DNA of 64,000 nt from Thermoplasmata archaeon (lineage in GTDB: Archaea; Thermoplasmatota; Thermoplasmata; Thermoplasmatales; GCA-001856825), in the NCBI GenBank assembly GCA_021792255.1, contig JAJYUZ010000001.1, positions 256,001-320,000 of the forward strand, written 5' to 3'. A model generated the notes under the pieces. The model made no database searches. It saw only the letters and a program-made list of their open reading frames with translations, and had not been told where the DNA came from. The stretch's first letter is position 1. Every line of letters starts with the position of its first letter. This document shows, one piece after another, positions 1-64,000 of this stretch. Both the position numbers and the translations under genes were made by a program.

Positions 1-2
1 TT

Positions 3-581
3 AAATCTTCAGTCCAGAAGAGGGAAGAAAAGAAAAGATTTCAGAGCCCTAAACCAGAGATAATTACTGAGGGTAAGCTCACGATCATAAAGAATTTCAA
101 GGACATAGTAGACGTAATCAATAGGGACGAATCTCACGTATTCAAGTATCTAATCAAGCAATTTGGATTATCGGGTGATGTCGCCGATGGACGACTAATT
201 TTCAAGGGCAAGCCACCTGAGGGGAGCATAGAGAAGGCGATCCAAGAGTACCTCAGGATCTACGTTCAGTGTTATGAGTGTGGGAACTATGACACCGAAA
301 TGATTAGAGAGAATAGAAATGAAGTTATAAGGTGCAAAGCCTGCGGAGCTGAAAGACCTCTTTATGCTCACAAAGAAATAAGGTATTCTGAAGAAAAAAT
401 AGAGGAAGGCAAGACGTACGAGCTTGAGGTCACTGATTTGAACAGGGATGGCGATGGAATTTCAAAAAAAGGAGATATCACCGTAATTATCCCAGGTGCC
501 AAGAAGGGGCAAAAAGCAAATATCAGAATAGATAGAATTCGTAAGAATTACGCTCTTGGCATCTTGGTGAAAAAGAGTTGA
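3..581 (+). CDS. eif2b: translation initiation factor 2 subunit beta with C-terminal TRAM domain (5' end outside window)
   Basis: Frame is open from base 3 (KRFQSPKPEIITEGKLTIIKNFKDIVDVINRD...). Zn ribbon CYECG...CKACG is followed by a TRAM domain (GKTYELEVTDLNRDGDGI). The ORF track shows only the 3' part. Confidence 0.9.
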   Translation, partial: KSSVQKREEKKRFQSPKPEIITEGKLTIIKNFKDIVDVINRDESHVFKYLIKQFGLSGDVADGRLIFKGKPPEGSIEKAIQEYLRIYVQCYECGNYDTEMIRENRNEVIRCKACGAERPLYAHKEIRYSEEKIEEGKTYELEVTDLNRDGDGISKKGDITVIIPGAKKGQKANIRIDRIRKNYALGILVKKS

Positions 582-910
582 TTATCCTAGATACAAACGT
601 CCTAATTTACGCAATCAAAACGAAAATAGATCTGACCAAATTTATTGACGAGGAAATCGCAGTACCAACGTCCGCGATCAAAGAACTCGAGAAGTTATCC
701 AAGAAAAATGCAGATGCAAAGTTGGCTTTGAAACTTGCCGAAAAATATAGGACAATCAAGGTCGAGTCTATAGGTGATGATGGAATAATAGAAGCTGCCG
801 TAAAGTACGGTGGAAATGTCCTAACCAACGACAGGATACTCCAGAAGAGTCTGAAGGGAAAGAATATTAGAGTCACTGCAGTGACAAAGGGAATGGTCAG
901 AAAATTATGA
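578..910 (+). CDS. PIN-domain ribonuclease (Fcf1/VapC9-like)
   Basis: IILDTN, KELEKL, GDDGII and VLTNDRIL PIN motifs; start overlaps the eif2b stop. Confidence 0.8.
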   Translation: MIILDTNVLIYAIKTKIDLTKFIDEEIAVPTSAIKELEKLSKKNADAKLALKLAEKYRTIKVESIGDDGIIEAAVKYGGNVLTNDRILQKSLKGKNIRVTAVTKGMVRKL

Positions 911-1563
911 AGCCCGTGCTTCTAGACTTCCTCAAGAGCATAGCGCTCAATCATAAGGGGGGTAAGATGATTCTAAACACCTCGGAACTAGCCAAGGATC
1001 TCAATATTTCACAGCAATCCGTCTCGAGATATCTGATTTTGCTGGAGAAGGATGGTTACCTAGTAAGAAGAAGAATTGGAACTGGCGAAGAAGTCACAAT
1101 GACCCAAAAGACATACGATGAACTTAAGGGTCAGATGAACACGATCCAATATATTCTTGGCTCATCGAAGGACGTATTCGTCGAGGGAACGCTTTTCACA
1201 GGATTGGGAGAAGGTTCTTACTATATTTCGCGCGATGGCTATGTAAACAAGATAAAAGAATTCCTCAAATTCGTGCCATTTCCTGGCACCATGAATTTGA
1301 GGCTCACAGACGACTATTCTAGCTTCAATTCGATCATCAACAAGATTTCTGGATTTGACGTCGAACCGTTTGAGCAGGATGGAAGAAAATTCGGCGCGAT
1401 ACGACTCCTTAAAGCCACGATGTTTGGGAACAAAGTGGGTATCGTACTTCCCGAGAGGACGCACTATGAAAGGGTCCTTGAAATTATTTCACCCGACAAT
1501 CTGAGAGACAAGTTTGGACTTAAGGACGGAGACAAAGTTAGCCTGACCATCCATAAAGAGTGA
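907..1563 (+). CDS. ribK: CTP-dependent riboflavin kinase with N-terminal winged HTH (RbkR/RibK)
   Basis: N-terminal HTH (ELAKDLNISQQSVSRYL), then TGLGEGSYY, PFPGTMNL, PERTHY, LEIISP..LR kinase motifs. Confidence 0.9.
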   Translation: MKPVLLDFLKSIALNHKGGKMILNTSELAKDLNISQQSVSRYLILLEKDGYLVRRRIGTGEEVTMTQKTYDELKGQMNTIQYILGSSKDVFVEGTLFTGLGEGSYYISRDGYVNKIKEFLKFVPFPGTMNLRLTDDYSSFNSIINKISGFDVEPFEQDGRKFGAIRLLKATMFGNKVGIVLPERTHYERVLEIISPDNLRDKFGLKDGDKVSLTIHKE

Positions 1564-1578
1564 CGGAATAATACAGAC

Positions 1579-2049
1579 CTACAGAATGCTGTCGCTTATT
1601 TCGTCCGTTTCCATCTCTCTCTCGCAGTAGTGGCATTTAAATGATAATGGATTCTTGGAAATGAGCGTGAAGGAAGGTTTTACGCTCCCCTCCATGTTGG
1701 AGATGCATCTGCCGTTACTGCACTTGAGTATTCCCGTAATAATGTCGGGAAGTTTGACCGTAAATTTCTTGATTGCTTCGTAGTCCTCTACGATCGTTAT
1801 CGTAGCCCCTTCTGCGATTAGTGCTATTTTGTTTAATTCTGAAGAGTCCAGGATCCTTTCCTCGATCTTGATCACGTCCTTGAGTCCCATTTTTTTGCTC
1901 TTTACGTGAATGGCTATACTTACTGTGATCCCGGGATCGCTGGAAATCTTTAGTATCTTCAGAACCTGGAAAGCTCTTCCCACCGGAATGTGATCTATGA
2001 CCGTCCCTCTCCTTATCTTTTCTACCTTCAACATTTTTTCTTCTGTCAT
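1579..2049 (-). CDS. pyrI: aspartate carbamoyltransferase regulatory chain
   Basis: GTVIDHI, KDVIKIE, C-x-N-x-x-C and CHYCE zinc ligands. Confidence 0.95.
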   Translation of the reverse strand: MTEEKMLKVEKIRRGTVIDHIPVGRAFQVLKILKISSDPGITVSIAIHVKSKKMGLKDVIKIEERILDSSELNKIALIAEGATITIVEDYEAIKKFTVKLPDIITGILKCSNGRCISNMEGSVKPSFTLISKNPLSFKCHYCEREMETDEISDSIL

Positions 2050-2973
2050 CTAATCACCCCTTAATATCAGGTCCAGAATAGCCATTCTTACAGGTACTCC
2101 GTAGGATGCTTGCTTGAAGTATTTGGCCTGTGGAAGGTTGTCGACTTCTGACGGAATCTCGTCGACCCTTGGCAGGGGATGCATAACGATCAGATTCTTC
2201 CTTCCCCTCGATAGGAGAGAAGGCCTTATGACATAGATTCCGGCAACTTTCTTGTATTCTTCCAGATCCGGGAATCTCTCCTTTTGGATTCTCGTAACGT
2301 AAAGAACGTCTATGTCTTCAATCACCTCATCTAGGTTCTTTGTTTCCTTGACTGGTACCCTCTTCTCAATATCCTTCTTGATGTGTTTAGGAATTTTCAG
2401 TTCTTCCGGGGAGATAAAGTAGAGAGAGATATCGAACAAGGAGAGGGCTTTGCTGAGAGAGTGAACAGTTCTTCCATATTTTAAGTCGCCAACAAAACCA
2501 ATACCCTTGCCGCTTACGGGTCCCGATTCTTTCCATATTGTAAAAATATCCAAGATAGTCTGTGTTGGATGCTGCCCAGCACCATCTCCGGCATTTATCA
2601 CCGGCACGTCCGCAAACTCTGAGGCCAATCTTGCAGCCCCCTCAGAAGGGTGGCGAAGGACTATTGCATCTGAATAACCATTGACTATCCTGATTGTGTC
2701 CGAGAGCGTTTCACCCTTAGAGACAGAAGTACCCTCAAGAGCGCCAAATCCTAGAACTCTTGCCCCGAGTCTCATCGCAGCTGCTTCGAAGCTCAGTCTA
2801 GTCCTGGTACTCGGTTCGTAGAATAGGGTGGCAACGATTTTGTCCGAAAGCGGTTTCTCGGGATGGCCTGAGCTTGAGTATGGCAACATCTTATTCGCTC
2901 TGTCAATGACCTCCATAATCTCTTCAACATTTAGATCGCTAATAGAAACGATGTCTCGGTTAAGCCACATCAA
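2050..2973 (-). CDS. pyrB: aspartate carbamoyltransferase catalytic chain
   Basis: FYEPSTRTRLSF, HPTQ, GDLKYGRTVHSL, HPLPR motifs. Confidence 0.97.
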   Translation of the reverse strand: MMWLNRDIVSISDLNVEEIMEVIDRANKMLPYSSSGHPEKPLSDKIVATLFYEPSTRTRLSFEAAAMRLGARVLGFGALEGTSVSKGETLSDTIRIVNGYSDAIVLRHPSEGAARLASEFADVPVINAGDGAGQHPTQTILDIFTIWKESGPVSGKGIGFVGDLKYGRTVHSLSKALSLFDISLYFISPEELKIPKHIKKDIEKRVPVKETKNLDEVIEDIDVLYVTRIQKERFPDLEEYKKVAGIYVIRPSLLSRGRKNLIVMHPLPRVDEIPSEVDNLPQAKYFKQASYGVPVRMAILDLILRGD

Positions 2974-3023
2974 TTATTGAACAACGCGCGTAATAAATAT
3001 TTATCCTTGATGCATTCAGGCCC

Positions 3024-3827
3024 ATGCGACAAATTATACTTCATGGAGGAGTCGGAAGTAGTAGCGATCTAAGTGCGCTTCTCGATAAATACGCATCATA
3101 TTCTATCAACTATGAGGATCCATTGGACGCGGTCGTGGCGGCAGTAAAGTACATGGAAGACGACCTAAATTTTAATGCAGGAACGGGATCAACAATGAGG
3201 TTGGACGGGAGTATTCAGATGGATGCTGCGGTCATGATCGATGGCAATTTCGGGTCCGTCATAAACATTGAATACGTTAAGAATCCGGTGCAGGTTGCAA
3301 GAGAGGTCATGGAGGGTACACCTCACGTTATTCTTTGTAGCGATGGAGCTACCAAATTTGCAAGAGAGAAAGGTCACCCACAATATGATCCTTCGACGGA
3401 TAAAGCTAAGAAAAGGTTGGAAGACGCAAGAAAGGTTGCGACTAAGGATCCCAGATTTTTCTATTCGAGTCCACTGTCTGTAGACACGGTGGGAGCAGTA
3501 GCAAACTTTGAAGGAAAGATAGCGGCAGCACTATCTACCGGAGGATCTAGTCCGATGATGAGAGGGAGGGTTGGCGACACACCAATTCCGGGTTCGGGCA
3601 TATTCGTGAAGGATGGATTTGGAATCGTCGCGACGGGAATCGGAGAGGAAATAATCAGGAGACAACTTTCATTTGCTCTATACTGTAAGAAAGAGAGGTT
3701 GGAAGACGAATGGAAGATCGTCGCTGCAAATTCTGAATTCTCATTAGGAGTTGTGGGGTTCAATGGTCAAAAACCATTCGTCCTTGCAAATAGATCAATG
3801 GCCCACGGCTTTGCGACGGTGGAGTAG
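3024..3827 (+). CDS. isoaspartyl peptidase / plant-type L-asparaginase (Ntn hydrolase)
   Basis: LHGG, FNAGTGS, MDAAVM, DTVGAV nucleophile Thr, STGG, GRVGDTP. Confidence 0.88.
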   Translation: MRQIILHGGVGSSSDLSALLDKYASYSINYEDPLDAVVAAVKYMEDDLNFNAGTGSTMRLDGSIQMDAAVMIDGNFGSVINIEYVKNPVQVAREVMEGTPHVILCSDGATKFAREKGHPQYDPSTDKAKKRLEDARKVATKDPRFFYSSPLSVDTVGAVANFEGKIAAALSTGGSSPMMRGRVGDTPIPGSGIFVKDGFGIVATGIGEEIIRRQLSFALYCKKERLEDEWKIVAANSEFSLGVVGFNGQKPFVLANRSMAHGFATVE

Positions 3828-4173
3828 CGCTACGGGAGAGAGTCGGTGATTACCGAAGCCATTTGTCGTCAAGTTACCAGGATTAGACCATAACAAGTGT
3901 GGCCTCTGTCCATTCTAGATCTGGAAATTACCTCTCGCCCCAGACTTGTCTTCTCCAATTTGGAGAAGTAAATTCTTTTTTAATCCCATAGATTGCTTCG
4001 GCAATTTGAACTATATCTTTGCACAAGAAAGAACTCATCAGGGCAACTTCCGATGACAGCCGACATGCATCAAGGAGTAAAAATCACTACCACACAACAG
4101 GGGAATGCGGCAAAATCGTCTGGGAAGTGGGAATATCTAAATATCGAAATAATTTGTCAAATTGGTAGTTAGC

Positions 4174-5166
4174 ATGCCAGATGATGAAACTTATCAAGAT
4201 ACGGATGCTGAGTTAATAGAAGTTCTAAAGGGCTTGAAGACGAGCATTAAGATTTTTGGCTGCGGCGGATCAGGATCAAATACAATTACCCGAATTATGG
4301 AAGAAGGTATACAGGGGGCAGATGTAATTGCGGCAAACACTGATGCCCAGCATCTTCTCTTGACCCAAGCCTCAAGGAAGATTCTGCTTGGGAGGAGGAC
4401 TACCAGAGGGTTAGGTGCAGGTGCCCTTCCACAGATAGGAGAAATGTCAGCAAGAGAGGCTGAAATAGACATCAACGAGGTCGTAGAGGGTTCGGACATA
4501 GTTTTTGTGACTGCTGGAATGGGAGGAGGGACAGGAACTGGATCAGCTCCCGTCGTTGCTGAATTGGCCAAGAACGCTGGTGCACTCGTTGTTTCGGTTG
4601 TGACCACGCCTTTCAAATCGGAAGGTGCGATGAGAAAGGAGAATGCGCTGTGGGGTCTGGAGAAACTGAAAGAGAAATCAGACACGATAGTGATCATTCC
4701 AAACGACAAACTCCTGGAAATAGTTCCTAGATTGCCTCTAAACGAAGCGTTCAGATTCGCAGACGAAATTTTGATGAAATCCATAAAGGGACTGACTGAA
4801 CTCGTCACGAAACCCGGACTCGTAAATCTGGATTTTAACGACTTGAAGACCGTCATGAAAGATGGCGGAACAGCAATGATAGGAATGGGACAGTCGGGTT
4901 CTCAGGATAGGGCACTTGAGGCGGCCAAGAAAGCGCTGACTTCTCCGCTCCTAGACCTAGAAGTCTCCACTGCTACTTCTGCCATAGTTTCGGTCACTGG
5001 AAGTTCAAATATGTCGGTAGAGGAAGCTCACACAATCCTGGATGAGATCAAGAAGAAGATAAACCCGAATGCGAGGATAATATGGGGAGCCAGAATAGAC
5101 GAGACTATGAAAAATGATATAAAGGTATTAGCCATACTGGTGGGAGCCAAAAACAAGTACGTTTAG
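4174..5166 (+). CDS. ftsZ: cell division protein FtsZ
   Basis: GCGGSGSN, GMGGGTGTG tubulin signature, NLDFND T7 loop; ATG at 4174 preferred over TTG at 4162. Confidence 0.96.
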   Translation: MPDDETYQDTDAELIEVLKGLKTSIKIFGCGGSGSNTITRIMEEGIQGADVIAANTDAQHLLLTQASRKILLGRRTTRGLGAGALPQIGEMSAREAEIDINEVVEGSDIVFVTAGMGGGTGTGSAPVVAELAKNAGALVVSVVTTPFKSEGAMRKENALWGLEKLKEKSDTIVIIPNDKLLEIVPRLPLNEAFRFADEILMKSIKGLTELVTKPGLVNLDFNDLKTVMKDGGTAMIGMGQSGSQDRALEAAKKALTSPLLDLEVSTATSAIVSVTGSSNMSVEEAHTILDEIKKKINPNARIIWGARIDETMKNDIKVLAILVGAKNKYV

Positions 5167-5178
5167 AGGTAGCCCCAT

Positions 5179-5403
5179 ATGGTTGACATGGATGATAGGA
5201 TTGAAGGCATAGAGGACTCTATTACTGATCGAGTCAAGAGAATCGGGAGAGGAAAGTATTCAAGAATACTTAAAATGGCCAAGAAACCTACGAGAGATGA
5301 GTTCGGAAGGTCGTCACTGATTACCGGTGTCGGAATCATCATTATAGGTGGAGCTGGCTTCATAATATATCTTCTGATGAACGTTATATTCAAGGTGCCG
5401 TGA
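5179..5403 (+). CDS. secE: protein translocase SecE / Sec61 gamma
   Basis: YSRILKMAKKPTRDEF followed by a single C-terminal TM helix; conserved position between ftsZ and spt5. Confidence 0.92.
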   Translation: MVDMDDRIEGIEDSITDRVKRIGRGKYSRILKMAKKPTRDEFGRSSLITGVGIIIIGGAGFIIYLLMNVIFKVP

Positions 5404-5404
5404 A

Positions 5405-6220
5405 ATGGTAAAATGGACTATTGACGGCAAAGATTCTGAAGTGGGAACAAACAAGAAGGTCCTCTTCAATCTTGTCATTGAAAATGACGAATCAAGCGAA
5501 AAAGAGGGAGTCTTTGAACTGACTCTGGATATTCACGAGCAAAAGGAAGAAATTGAGTGGTTTCTGATCGAGGAGCAAAAGAGAGGTAAACAGATCGCAA
5601 TATCTCCCAAGAACCAGGATGTGTTGAAGGTACAATACAAGCTTAAACCCAAGGCATCCACAATTCATCCGCTATCGGTGGAAACCCCGAAGGGTGGAGA
5701 GATAGGAGATTATGTCACAGTAGTTCTGAAATCGGATGGAGTTCCCAGCAATTTATTTTCAATCAAGGTAAAACAGACTATCATAGTAGTCAAGACCACC
5801 ATCGGTCAAGAGGTAAAGATTGCACGGGACATAGGAATGAAAGCGAAGATCGAAAACCAGGACTATCTATTTTCTATTCTAGTTCCTCCGGAGGTCAAGG
5901 GATACATTTTCATAGAGACTCTGTACCCTGACAGGACGATGGGCCTGCTCAGAACAGTAAGAGGTGCAAGGAACATGATAGCAGGTGAAGTTCAGCTTTC
6001 AGAAATACAGGATTATTTGGTCTCAAAACCAGCAGTCGATTCACTGGGAGTTGGGAATTTTGTGGAAGTCACTGAAGGTCCATTCAAGGGTGAAAAGGCC
6101 AGGATTACCCACGTTGATGCTCAAAAAGACGAGATCACGCTCGAACTACAGAACGCGATCGTACCCATACCGCTGACCGTCAAGGCGGATTCAGTCAAAT
6201 TATTGGAAAAAGAGGTCTAA
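5405..6220 (+). CDS. spt5: transcription elongation factor Spt5/NusG with ~120-aa N-terminal extension
   Basis: NGN domain (VKTTIGQE...KGYIFIE) and KOW motif (VEVTEGPFKGEKARI). Confidence 0.92.
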   Translation: MVKWTIDGKDSEVGTNKKVLFNLVIENDESSEKEGVFELTLDIHEQKEEIEWFLIEEQKRGKQIAISPKNQDVLKVQYKLKPKASTIHPLSVETPKGGEIGDYVTVVLKSDGVPSNLFSIKVKQTIIVVKTTIGQEVKIARDIGMKAKIENQDYLFSILVPPEVKGYIFIETLYPDRTMGLLRTVRGARNMIAGEVQLSEIQDYLVSKPAVDSLGVGNFVEVTEGPFKGEKARITHVDAQKDEITLELQNAIVPIPLTVKADSVKLLEKEV

Positions 6221-6223
6221 AAT

Positions 6224-6691
6224 ATGCCGCAGGAAATATCAATTATGGTTGAAGGAGGAAAGGCAACAGCTGGACCTCCTCTTGGACCAGCCCTTGGACC
6301 GATGGGAATAAACATCGGCCTCGTGCTGAAGGAAATAAACGACAAGACGAAATTGTTCTCTGGAATGCAGGTTCCCGTCAAGGTCACCGTTGATTCAGAG
6401 ACGAAAAAATTCGAAATTTCGGTGGGCAAGCCACCCGTTTCCGCTCTACTCAAGAAGGAACTCGGAATAGAGACGGCCACCGGAGCTTCCAAAACGAAGC
6501 TGTCCGGAGACCTGAAGTTGAGTCAGATAAAGAAAGTGGCGGAGATGAAAATTGACAACATGAACGCCGCTTCGATCAAATCGGCTATAATGGAAGTACT
6601 TGGCACTTGCGTGTCAATGGGAATAACCGTGGATGGTAAGGACCCCAGGGAAACACAAAAACTTATTAAAGATGGGTCCATCGCTGTCTAG
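6224..6691 (+). CDS. rpl11: 50S ribosomal protein L11
   Basis: GGKATAGPPLGPALGP, GTCVSMG. Confidence 0.97.
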   Translation: MPQEISIMVEGGKATAGPPLGPALGPMGINIGLVLKEINDKTKLFSGMQVPVKVTVDSETKKFEISVGKPPVSALLKKELGIETATGASKTKLSGDLKLSQIKKVAEMKIDNMNAASIKSAIMEVLGTCVSMGITVDGKDPRETQKLIKDGSIAV

Positions 6692-6725
6692 AGTAGAAGA
6701 GCAAACTTGCTCGCATCACTACTCT
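6690..6725 (+). promoter_or_regulatory. probable L1-binding translational operator hairpin upstream of rpl1
   Basis: AGAGUAG-AA-GAGC-(AAACUU)-GCUC-GCAUCA-CUACUCU: two helices around a 2+6 asymmetric internal loop, directly before the GGUGA SD of rpl1. Confidence 0.6.
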
Positions 6726-6735
6726 GGTGAATCCA

Positions 6736-7380
6736 ATGGATAGCGAAACTTTGAAGAAGAGCTTGGAAGAGGCAATAAGCAAGTCTCCCAAGAGAAATTT
6801 TGGTGAGTCTGTCGACCTTGCGGTTAACCTCAAGGACGTCGATTTATCAAACCCGAAAAACAGAATAAACGAAGAAATTATACTGCCGAATGGAAGAGGA
6901 AAGAAAGTCAAGATCGGCCTCATATCTGGTAACGAAATGGCTTCTAAGGCCAAAGGTGCGGCTGACAAGTTCATTTCTGCGGAAGAACTTGACAAGATGT
7001 CGGATGACAAAAGGGCAACGAAGAAAATGGTCAACGACGTTGACTTCTTCATCGCCGAAGTAGCCCTTATGCCAAGAGTCGGTAAGATACTCGGTGGAAT
7101 CATGGGACCAAGAGGGAAAATGCCAAGGCCTCTTCCGTCCAACGTTGATCCCGTTCCAGTAATCAACAATTTAAGAAAGACTGTAAAGGCAAGGAGCAAG
7201 GAAAAACCAGTAGTTCACATTGCAATAGGTACCAAGGATATGGAAATAGAAAAGATAACTCAGAATGGACTCGAAGTACTCAAAAGAATCGAATCCAAAC
7301 TCGAGAAGGGAGAGGACAGTATCAGGACAGTCTACGTCAAGACATCGATGGGGCCAGCAGTAAAGGTAGAGGTGAAGTAG
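6736..7380 (+). CDS. rpl1: 50S ribosomal protein L1
   Basis: KRNFGESVDLAVNL, GPRGKMP, YVKTSMGP; ATG 6736 follows SD GGTGA at 6726-6730. Confidence 0.97.
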   Translation: MDSETLKKSLEEAISKSPKRNFGESVDLAVNLKDVDLSNPKNRINEEIILPNGRGKKVKIGLISGNEMASKAKGAADKFISAEELDKMSDDKRATKKMVNDVDFFIAEVALMPRVGKILGGIMGPRGKMPRPLPSNVDPVPVINNLRKTVKARSKEKPVVHIAIGTKDMEIEKITQNGLEVLKRIESKLEKGEDSIRTVYVKTSMGPAVKVEVK

Positions 7381-8235
7381 ATGAAGGAAAACAGGTTTTC
7401 CGAACCAAAGGACGTGGCAATAAAGTCGCTCTCCGAGGACATCAAGAATTCAAAATCAATCGCCCTCGTCGGTATAGATAGGGTTCCGGGAAAACAGTTC
7501 CAGGAGATAAGAAAGTCCCTGAGGGGGAAGGCAAAGATAAAGGTAGTAAAGAAGACGCTCCTCAAGAGGGCATTTGATGGAATGAACAATGAAACGATCA
7601 GAGGTATGGAGAATTACATGGATGGCCCTGTGGCTGCGATATTCTCGAAGGAGAATCCTTTCCGACTCTTCAAGGAGATAGAAGCGAGCAGGACTAAAGC
7701 ACCAGCCAAGGGAGGAGAGATTGCACCAGAAGACATTATCCTTGAGGCTAAACCAACAAATCTGAAACCTGGACCGGTGGTCGGTGAGCTTCAAAAGGCT
7801 GGAATACCGGCATCAATTGACCAGGGAAGAGTAGTCATTCGAAAGGAGACCGTTCTCGTCAAAAAAGGGGACAAGATATCCAAGGAAAAGGCAATCGCCC
7901 TCTCGAAACTCGAGATTCTCCCACTGGAGATAGGTCTCGATTTCAGGGCAGCCTATGAGGATGGAATCGTCTTTGACAAGAGTATTTTGGGTTCCTCGAC
8001 ACAGAATTTCCTGAACAAGCTGTCTTCCGGACATTCGAGGGCTATAGCGCTTTCGATTCATTTAAACTACTACAACGGGGAAACCACTCCCATCTTCCTG
8101 TCGAATGCGTACAGACATGCGATCGCACTCAGCGTGGCAGCATCCTATCCAACTAAAGATAGCATCCGACTGCTATTAGCCAGAGGAAACTCTATTGCAG
8201 TCTCACTTGAAGGCAAAGTTTCGAAGGAGGCATAG
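7381..8235 (+). CDS. rpl10: 50S ribosomal protein L10 (aP0), without acidic C-terminal tail
   Basis: QFQEIRKSLRG, KKTLLKRA, NPFRLF, PAKGGEIAP, PGP insertion domain, three AIALS-type spine helices. Confidence 0.95.
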   Translation: MKENRFSEPKDVAIKSLSEDIKNSKSIALVGIDRVPGKQFQEIRKSLRGKAKIKVVKKTLLKRAFDGMNNETIRGMENYMDGPVAAIFSKENPFRLFKEIEASRTKAPAKGGEIAPEDIILEAKPTNLKPGPVVGELQKAGIPASIDQGRVVIRKETVLVKKGDKISKEKAIALSKLEILPLEIGLDFRAAYEDGIVFDKSILGSSTQNFLNKLSSGHSRAIALSIHLNYYNGETTPIFLSNAYRHAIALSVAASYPTKDSIRLLLARGNSIAVSLEGKVSKEA

Positions 8236-8288
8236 AAAATGTTTAAGACACTTAGTTTATTATGTGGGAGTAATTAGGGGTGAAAAGT

Positions 8289-8594
8289 ATGGAATACATA
8301 TACAGCGCACTGATATTGAACTCAGTTGGAAAACCCGTCACTGAAGATGGCATAACAGAGATACTTAAGGCGGCTGGAGTTACACCTGACCCAGCCAGAG
8401 TGAAGAGTCTCGTGTCTTCACTAGAAGGAGTAAACATAGAAGAAGCAATTAAGTCATCTATGGTAGCTGCTCAGCCGGCAGCACAAGCGGAACCTCAGAA
8501 GAAGGAAGAGAAGAAGGAAGAGAAAAAAGAGGAAAAGAAAGAAGATAAAAGCGAGGAAGAAGCTGTCGCTGGACTCGGTGCCCTGTTCGGGTAG
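8289..8594 (+). CDS. rpl12: 50S ribosomal protein L12 (aP1)
   Basis: [10 protein letters not shown] start after SD GGGGTGA; KEE-rich hinge; GLGALFG C-terminus. Confidence 0.97.
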
Positions 8595-8640
8595 ATTGAT
8601 CGATGAGTCCGCGATCAATAATTTTATTTCTTCTATTTTA
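8595..8640 (+). terminator. candidate terminator of the r-protein operon
   Basis: 8-bp stem ATTGATCG (8595-8602) / CGATCAAT (8612-8619) followed by a T-rich tract. Confidence 0.45.
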
Positions 8641-8772
8641 CATATTACCCCTAGGTATTTTTGGGTACGGACTATATTCCAAAATTCTAATGCTTGACCT
8701 TATTGGATTAGTCTGGTTGATATCTGCATTCTTTATCAACTCGATGAAAGAATAAATGGAACTTCCCTTAAT

Positions 8773-9954
8773 TTAGATCGTGGAGTTAGTTGAATCGCCC
8801 GCTTTGTTCTTACCCTTTAACGTCAGAAAGACCAGGATCGCAATACCCGCAGGGAGAACTGCTAGACCCCAGATTTCGTACGGAATCTGAAGATATGAAA
8901 GCAGGAATGACCCATAACTCGGACCCATTCCTCTACCTACGGAGTTGAAGAAGTTATAGACCCCCATGTGCGTTCCGATTCTTTTTCCAGACGAAATTTC
9001 CGCCACCATTGCATTTCCGGTGGGCGTCACGGCGTTCTCTCCCATGGTCACAATGAACATTGAAAGCATGAACTGCCACAGCACGTGATCAAACGCTATT
9101 GAAAAATAGCCTATCATGTACAGAACTGTCCCTATTATCAACCCGTTCCACAGACCTATTCTTCTGACGATCCTATAGATGGGAAGCTGGAAAGCTGCAA
9201 CGGCGATTCCGTTTACGAAATAGATTAAACCGATTGCAGCGGTAGATAGGCCCTCGAAGTGGTTTGCGTATATCGATAGCGTCACAGAGAACTGGGAGAC
9301 TACTACGAACAGGAAAGCTGTCGCTATTCCAAACGAATAGAGACGTTTTTCAAGATTTCTAAACGAGAATTTTTCTTCCTCTCTTGCTTGCCCCTTCTTG
9401 TCTCTCAGGAATAGGAACAGGGGGAGTGAGATCACGGCACTCAAGGCTGCCGTGAAATAGATATATGGATAACCAAACGAGGATGCAACGATTCCTGCCA
9501 CTGCGGGACCGAATGCCCAACCGAGATTGGAAGCGACCCTCATGTAGGAGAAACCGGCAAGCGGCACATCGCTGCTCAGTGAAAGCAGCGCATTTAAGGA
9601 CGGCATAAACAAGGAACCGACAGACTGATTGAGGATGAATAGGAGGATAAAGATTAGAGGTACCGGGAAGAGAATTGAAGATAGGAACAGCATTAGGAGG
9701 GTCCCGACGTACGCCGTAGCAAATGTGATAATGATTCTTCTATAACCGTACCTGTCTCCCAGATGGCCAGCGTAAATCTGGATGACCCCTCCAAATATGG
9801 CATTAATCGCAAAAATTAGACCAATCAGGAGGAGGGAAATTTTCAGCATATTGTTCATGAAGAGGGGTGTGAATCCCCACACTCCTCCAGTTCCAAAGGT
9901 CCTTATCGCTGAGCCGATCGAAATGATAAAGACATTTCTTCTATCCGTAAGCAA
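8773..9954 (-). CDS. MFS transporter
   Basis: Motif A GHLGDRYGYR; about 12 hydrophobic segments. Confidence 0.88.
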   Translation of the reverse strand: MLTDRRNVFIISIGSAIRTFGTGGVWGFTPLFMNNMLKISLLLIGLIFAINAIFGGVIQIYAGHLGDRYGYRRIIITFATAYVGTLLMLFLSSILFPVPLIFILLFILNQSVGSLFMPSLNALLSLSSDVPLAGFSYMRVASNLGWAFGPAVAGIVASSFGYPYIYFTAALSAVISLPLFLFLRDKKGQAREEEKFSFRNLEKRLYSFGIATAFLFVVVSQFSVTLSIYANHFEGLSTAAIGLIYFVNGIAVAAFQLPIYRIVRRIGLWNGLIIGTVLYMIGYFSIAFDHVLWQFMLSMFIVTMGENAVTPTGNAMVAEISSGKRIGTHMGVYNFFNSVGRGMGPSYGSFLLSYLQIPYEIWGLAVLPAGIAILVFLTLKGKNKAGDSTNSTI

Positions 9955-9963
9955 GTCCCTCTA

Positions 9964-11376
9964 TCAGATCAGGGGTTTTCCATCCATGTCAGGAGGAATT
10001 TCACAGTTGAAAATCTTAAGAATGGTCGGAGCCAGATCATAAATCGATGCCGTGATCGGCTTAGGTGAAATTCCAGGACCGATCAACCCGAAAATTCCCT
10101 TTATTCTGTGGTGTGCAACCTGTCTAGTTCTATAGGCCATTTTCTTCTCAGGGATGTCCGTCGCCCAGAGATGTCCAGACAGCTGGAACCGCTGATGGTA
10201 AATTTCATTGGTTATTGCGACTACGTCTGGTGCTTCTGATAAGTATTGCCCCCAGTAGACCTCTTCCCCCCGCATGACTTGCTTAAAGACTTGCTTGTTC
10301 GTCTTAGATTTCAGGGACTTGAGTCTTTTGGTGAGATCTTCAACTATCTGGTCCTTCTCTTCGATGAACATCGGATTGACATAGAACAGTCCCTCGTCAA
10401 GAGCGAGGACTTTAGACTCTTTCCAGTCGATGAGCCTCTCAATCTCAAACTCCATGCTGCTATCGAGGTCCTTAATTCTTTTGACTATTCGCACTTGCAT
10501 TCCGTCAGGAAGACTCCTTGCTACTTTGTACAGACCAGTCTTTTTGCCAAAATTGACCACGGATTCTCTAGAAAGCATAGGATTCTTTGCTTCCTTCTTT
10601 GCGAGGAGCCCTTCCTTCGCGAGGTACTCATTCGCGTAGAATTCATCCTCAATGGGCCCGTTGCCGTGGTCACTCATCAAGAGGGTGTATCCGTCCTTGT
10701 TCTTTGAAAGGATGCGGGAAATACCTTCATCGTTTACCTTAAAGTTTCTTTTCATTATGTTTTCATTATCCCACATAAAATGGGAGACGTGGTCGTTCAT
10801 AGTTATAGATAGGTGGATGAGATCGTTGTTCCACAAACTTTCAGCCATCTCGAATCTTGACTGGACTTCCTTTTCGATGCCATCCATCGTTTGTTCCGGA
10901 TTTTCGTTCCTATTGAAGAGATGTATTTGTTCCTTGACATAACTCGTTGGAATGTTCTTTTCAAATTCTTCCGGGTAAACCCACGTTCCTTCTCCGTGAG
11001 GAATTCCACTCAACATGACACCGTTGACCTTCTTGGGAGGAAAGGTAGATGGCATGTCTATGATTGCGACACGCTTACCACTATCCGAGAGAATATCCCA
11101 GTAGTCTTTCCCGTGAAATCCCAGTGAGTTGATGTTCTTTATCTTCATATTCTTCCAGTCTATTTTAGACCAGAAGTATACTCCCATCTTTCCTGGATTC
11201 CTTCCCATAGAGTAGGACTTCCACCCAGGTTGAGTAATATAGGGTATCGTGGAAAGTAGAGGACCATGAAGTCCTTCGTTCAAGAACTTTGCAAAACCGG
11301 GATACATTCCTTGTTGGATGTACGGGAGTATGGGATCCCAACTTGCCCCGTCTATCCCTACAACCACAACTTTCAT
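9964..11376 (-). CDS. alkaline phosphatase superfamily / type I phosphodiesterase-nucleotide pyrophosphatase
   Basis: VVGIDGA, STIPYIT.PGW.S..G.NPGK.G, LLMSDHG, HHRIKG, SIYDLAPTIL. Confidence 0.85.
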   Translation of the reverse strand: MKVVVVGIDGASWDPILPYIQQGMYPGFAKFLNEGLHGPLLSTIPYITQPGWKSYSMGRNPGKMGVYFWSKIDWKNMKIKNINSLGFHGKDYWDILSDSGKRVAIIDMPSTFPPKKVNGVMLSGIPHGEGTWVYPEEFEKNIPTSYVKEQIHLFNRNENPEQTMDGIEKEVQSRFEMAESLWNNDLIHLSITMNDHVSHFMWDNENIMKRNFKVNDEGISRILSKNKDGYTLLMSDHGNGPIEDEFYANEYLAKEGLLAKKEAKNPMLSRESVVNFGKKTGLYKVARSLPDGMQVRIVKRIKDLDSSMEFEIERLIDWKESKVLALDEGLFYVNPMFIEEKDQIVEDLTKRLKSLKSKTNKQVFKQVMRGEEVYWGQYLSEAPDVVAITNEIYHQRFQLSGHLWATDIPEKKMAYRTRQVAHHRIKGIFGLIGPGISPKPITASIYDLAPTILKIFNCEIPPDMDGKPLI

Positions 11377-11410
11377 TCAGGTCGAATGAACTACTGATAT
11401 AAAAGAAATT

Positions 11411-12199
11411 TCAATTTCTAAGGAGCGCATCCGCCAGTGCTATCGGCTTCAAAAGAGTCTCTACCAAGTAGAATGGGTGATCAATCTTTCCGCCTCTTGA
11501 ACTTCTGACGCCATACGAAAGAGCGTTATTCTTAATGTACGTCTTCGCTGTCGCTCTGAGATAGGAATACCTTTTCCTGGCGAGCCTCCAATAAGAATCG
11601 AATTCTGAATGGTCATGGTAGACGTAAGCGTCTTTCACAAATAGCCCTCGGTAGCCTATCTTTGTTGCTTTAAGATTTATGTCGTAATCCTCGGCCCCAC
11701 CTGCGATCGAAAGATCAAATCCACCTAGCTTTTCGAAAATTTCCCGCTTCCACGCAGAGTTGCCCATTGGTAGATAGACGATACTCTGAGGAACAAGGTA
11801 GTCGTAGACGTAATCCTCTAGTTCATTCACATATCTCTCCGGACCCGACCTTGGATTCCCATGTTTTGCTGGGCCTCCGGTGAAATCAGCCCGTGATTCT
11901 TCGATTGGTTTGACGAGGTTGTCTAACCACGATTCCGACGCAATCTCATCGGTATCAATATAGGCGATGATGTCACTCTTGACTAGGCTGAGTGACTGAT
12001 TTCTCGTTTCCACAACATTTCCTGGCAATAGCTCAAATCTTGCACCAAATTCCTTACAGACTTGCTCTATGTCCCATTTGGTACCGCCATCAGCAACGAA
12101 AATCTCGTCAGGTTTCCTGTTCTGTTTCATTAACGAGTTTAGAGTAGAAGAAATTCTTCTGTCGTTGAATGAAGTTATAAGAACGGTGATCGTAGACAA
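11411..12199 (-). CDS. glycosyltransferase family 2
   Basis: VLITSFN, VADGG, YIDTDE DXD motif, GGFD...AEDYD. Confidence 0.88.
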   Translation of the reverse strand: MSTITVLITSFNDRRISSTLNSLMKQNRKPDEIFVADGGTKWDIEQVCKEFGARFELLPGNVVETRNQSLSLVKSDIIAYIDTDEIASESWLDNLVKPIEESRADFTGGPAKHGNPRSGPERYVNELEDYVYDYLVPQSIVYLPMGNSAWKREIFEKLGGFDLSIAGGAEDYDINLKATKIGYRGLFVKDAYVYHDHSEFDSYWRLARKRYSYLRATAKTYIKNNALSYGVRSSRGGKIDHPFYLVETLLKPIALADALLRN

Positions 12200-12379
12200 A
12201 GGGTACCCCCGCCATGCAATCTTATTTCACTATTAATCTTTGATATGAGATCAGTTTAGATTTTTAACCAGATCTTTGAACTTATTTAGCATCGGCTCCT
12301 ATCCAAATTATTACGTGCCTTATTTTTAGTCCATTTGGATGTTAAAGGATATTTTATACAAAGACCTCATAACTAAGAA

Positions 12380-13390
12380 GTGCTGACCATCGTTTATCCG
12401 AAAATCAAGGTCGCAAGTGGGACAAAGTCCTACGTCGACACTGTCCTAGGTGGCATAAGCGAGGCGCATTATCCCTTTTCCTCAATTGGAATAAGAAAGA
12501 TTGAATTTTCCGTAACTGGAAAGCCATTGGGAGGAATTGTCTCTCAGAGGATGGGTTTACTCTTGCACAGAAATCTCAGTCACCCGATTCACGCATTGGT
12601 CCCAGAAGTAAGTCCGGAAGGAGTAGACGTGGTAACAATACACGATATCATCCCCTTCCTAAAATCATCGGAATTTATCAAGAATGCGTACGACAGATCG
12701 GCTTACAACATGATGTATGAGCGCGCTCTTAAAGCTAAGATATTGATAGTTTCGACCGAGACCGTCAAGAAGGAGCTGGTGACTTCCCTCAACATAGCAG
12801 AAGAGAGAGTTAGGGTCATCTACCAGGCAATCGATTCTTCAAAATTCGCCCACAGCGAAAACAGCCCGTATCCTGAAAACGGAAAGGTACACCTCGTGAC
12901 GGTAGGGGATTTCAACCCAAGAAAGAGGTTTGATTTGCTGTATGAAATGGTAGCTAGAAACAAAGATATGGAACTGTACCACCTTGGCCCTGTAAACTCT
13001 TGGAAGGATCGTGCTTCCAGGTTGAGCGATCTTGCCAAAAAAAGTGGAAACATTTTTCTAAAAGGGGAAGTAAACGAAGAGACCCTCATTAGATATCTTT
13101 CAAACGCTGATCTTTTTGTCTTAATCTCAGAAGCCGAAGGATTTGGAATACCCCCCATAGAAGCCATGTCCTGTGGAACCAATGTCGTCCTGAATGATCT
13201 TCCTATCTTCAAAGAGACTATAGGAGAGTTCGGATTTCTTAGCAGCACCGATAGATTCGAGGAAACAATCTTGTATGCTTTAAAGAATAAGAAGAAGAGC
13301 GAAGTGCTAAGAAATCACTCCTTAAAGTATTCTATCAAAAAAGAGATCGCAGATCTGCTATCAATTTATCAGGAGATTGGAGAGAGCTAG
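12380..13390 (+). CDS. glycosyltransferase family 4 (GT-B)
   Basis: VTIHD, PRKRFD, EGFGIPPIEAMSCG. Confidence 0.9.
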   Translation: MLTIVYPKIKVASGTKSYVDTVLGGISEAHYPFSSIGIRKIEFSVTGKPLGGIVSQRMGLLLHRNLSHPIHALVPEVSPEGVDVVTIHDIIPFLKSSEFIKNAYDRSAYNMMYERALKAKILIVSTETVKKELVTSLNIAEERVRVIYQAIDSSKFAHSENSPYPENGKVHLVTVGDFNPRKRFDLLYEMVARNKDMELYHLGPVNSWKDRASRLSDLAKKSGNIFLKGEVNEETLIRYLSNADLFVLISEAEGFGIPPIEAMSCGTNVVLNDLPIFKETIGEFGFLSSTDRFEETILYALKNKKKSEVLRNHSLKYSIKKEIADLLSIYQEIGES

Positions 13391-13575
13391 CCGTCCCAGA
13401 ATAGCATGAATTTAGCTCGGTCTGACAGTCGGAGAGTACATATCGTAACGGCTAGTGACAACAGAAATGTGGTTCGACATCTATTGTTATTCTTAATTTT
13501 GGATGATTGACCAGATTCTATCAATCGGTAAATTAATAGGAAAAGCTTTTATTCTAAGTATATATTGTCTGACTA

Positions 13576-14193
13576 ATGTCACACATACTACTAAAAGGGT
13601 GGCATAGGTATAAGGAAAGAGGCAAATATTCCTGGAGATCGTCTCTGGTAATAGCATTCGTAGCCACGATTCTGCTTTGGTGGCTCCCTATTTTTGGACC
13701 AATGCTTTCTGGGTACGTTTCGGGTAGAGCTTCCGGATCAAAATATAAGGGTGTCATTATCACCGCACTAGTCGCAGGCATTATCGGAGTTGCATCGTTC
13801 GTATTAACTTACATCTTTTCGGTCCCAACTTACGTCACTTATTATCTGTCATCGGTAATCATATACCATCTTCAAACAATCTCTCCATACTCTGCATGGC
13901 TGCTCTCTTCTACCAGCCAAATGTTTACAAATTTCCCTTACTATCTATCTTTCTTTCCCCCCAACTGGGCAGTACTGGTAGCATTCGGATTCATTGGGGG
14001 AGGAATGTCAGAACTCCTGATAAGGGATACAGAAAGGAAGAGCGTTCTGTCTGCAAGACATCCAATCCACAATGATGCAAAGGCGCTGACTCCCAAACAA
14101 GTCGAATATGCACCACCAGCAGATCCTCACCCACTGCTAAAGAAGATAATAAGAGACAAAGATATACAAGAATCCTCTGAAGATTATATCTGA
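13576..14193 (+). CDS. hypothetical membrane protein
   Basis: 3-4 TM segments (LWWLPIFGPMLSGYVSG; LVAFGFIGG) and a charged C-terminal tail. Confidence 0.7.
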   Translation: MSHILLKGWHRYKERGKYSWRSSLVIAFVATILLWWLPIFGPMLSGYVSGRASGSKYKGVIITALVAGIIGVASFVLTYIFSVPTYVTYYLSSVIIYHLQTISPYSAWLLSSTSQMFTNFPYYLSFFPPNWAVLVAFGFIGGGMSELLIRDTERKSVLSARHPIHNDAKALTPKQVEYAPPADPHPLLKKIIRDKDIQESSEDYI

Positions 14194-14234
14194 TGCCATG
14201 GTCGAAAGACCAGGACTGCAAAAAAAAGCAATTT

Positions 14235-14381
14235 TTATTCTTTTAATTTTTTCCTAAATTCCGCAACCTCTTCTTGTAATGCCTTGTTGAGTGGATTTTT
14301 TCTGGCTTTCTCTTCTAGTTCTTTGAGTTTATTCTCCAAATTCTTCTTTTTCCTATCAAGGTCCCTCTTTCCGAGTGCCAT
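14235..14381 (-). CDS. small basic helical protein (48 aa), below ORF-track cutoff
   Basis: MALGKRDLDRKKKNLENKLKELEEKARKNPLNKALQEEVAEFRKKLKE*; clean ATG-to-TAA frame followed by a T-rich tract. Confidence 0.65.
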   Translation of the reverse strand: MALGKRDLDRKKKNLENKLKELEEKARKNPLNKALQEEVAEFRKKLKE

Positions 14382-14437
14382 GAATCTTCAAGAAATTACT
14401 ACATTATCTACTTTCTGATTCTGTATACCGGGGCGAT

Positions 14438-14743
14438 TTAGTATGAATAAGTTATCCCTGTCACCTTTAAGGCATTTCTTAGTCTAGTCTTTGAAATGAT
14501 TACAACATCCTTGTGTCTAACGATCGAATCGAAGATAGGTTGAGAAGCAAATACCTTGAGATTGGAATCATCGTACAAGATGGAGTACGAGTTCGAGTGC
14601 TTTACTAAGGATATCTCGACGTGAGGAATCATCTTGCACAAGTTGTCGGCACAAGGTCCCTTCGTGTACTTTAATTCAAGATAGATCTCCTTTATGCCAT
14701 TGGTTACAACGATCTGTCTCGCACCTTCGGTAAGAGTTATCAT
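14438..14743 (-). CDS. hypothetical protein with CxxxxC motif (HesB/CC-Se-like N-terminus), coupled to copA
   Basis: ATGA overlap with the copA stop; MITLTEGAR start, [10 protein letters not shown]. Confidence 0.6.
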
Positions 14744-16809
14744 GGTTTAAACCTCTTCAGCAGCAGAGAATTCAAGACGACTGTCGTCGAGCTAAAAGCC
14801 ATCGCAAAAGCTGCAAGAAAAGGCAGTGAGTTATATATCCCTGCTCCAAACAGCGGTATCAATGCTCCCGCCGCGATTGGAATCAGTATTATATTGTAGA
14901 AGAAAGCCCACATAAGATTCTGCTTAATCTTACTGATCGTCATTTTACCGAGCTTGAGACTTACGTAGACGCCGTAGAGCTTGTCCTTCATTAGCACTAT
15001 TCCTCCAGTCTCCTTTGCAACATCTGTACCGCTACCGATCGCAATTCCCAGATCCGCCTTTGCCAGCGAGGGAGCGTCGTTTATTCCATCTCCGACCATC
15101 GCGACTATCTTTCCGGTTCTCTGAAGGTCCTCAATTTTTTCCAATTTCTGATTTGGTTTGACGCTAGCAACTATGTTGGTTATTCCAACTTTGCTTGCTA
15201 TCGCCTTTGCGGTTGTCTCATTGTCTCCACTTATCATCCACGTCTCTACGCCAATTCTGTTTAGCGCCTGAATTGCTCTTATACTATCATCCTTTATCGT
15301 ATCTGCGAGGGCAATTAATCCTGCAATTTTCGATTCTATAGAAACAATCAGTACAGTTTTCCCTTCTCCTTCGAGCTTTTTTATGTCGCTCTCCGCATTG
15401 GTCGTAGTTATGCCGTTATCAGAAAACAGGTCTCTGTTTCCAACCAGTACCGTCTTTTCTAACTTACACGATACTCCCTTCCCAGGAATGTAGTTAAAGT
15501 CTTTGGGAAATTGGATTTCAGTGTTTTCTTCTCTTGCTTTTTTCACCACAGCCTTTCCAACAGGGTGCTCAGAATTTGCTTCAGCCGCAGCTGCAAATTT
15601 TAGAATTTCCTGTTTGCTATAAGTCGAAAGTTCTATGATGTCGGTAACCTCCAGTTGACCTTCAGTTATAGTCCCGGTCTTGTCGAATGCTACCGTATTT
15701 ACCTTGCTCGCAATCTCAATGGATTCCCCCCCTTTGACCAGTATTCCATTTTCAGCGGCTTTCCCTGATGAAACCATCAGAGCTGCAGGCGTAGCAATAC
15801 CGAGAGCGCATGGGCAGGCTATTATGATAACGGACACGAAGACCAGTAGTGAAAAAGTCAACCCTATATGCCCCAGATAGAGCCAGTAAAGGAAGGACAG
15901 AATTCCAATCAAGACTACAGTTGGAACAAAATAAGAGGAAACTCTATCAGCCAATTTTTGAATAGGAACCTTCGCCGAGTTTGCGTTCCTCACAGTTTCA
16001 ATTATTTCCGAGAGAGCAGTATCTTCCCCCACTTTCTCAGCCATTATTTTAATTGCGCCTGAGAGATTGATCGTCCCTCCAATTACCTTGTTTCCAGCTT
16101 TCTTGTCCACCGGCAAACTTTCTCCGGTTATCATTGATTCGTCAACCGATGAGAACCCTTCTACCACCCTGGAGTCTGTAGGAATTCCCTCACCAGGTTT
16201 CACTAGGAGCAAGTCTGAAACCTTTATCTCTTCTGCTTTCACCCCTACTATCTCTCCGTTCTTGATCAGGTGGGCTGTTTTAGGAATGAGTGAAACGAGC
16301 TTGCTGAGAGCTTCAGACGCCCTTGCTTTGGTCAGGTGCTCCATCAACGTACCGGTCAGAATAAGGGAAATTATCGCTGTTGAGGTGTCGAAGTATATTC
16401 CTGCCGATGGAAATAATGAAGGGAACAGGACGACTACAGCGCTGTATGTCCAAGCAGCAGAGGTACTGATCGCTATGAGGGTGTCCATGTTCCCGGCTCT
16501 GTTCTTGAAAGCATCTATCGTACCTCTATAGAACTTCGATCCGGGATAAAACTGCACAACAGATGCCATTATCAAAGTGACAAATACCCAATATCCAAAA
16601 TGAATAATATAAGTGAATAAGATAACAGGAATGGTAAGGACCCAGGAGACCGTAAGCATTATCTTTAATTTCTTCAGTTCCTTCTCAGGTTCTTCGAACT
16701 GATCTTTGCACGCTTCGCTGCAAAAGTAATAGTTCTTGCCGTACTTGAAACTTTTAATTGTAGCAGTGGTTTGATCTACATACATTCCGCAGATTGGGTC
16801 CCTCGCCAT
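14740..16809 (-). CDS. copA: copper-translocating P1B-type ATPase with N-terminal YHS/TRASH domain
   Basis: DPICGM...YFCS..C, TGES, CPC, DKTGT, EHP, GDGIND, YN and MxxSS motifs; ATG 16809 after AGGAG (track start 16962 overlaps the chaperone gene). Confidence 0.93.
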
Positions 16810-16837
16810 TCGGTTCTCTCCTTTGACTACTGATTTA

Positions 16838-17035
16838 TCAGCAGCATCCGCCCTTGTGTGAATGCCCCGACGATTCGTGAGCGTATTTGTCAGGGTGTGC
16901 GTCGAACTGTTTCTTACAGTCGTTGCTACAAAAATAGAAAGTCCTCCCCCCGTGTTCTTCACTTATTGCCGTATTTGCATCAACGGTCATACCGCACACT
17001 ACATCTTTCTCATTCTTTCCTTTATGAAACATCAT
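16838..17035 (-). CDS. YHS/TRASH metallochaperone with His/Cys-rich tail
   Basis: [10 protein letters not shown]...FYFCSNDCK...HSHKGGCC; GGTGA SD before ATGATG. Confidence 0.85.
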
Positions 17036-17075
17036 ATCACCGGTCGGAAATTGTACCCTGATATTAAAGCGTGTT

Positions 17076-17098
17076 TTGTGCATGATGCATAATTTATG
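17076..17098. promoter_or_regulatory. candidate CopR operator upstream of the cop operon TATA box
   Basis: TTGTGCAT-G-ATGCATAA near-palindrome overlapping CATAA-T-TTATG, just upstream of minus-strand TTTAATAT (17068-17061). Confidence 0.4.
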
Positions 17099-17181
17099 AG
17101 ATTCAGGTAAGCCAAACTGATCGACGATTGACTTCAAAACTGGAAGGGACTATTTTTTGGATGAGATAGCCTCAGTTGGTA

Positions 17182-17703
17182 CTACTTCTCCGATCTCGTC
17201 AGCTTCTTGTTTAGATCACCTTTGCAATTTTCACAACAGACATAGTATTCGTGGTTCTTGTGCTTCAATGTTAGGATCCCTTCATTTATTTCCTTTCCGC
17301 AATAGTCACAGTACACTCTGACGTTCGTAGCAATGTTATCAAAGTTCTGTCGTTTTTTAACGATATTGACATTACTGTATTTGATGCTCTTTTTGAGTAG
17401 GTTCAAATCGGATAAAACGACGTACTTTCCATTGGCTAGTTCGAGGACTTCTATCCTATCTTCCTCTGGTACCTGTTCGAGATTATCGATTTCTAGAAGA
17501 ACCATTTTCTCGTCTTCTGGAGGAGATATATTGACCGTGAAGCGGGTAATGACTCCATTAGTAATGAGGGACTTAATAGCAGTACGAACAGTGTTCCTGT
17601 TTAGATTTGTAACTCTTGCTATTTCATTTACATTTTGCCTAGAATCTTCAAACAATGTCCTAAGAACTCTTGACTCAGTTTGAGACAAATTGATTTTTGT
17701 CAT
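17182..17703 (-). CDS. copper-responsive regulator (Lrp/AsnC-type HTH plus C-terminal TRASH), CopR-like
   Basis: HTH EIARVTNLNRNTV...GVITRFT; CDYCG...YYVCCENC TRASH motif; upstream of chaperone and copA. Confidence 0.85.
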   Translation of the reverse strand: MTKINLSQTESRVLRTLFEDSRQNVNEIARVTNLNRNTVRTAIKSLITNGVITRFTVNISPPEDEKMVLLEIDNLEQVPEEDRIEVLELANGKYVVLSDLNLLKKSIKYSNVNIVKKRQNFDNIATNVRVYCDYCGKEINEGILTLKHKNHEYYVCCENCKGDLNKKLTRSEK

Positions 17704-17884
17704 AACGAATTCTATCCTCAATAGTATCCATTTCCCCTGTAAGAATTTTATGCAAATCGATTATATTTGGATCATTAAATTATTCAGAATGATTATTTTT
17801 ATCACGTCAATATATTTCCCCCTTGTCTGAGACTATTTGACGTTCTACAGAGAGCCTACCTCACTTTTATAATATCAATAGAAC

Positions 17885-18742
17885 ATGTCAAATTATATGT
17901 TCAGAAGAGATCTGTTAAAGGATAAAGTCGTCCTGGTAACTGGTGGTGGAACCGGAATCGGGAGAAATATGGTTGATAAGTTCGGTTCCTTAGGAGCAAA
18001 AATAGCAATCTTGGGAAGGAGAGAAGAAGTTCTTGAAGAAGCGAGAAAAGACCTCAATTCAAAGGGAATACGTTCGATATCGCATAAATGTGATGTCCGA
18101 TCTCCGGACCAGATTAAGGAAGCGATAGATTACTTTGAAAGTGAATTCGATCACATTGACGTACTAGTGAATAACGCTGCAGGGAATTTCGCATATCCTA
18201 CTGAAAAGTTGTCTGCCCACGCGGTCGATTCAATCTTGAACATCGTGCTTCATGGGACAATTTACACGACGCTAGAAGTTGGAAAAAGATGGATTAATTC
18301 AGGTCGAAAAGGAGTCGTTCTCGATATGGTGACTCCGTATTCTTGGACTGGATCAGCATATGTGGTTCCTTCTGCAGCTGCTAAGGCAGGGGTATTGGCA
18401 GTCGTGAGATCTCTGGCAGTAGAATGGGCAAAGTACGGCATTAGGCACGTTGCTATTGCACCCGGGATATTTCCGACAGCGGCTACTCAAAAGAATTTGT
18501 TTCCCTTACCTGGAATGGAAGATCGACTGAAGGAAAGGGTTCCCCTTGGTAGAACTGGTAAGATGGAAGAAATTGCTAACTTAGCATCGTACCTGATATC
18601 GGACGAAGCCGCATTCATAAATGGCGAAGTGGTTACCATCGATGGCGGAGAATGGTTAAAAGGAGCGGGTGAGTTCAGTGATCTTTCCGTTCTCACTGAT
18701 GAACAGTGGGAACTGATGAGAAAAATCTCTACGGGAAAGTGA
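17885..18742 (+). CDS. SDR oxidoreductase, 2,4-dienoyl-CoA reductase-like
   Basis: TGGGTGIG, NNAAGNF, SAAAKAG (no catalytic Tyr), LAVEW, DGG. Confidence 0.88.
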   Translation: MSNYMFRRDLLKDKVVLVTGGGTGIGRNMVDKFGSLGAKIAILGRREEVLEEARKDLNSKGIRSISHKCDVRSPDQIKEAIDYFESEFDHIDVLVNNAAGNFAYPTEKLSAHAVDSILNIVLHGTIYTTLEVGKRWINSGRKGVVLDMVTPYSWTGSAYVVPSAAAKAGVLAVVRSLAVEWAKYGIRHVAIAPGIFPTAATQKNLFPLPGMEDRLKERVPLGRTGKMEEIANLASYLISDEAAFINGEVVTIDGGEWLKGAGEFSDLSVLTDEQWELMRKISTGK

Positions 18743-19855
18743 AACGTCCAAATATAGTCAAGAGAAAACAGAGAGTAAAGCCCTAAATAAAACTGAAATC
18801 GTCTCAGCAAGTTCTGTGTCGACCCAATATGATTTCTTCAAAGTGGCAAATTTTAGAAATTCACCTTACATATATAATTAATAATATTGAAATTTGATAA
18901 TGAATTATTCTGTAATGTATATACCGTAACTTAAGATACTATATAGCTGATAATCTTTAACTAATAATTTTTAGACATTTTTTTTTACTATTTTGATTCT
19001 CATGTTAAGTTTCTAAGATAATAGATGAGATCACTGGAGATTTACATAATCAAAAGTTAATCCCGACAATTAAGTCGTACTGGTCACACACTAGCCAGCT
19101 AGTTGCTATAGTAAGGAAGATTGGGACCATCGACATTGTCTGGTGTTGGTTCCGGACAAGATTTACTAATAAATTATTTTGTACCCCACACTCTTCTCCA
19201 TATTTGGAATGCTCTGTCATTAAAACTACATTTATCAGACTCGACTTAAGGTGATTCTCCATCTCAATGCTCTTCTCTTCAAAATCTTATTTTTAAATGT
19301 CATCATTATAATTATAAGTTGGAGAGAGCATTGGAATTCATTTCTAAAGGATATTCTAACACTAATCCGTGCAATCGAACTAACGTTGCAGTTATCTTGC
19401 GAGATCCCAATAATACTGACTGGAAGACTTCGTTTCACATTCAATGGCTGGTCGTCGAACTCGTTTCAGGGATTGTATTGATGTATAACTACGGTTATAC
19501 GTCATGTTTCAAGAATAAACGTAGAGGTATTGGAAGTTTATTTAATCAATAATGGAAATATCGTTACTCGAGTAATTTAGTGATGAAATCTCTATTACTA
19601 CTAACTCATAACCGTTCCCGCATTTTGAGAGCACGATTAAACCGTATCTCTTTCCTCTGAGAGTTTGTTGGGTGAAGTTAGCACGGCAACTTCGAAACCG
19701 CGTCTCAAAAATACTGACTTAACTATTGCCTCTGAAAATTTGTTGGTGCGGAATGAGGCCATTTCCAGTTATACATCCTAACGTCACTTCCTCCACTTTA
19801 ATGAATCTCTTTCATGTTGGAACTTCTCAGCAAGGTTGTACGCTGTAGCCCTTCC

Positions 19856-20575
19856 TCAGATCCGATAGTTCACCAAGTCGTCTTCTTGTTCTATGAAATT
19901 TTCCTCTTCCGTCTTATCTAGCATGTGCCCTCCCTTTTTCTTTTTAGTCTCCAGGTAAAACGAGTTGTGCTCGTTAGGCGGAATAATCAGAGGTATCCTG
20001 CCCGTTATCTTTACCCCGTGGAATTTTAGATCTTCTATTTTAAGTGGATTATTCGACATAAGTCTGATTGACTTGACGTGCAGTGACTTTAGCATATGGG
20101 CGGCTATTGCGTAATCTCGTTCATCCTCCTTAAACCCCAGAACTTTGTTTGCTTCAAATGTGTCAAATCCACCGTCCTGAAGCTGGTATGCCCTGATCTT
20201 GTTTGCAAACCCAATTCCTCTTCCTTCCTGTCTCAAGTAGAGCAGCACTCCGAATTTCATCTCACCTATCATCTTCATTGACGCTTCTAGTTGGTCCCTG
20301 CAATCACAGCGGAGTGATCCAAGGGCATCGCCAGTTAGACATTCTGAATGAATCCTTACTGGAACATCCTCTTTCTCATACACATCTCCGTGGACTAACG
20401 CTGCGTGATCTTTTCTATCGAAATCATTCTGAAAAGCCACGACCTGAAAACCTCCAAATCTGGATGGAAGATCCGCTATAGCAGTAATTTTAACGCACGT
20501 CTTTATTGCACCCGGACATGAATGGTTCAGGTTCTCATTTATCAAATGACTAATCTCTTCTTTGTCTATAGACAT
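19856..20575 (-). CDS. ribA: GTP cyclohydrolase II (bacterial type)
   Basis: VRIHSECLTGD..GSLRCDC, QEGRGIG, DERDY, MSNNP.K, YLETKK..GH; start ATG 20575 or GTG/TTG slightly upstream. Confidence 0.93.
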   Translation of the reverse strand: MSIDKEEISHLINENLNHSCPGAIKTCVKITAIADLPSRFGGFQVVAFQNDFDRKDHAALVHGDVYEKEDVPVRIHSECLTGDALGSLRCDCRDQLEASMKMIGEMKFGVLLYLRQEGRGIGFANKIRAYQLQDGGFDTFEANKVLGFKEDERDYAIAAHMLKSLHVKSIRLMSNNPLKIEDLKFHGVKITGRIPLIIPPNEHNSFYLETKKKKGGHMLDKTEEENFIEQEDDLVNYRI

Positions 20576-20820
20576 TAAATTCACCAAATTGTTTGCCGCT
20601 TATCCACTCTAAGGATAAAAATGACTCCTAAAGGGTCGGATTTCTACTAATTAAGGAATATTAGTTACTATATAACCCATATAATGTAAATTGGCATATC
20701 GAATTGTCAAAAATCCTTTACTCTTAGAAATGGATAATTTTCACCGCTCAAGCTCCAAAAATGGGAATTTCTGCAGGCTAGAAAATGAAAAGATTGTTGT
20801 CCTGGCCTTGAGATTTTATA

Positions 20821-21288
20821 TTAAACCAATTTTAAACGCATTTCGTTGGTTTGCTTAAATCCGAGATTCTCGTACAAAGTTCTACCCTGATTAGAGGCAT
20901 GCAGAGAAATCCTGTCGTACCCGTTATCTTTACTCCACTTTATTGCTTCAGTTACTATTAAGGAAGCCACACCCATTTTCCTGTATTCTGGCAGAGTGTA
21001 CATCGAGAGAAGATAAGGATACTCCAATTTATTCATATCCGGCCTTGGTTGATCTTCCTGAATTAAAATACAGCCTGAACCAGCAACTTCTCCGCTTAGT
21101 GTCTTCACCATAAGAGGTATCAACTTCTTTTCTAGCAATTTTTCTTGTATCCAATTTTGAGTCAAATTACGATGATCCTCGAGAGACTTTGAGAGGTCAG
21201 GATAGATGTCTCTCCACATTAACATCCTGTGTTCTATTAATAAACTGAGGTCATCAAGAGCACCTAAATAGGCTACAAATTCCTTCAT
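20821..21288 (-). CDS. GNAT family N-acetyltransferase
   Basis: MYTLPEYRKMGVA acetyl-CoA motif, LHAS..GRTLYENLGF; GGAGG SD. Confidence 0.88.
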   Translation of the reverse strand: MKEFVAYLGALDDLSLLIEHRMLMWRDIYPDLSKSLEDHRNLTQNWIQEKLLEKKLIPLMVKTLSGEVAGSGCILIQEDQPRPDMNKLEYPYLLSMYTLPEYRKMGVASLIVTEAIKWSKDNGYDRISLHASNQGRTLYENLGFKQTNEMRLKLV

Positions 21289-21534
21289 AAATTCGCCCTC
21301 CCTTGCTATATGAAGCTCCGTTATTTGATTCTTTATTTATAACCTGATCCCTTTTCTATGAAGGACCGAAATTTCACTGATGAAGTAACGCATGTTCATT
21401 GACATCCAATAATATGTAAAGAATATGTCTAATTACATACTAATCATTAAATATAAATGAAAAATACTGCTTTTTCTGTGTCTGAAATGCACATTGAATT
21501 TGCGAGACGATCCCCGCTTCGTGGATCCGGCTTG

Positions 21535-22458
21535 TCAAAACATCTCCCAGATTTCAGGCTTGTAATCCATCGAAAGAGTAAGACCTATAGAGATTTTTAG
21601 TCTGCTATAAAATGCAAAAGCCTCAGAAATGTGCTTCATTGCACGGCTCTTCTCTAGGAAAGTTACCACCCTTAGATCATTTCCCACCTTTCTGTAAAAT
21701 ATATTGTATCTCTTGATCCCCTCAGAATCGAATAGGTTGAGGAGTACGTTAAGGGTTCCTACATCCAAGGGAACCTCGTAAATATTTGATTTTACAGCAA
21801 TTGGTTTCAATCCCGATTTTGAACCCTTTTTTCCATAGATTAACATTCGATGCTCTTTACTGTCTGAAAGGTCACTTACAACCTCCGCAATTGCTCCATT
21901 TTCGAACTCAGATTTTACGTCCTTATTCTTCAGTAATGAGAATGGAATTGCGTATTCCAGAACGTGCACCGGGAACTCTTTGTTTTTTAAGTCCAAATGT
22001 TCAATAAATCCAGTTGAGGGGAATAAGTCAAGCTCTTTCACTAGATGTTTCAAAATGTCATACTGAGTCAAGACCTCAGATATTTGAGGGATAACATTGT
22101 GATGAAACCGAAAACGAACCGTCAGCCGTCCCGTTTCAATTGTAATATTGAATGAAGTGGTGGAATCAACTTTGTTCAAGCTAGAAAGAAGATCAAAAAT
22201 AGACTTCTCTATTTGCAGGGTTGCAACAAGAAATCCTTCATTTTCAGCAGTTTGTGTTAAAAAATTAATCGACTTATTGTCTAATTCAGTGTCCAGTTTT
22301 GGAATAAATACCGACAAAATTCTTTCGCCACCTTTGGAATCAATGGATCCTTGGAAAGTATGACCCGTGGCTTTAGAAAGACTGAATGCACGATCATCTT
22401 TGTTAAAAACGATTCTGCACTCCATATCTAGAATTTTGTCGATGTCCTTTAACAACAT
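21535..22458 (-). CDS. hypothetical protein, paralog of 22554..23408
   Basis: 307-aa ORF sharing LDM, FRFH and S.G.I..LD..N...P blocks with its divergent neighbour. Confidence 0.75.
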   Translation of the reverse strand: MLLKDIDKILDMECRIVFNKDDRAFSLSKATGHTFQGSIDSKGGERILSVFIPKLDTELDNKSINFLTQTAENEGFLVATLQIEKSIFDLLSSLNKVDSTTSFNITIETGRLTVRFRFHHNVIPQISEVLTQYDILKHLVKELDLFPSTGFIEHLDLKNKEFPVHVLEYAIPFSLLKNKDVKSEFENGAIAEVVSDLSDSKEHRMLIYGKKGSKSGLKPIAVKSNIYEVPLDVGTLNVLLNLFDSEGIKRYNIFYRKVGNDLRVVTFLEKSRAMKHISEAFAFYSRLKISIGLTLSMDYKPEIWEMF

Positions 22459-22553
22459 CTAAAGTTAATCACGTCTGAAATTAATACTTATCTGAATGGG
22501 GCCCTTCTGCAGACTGGAGAATACTTATTAAATTGGACTTAATACAGCTCATA

Positions 22554-23408
22554 ATGATTTATGACATAAACAAAAGGCTCGACATGACATTTAGTCTATC
22601 TACTCCCCTGAACAGTTATGTACTTTCTACTATTGTCAAAGACAATCAAGTTCCAATCAACGTTTTTACAAACGGAAACGACATGTACTTTAGCTTCTTT
22701 TTAAGCCGGGTATCTCCAACCGATCGGGCTCTTTTAGAAACTTTTAACCCAGTACTGTTGGGCGACATCGTGGAAATTACCGAAAAGGTCGACAATCCGG
22801 TGATAAGGGCTGTCAGTGAAAACACTAACCTAGCTTCGACTCTGGCCAACGGTGAATTGTTCACAAAAGGTAGAGGGGTTTATACCAGTTTTAGATTTCA
22901 CTCGTCTCAACTGAAAGAGGTTGGCAATCTTCTTAAAGCGGTCATCTCCTTATACGAAAATATCGATGAAATAAGGATGGTCCATTCTGAGGGCATTATC
23001 AAAGTACTAGACGAAATTAATACAAGAATACCGCTATCGGCAGTTACCTTTGCCTTTACCAAATCGAGTAGTAAGAAGTTTGCCTTAGAATGGAGGAACA
23101 TTCTAAAGGACCCCTTTGGCGGAATTCTGTATGATCTAGAGAAAGATGGAAAGGTTGAAAATTATGACATGCTAAAGGAGCCGACGTCCAAATTCCTTAG
23201 GGCCCTGGACAAAGATCACATCCCGCTAGCTTCGCACTTGGAATTCCACGGTTCTGATACCGTCAAATCAATCACGCACGTCCCTAGCTTCCTTCTGAAA
23301 CCCTTTTTGGTAAGACTCTATGAAAATACAGATTCCCTTGAGGGTTTTAAAATACTCAGTATTGAAAATTATTTAGAGGAAAGGGAAAGACTTAACGTAA
23401 TTCAGTGA
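22554..23408 (+). CDS. hypothetical protein, paralog of 21535..22458
   Basis: ATG 22554 about 22 nt after TTATTAAA (leaderless-like); shares the blocks above. Confidence 0.75.
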   Translation: MIYDINKRLDMTFSLSTPLNSYVLSTIVKDNQVPINVFTNGNDMYFSFFLSRVSPTDRALLETFNPVLLGDIVEITEKVDNPVIRAVSENTNLASTLANGELFTKGRGVYTSFRFHSSQLKEVGNLLKAVISLYENIDEIRMVHSEGIIKVLDEINTRIPLSAVTFAFTKSSSKKFALEWRNILKDPFGGILYDLEKDGKVENYDMLKEPTSKFLRALDKDHIPLASHLEFHGSDTVKSITHVPSFLLKPFLVRLYENTDSLEGFKILSIENYLEERERLNVIQ

Positions 23409-23557
23409 GACCAGCTATATAGATTTCCTTAAGAATTATTTAGTTCCTATACTCAACTACCATACCCTGCTTAATTTTTCTTGCACAAGCGCGACTTTTT
23501 ACCTAAAAAAGGTCCTTGTCTTCCCTCCGAATTACTTAGCGTCAGAGAAATATATAA

Positions 23558-24658
23558 ATGGGTCATAGCCATTATTGGAATGTAATGACGGGTGAATCCA
23601 TTAACGTAGCAAGAGTGGCTGAAGAATTCGAGCTAGACAACGAATTCACTTGGGGAAGCGATGTCAAAATAACGGGAAGGTCTGGGGCAGTACATAAGTT
23701 CGACCTAGTGGTTACATCAAAGAAAGATGAGAGTATCAAGATCGCTGTCCTAAATGGTATTTCGGATGACCTTGTCAGCGACATAATGAAATTCAACGCC
23801 ATTTCCAGTGATTGTGGAATATCTCTAAAGGCGTTAGTGGTCTCGAAAGACCTTGATGATACGGAGATTAACCTTACCCAGATGTACAGTATTATTACAA
23901 TAGATCAAAGGAAGGGCCGAAGGGTAAAATCTGACGTTTTTGGGGTTAAAGATCTAGATGAGTCCCTCGGAGGGGCTATGAAACGGGGGAACGTCTATAT
24001 GGTTTCTGGGAAGACTGGAGTAGGAAAGACAACTACGTGCACCCAGTTCCTCGTTCAGGGTGCAAGGATGGGAGAGAAAGGGGCCATCATACTTACTGAT
24101 ACGAGGGGAGCCGAGTATGTCGCCAATGCCAAGACATTCACATTCGGATTCGAAGAGTATTATAAAGAAGGGACCATAGAAGTAATAGAGCTCTCAGACA
24201 GAATTAGAGAGCTGAAAGAAGAAGTCCTTGAAAGCTTAAAGAACAGATCAAAGTACATCAACAAGTTGACAGGCGAAATAAACAAGATAATCTTGGAAGC
24301 AAATATCTCGCGGTTGGCAATAGACCCTATTACGCCAATGATCGTCGAAAATGACGATTTTGTCAATCAGTTCATGATGGCCTTGGCAATACCACACACC
24401 TTCATACTGATCACGAGCCCGGTGATGAAGAGCGATGTCAGTATGTATGGAATTGAGGAATACTTTGTCTCGGGTATTATCAAACTGGAAATGGATGATC
24501 CGGCTGCGGGAATCAGGAAAGCGTCCATTGTCAAGATGAGAGGTGGTACCTACAATCCTTATCCATTCTACTACAAGATTACCCCCAAAGGAATAATCTC
24601 ATCTCAATCTGAGAGGGATTCAAAGTCTGGTTCTATTTTCAAGAGAGTGGAGTCATAG
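23558..24658 (+). CDS. KaiC/RAD55-like ATPase with N-terminal restriction-endonuclease-like domain
   Basis: Walker A GKTGVGKTT, AIDPIT Walker B, GIEEY, VKMRG Arg finger; N-terminal ITGRSGAVHKFDLVV motif; start could be 23585. Confidence 0.85.
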   Translation: MGHSHYWNVMTGESINVARVAEEFELDNEFTWGSDVKITGRSGAVHKFDLVVTSKKDESIKIAVLNGISDDLVSDIMKFNAISSDCGISLKALVVSKDLDDTEINLTQMYSIITIDQRKGRRVKSDVFGVKDLDESLGGAMKRGNVYMVSGKTGVGKTTTCTQFLVQGARMGEKGAIILTDTRGAEYVANAKTFTFGFEEYYKEGTIEVIELSDRIRELKEEVLESLKNRSKYINKLTGEINKIILEANISRLAIDPITPMIVENDDFVNQFMMALAIPHTFILITSPVMKSDVSMYGIEEYFVSGIIKLEMDDPAAGIRKASIVKMRGGTYNPYPFYYKITPKGIISSQSERDSKSGSIFKRVES

Positions 24659-24718
24659 CTTTTTCGAAGATAACACACATAATGGTATTTCTGAGCCTCA
24701 GATCACGTCAAGGATTAA

Positions 24719-27313
24719 TCATTTCTTGTACCTGAGGTACTTTCCGTCTCTGATGTACTTGCCATCCCTGACAAAAAAACTCCTTTTTTCGTGTCTGATC
24801 ATGAACGCTAATGCAATTGCCAAAAGACTTACTGCAACTGCTCCCGCGATTCCAATGAGCGCAAAATTTGGAGGAACAAGCGTCACCACAACTGCTGCAG
24901 AATTCCCACTGATTACGACTTTTCCCGTGACGTGACTTCCCGTATATCCAAATGGTGCGTTGAGGGTGTAATTGTAGGAGCCATTAGGTTCACGGAATAC
25001 TAAGAAGCTCTTTGTCGTGTTTTGAGTAGCGACGATGGAAATACCATTGAATGTTTTTCCCTCAAGGGTCACAGACCATTTTTTCCCCACAGATAGTCCA
25101 GATTGAGTTACGTTAAGCTCATAGGTGACCATTGCCCAACTAATTTGCCGAACGAGAGAACTCCCGTTAACTGTCACGTTTCCTGCGTATTCGACGGCTG
25201 AAAAACCAGCCAGGGGCTGAATCGAGTACTCAAAGCTTCCGTTACTCAACTTGAAAACTATGCTTCCATTAGTGGATATCCTGGTGTTGTTATTTACCGT
25301 TATTTCCCAAAAAGTGCCATTTGTGAGGCCAGTCTCGGCGAACATCACTTGATATGTAACCAAAATGAATGTTTCGGTCAGTTCAATTGAGTCCCCGACT
25401 ATTGAGAACGACCCACGATATGGGTCGGGACGATAAAGTTTGTACCCTGTCGAAACTGTAAAGTTATATGAGCCGTTTATTTCTGTGAATGAAATCGAGC
25501 TCAAATTGGAAGAAAAGGAAGGGCCATTAGTGACGTTGATGTACCACTGGTATTCAGGGGGCAGGTTTTGTTTACTGATTGTGACATTGAACAATTTATA
25601 GAACGTCAAGGGAGAGCTTGACGGATAAGGTGATACTGGTCCGCCGTTGACTGTGAAATTTCTTGAGGTCTCGAACGGAAGAAGTGTGTACCACTCACTA
25701 TTGACAGAGACGTTGTAAGTATACGTACCGTTTGGTTCCATAAATGAAATTGTGTTGGTCTTTGAGTTGTAGTATTGGGGGTCAGTGATGTTCAGGTACC
25801 AGGTCAGGTTTCCAGGTTGACTTAGGGGCAGGCCTGTTTCATAGAACGACACTTCATAGATCCTTAAGAAAAGTAGGGCAATGGAGACCGGTAGACCAGA
25901 GACTTTGAATGTGCCGTTAGAAGGGAATGGACCATACGTGGAGATTCCGCTCCTCACAGTGTAGAGATACGTACCATTGGGGAGCGTAAGGGAAATGGTC
26001 TGGGTCGTTGATGAAACCTGCGTAGAATTTGAATTGTTAACAGTCACGGACCAACTTGACCCTGAGGGTAACCCCGTTTCGGTAAATTCTATTTCGTAGG
26101 TTAATAGGTTAAAAGCGATAGGTACGGAGATAGATTTACCGTTGACCAAAAATGAACTTAATAACAACGGGGTGGGATAATAATCCTTATCAGCGGTCGA
26201 AATCGTAAACGTGTAACTCCCGTTCGAAAGATTTGCAATTATTATCGAGGAGTCGGATGAGAGAGACGGTTCTCCAGTTATATTTACGTACCAATATGTA
26301 CCAGCCGGAAGTTTTGAGTTGTTTAGCTGTACAAAGCTTACTTGGTAGAGTTTGGGATAGAAATTTATTGCAACAGAATAACTGCCACCACTGATCACGA
26401 ACAGTCCAGAGTTGGGATTAGGGTAGTAATTCCTATCGCCAGATGCTATTGTGTAGTGATACGTACCATTCGGCTCGTAGAACAGATTAATACTGCCGAC
26501 AATGGGAAAACTCTGACCATTTGTAAGATTAACATACCATTTGTTTCCAGATGGAAGTCCAGTCTCTTGAAAAATGACTTGATACTTCACCAGAACTGCC
26601 GTAATCTGAGCTGTATTGGATTGGTTAGTAATAGTTGTTGGTGAGCCGTTTGAAGTCCCCATATCACTGACATCTACCCAGAAGAAGTAAGTGGCATTTC
26701 CGGTCGGAGTGAAAGTGTAAGAGGACGTCGTTACGTTGGTTTTCGTCCCGTTTAGATACCAACGATAGGTAAAATTTCCGGTACCGCCAGTGACCGTCGA
26801 TTGAAGCGTTAATGTCTGCCCCACGTTGATCGTTTTGCTTGAAGGCGAAATGCTCACAGAAGGAGCTGAATCGACTGTGACACTTGCATTACTTGAAATC
26901 GCTGACTTGCCCTCACTCGTTACATTGACATAAATGATGTAACCTCCTGGAGAGGGGGGAGTAAACAAATATTTGGAAGAAGTCGTACCAACGACGGGTT
27001 TACCACCCAAGTACCAGGTGTACGTGTAACTCAGAGATTGATTAGAAGTGGTCGCGGTAATCGTTACGGATTGACCAATATCTAGTATTGAACTCAGGGG
27101 AGAAATTGATACTGTAAAGCTTGTAAGCATGTGCTGTGCTAGTTGAGATGGACTGGATAATGGGCGACCATTGTCACTGTGGGCTGCAGTTGGAAAAATC
27201 TGATTCGGTGTTGTCGAGATGAAAGCATTAGTAAAACTTGACATCAAAATGAATGTTACAACTGCGATCGTAAGAACCACAAGCTTCCGTTCCGCACTTA
27301 CATTCATTTTCAT
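24719..27313 (-). CDS. membrane-anchored surface glycoprotein: 2 PKD/Ig-like plus 7 thermopsin-type repeats
   Basis: Signal peptide, Y.V.F.ETGL..G..W...NG.Y repeats, many N-x-S/T sequons, C-terminal TM and basic tail. Confidence 0.88.
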   Translation of the reverse strand: MKMNVSAERKLVVLTIAVVTFILMSSFTNAFISTTPNQIFPTAAHSDNGRPLSSPSQLAQHMLTSFTVSISPLSSILDIGQSVTITATTSNQSLSYTYTWYLGGKPVVGTTSSKYLFTPPSPGGYIIYVNVTSEGKSAISSNASVTVDSAPSVSISPSSKTINVGQTLTLQSTVTGGTGNFTYRWYLNGTKTNVTTSSYTFTPTGNATYFFWVDVSDMGTSNGSPTTITNQSNTAQITAVLVKYQVIFQETGLPSGNKWYVNLTNGQSFPIVGSINLFYEPNGTYHYTIASGDRNYYPNPNSGLFVISGGSYSVAINFYPKLYQVSFVQLNNSKLPAGTYWYVNITGEPSLSSDSSIIIANLSNGSYTFTISTADKDYYPTPLLLSSFLVNGKSISVPIAFNLLTYEIEFTETGLPSGSSWSVTVNNSNSTQVSSTTQTISLTLPNGTYLYTVRSGISTYGPFPSNGTFKVSGLPVSIALLFLRIYEVSFYETGLPLSQPGNLTWYLNITDPQYYNSKTNTISFMEPNGTYTYNVSVNSEWYTLLPFETSRNFTVNGGPVSPYPSSSPLTFYKLFNVTISKQNLPPEYQWYINVTNGPSFSSNLSSISFTEINGSYNFTVSTGYKLYRPDPYRGSFSIVGDSIELTETFILVTYQVMFAETGLTNGTFWEITVNNNTRISTNGSIVFKLSNGSFEYSIQPLAGFSAVEYAGNVTVNGSSLVRQISWAMVTYELNVTQSGLSVGKKWSVTLEGKTFNGISIVATQNTTKSFLVFREPNGSYNYTLNAPFGYTGSHVTGKVVISGNSAAVVVTLVPPNFALIGIAGAVAVSLLAIALAFMIRHEKRSFFVRDGKYIRDGKYLRYKK

Positions 27314-27487
27314 GATAACATTTATCTACAAATTATATCGAAGTATTTAATAATTATTTTCGTCGTATTGCCGTCCACAATGCATCTTGTGAAATCATCA
27401 CTACATAGTTTGGTCAACTTAGATACAAAGTCGTTCATTATTAAAGATGGAGTGTGGAAAAAAGAGGGCAGGTTCATTTCAAGCTCT

Positions 27488-30400
27488 TCATTTATTACCC
27501 TTAACCTTCTTAATCTTGAGGGGACTTCCCTCCCTCTTGAACAGACTCTTTCTACTGACCATAATATAGAAGACCAGGACAGCCACGATCACGGCAATTG
27601 CTGCTATTATAATCGATATCAGAAGATAGTTAGGCAGCGGAGTCACCTTCAAACTGGTTGTAACAGCATCCCCGACGACAGTGATGCTCCCCCTGACTGG
27701 AGTTCCCTGATAGCCCTGTGGGAGTGTGACTACATAAGAATACGAACCATTGGTCACGTAAAAGGTAATGGAATCTGTGGTGGAGTTTATAGTCTGAACA
27801 TTCTCCTGTCCACTTTGAGTGATCGTAGTCACAGTAACGGACCACGTTGCACCGGCTGCTAGACCGGTTTCGATTACCGTCACGGGATAAGTCACCGCAG
27901 TCCACGTTATCGTATTCTTGAAATTACTTCCGTTCACTACCACAGTTATCTGATAATCCTGTGTTTTGTATCCCGCCAATCCACCTATAGTGAAATTATA
28001 GGTACCGTTGACCTCGTTGAAAAAGATCGAGCCAGTAGAAGATCTAGTTACATTACCACTCGTGCTGACGAGCGTAACGTTCCATTTCATTCCAGAAGGC
28101 AGACCAGTTTCGGGGAACGATATGTTGTAGAGAAATGGCGAAAATGTGATCCGTTCAAAGGTAGGGGCTCCACTCACGGTGAACGTCCCACCATAGGAGA
28201 AGTATATCTTGTTCGAAGTCTCAATAATATAAGAATATGTTCCATTTGGTTGGACGAATTCCAAACTACCCCCAGTGGAATTGTAAGTCTGACCACTCGA
28301 TAGGTTGACAAACCACATCGTACCGAGGGGAAGTCCTGATTGACTGAAAGAAACGTTATAGCTCAGTAAAGAAAACTGAACGGAATCCGATGTCGGACTA
28401 CCAGCTACGGTAAATAATGATGAGAACACAACGGGTTTGTACTGTTTGTTGGCTGTGGCTAACGTGTAGGAAAATGTTCCATTGGACAGCGTAAAGGTAA
28501 TCACGCTGAAAGTTGAGGAATAAGACTGTCCGTTGGAAAGGTTCACAAACCATTCCGTTCCTGTTCTCAGCCCAGATTCAGAGAAGGTCACCCAGTAAAC
28601 GACCGGCAAGAAGACGAGAGATTGGGAGACCGTGCTACCGCTGACAGTGAACGAGAATGAGCTCACAGACTGCGATGACAACTTGTATGTCTTGTTTCCT
28701 GTCGAAATCGAATAAGAATATGTGCCGTTGGGTTCGAGGAAATTTATGTTATTAGAGACCGAGGAATACGTATTCCCGTTAGTGATGTTGACAAACCACT
28801 TCGTACCGAGGGGAAGACCAGTTTCGGAGAAAGTGACACCGTAGATAAGTTTGGTCAGAACTGTGACGCTGATTATGTTTGAGTGTACATACGCAGGGTC
28901 AGTGTTTATGTCCGTCACGTTAACATAGAACAGGTAGATGCCCGGCAGGGTAGCCGAAGAGGTAACAAACCTGTACGTCGAATTTACTGCACCGGCTACG
29001 ACCTGGAACGAAGTAGTGCCCGGCAATTGCACGTACCATTGATACGAGAACGCTCCAGATCCTCCACTTATTGAGACGTTAAGAAGGGACGAGTTTCCCC
29101 TGTCTATCACGGAAGACAACGGATTGGTCAGAGAAAGGGATCCAGACAGTTGACTGTTTACTACAAAGGTGACAGTGACTGATGCTGTTGCACCGTCTGC
29201 ATCGGTGGCAATAAATTCTACGGTATAGTTCCCCCTGGCGCTGAAAGTAATAGCGGTCCCTGAAATGGTATAATCACCAGCGGCAGAACCACCAGATGGA
29301 TACATGCCCACTAGCCAGGAATAGCGGTACGGAGGGGTTCCTCCGACAACGTTGCCATTTATGGATTGACCGACATCAGTCTGAATAGTTCCCGTGACTC
29401 CAAAGGAAGCCTTGGGGAGTGGATTTACGATTATGGTTAACGGAGAGGCTTTAGCAGACGAGTTGCCCTCAGTAACGTTAAACCAAATTTTGTAAAGGCC
29501 CGGAGTAGAGACGTTTAGGGAATAGGTGCTGGAATTTCCTACAATACCAGACACACCTCCTATCCCCCACGAGTACGAATATGAACCGGTACCTCCCAGC
29601 ACTGTTGCCTGGAAAACCTGGGCGTGGTTTACGTCTATTGCGGTTACGCCGGCAGACGGGTACGAGGAAATAGAGGCAGTCAGGCTGATGATTGCTGAGA
29701 CAGCTACATTGTAACTAGTCGATGTAGCGGAAGAATACGAATCACTAACCGCTACCTTGACGATGTAGTTGCCTGACTTGCTGAACGTCACTTGATTTCC
29801 CGAGGTGTTATAGTCTCCCGTCGCTGATCCCCCATTTGAAAGAGTCACTGTCCAGGAATAACTGAAAGGAGGAGTCCCATACCCTGATTCTACTGACGCG
29901 ACAACAGGGCTCCCGACACTCGTCGTTGCAGGGCTGATAGATATCGAAGACTGAGCAATATCGCCGTTTACCTTGACCTCCTGGTAAACGTCTCCCGTGT
30001 CTCCGACTATAGTATCCTTGACGTAGAGAAATACATAAAAAGTGCCCGACGTGCTTGAGGTAAAGGTATAGGATTGAGGAGAAGCCCCGGATGTGTACCC
30101 TGTATTGGGTGCGGAGGGTGTCGACGAATTCTGCAACACCCATTGATATTCATAGGAACCACTACCTCCACCAAAACTCCCAGTGATGGATTGGCTCTGT
30201 CCTGCGTCGATGGTCGGAACCGACGACGGAGAGGTGATCCTCACTATTACTAGACTGCTGGAATATATTTTGACCGTAGTATTGTTGTACGCAACCCTGC
30301 CGTCCGAGTCCCTAAGTTTTAGGCTCAACGTGTAATTCCCGGATTGACTCAATCCGATCTGGTGACCGTAATATGTCACAGGAGAGGAAGATCCATTTTC

Positions 30401-33400
30401 TGGCGCGACAGTCCATGTGTAGTTGAAAGGAGCAGTACCATAGCCGGGTTTTACGGTAGCATTTATCAGTCCATCAATTACGGTAGAAGTTGGAGATATT
30501 ACTATGGAGGATGTTGTGGGTAGTCTGTTAACGGTGACGAGAAGAAGAGTCGAGTTACTCGCGGGGGAATAAGCGCTATCGGTAATCACGAGATAGTATG
30601 TGTAATTGCCTGGGACCGTCGGAGTCTGTAGCAAAGATAGAGTACTGTTGTTAAACCGTCCTGATGCATTTGTTCCGCTTATCTTATCGCCACTCGAAGT
30701 TCCGTTCCTGTACCACTGATACGAGTAGGATGGAGTCCCTCCCTTTATCTTCAGAGTCGAGCTCAGACTAGTGGAGTTTCCTACGTCAAGGGAGGATGCA
30801 GTTGCCTGGATGGTGAAGTTGACAACGAGAGGCGAACTCACGTCTATACCCACAGTCTCAGTGGATGTAGCCCCGTACTTGTCTTCCACCTTTATGAAGA
30901 CAAAGTAATTCCCTGTCCCCGTAAATGTCAGGACGTTGTCAACGTAATTGGAATTGCTGCTTCCCAGAGTATAATCCTTCGCAGGCGTATTGTTGCTTGA
31001 GTAATTAACTATCCAAGAGAACGTAAAAGGGGGGGTTCCTGTACCGGACTGAACAGTGACAACCCATGGAGTACCTTGATCCAGGGTTATTGTTGGGTCA
31101 CTGCTTCCACCAAATGTTTTTTTTTGCTCTTGTATGAGGGGTTGCAACCCCGAACCGTACTGGGAAGAATTTGTCGCGGACTGCACACCGCTCGAACTGC
31201 CCGGTTGGAGGACGATGATCGGGGATGGATTGACCGTTATTAGAGCGGATGATGAAGCCACGACTCCCACCGAATCGACCACGGTCAGCGTGATCGTGAA
31301 ATTACCAGTATCGGCGAAGGTGAAGGTGTTGCCTGCCTGCGTAATGCCCTGTCCAGAAGGATAGGACCAGATGTAAGTGTATGGCTGGGTCCCGTTCACG
31401 GTTGTGTTCGTGAAGGTCACACTGTTACCGGTGTCGATGGTGGTCGAGGAAGGCGAGATACTGACAGTGGGTAGTGCGTTGACTGTCACGGTTATTGAAT
31501 TCGTTGACGTGACCGTATCTCCCAGCGAATCGGTAACTACTGAGCTGACGTCATACTGTCCTGCAAGAGAGAAGGTGATAGTGTTCCCGCTAATGGAATA
31601 TGCTCCGAACTTGATCCCTCCACCGAGAGAAGACACAGAATAGCCTACTGTGTAGGTACCAGTCCCACCGGACACCGAGTTCGAAAAAGTGACAGTCTGT
31701 CCATTGTCCACCGTGGTGGGTGTCACAGCAGATATGGTGATCGAGAGCGGGGCATTGACCGTAATGATAGCGGAAATAGACGCGCTAAGTCCGTCTTCGT
31801 CCACTACTTTGACCGTCACAGAATAGGCCCCTCCCGTATTGAAAGTTATCTGATTGCCTGAAGACGTATAATCCCCAGAAGCGGAGCCTCCTCCCGACAG
31901 CGTAACGGTCCATAAATATACGAAGGGGAGAGTCCCATAACCAGACTGAACGGAGACCGAGACGGGACTGCCTATGTCCGGGTTGGTGGGCGAAATGGAG
32001 AGTGCAGAGGAAGTTAGAGCGTTAACTACATTGACCGTAATCGGTGAAGAGGTGCCGGTAATGCCAGTATTGTCGACCTCAGTCGCAACGACTACGAAAT
32101 GCCACTCCCCTATTGTAGTAAGGCTACCCGTTCCGACCTTCTCTGGGAAGGTACTGAATTGAGTCGTTGTAGCTATAACAGAGAATGTCGTTGATCCCGG
32201 AGCCTCAGCCTTTAGCTGCGCGGTGTAGGGTCCTGTTCCAGTTATGCTAGTGATGCTAATGTTGGTAGAAGTACCGCTATCCATAGTAGCCGCTGCCGAG
32301 ATCGTGACGTTCAAGGAAGAATAGACTATGATAGGTTGAGAGTTCACAGAAATAGTGGCGACAGCGAAACCGCTGGCCCCCAATGAATCATTTACGTACA
32401 GTTTGATTGTGAAGTTCCCGGTGTTCGTGAAATTGAACAGATTCCCGACGTGTGTTATTCCAGAACCACTAGGATACCCCCATCCGTATGTCGTGGGAGC
32501 AGTCCCACCAGTACTCGAGTTGCTGAATGTCACGGAAGCACCTACGTCGATAGTGGCGGATGAGGGGGTGATCGTAACGGAAGGCAAGGTGTTTACGGTG
32601 ATCGTCTTGGTAATGCTCGCCGTTTCACCTGCGGAGTCTTTTACCGTGGCGGTTACCGAGTAAATGCCGGCCTTTGTGAACGTGACCTTGTTCCCGGAAG
32701 TTGAGTAATATCCGGAAGCTGAGCCAGAAGGGTAGAGAGTGACTGTCCAGCTGTACGAGTATGGAGGTACTCCGGCTCCAGAGGAGACAGTGACAGAGAT
32801 CGCGAAGCCAACATCGGTCGTGGCTGGAGTAACAGTCAGTGACGAAGACGTCAGACTGCTTACGACCGTAACGGTGACCGAGGTTGTGGAACTGACGGTT
32901 CCGGTCGAGTCGACCACCGTCACATAATATGTTGTGGTAGACGTCAGAGCGGGAGTCTTAAAAGGATTACCGCTGTAGAGAAGATTGGTCAACGCCGAAT
33001 TGGAATACCACTTGAAGGCGTAACCCACTCCCGTTCCTCCAGAGGCTGTGGCAGTAAGAGTCGCTGAAGATCCGCTGCCAACGGTCGTAGAGAGCACAGT
33101 CACCTTTGGATCAGAGTTTACGACGACCGAGGCCGAATTAGATTTCGCGGTGGAGAGTGGAGATGCACCAGAAGTTACTCCAGCATCGGTGAACACGAAG
33201 TAGTATGAGCCGTTGGATTGAGGATTGAAGGCATACGAAGCCACCTTGCCGGTACCTGACGTGACCAGGGAATTCGAAGAAGTATAGAGGGACCACGAGA
33301 AAGTTCCCGTACCTCCGTTCACAGTAGACGAAAGGGTCACTGACTGGCCTGCATCAACAATCGTTGATGTAGGTTGGACAGACACGGATAAGGAAGGATC

Positions 33401-36400
33401 TACGACCACGGACACAGTCGTGGAAAAGACGTACTGAGTGCTGTTGTCTGTCACATTGAGATATATCTTATATGCTCTAGCGGAGCTCCCCGCAAAGGAA
33501 TAACTTTTCTCCTTTCCGACGATCGCCGAGCTCCCTCCAATCGACCAGGAATAGGAGAAGGAGCCTGAGCCCCCACTGATGGAAGAGGTCAGGGATATGG
33601 TCTGACCAACATCTATCTGTGAGGAAGACGGTGTGATAGTAACGGTGGGTTGAGTGTTTACAGTTATGGTTGCCTGATTGGAAGTAGCGGTCGCAGCAGG
33701 AGTAGCACCCAAGGTTACTCCCGTGTCTGTGAAGACGAAGTAGTAGGATGTTGTAGTGGTGGGGGAGAGTTGGTAGGATGCTGTTGCCCCTGCCCCTGAA
33801 GCTACCACAGAATTCGAGGATGTGAAGAGAGACCATGAGAACGTCCCAGTTCCACCAGAGACTGTGGATGTAAGGGTGACGGATTGACCGGAGTCAATAG
33901 TCGAGGAAGTCGGCTGCACAGAGATCGCAGGAGCAGCATATACCGTGACTCTCGCTGTCGTAGAGAACACAAACGCTGAATAAGTCCCAGTATCGGTCAC
34001 GTTCAACCAGACCACATAGGTACCGGATGTGGCTTCCGAGAAAGAGACGGAGGTGGCGGTATTTACTATATTCATTGGATTGCCATTTACAGACCACGAA
34101 TAAATGAACTGAGCGGTTCCGCCAGAAACTGAAGAAGTAAGTGTAATAGATTGGCCAGAATCTATACTTGATATCGAAGGAGAAATGGTGACTGTCGGAA
34201 CAGAATCTACCGTGATTGATACCTCTGCCGGGGAAAGCTGATAATTTGGCGTTGTGCCAACATCTGTGACGTTGAGCCATACCACGAACGGACCCGCGGT
34301 AGTGCCATAGAATTTGTATGTGCTTCCGGTCCCGACTACCTTCGAGCTTCCGCCTATGCTCCAGAAGTATGAGAATTGTCCCGTTCCACCAGACGTAGAA
34401 GACGCCAGAGTTACGGACTGACCAGTGTCTAGCACAGCTGAAGATGGAGATACCGAGACCGTTGGGGCTAAAGTCACGGTGATGGTCGCAGAAGTAGAAG
34501 TTGCTGAAGCAACGGGAAAAGCCCCTGATGAAACACCGGTATCAATGAAGACGAAGTAGTAGGATGTTGTAGTGGCGGGGGAGAGTTGGTAGGACGCTGT
34601 TGCGCCAGTCCCTGAAGCTACCACGGAATTCGAGGATGTGAAGAGAGACCATGAGAACGTCCCAGTCCCACCAGAGACGGTGGATGTAAGGGTAACGGAT
34701 TGACCGGAATTTATTGACGTCGACTTGGGTTGAACGGAAATAGTGATCGCGGAATCGAGTGTCACTGACGCTTTAGAAGAGGTTGCAGTTAGGGACGGAG
34801 AGGCCCCTGAGGTCGTTCCAGTATCCGTGAACACTACATAGACTCCAGTATCCGCAGAAGAGAACGTCTGGGAAGCCGTAAGACCAGTGCCGGATGCTCC
34901 AGATATCTTACCAGAAGAATCGTACCACTGCCACGAAAACGAGCCAGTACCACCAACTGCTGTTGAGGTTATCGTGATGGACTGACCGGAGTCAATGGTC
35001 ACAGAGGATGGCTGAGAGGAGATAGAGGGAGCGGCGAAGACCGTGACGGTTATTGCCCCTGTCGTCGATGATTGTCCATCGCTTGAAGTGATTTGCAAGT
35101 AAAATAGATAGGTTCCCTTTCCGACCGGAGCGAAGAAGTGACTAATAGCAGTTCCCGAAGTGGCAGGACCGGATAGGCCAATCTTCGAACCGCCAGATGT
35201 ACCGTTAAGGTACCATTGATAAGAATACGGAAGTACCCCACCGCTTATGGTCGGGGTAACACTGAGGGATAAGCTCTGTCCAACGTCGAGAGATCCACTT
35301 CCAGAAGATGGGGTGTTTGTGACGAAAGTGACGCTCAGAGTCCCTGGATTTACCTGTACCGTCACGCTGACGGAAAGGGTGTATGGAGGCGTGGTGCCGA
35401 CATCGGTGACGTTTAGCCAGATTTTGTACGATCCAGTGGAAGACTCTGAAAAGGTGTAGGCGTTGGTCGTACTTACGACCGTTGTACTTCCACTTATCGT
35501 CCACGCATAAGTGTATTTACCACTACCGCCCGAAGTAGTCGAAGTGAAGGTCTGTGACTGCCCCAGAGTAAGGGTTGCTGAAGAGGGGCTCACGCTTGGC
35601 GACAATGGGGGATTGACGGAAACAGGTGCATTGCTTGAGGACAAGGTCGAAACGGGAGTCGCTCCAGAAGTGACTCCTGTGTCGGTGAAGACGAAGTAGT
35701 AGGATGTTGTAGTGGTGGGAGATAGCAAATATGATGCCTTTGATCCTGTCCCGGAAGCTACCAAAAAGTTTGAAGAGGTGTAGAGGGACCAGGAGTATGT
35801 TCCTGTTCCTCCAGTAACGGTGGATGTAAGAGTTATGGACTGACCCGAATCTATCGTTCCGGAAAGAGGCTGCACCGATATTGAAAGAGCAGAGTCCAGT
35901 GTTACTGTCACCACCGAGGATTTTACCATTGAAGAAGGTGTCGCAACTGAACTGGTTCCGGTATCTGTGAACACAACGTATATGCCGGTGTCTCCACTGC
36001 TAAACGTCGCAGTTGCGACCGACCCAGTTCCAGAGTCTCCCGTTATCGGCCCGCTAGAGTCGTACCACTGCCACGAATATTTCCCAGTTCCACCAGAGAC
36101 TGTGGAGGTCGGAGAAATGGATTGTCCGCTGTCTATTGTCGCAGAGGTTGGCTGACTGGAAATTGAAAGTGCCGATTCGACCGTTATCGTTACAGAAACT
36201 GGTGAGAAAGCGTAGTTGGGCGTCGTTCCAGTATCCGTGACGTTGAGCCACACTTTGTAAGTGTCCGGGGTCGCTAGCGAGAATGTGTATGAGGGACTCT
36301 GACCTACTACCGTCGAACTGCCGTTGATGCTCCAAGAATAAGCGAAGGATCCAGATCCTCCTGAGACCGTCGAAACCAATGCTACAGACTGGCCCGCATC

Positions 36401-39400
36401 TATTACTGCGGAAGACGGCGTCACGGTAACTGTTGGAGCACTGTTGACTGTAACTGTCGCGGAGTTTGACTTAGCAGTCGCAATCGGAGTCGCGCCAGAT
36501 GAAACCCCTGTGTCGGTGAATACGAAGTAGTAGGATGTTGTAGTGGCGGGGGAGAGTTGGTAGGACGCTGTTGCGCCAGTCCCTGACGCGACTCGGGTGT
36601 TTAGAGACGTGTAGAGGGACCACGAGAAAGTTCCCGTTCCACCAGAGACGGTGGATGTAAGGGTAACTGACTGACCGGAGTTGATAGTAAATGACGAAGG
36701 CTGCGTAGAAACAGTCAGGGAATTGTCGACTGTGACGGCCACATTTGAAGAACTCGCCGTTGCTGCGGGAGAGGCCCCTGAGGTCGTTCCAGTATCCGTG
36801 AACACTACATAGACTCCAGTATCCGCAGAAGAGAACGTCTGGGAAGCTGTAAGACCAGTGCCGGATGCTCCAGATATCTTACCAGAAGAATCGTACCACT
36901 GCCACGAAAACGAGCCAGTACCACCAACTGCTGTTGAGGTTATCGTGATGGACTGACCGGAGTCAATGGTCACAGAGGATGGCTGAGAGGAGATAGAGGG
37001 AGAGACATAGACGGTGAGGGATGCGGTAGAAGAGAAGGTATATGACGTAATGCTATCTGTAACCGTTAGAACCACTCTGTAGGTTCCACTCGTGGTTTGT
37101 GTAAACGAATAGGAAGACTTGGTTCCCAGAACGGTAGAACTACTTCCGATAGTCCAGGAATATGAGAATGAACCAGACCCCCCGTTTACTGATGATGTCA
37201 AGAGCAAGGATTGTGAGGTATCAACAATCGCTGATGATGGAGAGACAGTAACCGTCGGGACGGTGTATACTGTTATGGTTGCCTGATTGGAAGTAGCGGT
37301 CGCAGCAGGAGTAGCACCCAAGGTTACTCCCGTGTCTGTGAAGACGAAGTAGTAGGATGTTGTAGTGGTGGGGGAGAATTGATAGGATGCTGTAGCTCCT
37401 GTACCTGAATTAATAAGGGAGTTCGAAGAGGTATAGAGAGACCATGAGAAAGTTCCGGTCCCACCAGAGACGGTGGAAGTGAGCGTGATTGTCTGGCCCG
37501 CATCTATAGACCCCGAAGAAGGTTGAACAGAAATTGACAGCGATCCGTCGACCACAACGGAGACCGTGGAAGAGGCGACTGTAGCAGTCGGAGAGGCTCC
37601 CGAGGTGGTTCCAGTATCCGTGAACACTACATAGACTCCAGTATCCGCAGAAGAGAACGTCTGGGAAGCCGTAAGACCAGTGCCGGATGCTCCAGATATC
37701 TTACCAGAAGAATCGTACCACTGCCACGAAAATGGACCTGTCCCATCGACAGCTGTAGATGTGATCGTTATAGATTCACCCGAATCGATTGTAGCGGACT
37801 TAGGTTGAACAGACACGGACGGATAGACATTCACAGCGATCGGAACTTTTGCCGAAACGACAAGAGGCGAATAGGTACCGGTATCGGTGACGTTGAGCCA
37901 CACCGTATAAGTTCTGGCGGAAGATTCTGTGAAGGAGAAAGTGGATGAAGTTCCGACTACGCTGGGACTTCCTCCGATGGTCCAGGAGTATGAATAGAGA
38001 CCAGAACCTCCATTCACGGTCGCTGTTAGAAGCAAGCTCTGGGACAAGTCTATGGTGGCAGAAGCCGGAGAAACGCTGACGGTTGGAGAAGAGTCCACAG
38101 TTATTGTAATAGAAACCGGCGAAAGCGAATAATCAGGTGATGTGCCGGTGTCTGTGACGTTGAGCCACACTTTGTAGGTTCCAGCTGTATCTTCGGTGAA
38201 TGATAAGGTCGTTGCAGTCCCGACCACTACCTGACTACCACCGATCGTCCATGAATACGAAAATGAGCCAGATCCACCACTAACAGAAGACGACAGAACC
38301 AGCGACTGGGATGTATCGATCGTTGGAGAACTGGGTAAGAGCGAAACGATTGGTAATTGGTTTTCCTTTACTACAGCTCCATTCGTGGTGACACTTTGGC
38401 CAGATGAATCTTTGAAAACAACATAGTAAGTACCGTTTTGAGTGGGGGTGTAAGTCGAAGTTGCACCACTACCAGAACTACCGGAGATTGCAACTCCGCT
38501 CCCCGGTGACCCAGAGTACCATTGCCAAGTGTACGATCCGCTTCCGTACTCGACAGTTGTTGTTAGAGTTATGAATACCTGGCCGGGATCTATAGAATAT
38601 GACTGGGGTTGAACTTGAACTGTAAGGGGTGACACGACCGTTACCGTTAAAGAAGAACTGACTATGGAGCTAGCTGCGTCCTCAACGCTCAGTGTCACTA
38701 TATAATTGCCTGTTGATGTAAAGGTAAAGGTGTTGCCTGGGTTGCTGGATTGTGTCCATCCCGTGGATGGGGAAACCGAATAAGAGTATGTGTAAGGCTC
38801 AGTTCCTCCCTGAGTAATGTTTGTAAACGTTATGGAACTACCCGCGCCTACCTGAGTACCAACAGGAGAGGACAGCGAAACGGAGAGTTCAGGATTTACA
38901 GTAATTGTCACAGGAGCCGAGGTGGCGACCTTGGAAGTGCTGTCCGTGATCTCAAACTCAAATGCCCACGTTCCGGTAGTTGTGAGAATCCCCGTCGATA
39001 CCGATGCCGCCGAAAGATCGGTGGGGCTGATATAGAATTGATTGGTTAAGTTCAAAAATGAAGACGCTAAAGGAGGTTCTTCCAGCCATTGACCTTTGTA
39101 GGGCGTTATTCCTCCTCCAACTGAAGTCAGAATGAGAGTGGCGGACTGTCCGCTGTCTAGGGTAGTCAGTCCCGACACGGATATCGTCGCACTGAGCAGG
39201 GAATTGATAGTGACAGTCTCCGTCAGGGATGCTGTCACTCCGTTTGCATCAGTTACGGTAACTGTGACTGTGTAGGTACCTGGCGTGTTGAAAACTATCT
39301 GGTTCCCTGTTGTGCTGTAATCCCCAGGAGCGGGTTGGCCAGAAGAAGTCGTCACTGCCCATGAATAACTGAATGGCGCAACTCCATATCCCGACTCGAC

Positions 39401-41257
39401 GGTCGCATTAATCGGACTTCCGACTGTCGTGATCGTAGGAGAGATCGAAATTGCGGATGAAGTTAGTGGCTGTGACGGGTGAAGGACTATTATCTCAGCC
39501 GTCGCAACTATGGCAAGACCATCGTCGCCATCCTCATCGTTGTTTGGGGGGGTATTCCCAACGTGATTATTTACAAAGAGGTAAAGATAATAAATGCCGT
39601 AACTCGATGGAATGTAGGTGAAACTTGCACTTGGCTGCGAAGTAGAATTCACGCTGTTAAATGACCTGAATCCTTGCTGCCAGTGAGGGAAATTTGTCGT
39701 GACGTACCACACGTAGGTATACGGCGAAATTCCTCCAGTCCAGTTTGCATTAAAGTTCAAGATTTCACCGATGTTCGAGTCCACTGTAGTCGGGGTCAGG
39801 GTTACCTGACTCACGGTGGGTTCCGGGTTCTTCTTAGAATCCACCTGTGAGACTGCCATCACATAGGCCGCAGAACTAGTACTGTCGACAAACAAATAAA
39901 CGTAATATCTACCATTATCGGAAGGAACAAAACTGAAAGTCGCAGAGTTCTTGCTCGTGTAATTGTATGAGTTAAATTGCAAAATGTATGGAGTCTGAAT
40001 AGTGTCCTTATGTGTGACCATCCAAACATAGGAGTAGGGTGCTGTTCCCCCCGTCCAGTTGCCAGTGAAGATTATCGGGACTCCCGCTTCCGAGTTAGCG
40101 TTGACCGAACTTGGCGATATCGTAAGAGATGAGACTCCTGGTGTTCCCGGCATTAGTACTATCTGAGCGTACGCAACAAGTGAATCCTGCTGGTAGCTGG
40201 AGCCGGGGCCCGTCGACGGGGTGACATAGAGATATAGGTAGAATATTCCGTACGATCCATACTGGGGATTGAAAGTGAAACTCGTGGAAGTATCTGTAGT
40301 GACGTTGTAGTTGTCAATCTGGTTTTTGTCACCCTTGTAATATAACTTCCACTGATTCTGGTCGGTAGTCACGACCCACGCATAATTATAAACATTAGAG
40401 CTTCCCGTCCAGTTCCCGACAAACGTTATTGGGCGGCCTAGATACATTACGGTAGTCGAAGGGGCTAGTGTCACGTTTTGTAGAGAGTACTGATTGTTCT
40501 TGTCTTTGTGACTCTGAGGTTGTTGTTGGACTGAAATGACCGCGCCAGCGCTGAGCCCACTGCCAGAGGTAGATCCATTAACGGTTAGGCTTATGAGGTA
40601 TGTATTAGGATGGTCAGGAGTAAAGTTGAAGTCTGCCGAGTTTAAAGAGCTAGAGTTGTTATAATAACTGGCGTACACTCTATCGGAAGAGGTCTGAGTC
40701 ACATTCCAAACATAACTGTAGGGAGATTGTCCACCAGACCAGACCGCCTTGAGTTCGAGCGTTTGACCTACATATAAGTTGGAAGATGTGGGAGAGAGAG
40801 TGATAGAAGTAAGAGAGTAACTCTGAGTTACGTTAAACGTACTCCCTGAGCCGTGCGTGTCCATCGAGGTGGAATAATTTCTACCAACGGTAGCAGCAGA
40901 AAAACTAGAGAACTTCTCCAAAAGCGTGTTCGTCTGAGAAGATAAATTTCTTGATCCTAGAGAGGCACCGGAGGATTGACCTGCACCGGAAGAAGAACTG
41001 CTCAAATAACTTCCTGAGGCAGTTGCTGGGGCAGGCCAAGTCTTTACTACCTTCCCATTTTGTACATCCTCGAAATAACTAGAATTCTGACCTCCCACTG
41101 TCGTGGTAACGAGATAAATGTGACCGCCGCTCGAGCCTGACGAAGCTGCAGTGTTAGATGAGTAAAAGGCACTCGAAAATGACGTTGAAAGCATCAAGAA
41201 AACTACTGCTACGGCTATCCCTACCATGAATCCTTTTGCGAACTTTCTGGTTATCAA
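27488..41257 (-). CDS. giant (~4,590 aa) Ser/Thr-rich surface protein: ~42 PKD/Ig-like modules, 5 thermopsin-type repeats, C-terminal TM anchor
   Basis: Uninterrupted 13.8-kb ORF; signal peptide RKFAKGFMVGIAVAVVFLML; repeated P.S.TID.GQ...GG.G.FS.SW modules. TTG 41257 lies ~23 nt after TTTATA and is the likelier start (track start 41290). Confidence 0.9.
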   Translation of the reverse strand: MITRKFAKGFMVGIAVAVVFLMLSTSFSSAFYSSNTAASSGSSGGHIYLVTTTVGGQNSSYFEDVQNGKVVKTWPAPATASGSYLSSSSSGAGQSSGASLGSRNLSSQTNTLLEKFSSFSAATVGRNYSTSMDTHGSGSTFNVTQSYSLTSITLSPTSSNLYVGQTLELKAVWSGGQSPYSYVWNVTQTSSDRVYASYYNNSSSLNSADFNFTPDHPNTYLISLTVNGSTSGSGLSAGAVISVQQQPQSHKDKNNQYSLQNVTLAPSTTVMYLGRPITFVGNWTGSSNVYNYAWVVTTDQNQWKLYYKGDKNQIDNYNVTTDTSTSFTFNPQYGSYGIFYLYLYVTPSTGPGSSYQQDSLVAYAQIVLMPGTPGVSSLTISPSSVNANSEAGVPIIFTGNWTGGTAPYSYVWMVTHKDTIQTPYILQFNSYNYTSKNSATFSFVPSDNGRYYVYLFVDSTSSAAYVMAVSQVDSKKNPEPTVSQVTLTPTTVDSNIGEILNFNANWTGGISPYTYVWYVTTNFPHWQQGFRSFNSVNSTSQPSASFTYIPSSYGIYYLYLFVNNHVGNTPPNNDEDGDDGLAIVATAEIIVLHPSQPLTSSAISISPTITTVGSPINATVESGYGVAPFSYSWAVTTSSGQPAPGDYSTTGNQIVFNTPGTYTVTVTVTDANGVTASLTETVTINSLLSATISVSGLTTLDSGQSATLILTSVGGGITPYKGQWLEEPPLASSFLNLTNQFYISPTDLSAASVSTGILTTTGTWAFEFEITDSTSKVATSAPVTITVNPELSVSLSSPVGTQVGAGSSITFTNITQGGTEPYTYSYSVSPSTGWTQSSNPGNTFTFTSTGNYIVTLSVEDAASSIVSSSLTVTVVSPLTVQVQPQSYSIDPGQVFITLTTTVEYGSGSYTWQWYSGSPGSGVAISGSSGSGATSTYTPTQNGTYYVVFKDSSGQSVTTNGAVVKENQLPIVSLLPSSPTIDTSQSLVLSSSVSGGSGSFSYSWTIGGSQVVVGTATTLSFTEDTAGTYKVWLNVTDTGTSPDYSLSPVSITITVDSSPTVSVSPASATIDLSQSLLLTATVNGGSGLYSYSWTIGGSPSVVGTSSTFSFTESSARTYTVWLNVTDTGTYSPLVVSAKVPIAVNVYPSVSVQPKSATIDSGESITITSTAVDGTGPFSWQWYDSSGKISGASGTGLTASQTFSSADTGVYVVFTDTGTTSGASPTATVASSTVSVVVDGSLSISVQPSSGSIDAGQTITLTSTVSGGTGTFSWSLYTSSNSLINSGTGATASYQFSPTTTTSYYFVFTDTGVTLGATPAATATSNQATITVYTVPTVTVSPSSAIVDTSQSLLLTSSVNGGSGSFSYSWTIGSSSTVLGTKSSYSFTQTTSGTYRVVLTVTDSITSYTFSSTASLTVYVSPSISSQPSSVTIDSGQSITITSTAVGGTGSFSWQWYDSSGKISGASGTGLTASQTFSSADTGVYVVFTDTGTTSGASPAATASSSNVAVTVDNSLTVSTQPSSFTINSGQSVTLTSTVSGGTGTFSWSLYTSLNTRVASGTGATASYQLSPATTTSYYFVFTDTGVSSGATPIATAKSNSATVTVNSAPTVTVTPSSAVIDAGQSVALVSTVSGGSGSFAYSWSINGSSTVVGQSPSYTFSLATPDTYKVWLNVTDTGTTPNYAFSPVSVTITVESALSISSQPTSATIDSGQSISPTSTVSGGTGKYSWQWYDSSGPITGDSGTGSVATATFSSGDTGIYVVFTDTGTSSVATPSSMVKSSVVTVTLDSALSISVQPLSGTIDSGQSITLTSTVTGGTGTYSWSLYTSSNFLVASGTGSKASYLLSPTTTTSYYFVFTDTGVTSGATPVSTLSSSNAPVSVNPPLSPSVSPSSATLTLGQSQTFTSTTSGGSGKYTYAWTISGSTTVVSTTNAYTFSESSTGSYKIWLNVTDVGTTPPYTLSVSVTVQVNPGTLSVTFVTNTPSSGSGSLDVGQSLSLSVTPTISGGVLPYSYQWYLNGTSGGSKIGLSGPATSGTAISHFFAPVGKGTYLFYLQITSSDGQSSTTGAITVTVFAAPSISSQPSSVTIDSGQSITITSTAVGGTGSFSWQWYDSSGKISGASGTGLTASQTFSSADTGVYVVFTDTGTTSGASPSLTATSSKASVTLDSAITISVQPKSTSINSGQSVTLTSTVSGGTGTFSWSLFTSSNSVVASGTGATASYQLSPATTTSYYFVFIDTGVSSGAFPVASATSTSATITVTLAPTVSVSPSSAVLDTGQSVTLASSTSGGTGQFSYFWSIGGSSKVVGTGSTYKFYGTTAGPFVVWLNVTDVGTTPNYQLSPAEVSITVDSVPTVTISPSISSIDSGQSITLTSSVSGGTAQFIYSWSVNGNPMNIVNTATSVSFSEATSGTYVVWLNVTDTGTYSAFVFSTTARVTVYAAPAISVQPTSSTIDSGQSVTLTSTVSGGTGTFSWSLFTSSNSVVASGAGATASYQLSPTTTTSYYFVFTDTGVTLGATPAATATSNQATITVNTQPTVTITPSSSQIDVGQTISLTSSISGGSGSFSYSWSIGGSSAIVGKEKSYSFAGSSARAYKIYLNVTDNSTQYVFSTTVSVVVDPSLSVSVQPTSTIVDAGQSVTLSSTVNGGTGTFSWSLYTSSNSLVTSGTGKVASYAFNPQSNGSYYFVFTDAGVTSGASPLSTAKSNSASVVVNSDPKVTVLSTTVGSGSSATLTATASGGTGVGYAFKWYSNSALTNLLYSGNPFKTPALTSTTTYYVTVVDSTGTVSSTTSVTVTVVSSLTSSSLTVTPATTDVGFAISVTVSSGAGVPPYSYSWTVTLYPSGSASGYYSTSGNKVTFTKAGIYSVTATVKDSAGETASITKTITVNTLPSVTITPSSATIDVGASVTFSNSSTGGTAPTTYGWGYPSGSGITHVGNLFNFTNTGNFTIKLYVNDSLGASGFAVATISVNSQPIIVYSSLNVTISAAATMDSGTSTNISITSITGTGPYTAQLKAEAPGSTTFSVIATTTQFSTFPEKVGTGSLTTIGEWHFVVVATEVDNTGITGTSSPITVNVVNALTSSALSISPTNPDIGSPVSVSVQSGYGTLPFVYLWTVTLSGGGSASGDYTSSGNQITFNTGGAYSVTVKVVDEDGLSASISAIITVNAPLSITISAVTPTTVDNGQTVTFSNSVSGGTGTYTVGYSVSSLGGGIKFGAYSISGNTITFSLAGQYDVSSVVTDSLGDTVTSTNSITVTVNALPTVSISPSSTTIDTGNSVTFTNTTVNGTQPYTYIWSYPSGQGITQAGNTFTFADTGNFTITLTVVDSVGVVASSSALITVNPSPIIVLQPGSSSGVQSATNSSQYGSGLQPLIQEQKKTFGGSSDPTITLDQGTPWVVTVQSGTGTPPFTFSWIVNYSSNNTPAKDYTLGSSNSNYVDNVLTFTGTGNYFVFIKVEDKYGATSTETVGIDVSSPLVVNFTIQATASSLDVGNSTSLSSTLKIKGGTPSYSYQWYRNGTSSGDKISGTNASGRFNNSTLSLLQTPTVPGNYTYYLVITDSAYSPASNSTLLLVTVNRLPTTSSIVISPTSTVIDGLINATVKPGYGTAPFNYTWTVAPENGSSSPVTYYGHQIGLSQSGNYTLSLKLRDSDGRVAYNNTTVKIYSSSLVIVRITSPSSVPTIDAGQSQSITGSFGGGSGSYEYQWVLQNSSTPSAPNTGYTSGASPQSYTFTSSTSGTFYVFLYVKDTIVGDTGDVYQEVKVNGDIAQSSISISPATTSVGSPVVASVESGYGTPPFSYSWTVTLSNGGSATGDYNTSGNQVTFSKSGNYIVKVAVSDSYSSATSTSYNVAVSAIISLTASISSYPSAGVTAIDVNHAQVFQATVLGGTGSYSYSWGIGGVSGIVGNSSTYSLNVSTPGLYKIWFNVTEGNSSAKASPLTIIVNPLPKASFGVTGTIQTDVGQSINGNVVGGTPPYRYSWLVGMYPSGGSAAGDYTISGTAITFSARGNYTVEFIATDADGATASVTVTFVVNSQLSGSLSLTNPLSSVIDRGNSSLLNVSISGGSGAFSYQWYVQLPGTTSFQVVAGAVNSTYRFVTSSATLPGIYLFYVNVTDINTDPAYVHSNIISVTVLTKLIYGVTFSETGLPLGTKWFVNITNGNTYSSVSNNINFLEPNGTYSYSISTGNKTYKLSSQSVSSFSFTVSGSTVSQSLVFLPVVYWVTFSESGLRTGTEWFVNLSNGQSYSSTFSVITFTLSNGTFSYTLATANKQYKPVVFSSLFTVAGSPTSDSVQFSLLSYNVSFSQSGLPLGTMWFVNLSSGQTYNSTGGSLEFVQPNGTYSYIIETSNKIYFSYGGTFTVSGAPTFERITFSPFLYNISFPETGLPSGMKWNVTLVSTSGNVTRSSTGSIFFNEVNGTYNFTIGGLAGYKTQDYQITVVVNGSNFKNTITWTAVTYPVTVIETGLAAGATWSVTVTTITQSGQENVQTINSTTDSITFYVTNGSYSYVVTLPQGYQGTPVRGSITVVGDAVTTSLKVTPLPNYLLISIIIAAIAVIVAVLVFYIMVSRKSLFKREGSPLKIKKVKGNK
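33663..33768. repeat. 106-bp intragenic direct repeat (second family)
   Basis: Identical to 37272-37377 by eye. Confidence 0.85.
34797..35031. repeat. 235-bp intragenic direct repeat, copy 1
   Basis: Matches 36768-37002 with one mismatch; 34815-34939 also identical to 37608-37732. Confidence 0.9.
36768..37002. repeat. 235-bp intragenic direct repeat, copy 2
   Basis: Offset 1971 bp from copy 1; 36522-36586 matches 34551-34615 at the same offset. Confidence 0.9.
37608..37732. repeat. 125-bp partial third copy of the same repeat
   Basis: Identical to 34815-34939 by eye. Confidence 0.85.
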
Positions 41258-41623
41258 TCGCTTGCATAGTTCAAGAAGGTATAAAAACATTTATATTGAA
41301 TAAGGGAGATGTAAGTGTACTTAAATTTGTGTTTGAGCTCGTATTAGACGGGCTCTCTGGAATGAAGTGAATTATGCTTATTTAATAGCATTATTGACAA
41401 ACTGAAATTCCGTTCTAACTATCAAACTTTTTTTGGAAAAAATCAAATCGATTAGTGGAGCTTATTCGACAAAAGATGTACTGCAAGTAAAACTATTGTC
41501 AGTAATTGCTGTGCGCGGTGGACCGCTTCCTATCAGATTTGTAGACTCTGGAGAGAGTATATCTGCCAACCGGTTCTAACGTCTCTTGGCCAAACTTAAA
41601 TATTATACATGCTATCTACGAGC

Positions 41624-44600
41624 GTGAAATCTAGAAAATTCACAATAGCCACACTAGTACTAATCATTTTGACATCTCTAATTCTAAGTTCGTCCTCGAA
41701 CGTCATAGGATCCGCAAATGAAGGAGGAGTGACCCGTCAGGCGCCTATTTCCTCTTCATCGATGGCAACTGGTCCTTATGCCGGTCAGTCGGTAATTTCT
41801 AACGCCACTTCTATATACAAGGAAAGCACCTCTAATGCTAAAAACTACCTTCCCTCTTTTAATTCTTCGGGAGTACCGATTGGCTCCTTTAACGTACGGA
41901 ACAGTTCTGCGACGCTTTATTCAGTCAGCTTCGAGGTCACTAACAAGGCAAGTGGAGTGGACTGGAGCGTCTACGTCTACACCAATCTTTCGCTAGCCAT
42001 ACCGGATCTTCCTCTCTACAATTCACTGAATCACGAAAGTTATGGCTTGGTATTCTCGGGCTCTAGCTCTTCTTCCACCATCACCGGATCAATATCTTCC
42101 GGAACTTACTATTACTATACTGGTCCCACTTCCACCCTTACTGGTCCTTATGAAATGACAGTATCTGGAACGCAATTGGTGACTGTTACCTTCCCTGCGT
42201 TTTATACGGCCTCTTTCACCGAGACCGGATTAAATGTCGGTACATCGTGGAGCGTGTACGGAACTGCAACCCTTCCGAACGACAGGATGACTATTCTTTC
42301 GGAGACAGCTGCAACCTCGACGATCTCCGTGTCGGTCCCAAATGGGTATTACAGTTTTGCATATGGAGTAAGTTCTACTGTAATAGAGTCTTATCCGTTT
42401 CTTATTTCAGGATCCAACATCACTAGACAGATTTCCATGCCATCATTTTATGAAATAACATTCCGGGAATCTGGATTGACTGCAGGAATTCAATGGCAGA
42501 TATCTGGGCAGTCCCTGACACCCAATCAGTATTCCCTCAACGACTTCTTCACCGTCACCTCGACCTCAAATTCCACTACAGCCCAAGTACCGAATGGTGT
42601 GTACTTCTACGAACCATCTACGGGACAGACCACAATGTCAACCTCATCTTCCATTTACGTCGAAGGAGGTAGCCAGACAATCTCGGTAGTCTTTCCTGCA
42701 ATGTACGCCGTTGTCTTTAATGGTATAGGCTATAGGTCGGGTATTGACTGGCAGGTTTCAGCATATTCTACGGACGGTAAGTTTTCATCCACGAATTATA
42801 GCACCTCTCCGACTTTGAAGCTCGAGCTACCGAATGGCGATTACACTTATACGGCAGGAGAAGGGGGATCCAACCTCCTCAGTGGCACATTTAATGTGTC
42901 CTCGTCCAACTATTCATCTAAAATCACTTTCCCTCAAACGTACCTGTTGAATTTCTCGGAGACTAATCTAGCTAGTGGAATGGGCTGGGGAGTGACTGTC
43001 TACGGGGCCAATCACACAACCGTCTTCTCAAACACCACGCTAGGCACCCACATTTCCATTTATCTCCCGACTGGAAAATACGACTATTCAGTTTCGGAAA
43101 GTCCTTTTGCTACTGTCCTGTACCAACAGGACCAGTCGGTATATTCATCGTCCTCTTTTTCGATTGGAAACTACCAGCTGAATCTCTCAGTAGCATTCCC
43201 TAGACTCGTATCTGTCACGTTTACAGAATCCAACTTAAGAACTGGAATTGCCTGGGGACTGGGTGTATACTCATCCGCCTCCCCCACAAAATTCTCAGAG
43301 ATCTTTTACAACACATCTTCTGTCTATGACAGCGTGGACCTATACCTCATCAACGGGACATTTCATTATTCTGTTGAAGAGGCGGGTGCTTACATCTATC
43401 CTTCGACATCCACATTCAACGTTTCTGGATCTCAACTGTCCGAGGTATATCACTTCCCGTCCCTCTTTTTAACGTCATTTTCTATAACTGGGCTGAAGGC
43501 CTCTACCACCTGGTCTTTAATAGTAGACGAGTCGAATTATTCTGTCATTTACTTTAATTCTTCAGCGTCTTCATTCATGCAAGCATATCTCCCAAATGGG
43601 TCCTATAACTACTCTGTCACTACTACGTCCCATCTTTCGACCAGTTCATCATTCTCAGTTTCCGGTACCGGACTTACCGTTCCTGTGACTATTACCTCAA
43701 CTTACTCAATCACATTTACCGAAACTGGACTACCGTCAGGCACTCTCTGGTACTTGTCTGTAAATGGAGTCTACAGCTTCTCCTCAAACGACACGATCCA
43801 AATAGTCGAACCAAACGGAACGTACAAATATTCCATCATCAGTTCAAGTTACACCGCATCACCCAGCAATGGAACCCTCGTAATTGCAGGAAAGGCTATC
43901 TCGATTACCATCACGTTCAACCAGACCGAAGCCACGTACTCCGTCACTTTTTCAGAAACGGGACTCGCAAATGGAACTGTCTGGTCCGTGACAATTTCGA
44001 ATTCAACGGAGAGTTCGGTACATAGCTCAATAACGTTACAAGAACCAAATGGGACATATACGTACGAAATAAACGCAAGTGGATTTACTCCTTCCCCCTC
44101 TGCCGGTCTGATCTCGGTTAATGGAGCTGGCCAGACCATTTCGGTAGCGTTCGCACCCACTAAACCTGTCCCCAAGTACAACGTTACCTTCTCAGAGACA
44201 GGACTGTCCATCAATACTTTGTGGACTGTCTCACTGACAAATTCGACCAATGCAGGGAAGGTCATTGACGTGATTAGCACTGTTAAGGGAAATATCGATG
44301 TGTACGGAATAACCTATGATAGTTCCAACAGGTACCTGTATGTCTCGGGTGTTGCACAGAATTCTACTTCCGCTTCCAATTATCCTGGGGTGGTCCTAGT
44401 GATAAGCCCCATCACCAACACCGTGATCAATACGATTTCCGTGGGCTCACTTCCAGAATCCAGCGTGTACGATCCATACAACGGTTACTTGTACGTTGCA
44501 AACGCACTATCCAATAACGTATCTGTGATTAACACGGTGACTCAATCTGTAATCGCAACTACACCGGTAGGCAATCAGCCAGTCGGAATTGCGTACTCGT

Positions 44601-46180
44601 CCATGAACCACGACGTTTACGTCGCAAATGGGGCTTCGGGCACTGTCTCAGTGATAAGCAGCGCGTCTAATGTGGTCCTTTCGACGATTGTCCTTGGTTC
44701 ATCCGGACAGACACTTGCTGGAGCAGTGTTTGATCCTTCAAACGGGAACCTGTACATAGGTGGATTTAACAATGTCTCGAAGACAGATAGCGTCTTCGTG
44801 ATAAACACCCTCACAAACGTTGTGGTGTCGGAAATAAATGGTGCCGCCTACTTTGGTACTTACGATTCCTTTAACGGGTACATATATTTCACCGACAATT
44901 CCCTTAATTCTGTTCTTGTAGTCGACGGCTCGACCAACCAGGTTGTTACTACTATAGATCTCCCGTCCCATTCATCACCCATAGGGCTGACGTACGATTC
45001 CTTCGATCACAACATTTACGTCGCTGAACAAAACTCGAGCTCGCTGGCAGTCATAAGTTCACTTACCAATACGGTGATTGCGAACCTGGATGTCACGGGA
45101 TCTCCGCTCTTTCCTACGTACGTTCCCTCAAATCACGACATTTACGTTTCGAACCATTTGGTGGGCGGAATTCAAGAAGTCTCTTCTTATGGTGGACAAA
45201 GCTCAGTACAGTCATCGACGCTCGACACAGTACAGTTTTCAGAGCCAAATGGCACCTACTCTTTCAGCATCGGGAGCATCAACGGCTATACCGTGAATCC
45301 CCAGTCTGGATTCCTGACCATTAAGGGCTCCGCGGTCGATGAAAGTGTTGCATTTTCCGTGGTAATCGGGTACGAGGTAACTTTCTCTCAGATCGGACTC
45401 CGAGCTGGTGTATCGTGGTCCGTGACCCTGGGTGCGAGTACTCAAAAATCCACCTCGCCTAGCGTGACTTTCACTGAAACAAACGGTACCTATTCGTTCG
45501 AGATAGCCAACGTTTCTGGCTACGTAGTTTCCCCAACTGCCGGGGTAATAACCGTGAGCGGCTCCTCGATCACAAAGACCATTACCTTTTCTGAAGTGTT
45601 CACGGTAAACTTCATTGAGTCTAATCTGCCCGTTGGAGCAACGTGGACCGTGACTCTAGCTGGAGTAGCCAAGTCCTCTGGAACAAACACGATAACCTTT
45701 GGGGAACTCAACGGATCGTATACTTACTCGGTAAACTCTTCAAATAACTATACGGCGTCTCCCTCGTCGGGTACTATTATCGTCAATGGTGCCACGTTGA
45801 ACCAGACTGTTCAATTCTCTCCCGTCCAGATCCCGCTGTTCCTCACAGGCACCATCAGCCCGGCCAATGCCACCCTGTACATCAACGGTCAACGGGTTTC
45901 CACAATAAATGGAACGTTCAACGTCTCGATTAATCCCGGGAGCTATGATATAAAGGTCGTTTTAAGTGGATACGTTACATACTATCGCAACGTTACCGTG
46001 ACTTCTAATCAGACCAATGTATCTGCCCTTACCATCACTCTTACCAAGGTAACTCCGCCATCCCCACTGTCAACCACCGAAATCGTCATCATAGCCGTCG
46101 TGGCAATAGCGATAGTTGCAGCCGTCTCGATGTCAATAGTCAGGTCACGTAAGAGAACTGAATCGAAGCGCAAAGAGTGA
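41624..46180 (+). CDS. surface protein: 12 thermopsin-type repeats, YVTN-type beta-propeller, PEGA-like domain, TM anchor
   Basis: Signal peptide; YDPYNGYLYVAN..SNNVSVIN blades; PANATLYING PEGA-like motif; C-terminal TM and RSRKR tail. GTG 41624 follows TTAAATA (track start 41609). Confidence 0.88.
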   Translation: MKSRKFTIATLVLIILTSLILSSSSNVIGSANEGGVTRQAPISSSSMATGPYAGQSVISNATSIYKESTSNAKNYLPSFNSSGVPIGSFNVRNSSATLYSVSFEVTNKASGVDWSVYVYTNLSLAIPDLPLYNSLNHESYGLVFSGSSSSSTITGSISSGTYYYYTGPTSTLTGPYEMTVSGTQLVTVTFPAFYTASFTETGLNVGTSWSVYGTATLPNDRMTILSETAATSTISVSVPNGYYSFAYGVSSTVIESYPFLISGSNITRQISMPSFYEITFRESGLTAGIQWQISGQSLTPNQYSLNDFFTVTSTSNSTTAQVPNGVYFYEPSTGQTTMSTSSSIYVEGGSQTISVVFPAMYAVVFNGIGYRSGIDWQVSAYSTDGKFSSTNYSTSPTLKLELPNGDYTYTAGEGGSNLLSGTFNVSSSNYSSKITFPQTYLLNFSETNLASGMGWGVTVYGANHTTVFSNTTLGTHISIYLPTGKYDYSVSESPFATVLYQQDQSVYSSSSFSIGNYQLNLSVAFPRLVSVTFTESNLRTGIAWGLGVYSSASPTKFSEIFYNTSSVYDSVDLYLINGTFHYSVEEAGAYIYPSTSTFNVSGSQLSEVYHFPSLFLTSFSITGLKASTTWSLIVDESNYSVIYFNSSASSFMQAYLPNGSYNYSVTTTSHLSTSSSFSVSGTGLTVPVTITSTYSITFTETGLPSGTLWYLSVNGVYSFSSNDTIQIVEPNGTYKYSIISSSYTASPSNGTLVIAGKAISITITFNQTEATYSVTFSETGLANGTVWSVTISNSTESSVHSSITLQEPNGTYTYEINASGFTPSPSAGLISVNGAGQTISVAFAPTKPVPKYNVTFSETGLSINTLWTVSLTNSTNAGKVIDVISTVKGNIDVYGITYDSSNRYLYVSGVAQNSTSASNYPGVVLVISPITNTVINTISVGSLPESSVYDPYNGYLYVANALSNNVSVINTVTQSVIATTPVGNQPVGIAYSSMNHDVYVANGASGTVSVISSASNVVLSTIVLGSSGQTLAGAVFDPSNGNLYIGGFNNVSKTDSVFVINTLTNVVVSEINGAAYFGTYDSFNGYIYFTDNSLNSVLVVDGSTNQVVTTIDLPSHSSPIGLTYDSFDHNIYVAEQNSSSLAVISSLTNTVIANLDVTGSPLFPTYVPSNHDIYVSNHLVGGIQEVSSYGGQSSVQSSTLDTVQFSEPNGTYSFSIGSINGYTVNPQSGFLTIKGSAVDESVAFSVVIGYEVTFSQIGLRAGVSWSVTLGASTQKSTSPSVTFTETNGTYSFEIANVSGYVVSPTAGVITVSGSSITKTITFSEVFTVNFIESNLPVGATWTVTLAGVAKSSGTNTITFGELNGSYTYSVNSSNNYTASPSSGTIIVNGATLNQTVQFSPVQIPLFLTGTISPANATLYINGQRVSTINGTFNVSINPGSYDIKVVLSGYVTYYRNVTVTSNQTNVSALTITLTKVTPPSPLSTTEIVIIAVVAIAIVAAVSMSIVRSRKRTESKRKE

Positions 46181-46190
46181 GGACCAAAAC

Positions 46191-46217
46191 CTTTTTCCTT
46201 TCATTTTTCTTTTTTCC
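46191..46217 (+). terminator. oligo-T archaeal terminator candidate
   Basis: Pyrimidine tract with T5-T6 runs just after the stop. Confidence 0.45.
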
Positions 46218-46319
46218 TCGACTTCTCTTGCGGTCGGTATCTCCAGTCTATAGCATCATTAGTTCTAGAGTTAGGGGAGTACCTGTAATTGTTTATATCG
46301 TTGTCCGACTTACGTCTTT

Positions 46320-47960
46320 GTGACTATTAAAGTTCTCCGATACGTAGAGATTCCCGTGAGAGATGCCACGATCCTCACTGGGGACTTGTACCTCCCAGAA
46401 TCGGATCCTCCCTATCCTTCAATCGTCTTCAGGACACCTTATGGACGAGACGACAAGGCATACAGAAAGTACGCAAGTTTCTTTGCTTCAAATGGCTTTG
46501 CTTATCTTAATTCTGACGTGAGGGGGAGAGGCGATTCTGAGGGGAAATTCGAGCCGTACTTCAATGAAGGGAGAGATGGCAAAGATGTCATAGACTGGGT
46601 TGCTAAACAGCCCTGGTCGAACGGAAAGATCGGGACGTTTGGTGCTTCATATTCGGCAAGGATACAATGGTTAACTGCCCTTGAAAAACCCGCGAATCTT
46701 TTGGCGATGATCTCTAAGGTATCTCCCTCTGATCCCTTCGTGGAGAGTCCAACAGGCGTTTACGACCCGATGCACATTTCATGGAGATACCTCGTGAGCG
46801 GAAGGACCCTAAAGAATACGGACGATATTGACTGGGATAGCGTGTACAGAACTCTACCCATAAAGGACATGCCGAAGGCGCTCGGCATAGGCTTCCCAGA
46901 TTGGGAAGAGAACTTATCTCACCAGACTTTCGATTCATTCTGGGACAAAATGAGCTACCAGACCAAGTTCGACAAGATAGACGTCCCGACGATGCACATT
47001 TCTGGATGGTACGACGACGAACAGGTTGGTACTTTTATCAACTACATGGGGATGCGAACTGGGTCTGCTTCACCCCGATCTCGAGAAAATCAGGCTATTG
47101 TCATTGGCCCCTGGGGGCACAACGTAAACTCCACCTCCAAACTGGGAGACGTGGATTTTGGACCTGGTGCAATCATAGATCTAGACACGTTGCAGCTAAA
47201 CTGGTTCAGGAAGTGGTTGGTCGACGAGAGTGCCTCAGTCGGAAAGAGAGCAAAGATATTCCTAATGGGGGAAAACAAATGGATCGACTTTGAAGACTGG
47301 CCACCTTCGAATTCAAGGCCATCTAGGCTATATATCACCAGCAATGGTCGAGCGAACAGTAGATATGGGGACGGGAGGCTCGTCTGGAGAGAAGAAGAAA
47401 TCTCAGGTGGAAAAGACGAGTACAGGTACGATCCTTCCGATCCGACTCCTTACGTAACAGAAATAACGGCCTCTCAGATCGGCGGACCCGACAACTATTC
47501 CTCAGTCCAAAGGAGAGATGACGTTTTGGTCTATACCACTCCGCCACTGGAAAGAGGCATCACTTTTCTCGGAGCAGTAGGTGCAGAAATCTTTATGGAG
47601 ACTGATGTCCCCGATACGGACATAATGGCTATGCTCCTGGATGTGTGGCCTAATGGATATTCACAAAGGCTGTGCGATGGAATGACTAGGGCCCGCTACA
47701 GGAAAGGCATGGACCAGATAGAACTTCTCGAGAAGGGAAAAGTCTACGATATCAAGGTTGACCTTTGGAACACCGGTCACAGATTCGCAAAGGGGCATAG
47801 GATTAGGTTCAGCATTTCTTCTGCGGCCTTTCCGAAATATTCGAGAAATCTTAACACGGGACTCGATCTTGCCACGGACTCCACCATGAACGTTGCCAAC
47901 ATCAGGATATTGCACTCAGCAAAGTATCCATCCAGCTTTCAGTTCTTCGTTTATGACTGA
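46320..47960 (+). CDS. CocE/NonD family alpha/beta hydrolase (peptidase S15-like)
   Basis: RTPY, DVRGRGDSEG, GASY nucleophile, GWYD, GPWGH, C-terminal jelly-roll. Confidence 0.92.
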   Translation: MTIKVLRYVEIPVRDATILTGDLYLPESDPPYPSIVFRTPYGRDDKAYRKYASFFASNGFAYLNSDVRGRGDSEGKFEPYFNEGRDGKDVIDWVAKQPWSNGKIGTFGASYSARIQWLTALEKPANLLAMISKVSPSDPFVESPTGVYDPMHISWRYLVSGRTLKNTDDIDWDSVYRTLPIKDMPKALGIGFPDWEENLSHQTFDSFWDKMSYQTKFDKIDVPTMHISGWYDDEQVGTFINYMGMRTGSASPRSRENQAIVIGPWGHNVNSTSKLGDVDFGPGAIIDLDTLQLNWFRKWLVDESASVGKRAKIFLMGENKWIDFEDWPPSNSRPSRLYITSNGRANSRYGDGRLVWREEEISGGKDEYRYDPSDPTPYVTEITASQIGGPDNYSSVQRRDDVLVYTTPPLERGITFLGAVGAEIFMETDVPDTDIMAMLLDVWPNGYSQRLCDGMTRARYRKGMDQIELLEKGKVYDIKVDLWNTGHRFAKGHRIRFSISSAAFPKYSRNLNTGLDLATDSTMNVANIRILHSAKYPSSFQFFVYD

Positions 47961-48846
47961 TCCTCTCTACAACTCTAGGAATGCCAGGGTGCAAGTGATA
48001 AGCGGAAAAGGACAGAAAGTCATAATTTTCAAGGAGAATCCCCTTTTCGATTATTTTTCCAGCGATGAAAGGGCAGAGTCCGTTCTTCTGCACGACGGTC
48101 AGATATCGCTCATAGGAGATGCGGAAGTAGACAAGAATTTTTGTAGCCTTGACGGACACGACTACTGCGTAGCACCTCCGTACTTCGAGTTCAGGAAGGG
48201 AAAGTTGTGTTCAACGGAGACTAATGAATGGTTTGAATATCCGCTCCAAGAGGAACTTAGGTATGTACTGAAACACAAGAAAAAGATAGGAGAACTGATA
48301 GAGTCAGTAACTTCCGAAATGAGAACGGACGACACCGAAAAGACCATATCGGAATTGATTAGAAATCGGCTCTGCAGTTCAGGCTATTCCTTGTATTATG
48401 GCCCCGTCGTGGCGTTCGACCAGAATACGCTTAGTGTCTGGAACAAACCCGGGGACAGCTCTCTGAAGAAGATAATGTACATAGAAGTCGCTTCAAAGAA
48501 GAGGGGACTGACAATACTCTACTCGAATTCGTTTCTTGCAACCAGCGAAGAAGCGTACGTCGACAAGTACAAGCAAAGCATCGAGGCGTTAGAGCTTCTC
48601 AAGAAGAAGTTCGTCGAAGGGAACACGACGGCAGAGATCTCATCAGAGTTTGAGATGTTCAGAAACGATAAGCTGTATCTCACCACTCCACTCTTTCCCT
48701 TCAGCTACCACCCCGTTCCCGGAACGAACACGACAATCAAGACGGGAGATACGGCAGTATTCGACTTCTGGGTCTCCACGCAAGAATTTAGTTTCAGACG
48801 AAAGGCGATAGCGATTGCAGGGAGTTATCGAGGCTCCGTAATCTAG
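47953..48846 (+). CDS. degenerate M24 (pita-bread) peptidase-like protein
   Basis: ATG 47953 overlaps the cocE stop; TEKTISELI..YGPVVAFDQN...PGD..LKK resembles Xaa-Pro peptidases, but metal ligands are not evident. Confidence 0.5.
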   Translation: MTDPLYNSRNARVQVISGKGQKVIIFKENPLFDYFSSDERAESVLLHDGQISLIGDAEVDKNFCSLDGHDYCVAPPYFEFRKGKLCSTETNEWFEYPLQEELRYVLKHKKKIGELIESVTSEMRTDDTEKTISELIRNRLCSSGYSLYYGPVVAFDQNTLSVWNKPGDSSLKKIMYIEVASKKRGLTILYSNSFLATSEEAYVDKYKQSIEALELLKKKFVEGNTTAEISSEFEMFRNDKLYLTTPLFPFSYHPVPGTNTTIKTGDTAVFDFWVSTQEFSFRRKAIAIAGSYRGSVI

Positions 48847-49664
48847 ACCTTATCAACCGTGAAAGATGCATAGCCTACCCCCGTTTCCCCTCCAGTCATT
48901 TCGATTGAATTTGAAAGTTTCAGGAGATCTACCTTTCCAGAATAAGTGGAGAGAAGGGTCACGATAGGGCCAAATCCACAGGCGCTGACTTCTCCAGAAT
49001 ACTCGTACCTATATAGCGCCTTGAAGTCCCTGTGAAGCACTGCAGTGGAAAAATATCCGTCCAGCTGTTTTAATCTTCTCAAGGCAAGGTAGTGATTGAG
49101 ATCAGAGCTGGCAATGACGGTGAAATTTCCGCTCAGCTTTTTAAGTCTCAAAGCAAGGTGTTCTGCAGCTTCTAGGCTCTGGTCCATCATGACTATGGGG
49201 ACAATTTCCACTTCTCCATAAATGAACTGTAGGAACGGAATTTCCACTTCCACGGAATGCTCTTGCAGATGGGCGAGATTGTCCACCACGATCAGATCAT
49301 CCTGGAGTTCTTCTATCGCTTCCTTTTTGATTTTAGCTCGTCCTAGCGGGGTCAGGTAATCTTCGTCTCCAATCGAAATCGGAGCGCCAAGACCCGTATG
49401 ATTGGGACCCACCACGACGTAGTAATCGTACTTTCCTGAATTAGCGAGCGAACCGAACGAAAATGCCGCAACAGGTGCACTGTAATCGTAACCTGCGTGA
49501 GGGACCACCACACCCTTTTCTGGATCGATACGTTTTATTTCCGGAATATAACCAGGTCCATTCCAGTGAGTGAAAGCCCATTCTATCTTTTCCTTTAGAG
49601 CTTCGGGATCAGAAGGATAAAAATAACCTGCAACATAAGGCGTCCTCATGGCTTCCTCAGACAT
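48843..49664 (-). CDS. MEMO1 family protein (AmmeMemoRadiSam protein B)
   Basis: R.P.VAG.FYP, PHAGY.YS, GPNHTG, EHSVEV..PFLQ, ASSDLNHY, SACG.GP, VGYAS. Confidence 0.93.
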   Translation of the reverse strand: MSEEAMRTPYVAGYFYPSDPEALKEKIEWAFTHWNGPGYIPEIKRIDPEKGVVVPHAGYDYSAPVAAFSFGSLANSGKYDYYVVVGPNHTGLGAPISIGDEDYLTPLGRAKIKKEAIEELQDDLIVVDNLAHLQEHSVEVEIPFLQFIYGEVEIVPIVMMDQSLEAAEHLALRLKKLSGNFTVIASSDLNHYLALRRLKQLDGYFSTAVLHRDFKALYRYEYSGEVSACGFGPIVTLLSTYSGKVDLLKLSNSIEMTGGETGVGYASFTVDKV

Positions 49665-49736
49665 GTAAACTGGAAGAATTATTGAGTTTTTCGCAAGTAT
49701 GTGATATATTATTAGGATACATATGGCACTTTTAGG

Positions 49737-50129
49737 TCAATATCGTTCAATTGACAGACCATCAATTCCGGCAAAATGTTTAACATTTCTGGTCAGCAGG
49801 AAGTCATCTCTGGACTTGCATATTCCAGCTATCATCGCATCTTCTGTCTGGATTGGCTTTCCAAGTTTCTTTTTATGAGTGTAGATCATTCCCGCTTCTC
49901 TACTGGAAATTTCATCCAACGGATGAATGGGAAGCCCTTCTATAATGTCGAGAATCTTAGCTACCTCATCTTCTCGCTTATTCATAGCTCCGACTCCAAC
50001 TTAAAGTTCGAAGATTGATACTGAGGTAACCGATATGGGCGAATTCTCAGGCTGCAATAGTTTGGCCTTCTGTATTGCGTCGTGATCACCATTCATTACG
50101 TCTATTATGAATGAAGTATCTGCGATCAT
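49737..50129 (-). pseudogene. vapC: VapC PIN toxin with in-frame TAA at codon 43
   Basis: MIADTSFIID...SVSIFEL*VGVG...DAMIAG...LLTRNVKHF; TAA at 50003-50001 where Tyr is typical. Confidence 0.85.
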
Positions 50130-50364
50130 TTTTTCTCACTCTTTCTGTTATTTCATTCATTCTATTTTCGCTCTCTTTTCGCAGATTAGCTATCGCAGAT
50201 TTTACTTCATTTGTCTCTCTCTTAGACAACACTCCCGCCAAGTCAAGGATATTAGTCCTCTTCGTGAGTCTGTTTATGACATCTGTGAAACTTTCTTTCT
50301 TGCCTTTGAGCTTGTAGAGCTACATGTATGCTTCGTCGGAGATACTTATGTTTCTATTTCCCAT
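50086..50364 (-). pseudogene. vapB: VapB antitoxin (archaeal DUF217-like) with in-frame TAG at codon 15
   Basis: MGNRNISISDEAYM*LYKLKGKKESFTDVINRL...LDLAGVLS; TAG at 50322-50320. Confidence 0.82.
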
Positions 50365-50377
50365 ATGTATACATATG
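50362..50377. promoter_or_regulatory. perfect 16-bp palindrome over the vapB start, likely TA autoregulation operator
   Basis: CATATGTATACATATG. Confidence 0.6.
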
Positions 50378-50543
50378 TGTGTGTAGCATATACCTTTACC
50401 CTCCAGGCACTGCAGCAACAACTCTGCGTAGCATTAGGTTACGGCAATCGAGGAAAACTTAAAAAATGGTAAATCTGAGTAAACATCCTAGTTTACCCGA
50501 AATTAGAAGAAAAGAAGGGAAAAGGGTAAATTTAAAAGAAAAT

Positions 50544-51128
50544 CTAAAGATCGGCTAAGAATTCCTCTTGCTTTAGTTGCGATGCGTCTTTTCCGTTTTG
50601 CGCCATGACTCCCTTCGTCAGTAGGTAGTATATCAGGGCAAGACTCTCTCTCCCCTTGTTATTTCCCGGTATGACAAAATCGACGAAGGATGTGCTGTTG
50701 TTTGTGTGGCACAGTGCTACTACAGGTATGCCGTTTATGACTGCTTCCTTCTGCGCCTGATTGTCAGTGGCTGGATCGTTAATAATCACCACATCGGGTT
50801 CTATGTAACCATTCAGTGAGGGATTCGTGAACGAACCCGGTATGAATCTGTCAGTTATGAATCTTGCACCTAGGGCAGCAGCTGAGGCCTTTACTGGTTT
50901 TTTGGCATATTCTCTTGAAGCTACGAATACTACTCCATTCGGGTCGAATCTGGACAAGAACTTGGCCGCGATCTTAATCCGCTCATCGATTTTCTTAATG
51001 TCGAGGATGTTCAGTCCCTCTTTGTTGACGTAGGCAGTAAACTTCTTCATGTCTGCACTTCTTATCTTTGTACCTATGTGTATAGCTGAATTCCTGTACG
51101 TGTCTTCTGATGCTAGTAGATCACTCAT
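50544..51128 (-). CDS. rps2: 30S ribosomal protein S2
   Basis: HIGTK, RFIPGSFTNP, EPD, DP..D.QA..EA, PGNNKG..SL. Confidence 0.96.
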   Translation of the reverse strand: MSDLLASEDTYRNSAIHIGTKIRSADMKKFTAYVNKEGLNILDIKKIDERIKIAAKFLSRFDPNGVVFVASREYAKKPVKASAAALGARFITDRFIPGSFTNPSLNGYIEPDVVIINDPATDNQAQKEAVINGIPVVALCHTNNSTSFVDFVIPGNNKGRESLALIYYLLTKGVMAQNGKDASQLKQEEFLADL

Positions 51129-52330
51129 TCTTGTCCACCCATTTCTTCCTGAATTCTTACGAGTTCATTTAATTTTGCTATCCTCTCTCCACCTACAGTT
51201 CCGGTCTTCAGATAGTCAGCGCCTATTGCGACGGCGAGGTGGGATATGAAATAATCTGTCGTCTCTCCAGACCTGTGGGAGACCACGACACTCATTCCGT
51301 TGTCTTTAGCTAGTCTCCAAGTCTTGAGCAGTCTTGAAAGCGTGCCGACTTGGTTTGGCTTGAGCAGAATTGCATTGCTAGATTTCTTCTTGATCCCTTC
51401 CTGAAGCCTCTGGTAACTGGACGTGTAGATATCGTCACCGATAATGATAGCCCTGTCTCCGACCCTCTTCGTCAGCTCCGCAAAACTCTCAAAGTCGTTC
51501 TCATCGAAAGGGTCCTCTATGATTGTATACCCTCTGTCCTTTACTATTCCCTCGACAAAATCCACTTGCTCCTCTCTCGTCAGCTTACCGTTTCTGTAAA
51601 TGTAGTGACCCTTTTCGTAGAAGTTGGATGCAGCGAGGTCCATTCCATTTTCAATAGTGAGGCCAGTCTTGTCCGAAATTTCGTCCGCGACTTCTTTCAC
51701 CATTGTAATGACTTTTTCGTCATCAAACGGCAGAACCCACGCCTTTTCGTCACCCATTCCTACCGGAATGTCGAGTTCCTTAGATGCTCTCTCTTTGATC
51801 CTTTTATGGACCAGTGAATTGGTCCTGATGGCATCATAAACGTGATTAGAATGAGATGCTATGAGGAATTCCTGGATCGTTGTTCCATTGACTGCGTGTT
51901 TTCCCCCACCAACTACATTTCCTAGAGGAACCGTCATCTTCGAATTGAGTCCCCCGAGATATCTGAATATGGGAATCCCCAGTTCATCAGAGGATGCAAA
52001 GGCATTAGCGAGCGAAATGGCAACGGCCAGATTGCCGCCTATCGAAGAAAAATTGTCCGTGCCATCAATGTCTTCCAGAAATCTGTCAAATGATTCCTGC
52101 TCACCTGATTCCAGACCGATAATTTTCCTGGAGATTTCTGATCTGAAGATCTTTACCGCCTGATCTACCCCTCCTTCTGGATAGTCCTTCACTTCGTTTG
52201 CTCCCTTAGAAGCTCCACTGGGTGCGGCAGAGATCCCGTGACCATACTCAGTGAATATTTCGACTTCCACCGTTTCGTTACCTCTGGAGTCGAGAATCTT
52301 TCGAATCTTGGAATCCACTATCCCGGACAT
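51125..52330 (-). CDS. eno: enolase
   Basis: ILDSRGN.TVEV, PSGAS, GGGKHA, QEF, IEDPF, GDD, LLKPNQVG, SHRSGET. Confidence 0.97.
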   Translation of the reverse strand: MSGIVDSKIRKILDSRGNETVEVEIFTEYGHGISAAPSGASKGANEVKDYPEGGVDQAVKIFRSEISRKIIGLESGEQESFDRFLEDIDGTDNFSSIGGNLAVAISLANAFASSDELGIPIFRYLGGLNSKMTVPLGNVVGGGKHAVNGTTIQEFLIASHSNHVYDAIRTNSLVHKRIKERASKELDIPVGMGDEKAWVLPFDDEKVITMVKEVADEISDKTGLTIENGMDLAASNFYEKGHYIYRNGKLTREEQVDFVEGIVKDRGYTIIEDPFDENDFESFAELTKRVGDRAIIIGDDIYTSSYQRLQEGIKKKSSNAILLKPNQVGTLSRLLKTWRLAKDNGMSVVVSHRSGETTDYFISHLAVAIGADYLKTGTVGGERIAKLNELVRIQEEMGGQE

Positions 52331-54985
52331 TTAATCCGCCCCTTTACTCAAGGTGTTGGCCTGTGCTGCAGCCAGGATCGCTATGGGCACTCTATAGGGT
52401 GAGGCCGACACATACTTAAGCCCAATCTTGTGACAGAACTTTACGGAATCAGGATCCCCACCGTGCTCTCCACATATTCCTACTTCAATATCCGGTCTTG
52501 ACTTCACTCCCCGCTCAAAACAAATCTTCATCAGTTCTCCGACTCCGTTCTTGTCTAGTGACTCGAACGGATTCGACTTGAAAATTCCGTATTCAAGATA
52601 TTTTGGAAGGAAAGTCGCTTCCACGTCATCCCTCGAAAATCCAAAGGTCATCTGCGTAAGATCATTGGTTCCGAAGCTGAAAAATTCAGCGACTTCTGCG
52701 ATCTCTCCTGCAGTCAGCGCGCCTCTTGGGGTCTCAATCATCGTCCCGAACTTGTACTTCAGATTCTTCCCTTTCAGTTCCTCATCTATTACTTTCTGGA
52801 GCCTTTCGTGAACTAGCTTTAGTTCCTTCACTTCTATCGTAAGGGGAATCATTATCTCCGGAATGACCGTCTTTCCTTCCTCTTTGACTTTTAGTGCCGC
52901 CCTTATGATTGCCCTTGTTTGCATTTCATATATCTCTGGATAAACTATACCGACTCTTATTCCTCTGAACCCGATCATTGGGTTGAACTCGCTCAGAGAG
53001 TTGACCCTCCTCAGTAATTCTTCCTCCTCTTTCAGTTTCTTTTCATTTTCTGCACTCTTCCTCTCGTGTTTTATTTCTGCTATATCCACCATTAGCTCTT
53101 CCTTTTTCGGGAGGAATTCGTGGAGGGGAGGATCCAGAAGTCTTATTATGACCGGATACCCATCCATTGTCCTGAAGAATTCGACAAAATCGTTGTATTG
53201 GAGGGGAAGAAGTTTGTCGAGGAGTGCAACCCTCTCTTCCAAGCTGTCACTCATGATCATCTCACGCATTATCGGAATCCTTTCCGCACCTAGGAACATC
53301 CTTTCTGTCCTTGCCAATCCAATCCCTTCAGCCCCATTCTTCCTCGCGAGGATCGCTTCCTCGGGAGTGTTTGCATTAGCGAGCACCCCTAGTCTCTTTA
53401 CCTTCCTGCACAGGTCCATGAATTCTTGAAACTCTCTTCCCATCTCAGGAATAGTCAGAGGCACCGTTCCCTTGAACACCAATCCCGTCGTACCGTCGAC
53501 AGTCACCTCTTGGTGTTCCCACATCAGTTCTTGCTTAAAATTCACAGCCCTCTTGTCCAAGTCTATTTTGAGATCATCGGAACCAACTATTGCTGGCTTG
53601 CCCATCGCTCGTGCAACGACCGCAGCGTGAGAAGTCATTCCTCCTCTCGCAGTCAGTACCGCTTCAGATACCGCAATCCCGTGCACATCGTCTGCGAGAG
53701 TCTCGTTCCTGACCAACACGACTTTTTCTCCTTTCTCGTTCATCTTGACCGCTTCGTCTGGATCAAGCACGATCTTCCCTGCACCCGCTCCAGGACTAGC
53801 GGCGAGCCCCTTCGCTATGGGGGACCCCGCTCTCTTGGAATCCACTTGAGGGTGAAGCAGCTGATTCAGTTGCTCCGGTTGGACCATGTTGACCGCCTCC
53901 GTGTCCGTCACTTTCCCTTCTTTCCTAAGATCCAATGCAATCCTGATGGCCGCCATAGCACTCCTCTTTGCAGCCCTCGTTTGAAGGAGGTAAAAAGTTC
54001 CGTCCTGAATCGTAAATTCGATGTCCTGCACATCCTTGTAGTGTTCTTCGAGTATGTCGGCAGACTTCTTGAGTTCGACATAAGCGTGAGGGATTTCGTT
54101 TCTCAGTTTGTCGACCGAGGAGGGAGTTCTTATTCCTGCAACCACGTCTTCCCCCTGAGCGTTTATGAGGTACTCTCCATAGAGCTTCTTTTCTCCCGTG
54201 TTCGGATCTCTGGTGAATGCGACCCCAGTCGCCGAGTTGGGTCCGAGGTTCCCATAAATCATCGCTACTACGGAAACCGCAGTTCCTAAGGAATCTGGAA
54301 TGTTGTTGATCTTTCTGTAGACGATCGCCCTCTCGTTTTTCCACGAATCGAAAACGGCGTTGACTGCAAGCTCGAGTTGCTTGTATGGATCGCTGGGCAA
54401 CTCCTTTCCAGACGACTTGATTATCTGCTTGAAATCTCCGACAATCTCCTTCCAGTCCTTCTCCCCTAGTTCGAAGTCGTTTTGAACGTTGAGACTACTC
54501 TTCTTTCGTTCAATGACTTCATCGAACTTCCTTCCGTTAAGTCCCAGCACTATCCTTCCGAACATCTGGATGAATCTTCTGTAAGAATCCCAGGCAAACC
54601 TTGGATTGTTGGTTTCTTTGGAAAACAACTCGACGTTCTGGTCATTCAGTCCCAAATTCAGGACCGTATCCAGCATTCCTGGCATGCTTACTGGGGCACC
54701 AGACCTTACTGACACGAGCATGATCTTTGGAGCACCCCCGAAGATCCTACCCGTTTTGGCTTCGAGATTTTTCACCGATTGAACCACTCTCTCCCACAGT
54801 CCGGCTGGGAGCTTGTTGTTCTTGAAGTAGTAATTGCATACCTCAGTAGTGATAGTGAATCCGGGAGGAGTTCTTAACCCAATTCTGGTCATTTCGGCCA
54901 GACCAGCTCCCTTTCCGCCAAGAAGATTTTTCATGTCCTTTGAGCCTTCTTCGAAACTGTAAATGTACTTGGGTTCAGTAGACAT
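52331..54985 (-). CDS. ppdK: pyruvate, phosphate dikinase
   Basis: LLGGKG.GLAEM, SVRSGA, GEDVVAG, GGMTSHAAVVAR phospho-His, SFGTNDLTQ, GICGEHGG. Confidence 0.97.
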   Translation of the reverse strand: MSTEPKYIYSFEEGSKDMKNLLGGKGAGLAEMTRIGLRTPPGFTITTEVCNYYFKNNKLPAGLWERVVQSVKNLEAKTGRIFGGAPKIMLVSVRSGAPVSMPGMLDTVLNLGLNDQNVELFSKETNNPRFAWDSYRRFIQMFGRIVLGLNGRKFDEVIERKKSSLNVQNDFELGEKDWKEIVGDFKQIIKSSGKELPSDPYKQLELAVNAVFDSWKNERAIVYRKINNIPDSLGTAVSVVAMIYGNLGPNSATGVAFTRDPNTGEKKLYGEYLINAQGEDVVAGIRTPSSVDKLRNEIPHAYVELKKSADILEEHYKDVQDIEFTIQDGTFYLLQTRAAKRSAMAAIRIALDLRKEGKVTDTEAVNMVQPEQLNQLLHPQVDSKRAGSPIAKGLAASPGAGAGKIVLDPDEAVKMNEKGEKVVLVRNETLADDVHGIAVSEAVLTARGGMTSHAAVVARAMGKPAIVGSDDLKIDLDKRAVNFKQELMWEHQEVTVDGTTGLVFKGTVPLTIPEMGREFQEFMDLCRKVKRLGVLANANTPEEAILARKNGAEGIGLARTERMFLGAERIPIMREMIMSDSLEERVALLDKLLPLQYNDFVEFFRTMDGYPVIIRLLDPPLHEFLPKKEELMVDIAEIKHERKSAENEKKLKEEEELLRRVNSLSEFNPMIGFRGIRVGIVYPEIYEMQTRAIIRAALKVKEEGKTVIPEIMIPLTIEVKELKLVHERLQKVIDEELKGKNLKYKFGTMIETPRGALTAGEIAEVAEFFSFGTNDLTQMTFGFSRDDVEATFLPKYLEYGIFKSNPFESLDKNGVGELMKICFERGVKSRPDIEVGICGEHGGDPDSVKFCHKIGLKYVSASPYRVPIAILAAAQANTLSKGAD

Positions 54986-55101
54986 ATTCCAGTATACGAG
55001 TTCCAATTTTAATATTTACGTTGAGAATCGCTCTAAGTAAAGGGCATCTGAATGCATCCAATTAAAATTTCGTAAAAAAGACGATATTCCAGCGGCAACC
55101 A

Positions 55102-56340
55102 TCAACTGTATCTCAGTATTGCACCGATACCGCCAAACGAATTTAAGAACAATGCACCCTCGTCCGATTCGTCACCTACAAGTTCAATCTTTGAATCGCT
55201 GCTCTGTCCCTTTTCGATGTACTCCTCTATCAGGTCTGTCTGAGCAATCATCACCATTGGTTTCCCGCACTTGGGGCAAAGATGTTCCTTTTCCTCCTGT
55301 GAGATCTCTGACAACTCTGTTCCGTCGTCCTCGCACCTGTACGTAAACTTCATTTTCCTGAGTCCCTTGGATATGATCAGAGTGTCGACCCTTCCTTGGT
55401 TCAGAACGTTTGAGACTTCCTTGTCCCCATACGCCGCCAGTCCTGTCCCTTTCTTTATTTCAACGAGCAACCTTTCTATTATCTTCTTCTCCTTCGCAAT
55501 CTCGAGGCTGTTGAGAGTTTGGGACGCCTTGTCTACTAGTTCCTTCAGGCCGTATTCATTAGTGTAACCCACGTCATAAAGATCTACAACCTTCTCTTGA
55601 ATCTGGTACTGAAGATAGCTGTGTTTGTAAAAGAAATCCTTGGTCGAACCAGGGCCCCCGATCAAGACTCCTTTTAATCCCTGCTCTCTAAGAAAGGCTG
55701 TTGAGGCCAACTCGCCTATTTTGGTGAAAAATTCGTGAGCTGCAAGCTCTATTAACCTCTCGTACCTTCTCGAGCTCTGACCACCCTGGTGATGCTTGCT
55801 AGGAACCTGAGAATCCTTGTTTTCTATTACCTCGATTCTTGAACCCCTGAGAACCCCTACCGTAGCCTCCGCTCTATCAATGACTATCAGTCCATAGACC
55901 TCCTTCTTCTCCAGCATAGGAAGGATCGGATCGAGATAGAATTTTGAATCGCACCTGTAGAGGAAACTTGTTACGGATTGAGGGGGCTCTATGAAGTAAG
56001 AGACCATGTCGCTCTTATCGCCTCTTGTAGGTACGTATCCTACGAAAATTGCTAGTCCATGCTCTGGAGGCTTTCTGTAGTACTTGAGCTTGCTCATTAT
56101 GCTTTCAATAGCAGTTGTTACGTTCTTTCTGGTCGTCTTACTTTTGATATTGCTAGAAGTGGAGTACTCATCCCTGAGATAAGCAACGACGTCACTGATC
56201 TGCCTCTCCGGGGGAACGTAAACGGATATAAGCTCAGTGCCTCTTCCTTCTAATTTTTTGATCTGATCTACGTACTTTTTAAACTGATATTCCTTTAAAG
56301 ACTTTTCAATATCTCTCTTGTTCTGTTCAAGTTCAGACAT
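55102..56340 (-). CDS. prf1: peptide chain release factor aRF1
   Basis: GTELIS, NIKS, YRCD, GGQS motifs; Zn-ribbon-like insertion in the C domain. Confidence 0.96.
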   Translation of the reverse strand: MSELEQNKRDIEKSLKEYQFKKYVDQIKKLEGRGTELISVYVPPERQISDVVAYLRDEYSTSSNIKSKTTRKNVTTAIESIMSKLKYYRKPPEHGLAIFVGYVPTRGDKSDMVSYFIEPPQSVTSFLYRCDSKFYLDPILPMLEKKEVYGLIVIDRAEATVGVLRGSRIEVIENKDSQVPSKHHQGGQSSRRYERLIELAAHEFFTKIGELASTAFLREQGLKGVLIGGPGSTKDFFYKHSYLQYQIQEKVVDLYDVGYTNEYGLKELVDKASQTLNSLEIAKEKKIIERLLVEIKKGTGLAAYGDKEVSNVLNQGRVDTLIISKGLRKMKFTYRCEDDGTELSEISQEEKEHLCPKCGKPMVMIAQTDLIEEYIEKGQSSDSKIELVGDESDEGALFLNSFGGIGAILRYS

Positions 56341-56349
56341 CTTTCTCCG

Positions 56350-57120
56350 TCAGCTGGTCGCATTAGCCTGTTGTGTCTGTTCCACCTTCTTCTCTTCTTC
56401 CTTCTTTTCTTCAGCTCTCTTTTCGAAAATTTCTTTGAAAATGACGGTTTTATTGGCAACGTACTCTCTTATCGCACCGACTATTGCAAATTTCGCTAGT
56501 GGCCACGAATCGTCTATCTTGGCTGAATCTGGAATTGTTATCGTTATCTGATCTCCCGTCTCGATGTTGAATTTGTCGTTGTCTTTCGTAAAATTGATTT
56601 CGATTATCGCTGCTATCTTTTTCTCTTCCCCATCAATTTTCTCCAGGACCTTATAACTGTACTTTATCGTTTTACCAGCGAGTGGATGATTAAAATCTAC
56701 TACTACCCTTCCAGCCGTTACGGTAAGTATCTTTCCATATTTGTCCCCGATTCTTACCATCTTTCCTGGTTCGGCAAAAACGTCTTTTCCGCTCCTTCCT
56801 GCTCTTTTCTCTTCTTCGATAAGAGACCTTTCCACCTCTCGGTAAGAGCTGACTCGGACGTTGTTTGTATCTCTTACGCCGAATGCCTTTTCCGGGGAGA
56901 GCGATATCTCTTTTTCCTCTCCGACGTTCGCCTTTTCAATATCATCTTCTAGGTCTTTCAACAGTCTGCCAGATCCTAATATTGTAACGATTGGTTTATA
57001 GGAGGAGTGTTCGTCATAGATTCCATTATCTTTTGCTTTCTTTTCATCCGTGGTTTCAACTAACTTGCTATCATCAGTGTAGGTATCGAATTGCAATTTT
57101 ATGATGTCCCCTTTTTCCAT
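56350..57120 (-). CDS. long-type archaeal FKBP peptidyl-prolyl isomerase
   Basis: PEKAFG.R, VDFNHPLAGK, C-terminal archaeal extension. Confidence 0.92.
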   Translation of the reverse strand: MEKGDIIKLQFDTYTDDSKLVETTDEKKAKDNGIYDEHSSYKPIVTILGSGRLLKDLEDDIEKANVGEEKEISLSPEKAFGVRDTNNVRVSSYREVERSLIEEEKRAGRSGKDVFAEPGKMVRIGDKYGKILTVTAGRVVVDFNHPLAGKTIKYSYKVLEKIDGEEKKIAAIIEINFTKDNDKFNIETGDQITITIPDSAKIDDSWPLAKFAIVGAIREYVANKTVIFKEIFEKRAEEKKEEEKKVEQTQQANATS

Positions 57121-57370
57121 TTATCCCACTCTTTCATCCATAACAATCAAAACTATAAAAAGGCTAGGAACGTCTACAAACTCAAATTCTTCCACGACTT
57201 TCCTCTTTTGAGGTAACTTTTGCAGCAAATTCAATTCATTTAGTACCAGTAGAATAAATGGAGTGATTAGGAGGGCATAATAAGCACCGGATTTAGTTAA
57301 CCTCTTGACAATAGGAAGAAAACTTCTGGAGTGGCCTATTTTTATTTACTACCTCGCAATTACTCTCATT

Positions 57371-57443
57371 AGCCCCGTGGTGTAGTGGCCAAGCATAGCG
57401 GGCTCTGGACCCGTTGACAGCAGTTCGAATCTGCTCGGGGCTA
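57371..57443 (+). tRNA. tRNA-Gln (anticodon CTG)
   Basis: Acceptor AGCCCCG/CGGGGCT, anticodon arm GCGGG-CT-CTG-GA-CCCGT, T loop GTTCGAATC; no encoded CCA. Confidence 0.95.
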
Positions 57444-57558
57444 CTTGTTCAGCCGAAATGGATTGTTTCTGATATCTTCGGACCTTTTTAGAAACAGTTT
57501 AGATTGAGATTTTTGAATTCCTTCTCATTTTGTCCGAGAGCTTGAGAAACACCACAAA

Positions 57559-58700
57559 TCATGTTGGATATAAGATGTCCCATGAATTGTTCCAAGTCTC
57601 CTGAGAATAACCGTAAACGTTCGTATCGTAAGTTCCGAGTTGCATAACGTAAGAAGAATCAACGTTATTATTCTCATAAGGATCTTCAACCATATCATAG
57701 ACATTGTACCAGGTAAGATTGTGAAGAGTAGTAAGATATACAGTTTGATAAGAGCCGCCAGGACCTGCACTGTATATAGTTCCTCCCTCAAAACTTATGG
57801 AGGTATTAAATTCGGGAATTTGTTGTGTGAGAATAAGACTATCATCACTGTAAACAAAATTTCCAGCTTGAACTATTGTTGCGGTATAATAACCATGCTT
57901 GAAGAGATATTGCCATAATAGGCGTGACAATTGTTGTAGTCATATATTGTGGTATACCACGTTCCGCTTATCTTCTGTATGTTCAAGGAAAGTATGTTTC
58001 CGAACTGTATTGGGTAAGTTTGCTGCCCTTGATAAAAGTCCATTGCACTGGGATAGTGCTCATTCCATAAGAAAAGATGGTGAGGAAAAACTGTACTATT
58101 ATTGTCTGTCCATCCATATCCTGCTTGAATCATTTGATCTCCTCCTGCAGATTGGTCTTCAAGTCCGATTCAGGTTATTCCAAATCGATAGTAATTTTGA
58201 TAAACACCATCAGAATCATAGACATGATTTATCCTTTGGTTTGAAGGAGGTTCCGTAAAGTGAACCACGTTAACGTTGGCTGAGGCCGCACTTATTGAAT
58301 CCGCTATTCCAGTGTAAACATCATAGTATTCATAGTCTGCAGCTGTTTCAGAGTCTCCACCATACGTACTCAGTTTTTTGACTTGTTCTGAGCTGTGGCT
58401 AGAGCTAGCATCGTATAGAGGGCCACTATAATATATGGGGTACTCAGTAAGTTCAGGCCCCACTACTTGGTTAGAAGTAGTATTCAGCGCCCATGTATAA
58501 GTCGATAGGGTTGTAGCGGTAGCTGAACTAAGCGAAAAATAAGCAAGAATAGAAATGGCTCCCACAAACTGGGCCCCCAAATCTACTTGTAATGTCGAAT
58601 TTCCGAAGAGAGATTCAATATCAGCAACCGAAGTCGAATTAACAAGAGATTTATATTCTCCTACCATTTGAGATAAAACATCAGTTTCATTTTCCGAATG
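57559..58700 (-). pseudogene. decayed secreted protein resembling family G1 (eqolisin-like) glutamic peptidase
   Basis: Fragments 58170-58667 and 57873-58133 share a frame and join across TGA (GIT*IGL...MIQAG, like G1 WVG...IQAG); frameshift near 57900 into fragment 57559-57930. Confidence 0.6.
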
Positions 58701-58961
58701 CTATTGTGAATGCTGTGCGAAACTGCGGTACAGTGAAGCTGAGTGAGGACCGGTGATGGTCTTTGTCTGTAACTGAGCTAGAACACAAATAAACTATTTG
58801 TGAATCGGTAATAAGTCAAATTGTGTTATCAACCCAAAATCAACAACTATGCCTGTACATCCAATAGTTAACAGAACTTAACGTTGATCAAGATCCAACA
58901 TTGAAATTGGTCTAAAAATCGAAGTTTTTGCTGGTTCTGAATTCTGTAGCATCATTTACGA

Positions 58962-60302
58962 TCAACTACCCTTGAGTATGCGTTTGGCCTCCGCAGTTAA
59001 TTTTCGGGGTATGTCCTCCCTTATTGCTTTAATCGAGCCAAGAGTTTTCTCAATTTCTTCCAGCTTTACATCTTCTAGAGCAATATAACTGTCCGGAGGA
59101 TATTCTCCAATTTGTTCTCCCCGTCGCAATTTGGTCCCGACAGTTCTGTAAGCGTCTTTCCATTTTAAGCCGCTTACGAAAAGGGAATAAGCCTCCATTG
59201 TAGAGTTCGTTGAATTCTCGATTGCCTGATGCGCCTTTATCTCATCAATCTTGATGCCAGCAAAGAACTCTTTCATTGCCTCAAGTATTTTAGCCACCGT
59301 CAGAGTCATTTCTATGGTCTCGTCTTTGGAAAGCTGAAATTCCCTGTGATACCCTGTACCTTTGTTCATATTTATTGAGATTGCCGTGACAAGTTTACCC
59401 AAGGCGTCGGATGCAAATCCCTGAATCATTTCCAAAAAATCTGGATTTTTCTTATTCGGCATCAGCGAACTTCCGGTAGTGAAACCCTTCGGAAACTCAA
59501 CGAATCCATTTTCACCGGAACTGAATCCGATCAAATCCTGGGCGAACCGTGAAAGAGCAGAAAGAATGCGTGCCACAATAAATGCTACTTCAGTGTCGTC
59601 AGCGGATCTATAAAATGAGCCATGTACAGGATTATCATATGCCTTTTCGAATCCGAGTTTCCTGGCTATTTTATCCAGATCAACGTGTAGGGGAGAGCCA
59701 TAGCCGGAACCGTATCCCAAAGGGGAGTGTTCCTTAAATTTGAGATAGAGTGTCAACGAGTCCTGAGAGAAATCAACAAGAACCAGACCGACATAGTCAA
59801 AATATGTCGCGAAAGCAACCGGCATGGCCTGCCTATAATGAGTATGTCCTGCCATGTATCCATTAGTTCCTGCGAGATTTTCTCTGATAACTCTGACATT
59901 TTCTAAAAGGAGGCTGGCAATTTCCAACAGCTTATCGAGATAGAAGGATCTGATATCGAAATGGCTCTGGTCGTTCCTGGAGAGGAATATCCTCAGGTTT
60001 TTTCCTGCTTCAGTCCTTTCATTAGCCAAGGTATCCACAAACGAATGAATATCTTCGAACTCTTCCTTCAATGCAGGTTTCTCCTTCAGCAGATCAAGAA
60101 GGGTCTGGATTATTTCTTTAGAGTCCTCTTTCGGGATGACGTGTTTTTTGAACAGCTCGATGTGATACGCAAGAAGTCCGTACAGTTCATAGTTCAGCAT
60201 AAAAGAGTCTATCTTGTTATCCTCTGCAGTCATCAAGGCTGACAGATCAGGCCCTCCAGAGTCCGAGGCACCTCCAGACCAGATTCGGTTTCCCGATTTC
60301 AT
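58962..60302 (-). CDS. argH: argininosuccinate lyase
   Basis: EDIH, SRNDQ, GHTHYRQA, SPLG, GSSLMPNKKNPD; coupled to argG. Confidence 0.93.
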   Translation of the reverse strand: MKSGNRIWSGGASDSGGPDLSALMTAEDNKIDSFMLNYELYGLLAYHIELFKKHVIPKEDSKEIIQTLLDLLKEKPALKEEFEDIHSFVDTLANERTEAGKNLRIFLSRNDQSHFDIRSFYLDKLLEIASLLLENVRVIRENLAGTNGYMAGHTHYRQAMPVAFATYFDYVGLVLVDFSQDSLTLYLKFKEHSPLGYGSGYGSPLHVDLDKIARKLGFEKAYDNPVHGSFYRSADDTEVAFIVARILSALSRFAQDLIGFSSGENGFVEFPKGFTTGSSLMPNKKNPDFLEMIQGFASDALGKLVTAISINMNKGTGYHREFQLSKDETIEMTLTVAKILEAMKEFFAGIKIDEIKAHQAIENSTNSTMEAYSLFVSGLKWKDAYRTVGTKLRRGEQIGEYPPDSYIALEDVKLEEIEKTLGSIKAIREDIPRKLTAEAKRILKGS

Positions 60303-61522
60303 GCCTTCAATTCAACCTCAACACCGATTCCATTTCTTGCTTTCCTTGTCAGGATGGTTTCGTTGCCATATACGTAAATAAATCCTGGGGATTTGCTTTG
60401 ATCGAACGTCTGTCCTTTGCCATAGCTAGAAAACTCGATATTGTAAATTGAATTCTTGCTCTCTATACCAATCGGAATAATATTCCCCTTATACAGCTTG
60501 AGACTGACACTACCGTTGTAAGCGTGGTTTATACTCTTCTCAATATTGTTTATGTGGTCCATTACGGGATCAAACCATAGTCCCGAGTAGACAAAATCTG
60601 AGAAGTGGTTATCAATGGTTTTCTTTAGATCGAGTTCCTTCTTGTTAAGAACGGCATTTCCAAGATATTTGTGCGCCGTGATGAGAGTCACTGCTGCTGG
60701 GCACTCATAAAATTCGTGACTCTTTATCCCTACAACCCTGTCCTCTATGAGCTGAATACCTCCAACGCCATTGTCCCCTGAAAGTTTGTCTAACTCAATA
60801 ATCAAACTTTTCAGATCCATCTTCTTATTGTTCAGTGCAACGGGTATTCCATACTCAAAGTCAATCGACACTATGTCTGGATCGTCCTTTGCTTTTTCTG
60901 CAGGCTTCACCCACTGGTAAGCATCATCGGGAATACCCTGAGCAATGTCTTCAATAGAAGACCCTTCCACAGACCTCCCCCAGAGATTTTCATCCACCGA
61001 ATATTTCCCTCCATAGGGGATTTCGATACCATTCTTTATTGCATATTCGATTTCGTCATCCCGGTTCATGTTCATGTCTCTTACTGGTGCTATTACCTTG
61101 AGAGAATCATCGAGCGCCCTTATGGATACCTCGAAACGGACCTGATCGTTCCCTTTACCAGTGCTTCCATGTACAATTGTATCACAGTCAAGATCGTGGG
61201 CTATTTCTACTGCCTCCTTCGCCATCAATGGCCTGGCAAGACTAGTAGAGAGAGGATAAACCCCCTCATAAAGTGCGTCACTCATTATTCCCTTCGCTAC
61301 ATATTGGTTTGCAAATGTCTCAGTTACATCGCGAGTAATTGTCTCTCTCGCTCCAAGCCGCTTGGCTTTCTTTGCTATTTCTATAAGATTATTTTTCTCC
61401 TGACCGACATCAAGTGTCAAGGTTGAAACTTCGTATCCAAGTTTCTCTTGCAACCATTTTATCATGACCGAAGTGTCAAGCCCTCCGGAATATAACAGCA
61501 GTGCTTTTCCTTGCATGTTCAT
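60299..61522 (-). CDS. argG: argininosuccinate synthase
   Basis: YSGGLDTS, ARPL, HGSTGKGNDQVRF, YSVDENLWG.S.E, EDRVVGIKS.E.YE.PA. Confidence 0.97.
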   Translation of the reverse strand: MNMQGKALLLYSGGLDTSVMIKWLQEKLGYEVSTLTLDVGQEKNNLIEIAKKAKRLGARETITRDVTETFANQYVAKGIMSDALYEGVYPLSTSLARPLMAKEAVEIAHDLDCDTIVHGSTGKGNDQVRFEVSIRALDDSLKVIAPVRDMNMNRDDEIEYAIKNGIEIPYGGKYSVDENLWGRSVEGSSIEDIAQGIPDDAYQWVKPAEKAKDDPDIVSIDFEYGIPVALNNKKMDLKSLIIELDKLSGDNGVGGIQLIEDRVVGIKSHEFYECPAAVTLITAHKYLGNAVLNKKELDLKKTIDNHFSDFVYSGLWFDPVMDHINNIEKSINHAYNGSVSLKLYKGNIIPIGIESKNSIYNIEFSSYGKGQTFDQSKSPGFIYVYGNETILTRKARNGIGVEVELKA

Positions 61523-61543
61523 CTTGAATTAATAATGCGATAT

Positions 61544-61569
61544 AAATCTCGTTATCAAGAACGATATTT
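61544..61569. promoter_or_regulatory. candidate operator between argG and the divergent regulator
   Basis: AAATCTCGTT-N6-AACGATATTT (9/10 inverted match) overlapping the argG TATA/BRE. Confidence 0.45.
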
Positions 61570-61624
61570 CTGACATTAAATTTCACAATTATCATAAGGA
61601 AATGTTAATTTATACAATCAACAT

Positions 61625-62230
61625 ATGTACGAGATGAATAGAAATATGGGGAAAAATCTGAGCGTAGAAGACGTCGTTCTCATTTACCTGAAGGAGAACC
61701 CCGAAATTTCTGTTGCGCTGGACCAGGGGATAATTAATGTCAGTCGGCTAGCCAAAACAATTACCAAGTCGAGGACAGGACTTAACCCGATTTCTGTTAG
61801 GGCAGCCTTGAACAGGGCAAAGGAAAGGGGAATAGGTCCGGGACAAAAGGAAAAAGCAGACAACTTACTGAGGCGCAGCAAGATATCACTTCAGGATAAG
61901 ATAAGCGTCCTGAAATCTTCTGGGCCGTTGCAATTAAAATACATTTCAGCAACATTCCTCGAGAACAGCGTGGTATACATCATTGATGAAATGATACAGA
62001 AACTTCCCCCTTCTTCCGATGGGGTTTTGGTAGATAGTCACGTGAGTATGGTTCACATACTTTCGCCCAAAGAGATTGAAGTGACGCCTGGATTCGTCAT
62101 GCGTATTACTCATAAGTTGTTTGCGCGTGGTATCAATATCCTTCAGCTTATTTCCTGCTATAATGAAACCATACTCATAATAGAAAAGGAGAAGGGGATT
62201 TCTGCGTATGAAATTCTGAGTACTGCGTGA
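61625..62230 (+). CDS. putative transcriptional regulator with N-terminal helical/HTH region and C-terminal ACT-like domain
   Basis: LDQGIINVSRLAK...ISVRAALNR; TPGF...L...GINI.QLISCYNETILII ACT-like motif; divergent from argGH. Confidence 0.7.
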   Translation: MYEMNRNMGKNLSVEDVVLIYLKENPEISVALDQGIINVSRLAKTITKSRTGLNPISVRAALNRAKERGIGPGQKEKADNLLRRSKISLQDKISVLKSSGPLQLKYISATFLENSVVYIIDEMIQKLPPSSDGVLVDSHVSMVHILSPKEIEVTPGFVMRITHKLFARGINILQLISCYNETILIIEKEKGISAYEILSTA

Positions 62231-62498
62231 CTGTTCAATTGGTAAAGTTCAGAGCTAGATATCGAGGATTATGCATTGAAACATCAAAATTGAAATATTT
62301 ACCGATTTACGAGAATATTTAGGTTCACCAGTACAACTCTTCCTGCATTCCAGACTTCCTTCCCGTCCAAAATGAAGCAACAGCAAATTGTCGAAAATCT
62401 AAAACTAATATTCCAACCGGCGATTTACACACTGAATGAGGTGTCGTTTTTAGAAAAACGGAGGCAACAATTTTTAACTCTAGAACTCATCGCTAAAG

Positions 62499-63080
62499 GT
62501 GTCGCCTCGACTTATCATTCTACAAGGTGGCGAAGATGTCAAGAGGAGAACGAATAGCGCAATGTTCGAGAAGATCGTTCGAATCTCAGAGAACGGGACG
62601 ATACTCGTAGTACCCTGGACATCCAATTCAATGACCAAGGAAACTGAATATAGGGCCTTGTTAGGGAAATATTTTATTGACGTTGGATTCGAAGACGTTG
62701 TTTTCCTAGAAAGAAATGATTCGGAATCGGAAATTTCATCCAAATTCGCGAGAGCAGGGGCATTGTATCTCCCGGGAGGAGATCCCGTGATTCTAAAAGA
62801 GGAGATGCAATTGAAGGGCATTCATGAAAAGATACGTGATTATTCTGGAATAGTCATTGGAAATTCGGCTGGAGCAATTGTGCTATCGAATGGAGCATAT
62901 GTTGCTGGGAAGTTCTTGAAAGGGTTCGGTTTCGTGGAAAAGACGATTAAAGTACATTTCGAATTAGAGAGACAAGATCGTGTACCGAATGTTGAGGGTC
63001 CAGTGGTAGGAATCCCTGAGAATATGTGGATATCGATTTCAACGAGCCTCCAAACAGAGGTAGGAGAAAGAAAGGCGTAG
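62499..63080 (+). CDS. peptidase S51 family (dipeptidase E / cyanophycinase-like)
   Basis: LYLPGGDP, GNSAGA nucleophile elbow, VHF His, GIPE. Confidence 0.8.
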   Translation: MSPRLIILQGGEDVKRRTNSAMFEKIVRISENGTILVVPWTSNSMTKETEYRALLGKYFIDVGFEDVVFLERNDSESEISSKFARAGALYLPGGDPVILKEEMQLKGIHEKIRDYSGIVIGNSAGAIVLSNGAYVAGKFLKGFGFVEKTIKVHFELERQDRVPNVEGPVVGIPENMWISISTSLQTEVGERKA

Positions 63081-63316
63081 AGAGATTCTTAGAGAGACAA
63101 CCACTGATGTCGTCTTATAGAATAGAGAATGCAACTCCCGGCGCGAGGATTTGGATTCACAAGAAGTTTGATGTGTGAAAAAGCCTCAGTAGGAATGGTT
63201 CGATCTAATATGCTTCTAAGAATTCGAGTCTCTTTCTTGCATATCAATGAAACTCCTGGTACTATTAACTATCCTAAAGGAACGATTTTTATACCGTGAT
63301 TTGCTTTATACTTATT

Positions 63317-63751
63317 ATGCTCGATAGCGATGCATCCACTGCGAAGACACTTACATTAGTCGCCATAATATTACAAACCATCTTCTTTGCAATAGGAGCA
63401 TTTGCCACATTGATCTTATCATTATTTTTCGCTGCGTCAAGAACAATTACATATAATGGAACCGTCACTAGGACTGTCGTCAGCACGGGCGGCGTTACAA
63501 TTGTGGGATTGATTTTCTCAATATTTTTCGTAATAGCAATAGTATGGATCCTCCTCGATTATTTCTTGATCTATAAGAAACTCGCAGACGGAAAAGTGCA
63601 AGAGGCAGAAACACCGTCACTGGTGCTGGGCTTGATTCAGTTAATACTAGGGGGAGTCATTACCGGGATTTTGCTGATACTTGCTTATGTGAAGATCAGA
63701 GATTCCTTACAGAAGAACCCGCCCCAGACAATCAATATGCCCCAGCAATGA
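63317..63751 (+). CDS. hypothetical membrane protein
   Basis: 3-4 TM segments, GGVITGILLILAY; Pro/Gln tail; ATG 63317 preferred. Confidence 0.7.
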   Translation: MLDSDASTAKTLTLVAIILQTIFFAIGAFATLILSLFFAASRTITYNGTVTRTVVSTGGVTIVGLIFSIFFVIAIVWILLDYFLIYKKLADGKVQEAETPSLVLGLIQLILGGVITGILLILAYVKIRDSLQKNPPQTINMPQQ

Positions 63752-63842
63752 TGCCGGAAACTGATACAATGCAAACGCGAATTTCTTTTTAGCGCAAGCG
63801 ATGATAGTTACTCCATATTAGAAACAATAGAAATTAACTGAA

Positions 63843-63998
63843 TTATTTTACTTCATTCTCGTACATTTCAGAGATAAGATCTGAGATGGCGGGAGATGCC
63901 GTCAAGCCTGGCGATTCTATTCCAATAAGATTTATGAGTCCTGGCAGTCCATTCCCTTCCTCATTCATTATCACGAAATCCTTGAATGAATCGTTCGG
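63843..63998 (-). CDS. C-terminus of FAD-dependent oxidoreductase (L-2-hydroxyglutarate oxidase / GlpA-like), partial
   Basis: Minus-strand translation PNDSFKDFVI...GLINLIGIESPGLTASPAI...K*; not in the ORF track. Confidence 0.8.
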   Translation of the reverse strand, partial: PNDSFKDFVIMNEEGNGLPGLINLIGIESPGLTASPAISDLISEMYENEVK

Positions 63999-64000
63999 TC

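Follow-up and report, generated by a model that had tools for sequence, protein, structure and literature searches.

The 25 kb described here is probably best read as two juxtaposed units that have become neighbours through genus-level descent, namely a module derived from a GT2-containing cassette and a genus-specific cluster of surface-protein genes. It occupies positions 21535-46180 of a 64,000-nucleotide stretch of DNA from a Thermoplasmata archaeon (contig JAJYUZ010000001.1; hereafter, the window). Unit 1 (21535-24658) would be a cytoplasmic module of two Ta1207 proteins and an Mrr-KaiC ATPase with an intact Walker A, and it appears to stem from a four-gene cassette, Ta1207 - KaiC - BcsA-like GT2 - Ta1207, found in several acidophilic Thermoplasmatales genera. 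A duplicate of the cassette may have lost its GT2 within the genus of the window. Unit 2 (24719-46180) would be a genus-specific cluster whose three products are type-I anchored surface proteins with many N-glycosylation sequons, presumably with its own divergent promoter region. An earlier note on this DNA had suggested that these 25 kb may be a single adhesion or appendage system controlled by the KaiC protein and the paralog pair, and that interpretation is partly supported. What the data show directly is which genes and folds are present, how relatives order these genes, and the tree, whereas a regulatory role, the loss of the GT2 and an adhesive function are inferred.

Gene content of the 25-kb stretch

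The open reading frame listing bears out the earlier note's description of gene content, with six ORFs and their architectures across 21535-46180. The features are as follows:

21535..22458, minus strand: Ta1207-family protein "a" (307 aa; PF19020)
22459..22532, no strand: AT-rich spacer of 74 bp with divergent Ta1207 genes on either side, presumed shared promoter region
22533..23408, plus strand: Ta1207-family protein "b" (291 aa; PF19020)
23558..24658, plus strand: Mrr-like N-domain plus single KaiC-domain ATPase (366 aa; PF06745; likely start 23585, giving 357 aa)
24719..27313, minus strand: 864-aa membrane-anchored surface protein (Ig-like N-part, stalk repeats, TM helix, conserved tail)
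24722-24799, minus strand: 26-aa cytoplasmic tail of the 864-aa protein (RSFFVRDGKY...)
27488..41290, minus strand: 4600-aa membrane-anchored giant surface protein (Ig_3/PKD arrays, stalk repeats, TM helix)
27491-27556, minus strand: cytoplasmic tail of the 4600-aa protein (KSLFKREG in the window)
41291..41608, no strand: 318-bp spacer with the divergent 4600-aa and 1523-aa genes on either side, presumed surface-protein promoters
41609..46180, plus strand: 1523-aa membrane-anchored surface protein (stalk repeats, YVTN beta-propeller, PEGA domain, TM helix)
about 44297-45109, plus strand: YVTN beta-propeller of the 1523-aa protein (residues 897-1167)

The KaiC and 864-aa genes are convergent, with their stops 60 bp apart, and the surroundings of the module are housekeeping chromosome. 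The same window also holds genes for a 262-aa GT2 and a GT1 at 11411-13390, and this GT2 gave no cellulose-synthase-type match. Counts from a scan for bacterial-type promoters and terminators equalled the shuffle expectation, and such bacterial models do not apply to an archaeal host.

The Ta1207 pair

The two head-to-head paralogs, 74 bp apart, are a real pair, but the earlier note's description of them as unknown did not stand. Both match the Ta1207 family, PF19020 (136 bits for "a" and 96.4 bits for "b", against a cut-off of 26.3), and share 14% sequence identity; they are therefore genuine, very divergent members of a named family. Like the pair's profile match, the fold of "a" links it to Ta1207 of Thermoplasma acidophilum (PDB 5M86): its AF2 model (pLDDT 88.7) matched 5m86_A with a Foldseek E of 4e-14 and a TMq of 0.72 and superposed on it over 292 residues (VIA Z 23.5), this fold evidence covering "a" alone. 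The sequence of "a", in contrast, has diverged from 5M86 to about 10% identity, and among PDB sequences phmmer with a single query missed 5M86, which a 40-sequence profile then found (E 1.8e-4). The Ta1207-family folds here would be repeated ferredoxin/ACT-like, as in 5M86. A library search on the name "Ta1207" or its structure returned nothing relevant, and the solved family has no assigned function.

Orthologs of "b" inside the window's genus (g1) are 47-54% identical, and Ta1207 orthologs are 44-57% identical where KaiC orthologs reach 79-85%. Copy number is also high, with up to 12-14 Ta1207 matches per genome, arrays included. Members of the family in other genomes lie mostly away from KaiC, being KaiC-adjacent in 3 of 28 loci.

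The Mrr-KaiC fusion ATPase

Among the regulators of archaea that await explanation, KaiC-like ATPases are some of the most abundant. Archaeal single-domain members such as ArlH/FlaH have reportedly been proposed, by Makarova et al. in 2017, to act as signalling ATPases for membrane machines.

The KaiC domain of the window's fusion (residues 129-347) matches PF06745 with 127.7 bits against a cut-off of 26.6. Its model aligns with KaiC C1 (5yz8_A; Z 24.1, rmsd 2.8, 211 residues), as well as with 2dr3_A (Z 23.2), FlaH (4yds_A; Z 21.8) and 2w0m_A (Z 21.7). In a 22-sequence alignment, Walker A (GKTGVGKT, G151-T158) and the Walker B residue D256 are invariant. The place of the catalytic Glu-Glu pair of KaiC, after strand 2, is taken by T180-D181-T182, and the invariant D181 may substitute for that pair in the predicted ATPase. 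A C-terminal motif, S-I-F-K-R-V, is also conserved. The protein resembles archaeal single-domain KaiC-like ATPases (PH0284/PH0186, SSO2452, ArlH/FlaH) in having one RecA-type domain and an intact Walker A, and differs from them in its added Mrr-like N-domain. It does not look like a circadian KaiC, having one KaiC domain and 35.7 bits to NCBIfam circ_KaiC (cut-off 546), nor like ArlH/FlaH (26 bits, cut-off 215): it lies outside any archaellum operon, beside Ta1207 and surface-protein genes, and its partners are Ta1207 and, in relatives, a GT2. The true start is likely M10 (23585), as database gene models are 357 aa long and a TATA-like run occupies 23548-23557.

The N-domain model has the topology a-bbb-a-b-a-b, and residues 12-121 align with AF1548 (1y88_A; Z 10.9, rmsd 2.8, 101 residues) and with the nuclease domain of Can2 (7bdv_A; Z 10.0). 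As far as fold goes, the earlier description of a nuclease-domain/KaiC fusion is therefore correct, the fold being shared over some 100 residues (Z 10-11) with the PD-(D/E)xK sensor/effector modules of AF1548 and Can2/Card1. Pfam Mrr_cat gave no match to the fusion protein itself; in two remote relatives of the N-domain (P0042 and P0045) the aligned stretch falls inside a Mrr_cat match, and an atlas look-up offered weak leads only, to Mrr_cat and PDDEXK_3 (0.82-0.85). Matches of the N-domain to Ig-rich sequences (P0039, P0044, P0046) were judged spurious. The domain is rare, with 16 representatives among 1.84 billion at E<=1e-3. Unlike in active PD-(D/E)xK (Mrr_cat) nucleases, the expected catalytic Asp is not conserved in this family, position D49 being N, S, Y or E in other members of the 22-sequence alignment, and the alignment holds no conserved ExK in strand 3. 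The N-domain is thus probably a non-catalytic, Mrr-like PD-(D/E)xK domain. The fold searches with whole models of the fusion and of Ta1207 "a" barely probed regions beyond the dominant domain.

Gene neighbourhoods in relatives

The association of the KaiC fusion with Ta1207 proteins is a conserved module, as the earlier note had supposed, since Ta1207 genes adjoin KaiC-fusion genes in several genera. Among 13 g1 loci, 11 have a Ta1207 gene within 1.5 kb of the Mrr-KaiC gene, as do 9 of the 12 loci of f3, another family of the same order; the window has two, both upstream. The suggestion that this module belongs to the adhesins is not supported. A BcsA-like membrane GT2 directly follows KaiC in all 12 f3 loci and, in a census of the whole collection, in 11 of 12 distant loci (35-41% identical), six of which have Ta1207 on both sides. 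At five fully resolved loci, the KaiC and GT2 genes overlap by 4 nt in three and are separated by 1 and 37 nt in the others. No relatives of the three surface proteins were found in five f3 contexts of 17-20 kb.

Adhesin adjacency is confined to a single g1 clade, where it holds in 13 of 13 loci; in the census it appears in 11 of 12 g1 loci, the twelfth stopping at a contig end, and in no other lineage among 40 loci. The proposal in the earlier note was tied to homologs lying near large surface-protein genes in other genomes. Inside the g1 clade they do, but at the surveyed loci outside the genus no such genes lie nearby and the conserved neighbour of KaiC is the GT2, so that by the note's own measure the proposal fails there. 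The housekeeping flanks of the adhesin-adjacent block are likewise syntenic in g1.

A midpoint-rooted tree built from 33 KaiC fusions puts the adhesin-adjacent clade within a set of GT2-linked branches, and two g1 species retain a separate KaiC-GT2 pair. This placement suggests loss of the GT2 as the direction of change, which we infer from the midpoint root. Downstream of the window's KaiC lies the convergent 864-aa gene and not a GT2, and the best match to a GT2 ortholog in the window's own genome had 24.5 bits, with none at E<=1e-8; because the genome is 93.55% complete, this counts only as "not found". No close (copy-A-type, 65-85% identical) KaiC was found in five g1 genomes, and three of them gave stalk matches, all paralogous and ending before the tail; these genomes being 61-87% complete, the joint absence of KaiC and the 864-aa ortholog may be an assembly gap.

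A BcsA-like partner

The GT2 that follows KaiC in relatives resembles the bacterial cellulose synthase BcsA. Its best NCBIfam match is CelA (178 bits, below the 699-bit cut-off), its nearest solved chains are BcsA structures 5ej1 and 4hg6 (E 5e-33 to 7e-33), and it carries a QQWRW motif. In contrast to BcsA with its PilZ domain, c-di-GMP and BcsE/Q/R, the archaeal GT2 (about 500 aa) gave no PilZ match, and the putative regulators in its cassette are KaiC and Ta1207, not c-di-GMP proteins. The window and its genome further differ from BcsA systems in that no such GT2 was found in them. In 9fnn, the Bcs macrocomplex from E. coli, chain E (presumably BcsE) also aligns with the KaiC-domain model (Z 14.2), and a RecA-like fold beside a cellulose synthase therefore has precedent.

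The cassette places the KaiC gene against, or overlapping, the gene for a membrane-embedded processive glycan synthase without PilZ. In these relatives the module would most likely switch or assemble an exopolysaccharide synthase in a nucleotide-dependent manner.

The surface proteins

Sequence reading agrees with the earlier claim of three exported, C-terminally anchored proteins: the 864-, 4600- and 1523-aa products each have a hydrophobic, signal-like N-terminal segment and a C-terminal hydrophobic helix followed by a basic tail, and all are rich in N-x-S/T sequons. Pfam matches include Ig_3 in the 864-aa protein, arrays of Ig_3 (227.7 bits), PKD_3 (128.6) and PKD_4 (78.5) in the 4600-aa protein, and a PEGA domain in the 1523-aa protein, whose residues 897-1167 also form a predicted YncE-like propeller (TIGR02276, 79.5 bits). 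The stalk repeats said to be common to the three were recovered as well, the motif [FYVIL]x[EQ][STN]GL occurring five times in each, or 15 of its 46 occurrences genome-wide (510,592 aa in ORF segments >=150 aa). The label "thermopsin-type" had to be dropped, as Pfam scans gave no Thermopsin match at E<=0.01 for the whole proteins or at E<=5 for two stalk segments, and the repeats matched no Pfam family. No DNA tandem repeat scoring >=200 was found in 24700-46200; at the nucleotide level the protein repeats have drifted apart.

With their signal-like N-termini, Ig_3/PKD arrays, beta-propeller and C-terminal anchors, these proteins recall the giant Ig/PKD-repeat adhesins of other prokaryotes, from which they differ in having stalk repeats outside Pfam families and, in two of three, conserved cytoplasmic tails. 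They may be adhesin- or matrix-like, on a host cell that is probably without a wall. Stalk-repeat proteins form a multigene family, with at least 5 further loci in the same genome and, across five sister-genus genomes, 2-27 matches each; none of 7 sister-genus genomes yielded the KaiC fusion.

Cytoplasmic tails

The tail of the 864-aa protein, RSFFVRDGKY..., is common to the nine g1 species that bear Ta1207, and its pairwise identity (0.75, against 0.62 for the ectodomain) is in the top 5% of 26-aa windows. It differs in exactly two g1 species, both lacking the Ta1207 pair, a covariation that is one evolutionary contrast, confounded with phylogeny. The tail of the 4600-aa protein carries KSLFKR(E/D)G in the window and in 5 of 6 g1 orthologs with a C-terminus in the data. 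Both tails have a core, S-[LF]-F-[KV]-R, that is similar to the conserved C-terminus of KaiC, S-[IF]-F-K-[RK]-V, and the GT2 proteins of relatives end in P-[AV]-F-[KI]. The tail of the 1523-aa protein is short, plain basic and without the SLFK motif, and three other stalk proteins of the genome have no conserved SLFK-type tail. Among the genome's 4487 stop-to-stop segments of >=80 aa, 13 have S[LIF]F[KVR][RK] within their last 50 residues; KaiC and the 864- and 4600-aa proteins are three of the 13, the motif having been picked post hoc. A complex prediction that combined KaiC and both Ta1207 proteins with the C-terminal 30 residues of the 864-aa protein scored at best 0.20 against a mark of 0.32; with four chains and so short a partner of uncertain fold, the job differed from those on which the tool was calibrated, and the score speaks neither for nor against binding. 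The conserved tails are the one remaining feature that could connect the module and the surface proteins.

Alternative readings of the locus

Three observations sit uneasily with two separate units: the adjacency of KaiC and the 864-aa gene in all 13 g1 loci, which persists in two species where the Ta1207 pair and upstream neighbours have been replaced; the presence of the KaiC-like tail core on just the two adhesins nearest KaiC; and the altered 864-aa tail in exactly the two species without the Ta1207 pair. Together with the likeness of tail core and KaiC C-terminus, with the P-[AV]-F-[KI] ends of the GT2 proteins, and with the post hoc motif shared by KaiC and both adhesins, they favour the idea that KaiC and the Ta1207 pair are a control module of the three surface proteins, rewired from a glycan synthase and docking, for example, on the 864- and 4600-aa tails. 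We consider this rather unlikely, however, given that the adjacency has a single evolutionary origin, that KaiC and the adhesin are convergently transcribed, that the whole block is syntenic together with its housekeeping flanks, that the conserved partner of KaiC elsewhere is the GT2, and that tail and Ta1207 covary in one confounded contrast. It is also conceivable, though quite unlikely, that Mrr-KaiC/Ta1207 is a portable cytoplasmic switch for the surface-matrix machines of wall-less acidophilic archaea, which docks on hydrophobic-Phe-Lys/Arg tails and has swapped its GT2 client for two tail-mimicking adhesins. If true, adhesion or biofilm formation would be under inside-out control that depends on ATP, with short docking tails in juxtamembrane or C-terminal positions and a PilZ-less BcsA-like polysaccharide synthase as the usual Thermoplasmatales client.

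The module might, alternatively, still serve glycan synthesis through a non-orthologous glycosyltransferase or glycosylation machinery, with its surface-protein neighbours incidental or indirectly affected. The ancestral link to a processive GT2, the 262-aa GT2 and GT1 in the window and the abundant sequons would fit, but these glycosyltransferase genes lie about 8-10 kb off with unrelated genes between, the 262-aa GT2 gave no match of cellulose-synthase type and a membrane synthase ortholog was not found in the genome, all of which makes this very unlikely. An anti-virus defence or conflict system, in which an ATPase and a sensor of nuclease fold would act with partners that evolve fast and vary in copy number, would draw on the PD-(D/E)xK fold, on the divergence and arrays of Ta1207 noted above, and on weak PADLOC matches, which were to the KaiC fusion (mads_8, 21.1 bits; PDC-M24B, 17-19 bits) and to neither Ta1207 protein. 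It is highly improbable, as the candidate catalytic D49 is not conserved among the 22 sequences, a stable operon joins KaiC to a glycan synthase in several genera, the module lies in housekeeping chromosome, and PADLOC gave no strong match. The reading as two juxtaposed units is thus preferred.

Implications

The cassette Ta1207 - KaiC - BcsA-like synthase - Ta1207 offers a concrete, testable client for KaiC-like ATPases and for Ta1207, and it hints at how a cellulose-synthase-type enzyme could be regulated with neither c-di-GMP nor PilZ. For the window, it also counsels caution, in that a giant-adhesin neighbourhood which is genus-level inheritance is no evidence of a system. In the communities of acid mine drainage, surface proteins of this kind and exopolysaccharides matter for attachment and biofilms. 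Among 11 sequencing runs that contain DNA of the window, none is listed as RNA; they come from three studies labelled mine drainage, mine tailings and sediment metagenomes, and seven of them may represent the source sample.

Locus organization

Our preferred reading divides the locus into two adjacent units. One would be a conserved regulatory module, formed by an Mrr-like/KaiC fusion ATPase and the Ta1207 proteins and apparently derived from a polysaccharide-synthase cassette, whose synthase, a BcsA-like membrane glycosyltransferase (GT2), would have been lost in the window's lineage. The other would comprise three clustered giant surface proteins, each anchored, that are specific to the window's own genus (g1). 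The present analysis contributes the GT2 as conserved third partner of KaiC and Ta1207, together with a fold assignment for the ATPase's N-domain, the history of its paralogs, and conserved tails on the adhesins. An ORF listing placed open reading frames at exactly the positions that an earlier, sequence-only note had assigned to its six genes.

Genes of the locus (window coordinates, strand, product, basis)
21535-22458, minus: Ta1207-family protein 'a', 307 aa (ORF listing and PF19020)
22533-23408, plus: Ta1207-family protein 'b', 291 aa (ORF listing and PF19020)
23558-24658, plus: Mrr-like/KaiC fusion ATPase, 366 aa (ORF listing and KaiC domain)
24719-27313, minus: surface protein, 864 aa (ORF listing)
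27488-41290, minus: surface protein, 4600 aa (ORF listing and Ig_3/PKD arrays)
41609-46180, plus: surface protein, 1523 aa (ORF listing and YVTN beta-propeller, PEGA)

By profile annotation, both flanks consist of ordinary chromosomal genes, with a GNAT acetyltransferase, GTP cyclohydrolase II, and a short-chain dehydrogenase nearest on one side, an S15 peptidase, an M24-like protein, and Memo nearest on the other, and FtsZ, ribosomal proteins, enolase, PPDK, eRF1, and ArgG/H farther out. Some 8-12 kb upstream of it, positions 9964-13390 encode a type I phosphodiesterase, a GT2 of 262 aa, and a glycosyltransferase of the GT1 family, all on the upstream side of the module. The G+C content is 0.48-0.52 within the giant gene (28000-40000) versus 0.39-0.45 in its surroundings; because the region is syntenic across g1, this rise probably stems from repeats rich in Ser, Thr, and Gly and not from a foreign source.

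A glycosyltransferase cassette in related genomes

The KaiC fusion was sought in 120 genomes of the order, and the loci were annotated with custom-built profiles. In f3, another family of Thermoplasmatales, a membrane GT2 of ~500 aa directly follows KaiC at all 12 loci, and a Ta1207 gene lies no more than 1.5 kb upstream at nine of them; two of the others have Ta1207 slightly farther off, and one begins at a contig end. Of five fully resolved loci, three show a 4-nt overlap between the end of KaiC and the beginning of GT2, and the other two have gaps of 1 and 37 nt. The f3 GT2 matches Glyco_tranf_2_3 and Cellulose_synt and contains QQWRW, its top NCBIfam match is CelA (178 bits, well under the 699-bit cut-off), and its closest solved chains are those of BcsA (E 5e-33 to 7e-33). 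No PilZ match was detected in the GT2, and no surface-protein relatives occurred in five f3 contexts of 17-20 kb each.

A census of the whole species collection then yielded 40 annotated KaiC-fusion loci. Of its 12 distant loci (35-41% identical), 11 are linked to GT2, and six of these carry Ta1207 on both sides, such that a four-gene cassette, Ta1207 - Mrr-KaiC - BcsA-like GT2 - Ta1207, recurs in several Thermoplasmatales genera (loci L131, L128, L130, L132, L134, and L135). This cassette is a candidate for c-di-GMP-independent control of a cellulose-synthase-type enzyme. The earlier note had looked to large surface-protein genes near the fusion in other genomes, an expectation that the census contradicts, since no adhesin neighbour was found among its 40 loci outside the window's clade. 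KaiC-fusion relatives of up to 55% identity also occur at four loci labelled Micrarchaeota/Micrarchaeaceae (L116, L122, L124, and L136), where no Ta1207, GT2, or adhesin neighbours were found; symbiont-host gene transfer or misbinning could explain them.

Three KaiC copies and their history

The KaiC fusions of g1 fall into three kinds. At all 13 loci of copy A, the window type (65-85% identical), the gene after KaiC is convergent with it and orthologous to the 864-aa gene, and at 11 of them Ta1207 genes precede KaiC. Where contigs permit, synteny within the genus extends over the block from short-chain dehydrogenase to Memo. Identity to the window's proteins within g1 is 79-85% for KaiC, 77-88% for GTP cyclohydrolase II, about 50-66% for the adhesins, and 44-57% for the Ta1207 proteins. 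Two g1 species lack the Ta1207 pair at their copy A locus: a PF19020 search found nothing in one genome and a 20.7-bit match in the other, and one of the two also has changed upstream neighbours. Copy B (44-51% identical) resides in the window's genome on a separate contig (G000:C7:65916-66980, minus strand; L066 9908-10981; 48% identical), beside an MFS transporter and a DUF998 protein, and no Ta1207, GT2, or stalk protein was found near copy B. Copy C, a fusion of ~540 aa in which the N-domain is duplicated, is known from two species (L053, L084, and L085), and the GT2 that comes next shares 67-68% identity with the one in an f3 genome. A further KaiC with a duplicated N-domain adjoins a Ta1207 pair in one of these two species.

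In a midpoint-rooted maximum-likelihood tree of 33 KaiC fusions, copies A and B are nested in a clade whose other branches are GT2-linked, as is its sister clade. No GT2 ortholog was found in the window's genome, at a completeness of 93.55%. Most simply, the link to GT2 would be ancestral, and the adhesin neighbourhood a derived state with a single origin.

The module proteins

The two head-to-head genes, listed as unknowns in the earlier note, belong to a named Pfam family, PF19020 (Ta1207), with 136 bits for 'a' and 96.4 bits for 'b' (cut-off 26.3), and are only 14% identical to each other; a search of the window's genome found two copies, both at the locus. A profile built from 40 family members matches PDB 5M86 ("Ta1207", 10 chains), and the AF2 model of 'a' (pLDDT 88.7, pTM 0.87) matches 5m86_A with a Foldseek E of 4e-14 and a VIA Z of 23.5 over 292 residues. 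Its remaining structural matches (Z no higher than 8.5) are to ACT/ferredoxin-like regulatory domains, a resemblance that is merely one of common arrangement. The Ta1207 alignment has no invariant column, which argues against an enzymatic role. Within the class sample, PF19020 occurs in 12 of 151 genomes, namely f3 genomes (11/12) and that of the window, and only 3 of 28 Ta1207 loci lie within 1.5 kb of a KaiC fusion, the majority being elsewhere. Copy number, arrays included, reaches 12-14 matches per genome, as in G091, G141, and G148, which carry arrays of at least six copies in ~12 kb and in which no Mrr-KaiC fusion was detected.

The KaiC domain spans residues 129-347 of the ATPase, and the AF2 model (pLDDT 81.7) superposes on KaiC C1 (5yz8_A, Z 24.1), PH0284 (Z 23.2), and FlaH (Z 21.8). 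Walker A (GKTGVGKT) and the Walker B Asp do not vary across 22 homologs, while the position of KaiC's catalytic Glu-Glu is occupied by Thr-Asp-Thr, of which the central Asp is invariant. Residues 12-121 are modelled with the a-bbb-a-b-a-b topology of restriction-endonuclease-like proteins and align with AF1548 (Z 10.9, rmsd 2.8, 101 residues) and the Can2 nuclease domain (Z 10.0), so the nuclease-domain/KaiC fusion proposed earlier holds at the level of fold. This N-domain is rare, with only 16 representatives among 1.84 billion in an exhaustive phmmer search (E<=1e-3). In its credible non-KaiC relatives, a PilB-like T2SSE/MshEN ATPase and a REC-TackOD1 regulator, the matched stretch falls within a Pfam Mrr_cat match. 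The fusion of such domains to PilB-type T2SSE/MshEN ATPases and to one REC-TackOD1 response regulator (proteins P0041, P0042, and P0045) suggests that the nuclease-fold domain may serve more widely in sensing or docking. Because the expected catalytic Asp varies in the N-domain alignment, sensing or docking is a likelier role for the domain than nuclease activity. In database models the gene begins at Met10, giving 357 aa, a start that agrees with a TATA-like run ~30 nt upstream.

Surface proteins and a possible link to the module

Each of the three large proteins has a hydrophobic N-terminus, a C-terminal hydrophobic helix with a basic tail, and five copies of a shared stalk motif, much as the earlier note had described; its 'thermopsin-type' label gained no support from Pfam. 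The 4600-aa protein bears Ig_3/PKD arrays and the 1523-aa protein a YVTN beta-propeller and a PEGA domain. Such stalk-repeat proteins form a multigene family, with at least five more loci in the window's genome.

That note's control module stands insofar as KaiC and the paralogs do form one; its control of the adhesins does not pass the comparison across genomes that the note itself had proposed. We regard such control as a minority hypothesis, rather unlikely, that draws on the tails. Extended cytoplasmic tails, conserved through g1, occur on the 864-aa and 4600-aa proteins, with cores (K/N)RS(F/L)FVR(D/E)G(K/R)Y and KSLFKR(E/D)G, respectively, whereas only short basic tails are seen on the 1523-aa protein and on three further stalk proteins in the genome. 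Pairwise identity of the 864-aa protein is 0.75 in the tail versus 0.62 in the ectodomain (the tail falling in the top 5% of windows), its core resembles the conserved C-terminal motif of the KaiC fusions, which reads S-(I/F)-F-K-(R/K)-V in the window's clade, and an alternative tail (RSIL..RRDP) takes its place precisely where the Ta1207 pair is missing, in the two species noted above. This evidence hints at a link but is weak, since the motif likeness was noticed only in retrospect and both species, being sisters in the KaiC tree, amount to one contrast. Against such control, the KaiC and 864-aa genes are convergent, with 60 bp from stop to stop, and the surface-protein genes have a separate divergent spacer of 318 bp. 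Moreover, stalk-repeat matches number 2-27 in five sister-genus genomes, yet no KaiC fusion was found in seven genomes of the sister genera.

Two split genes were also observed in relatives. The 4600-aa ortholog of one consists of two overlapping ORFs of 1702 and 3059 aa (L067 1526-6634 and 6216-15395), which could reflect a frameshift, an assembly error, or a true break, and in another the KaiC gene is broken in two (L047 and L107).
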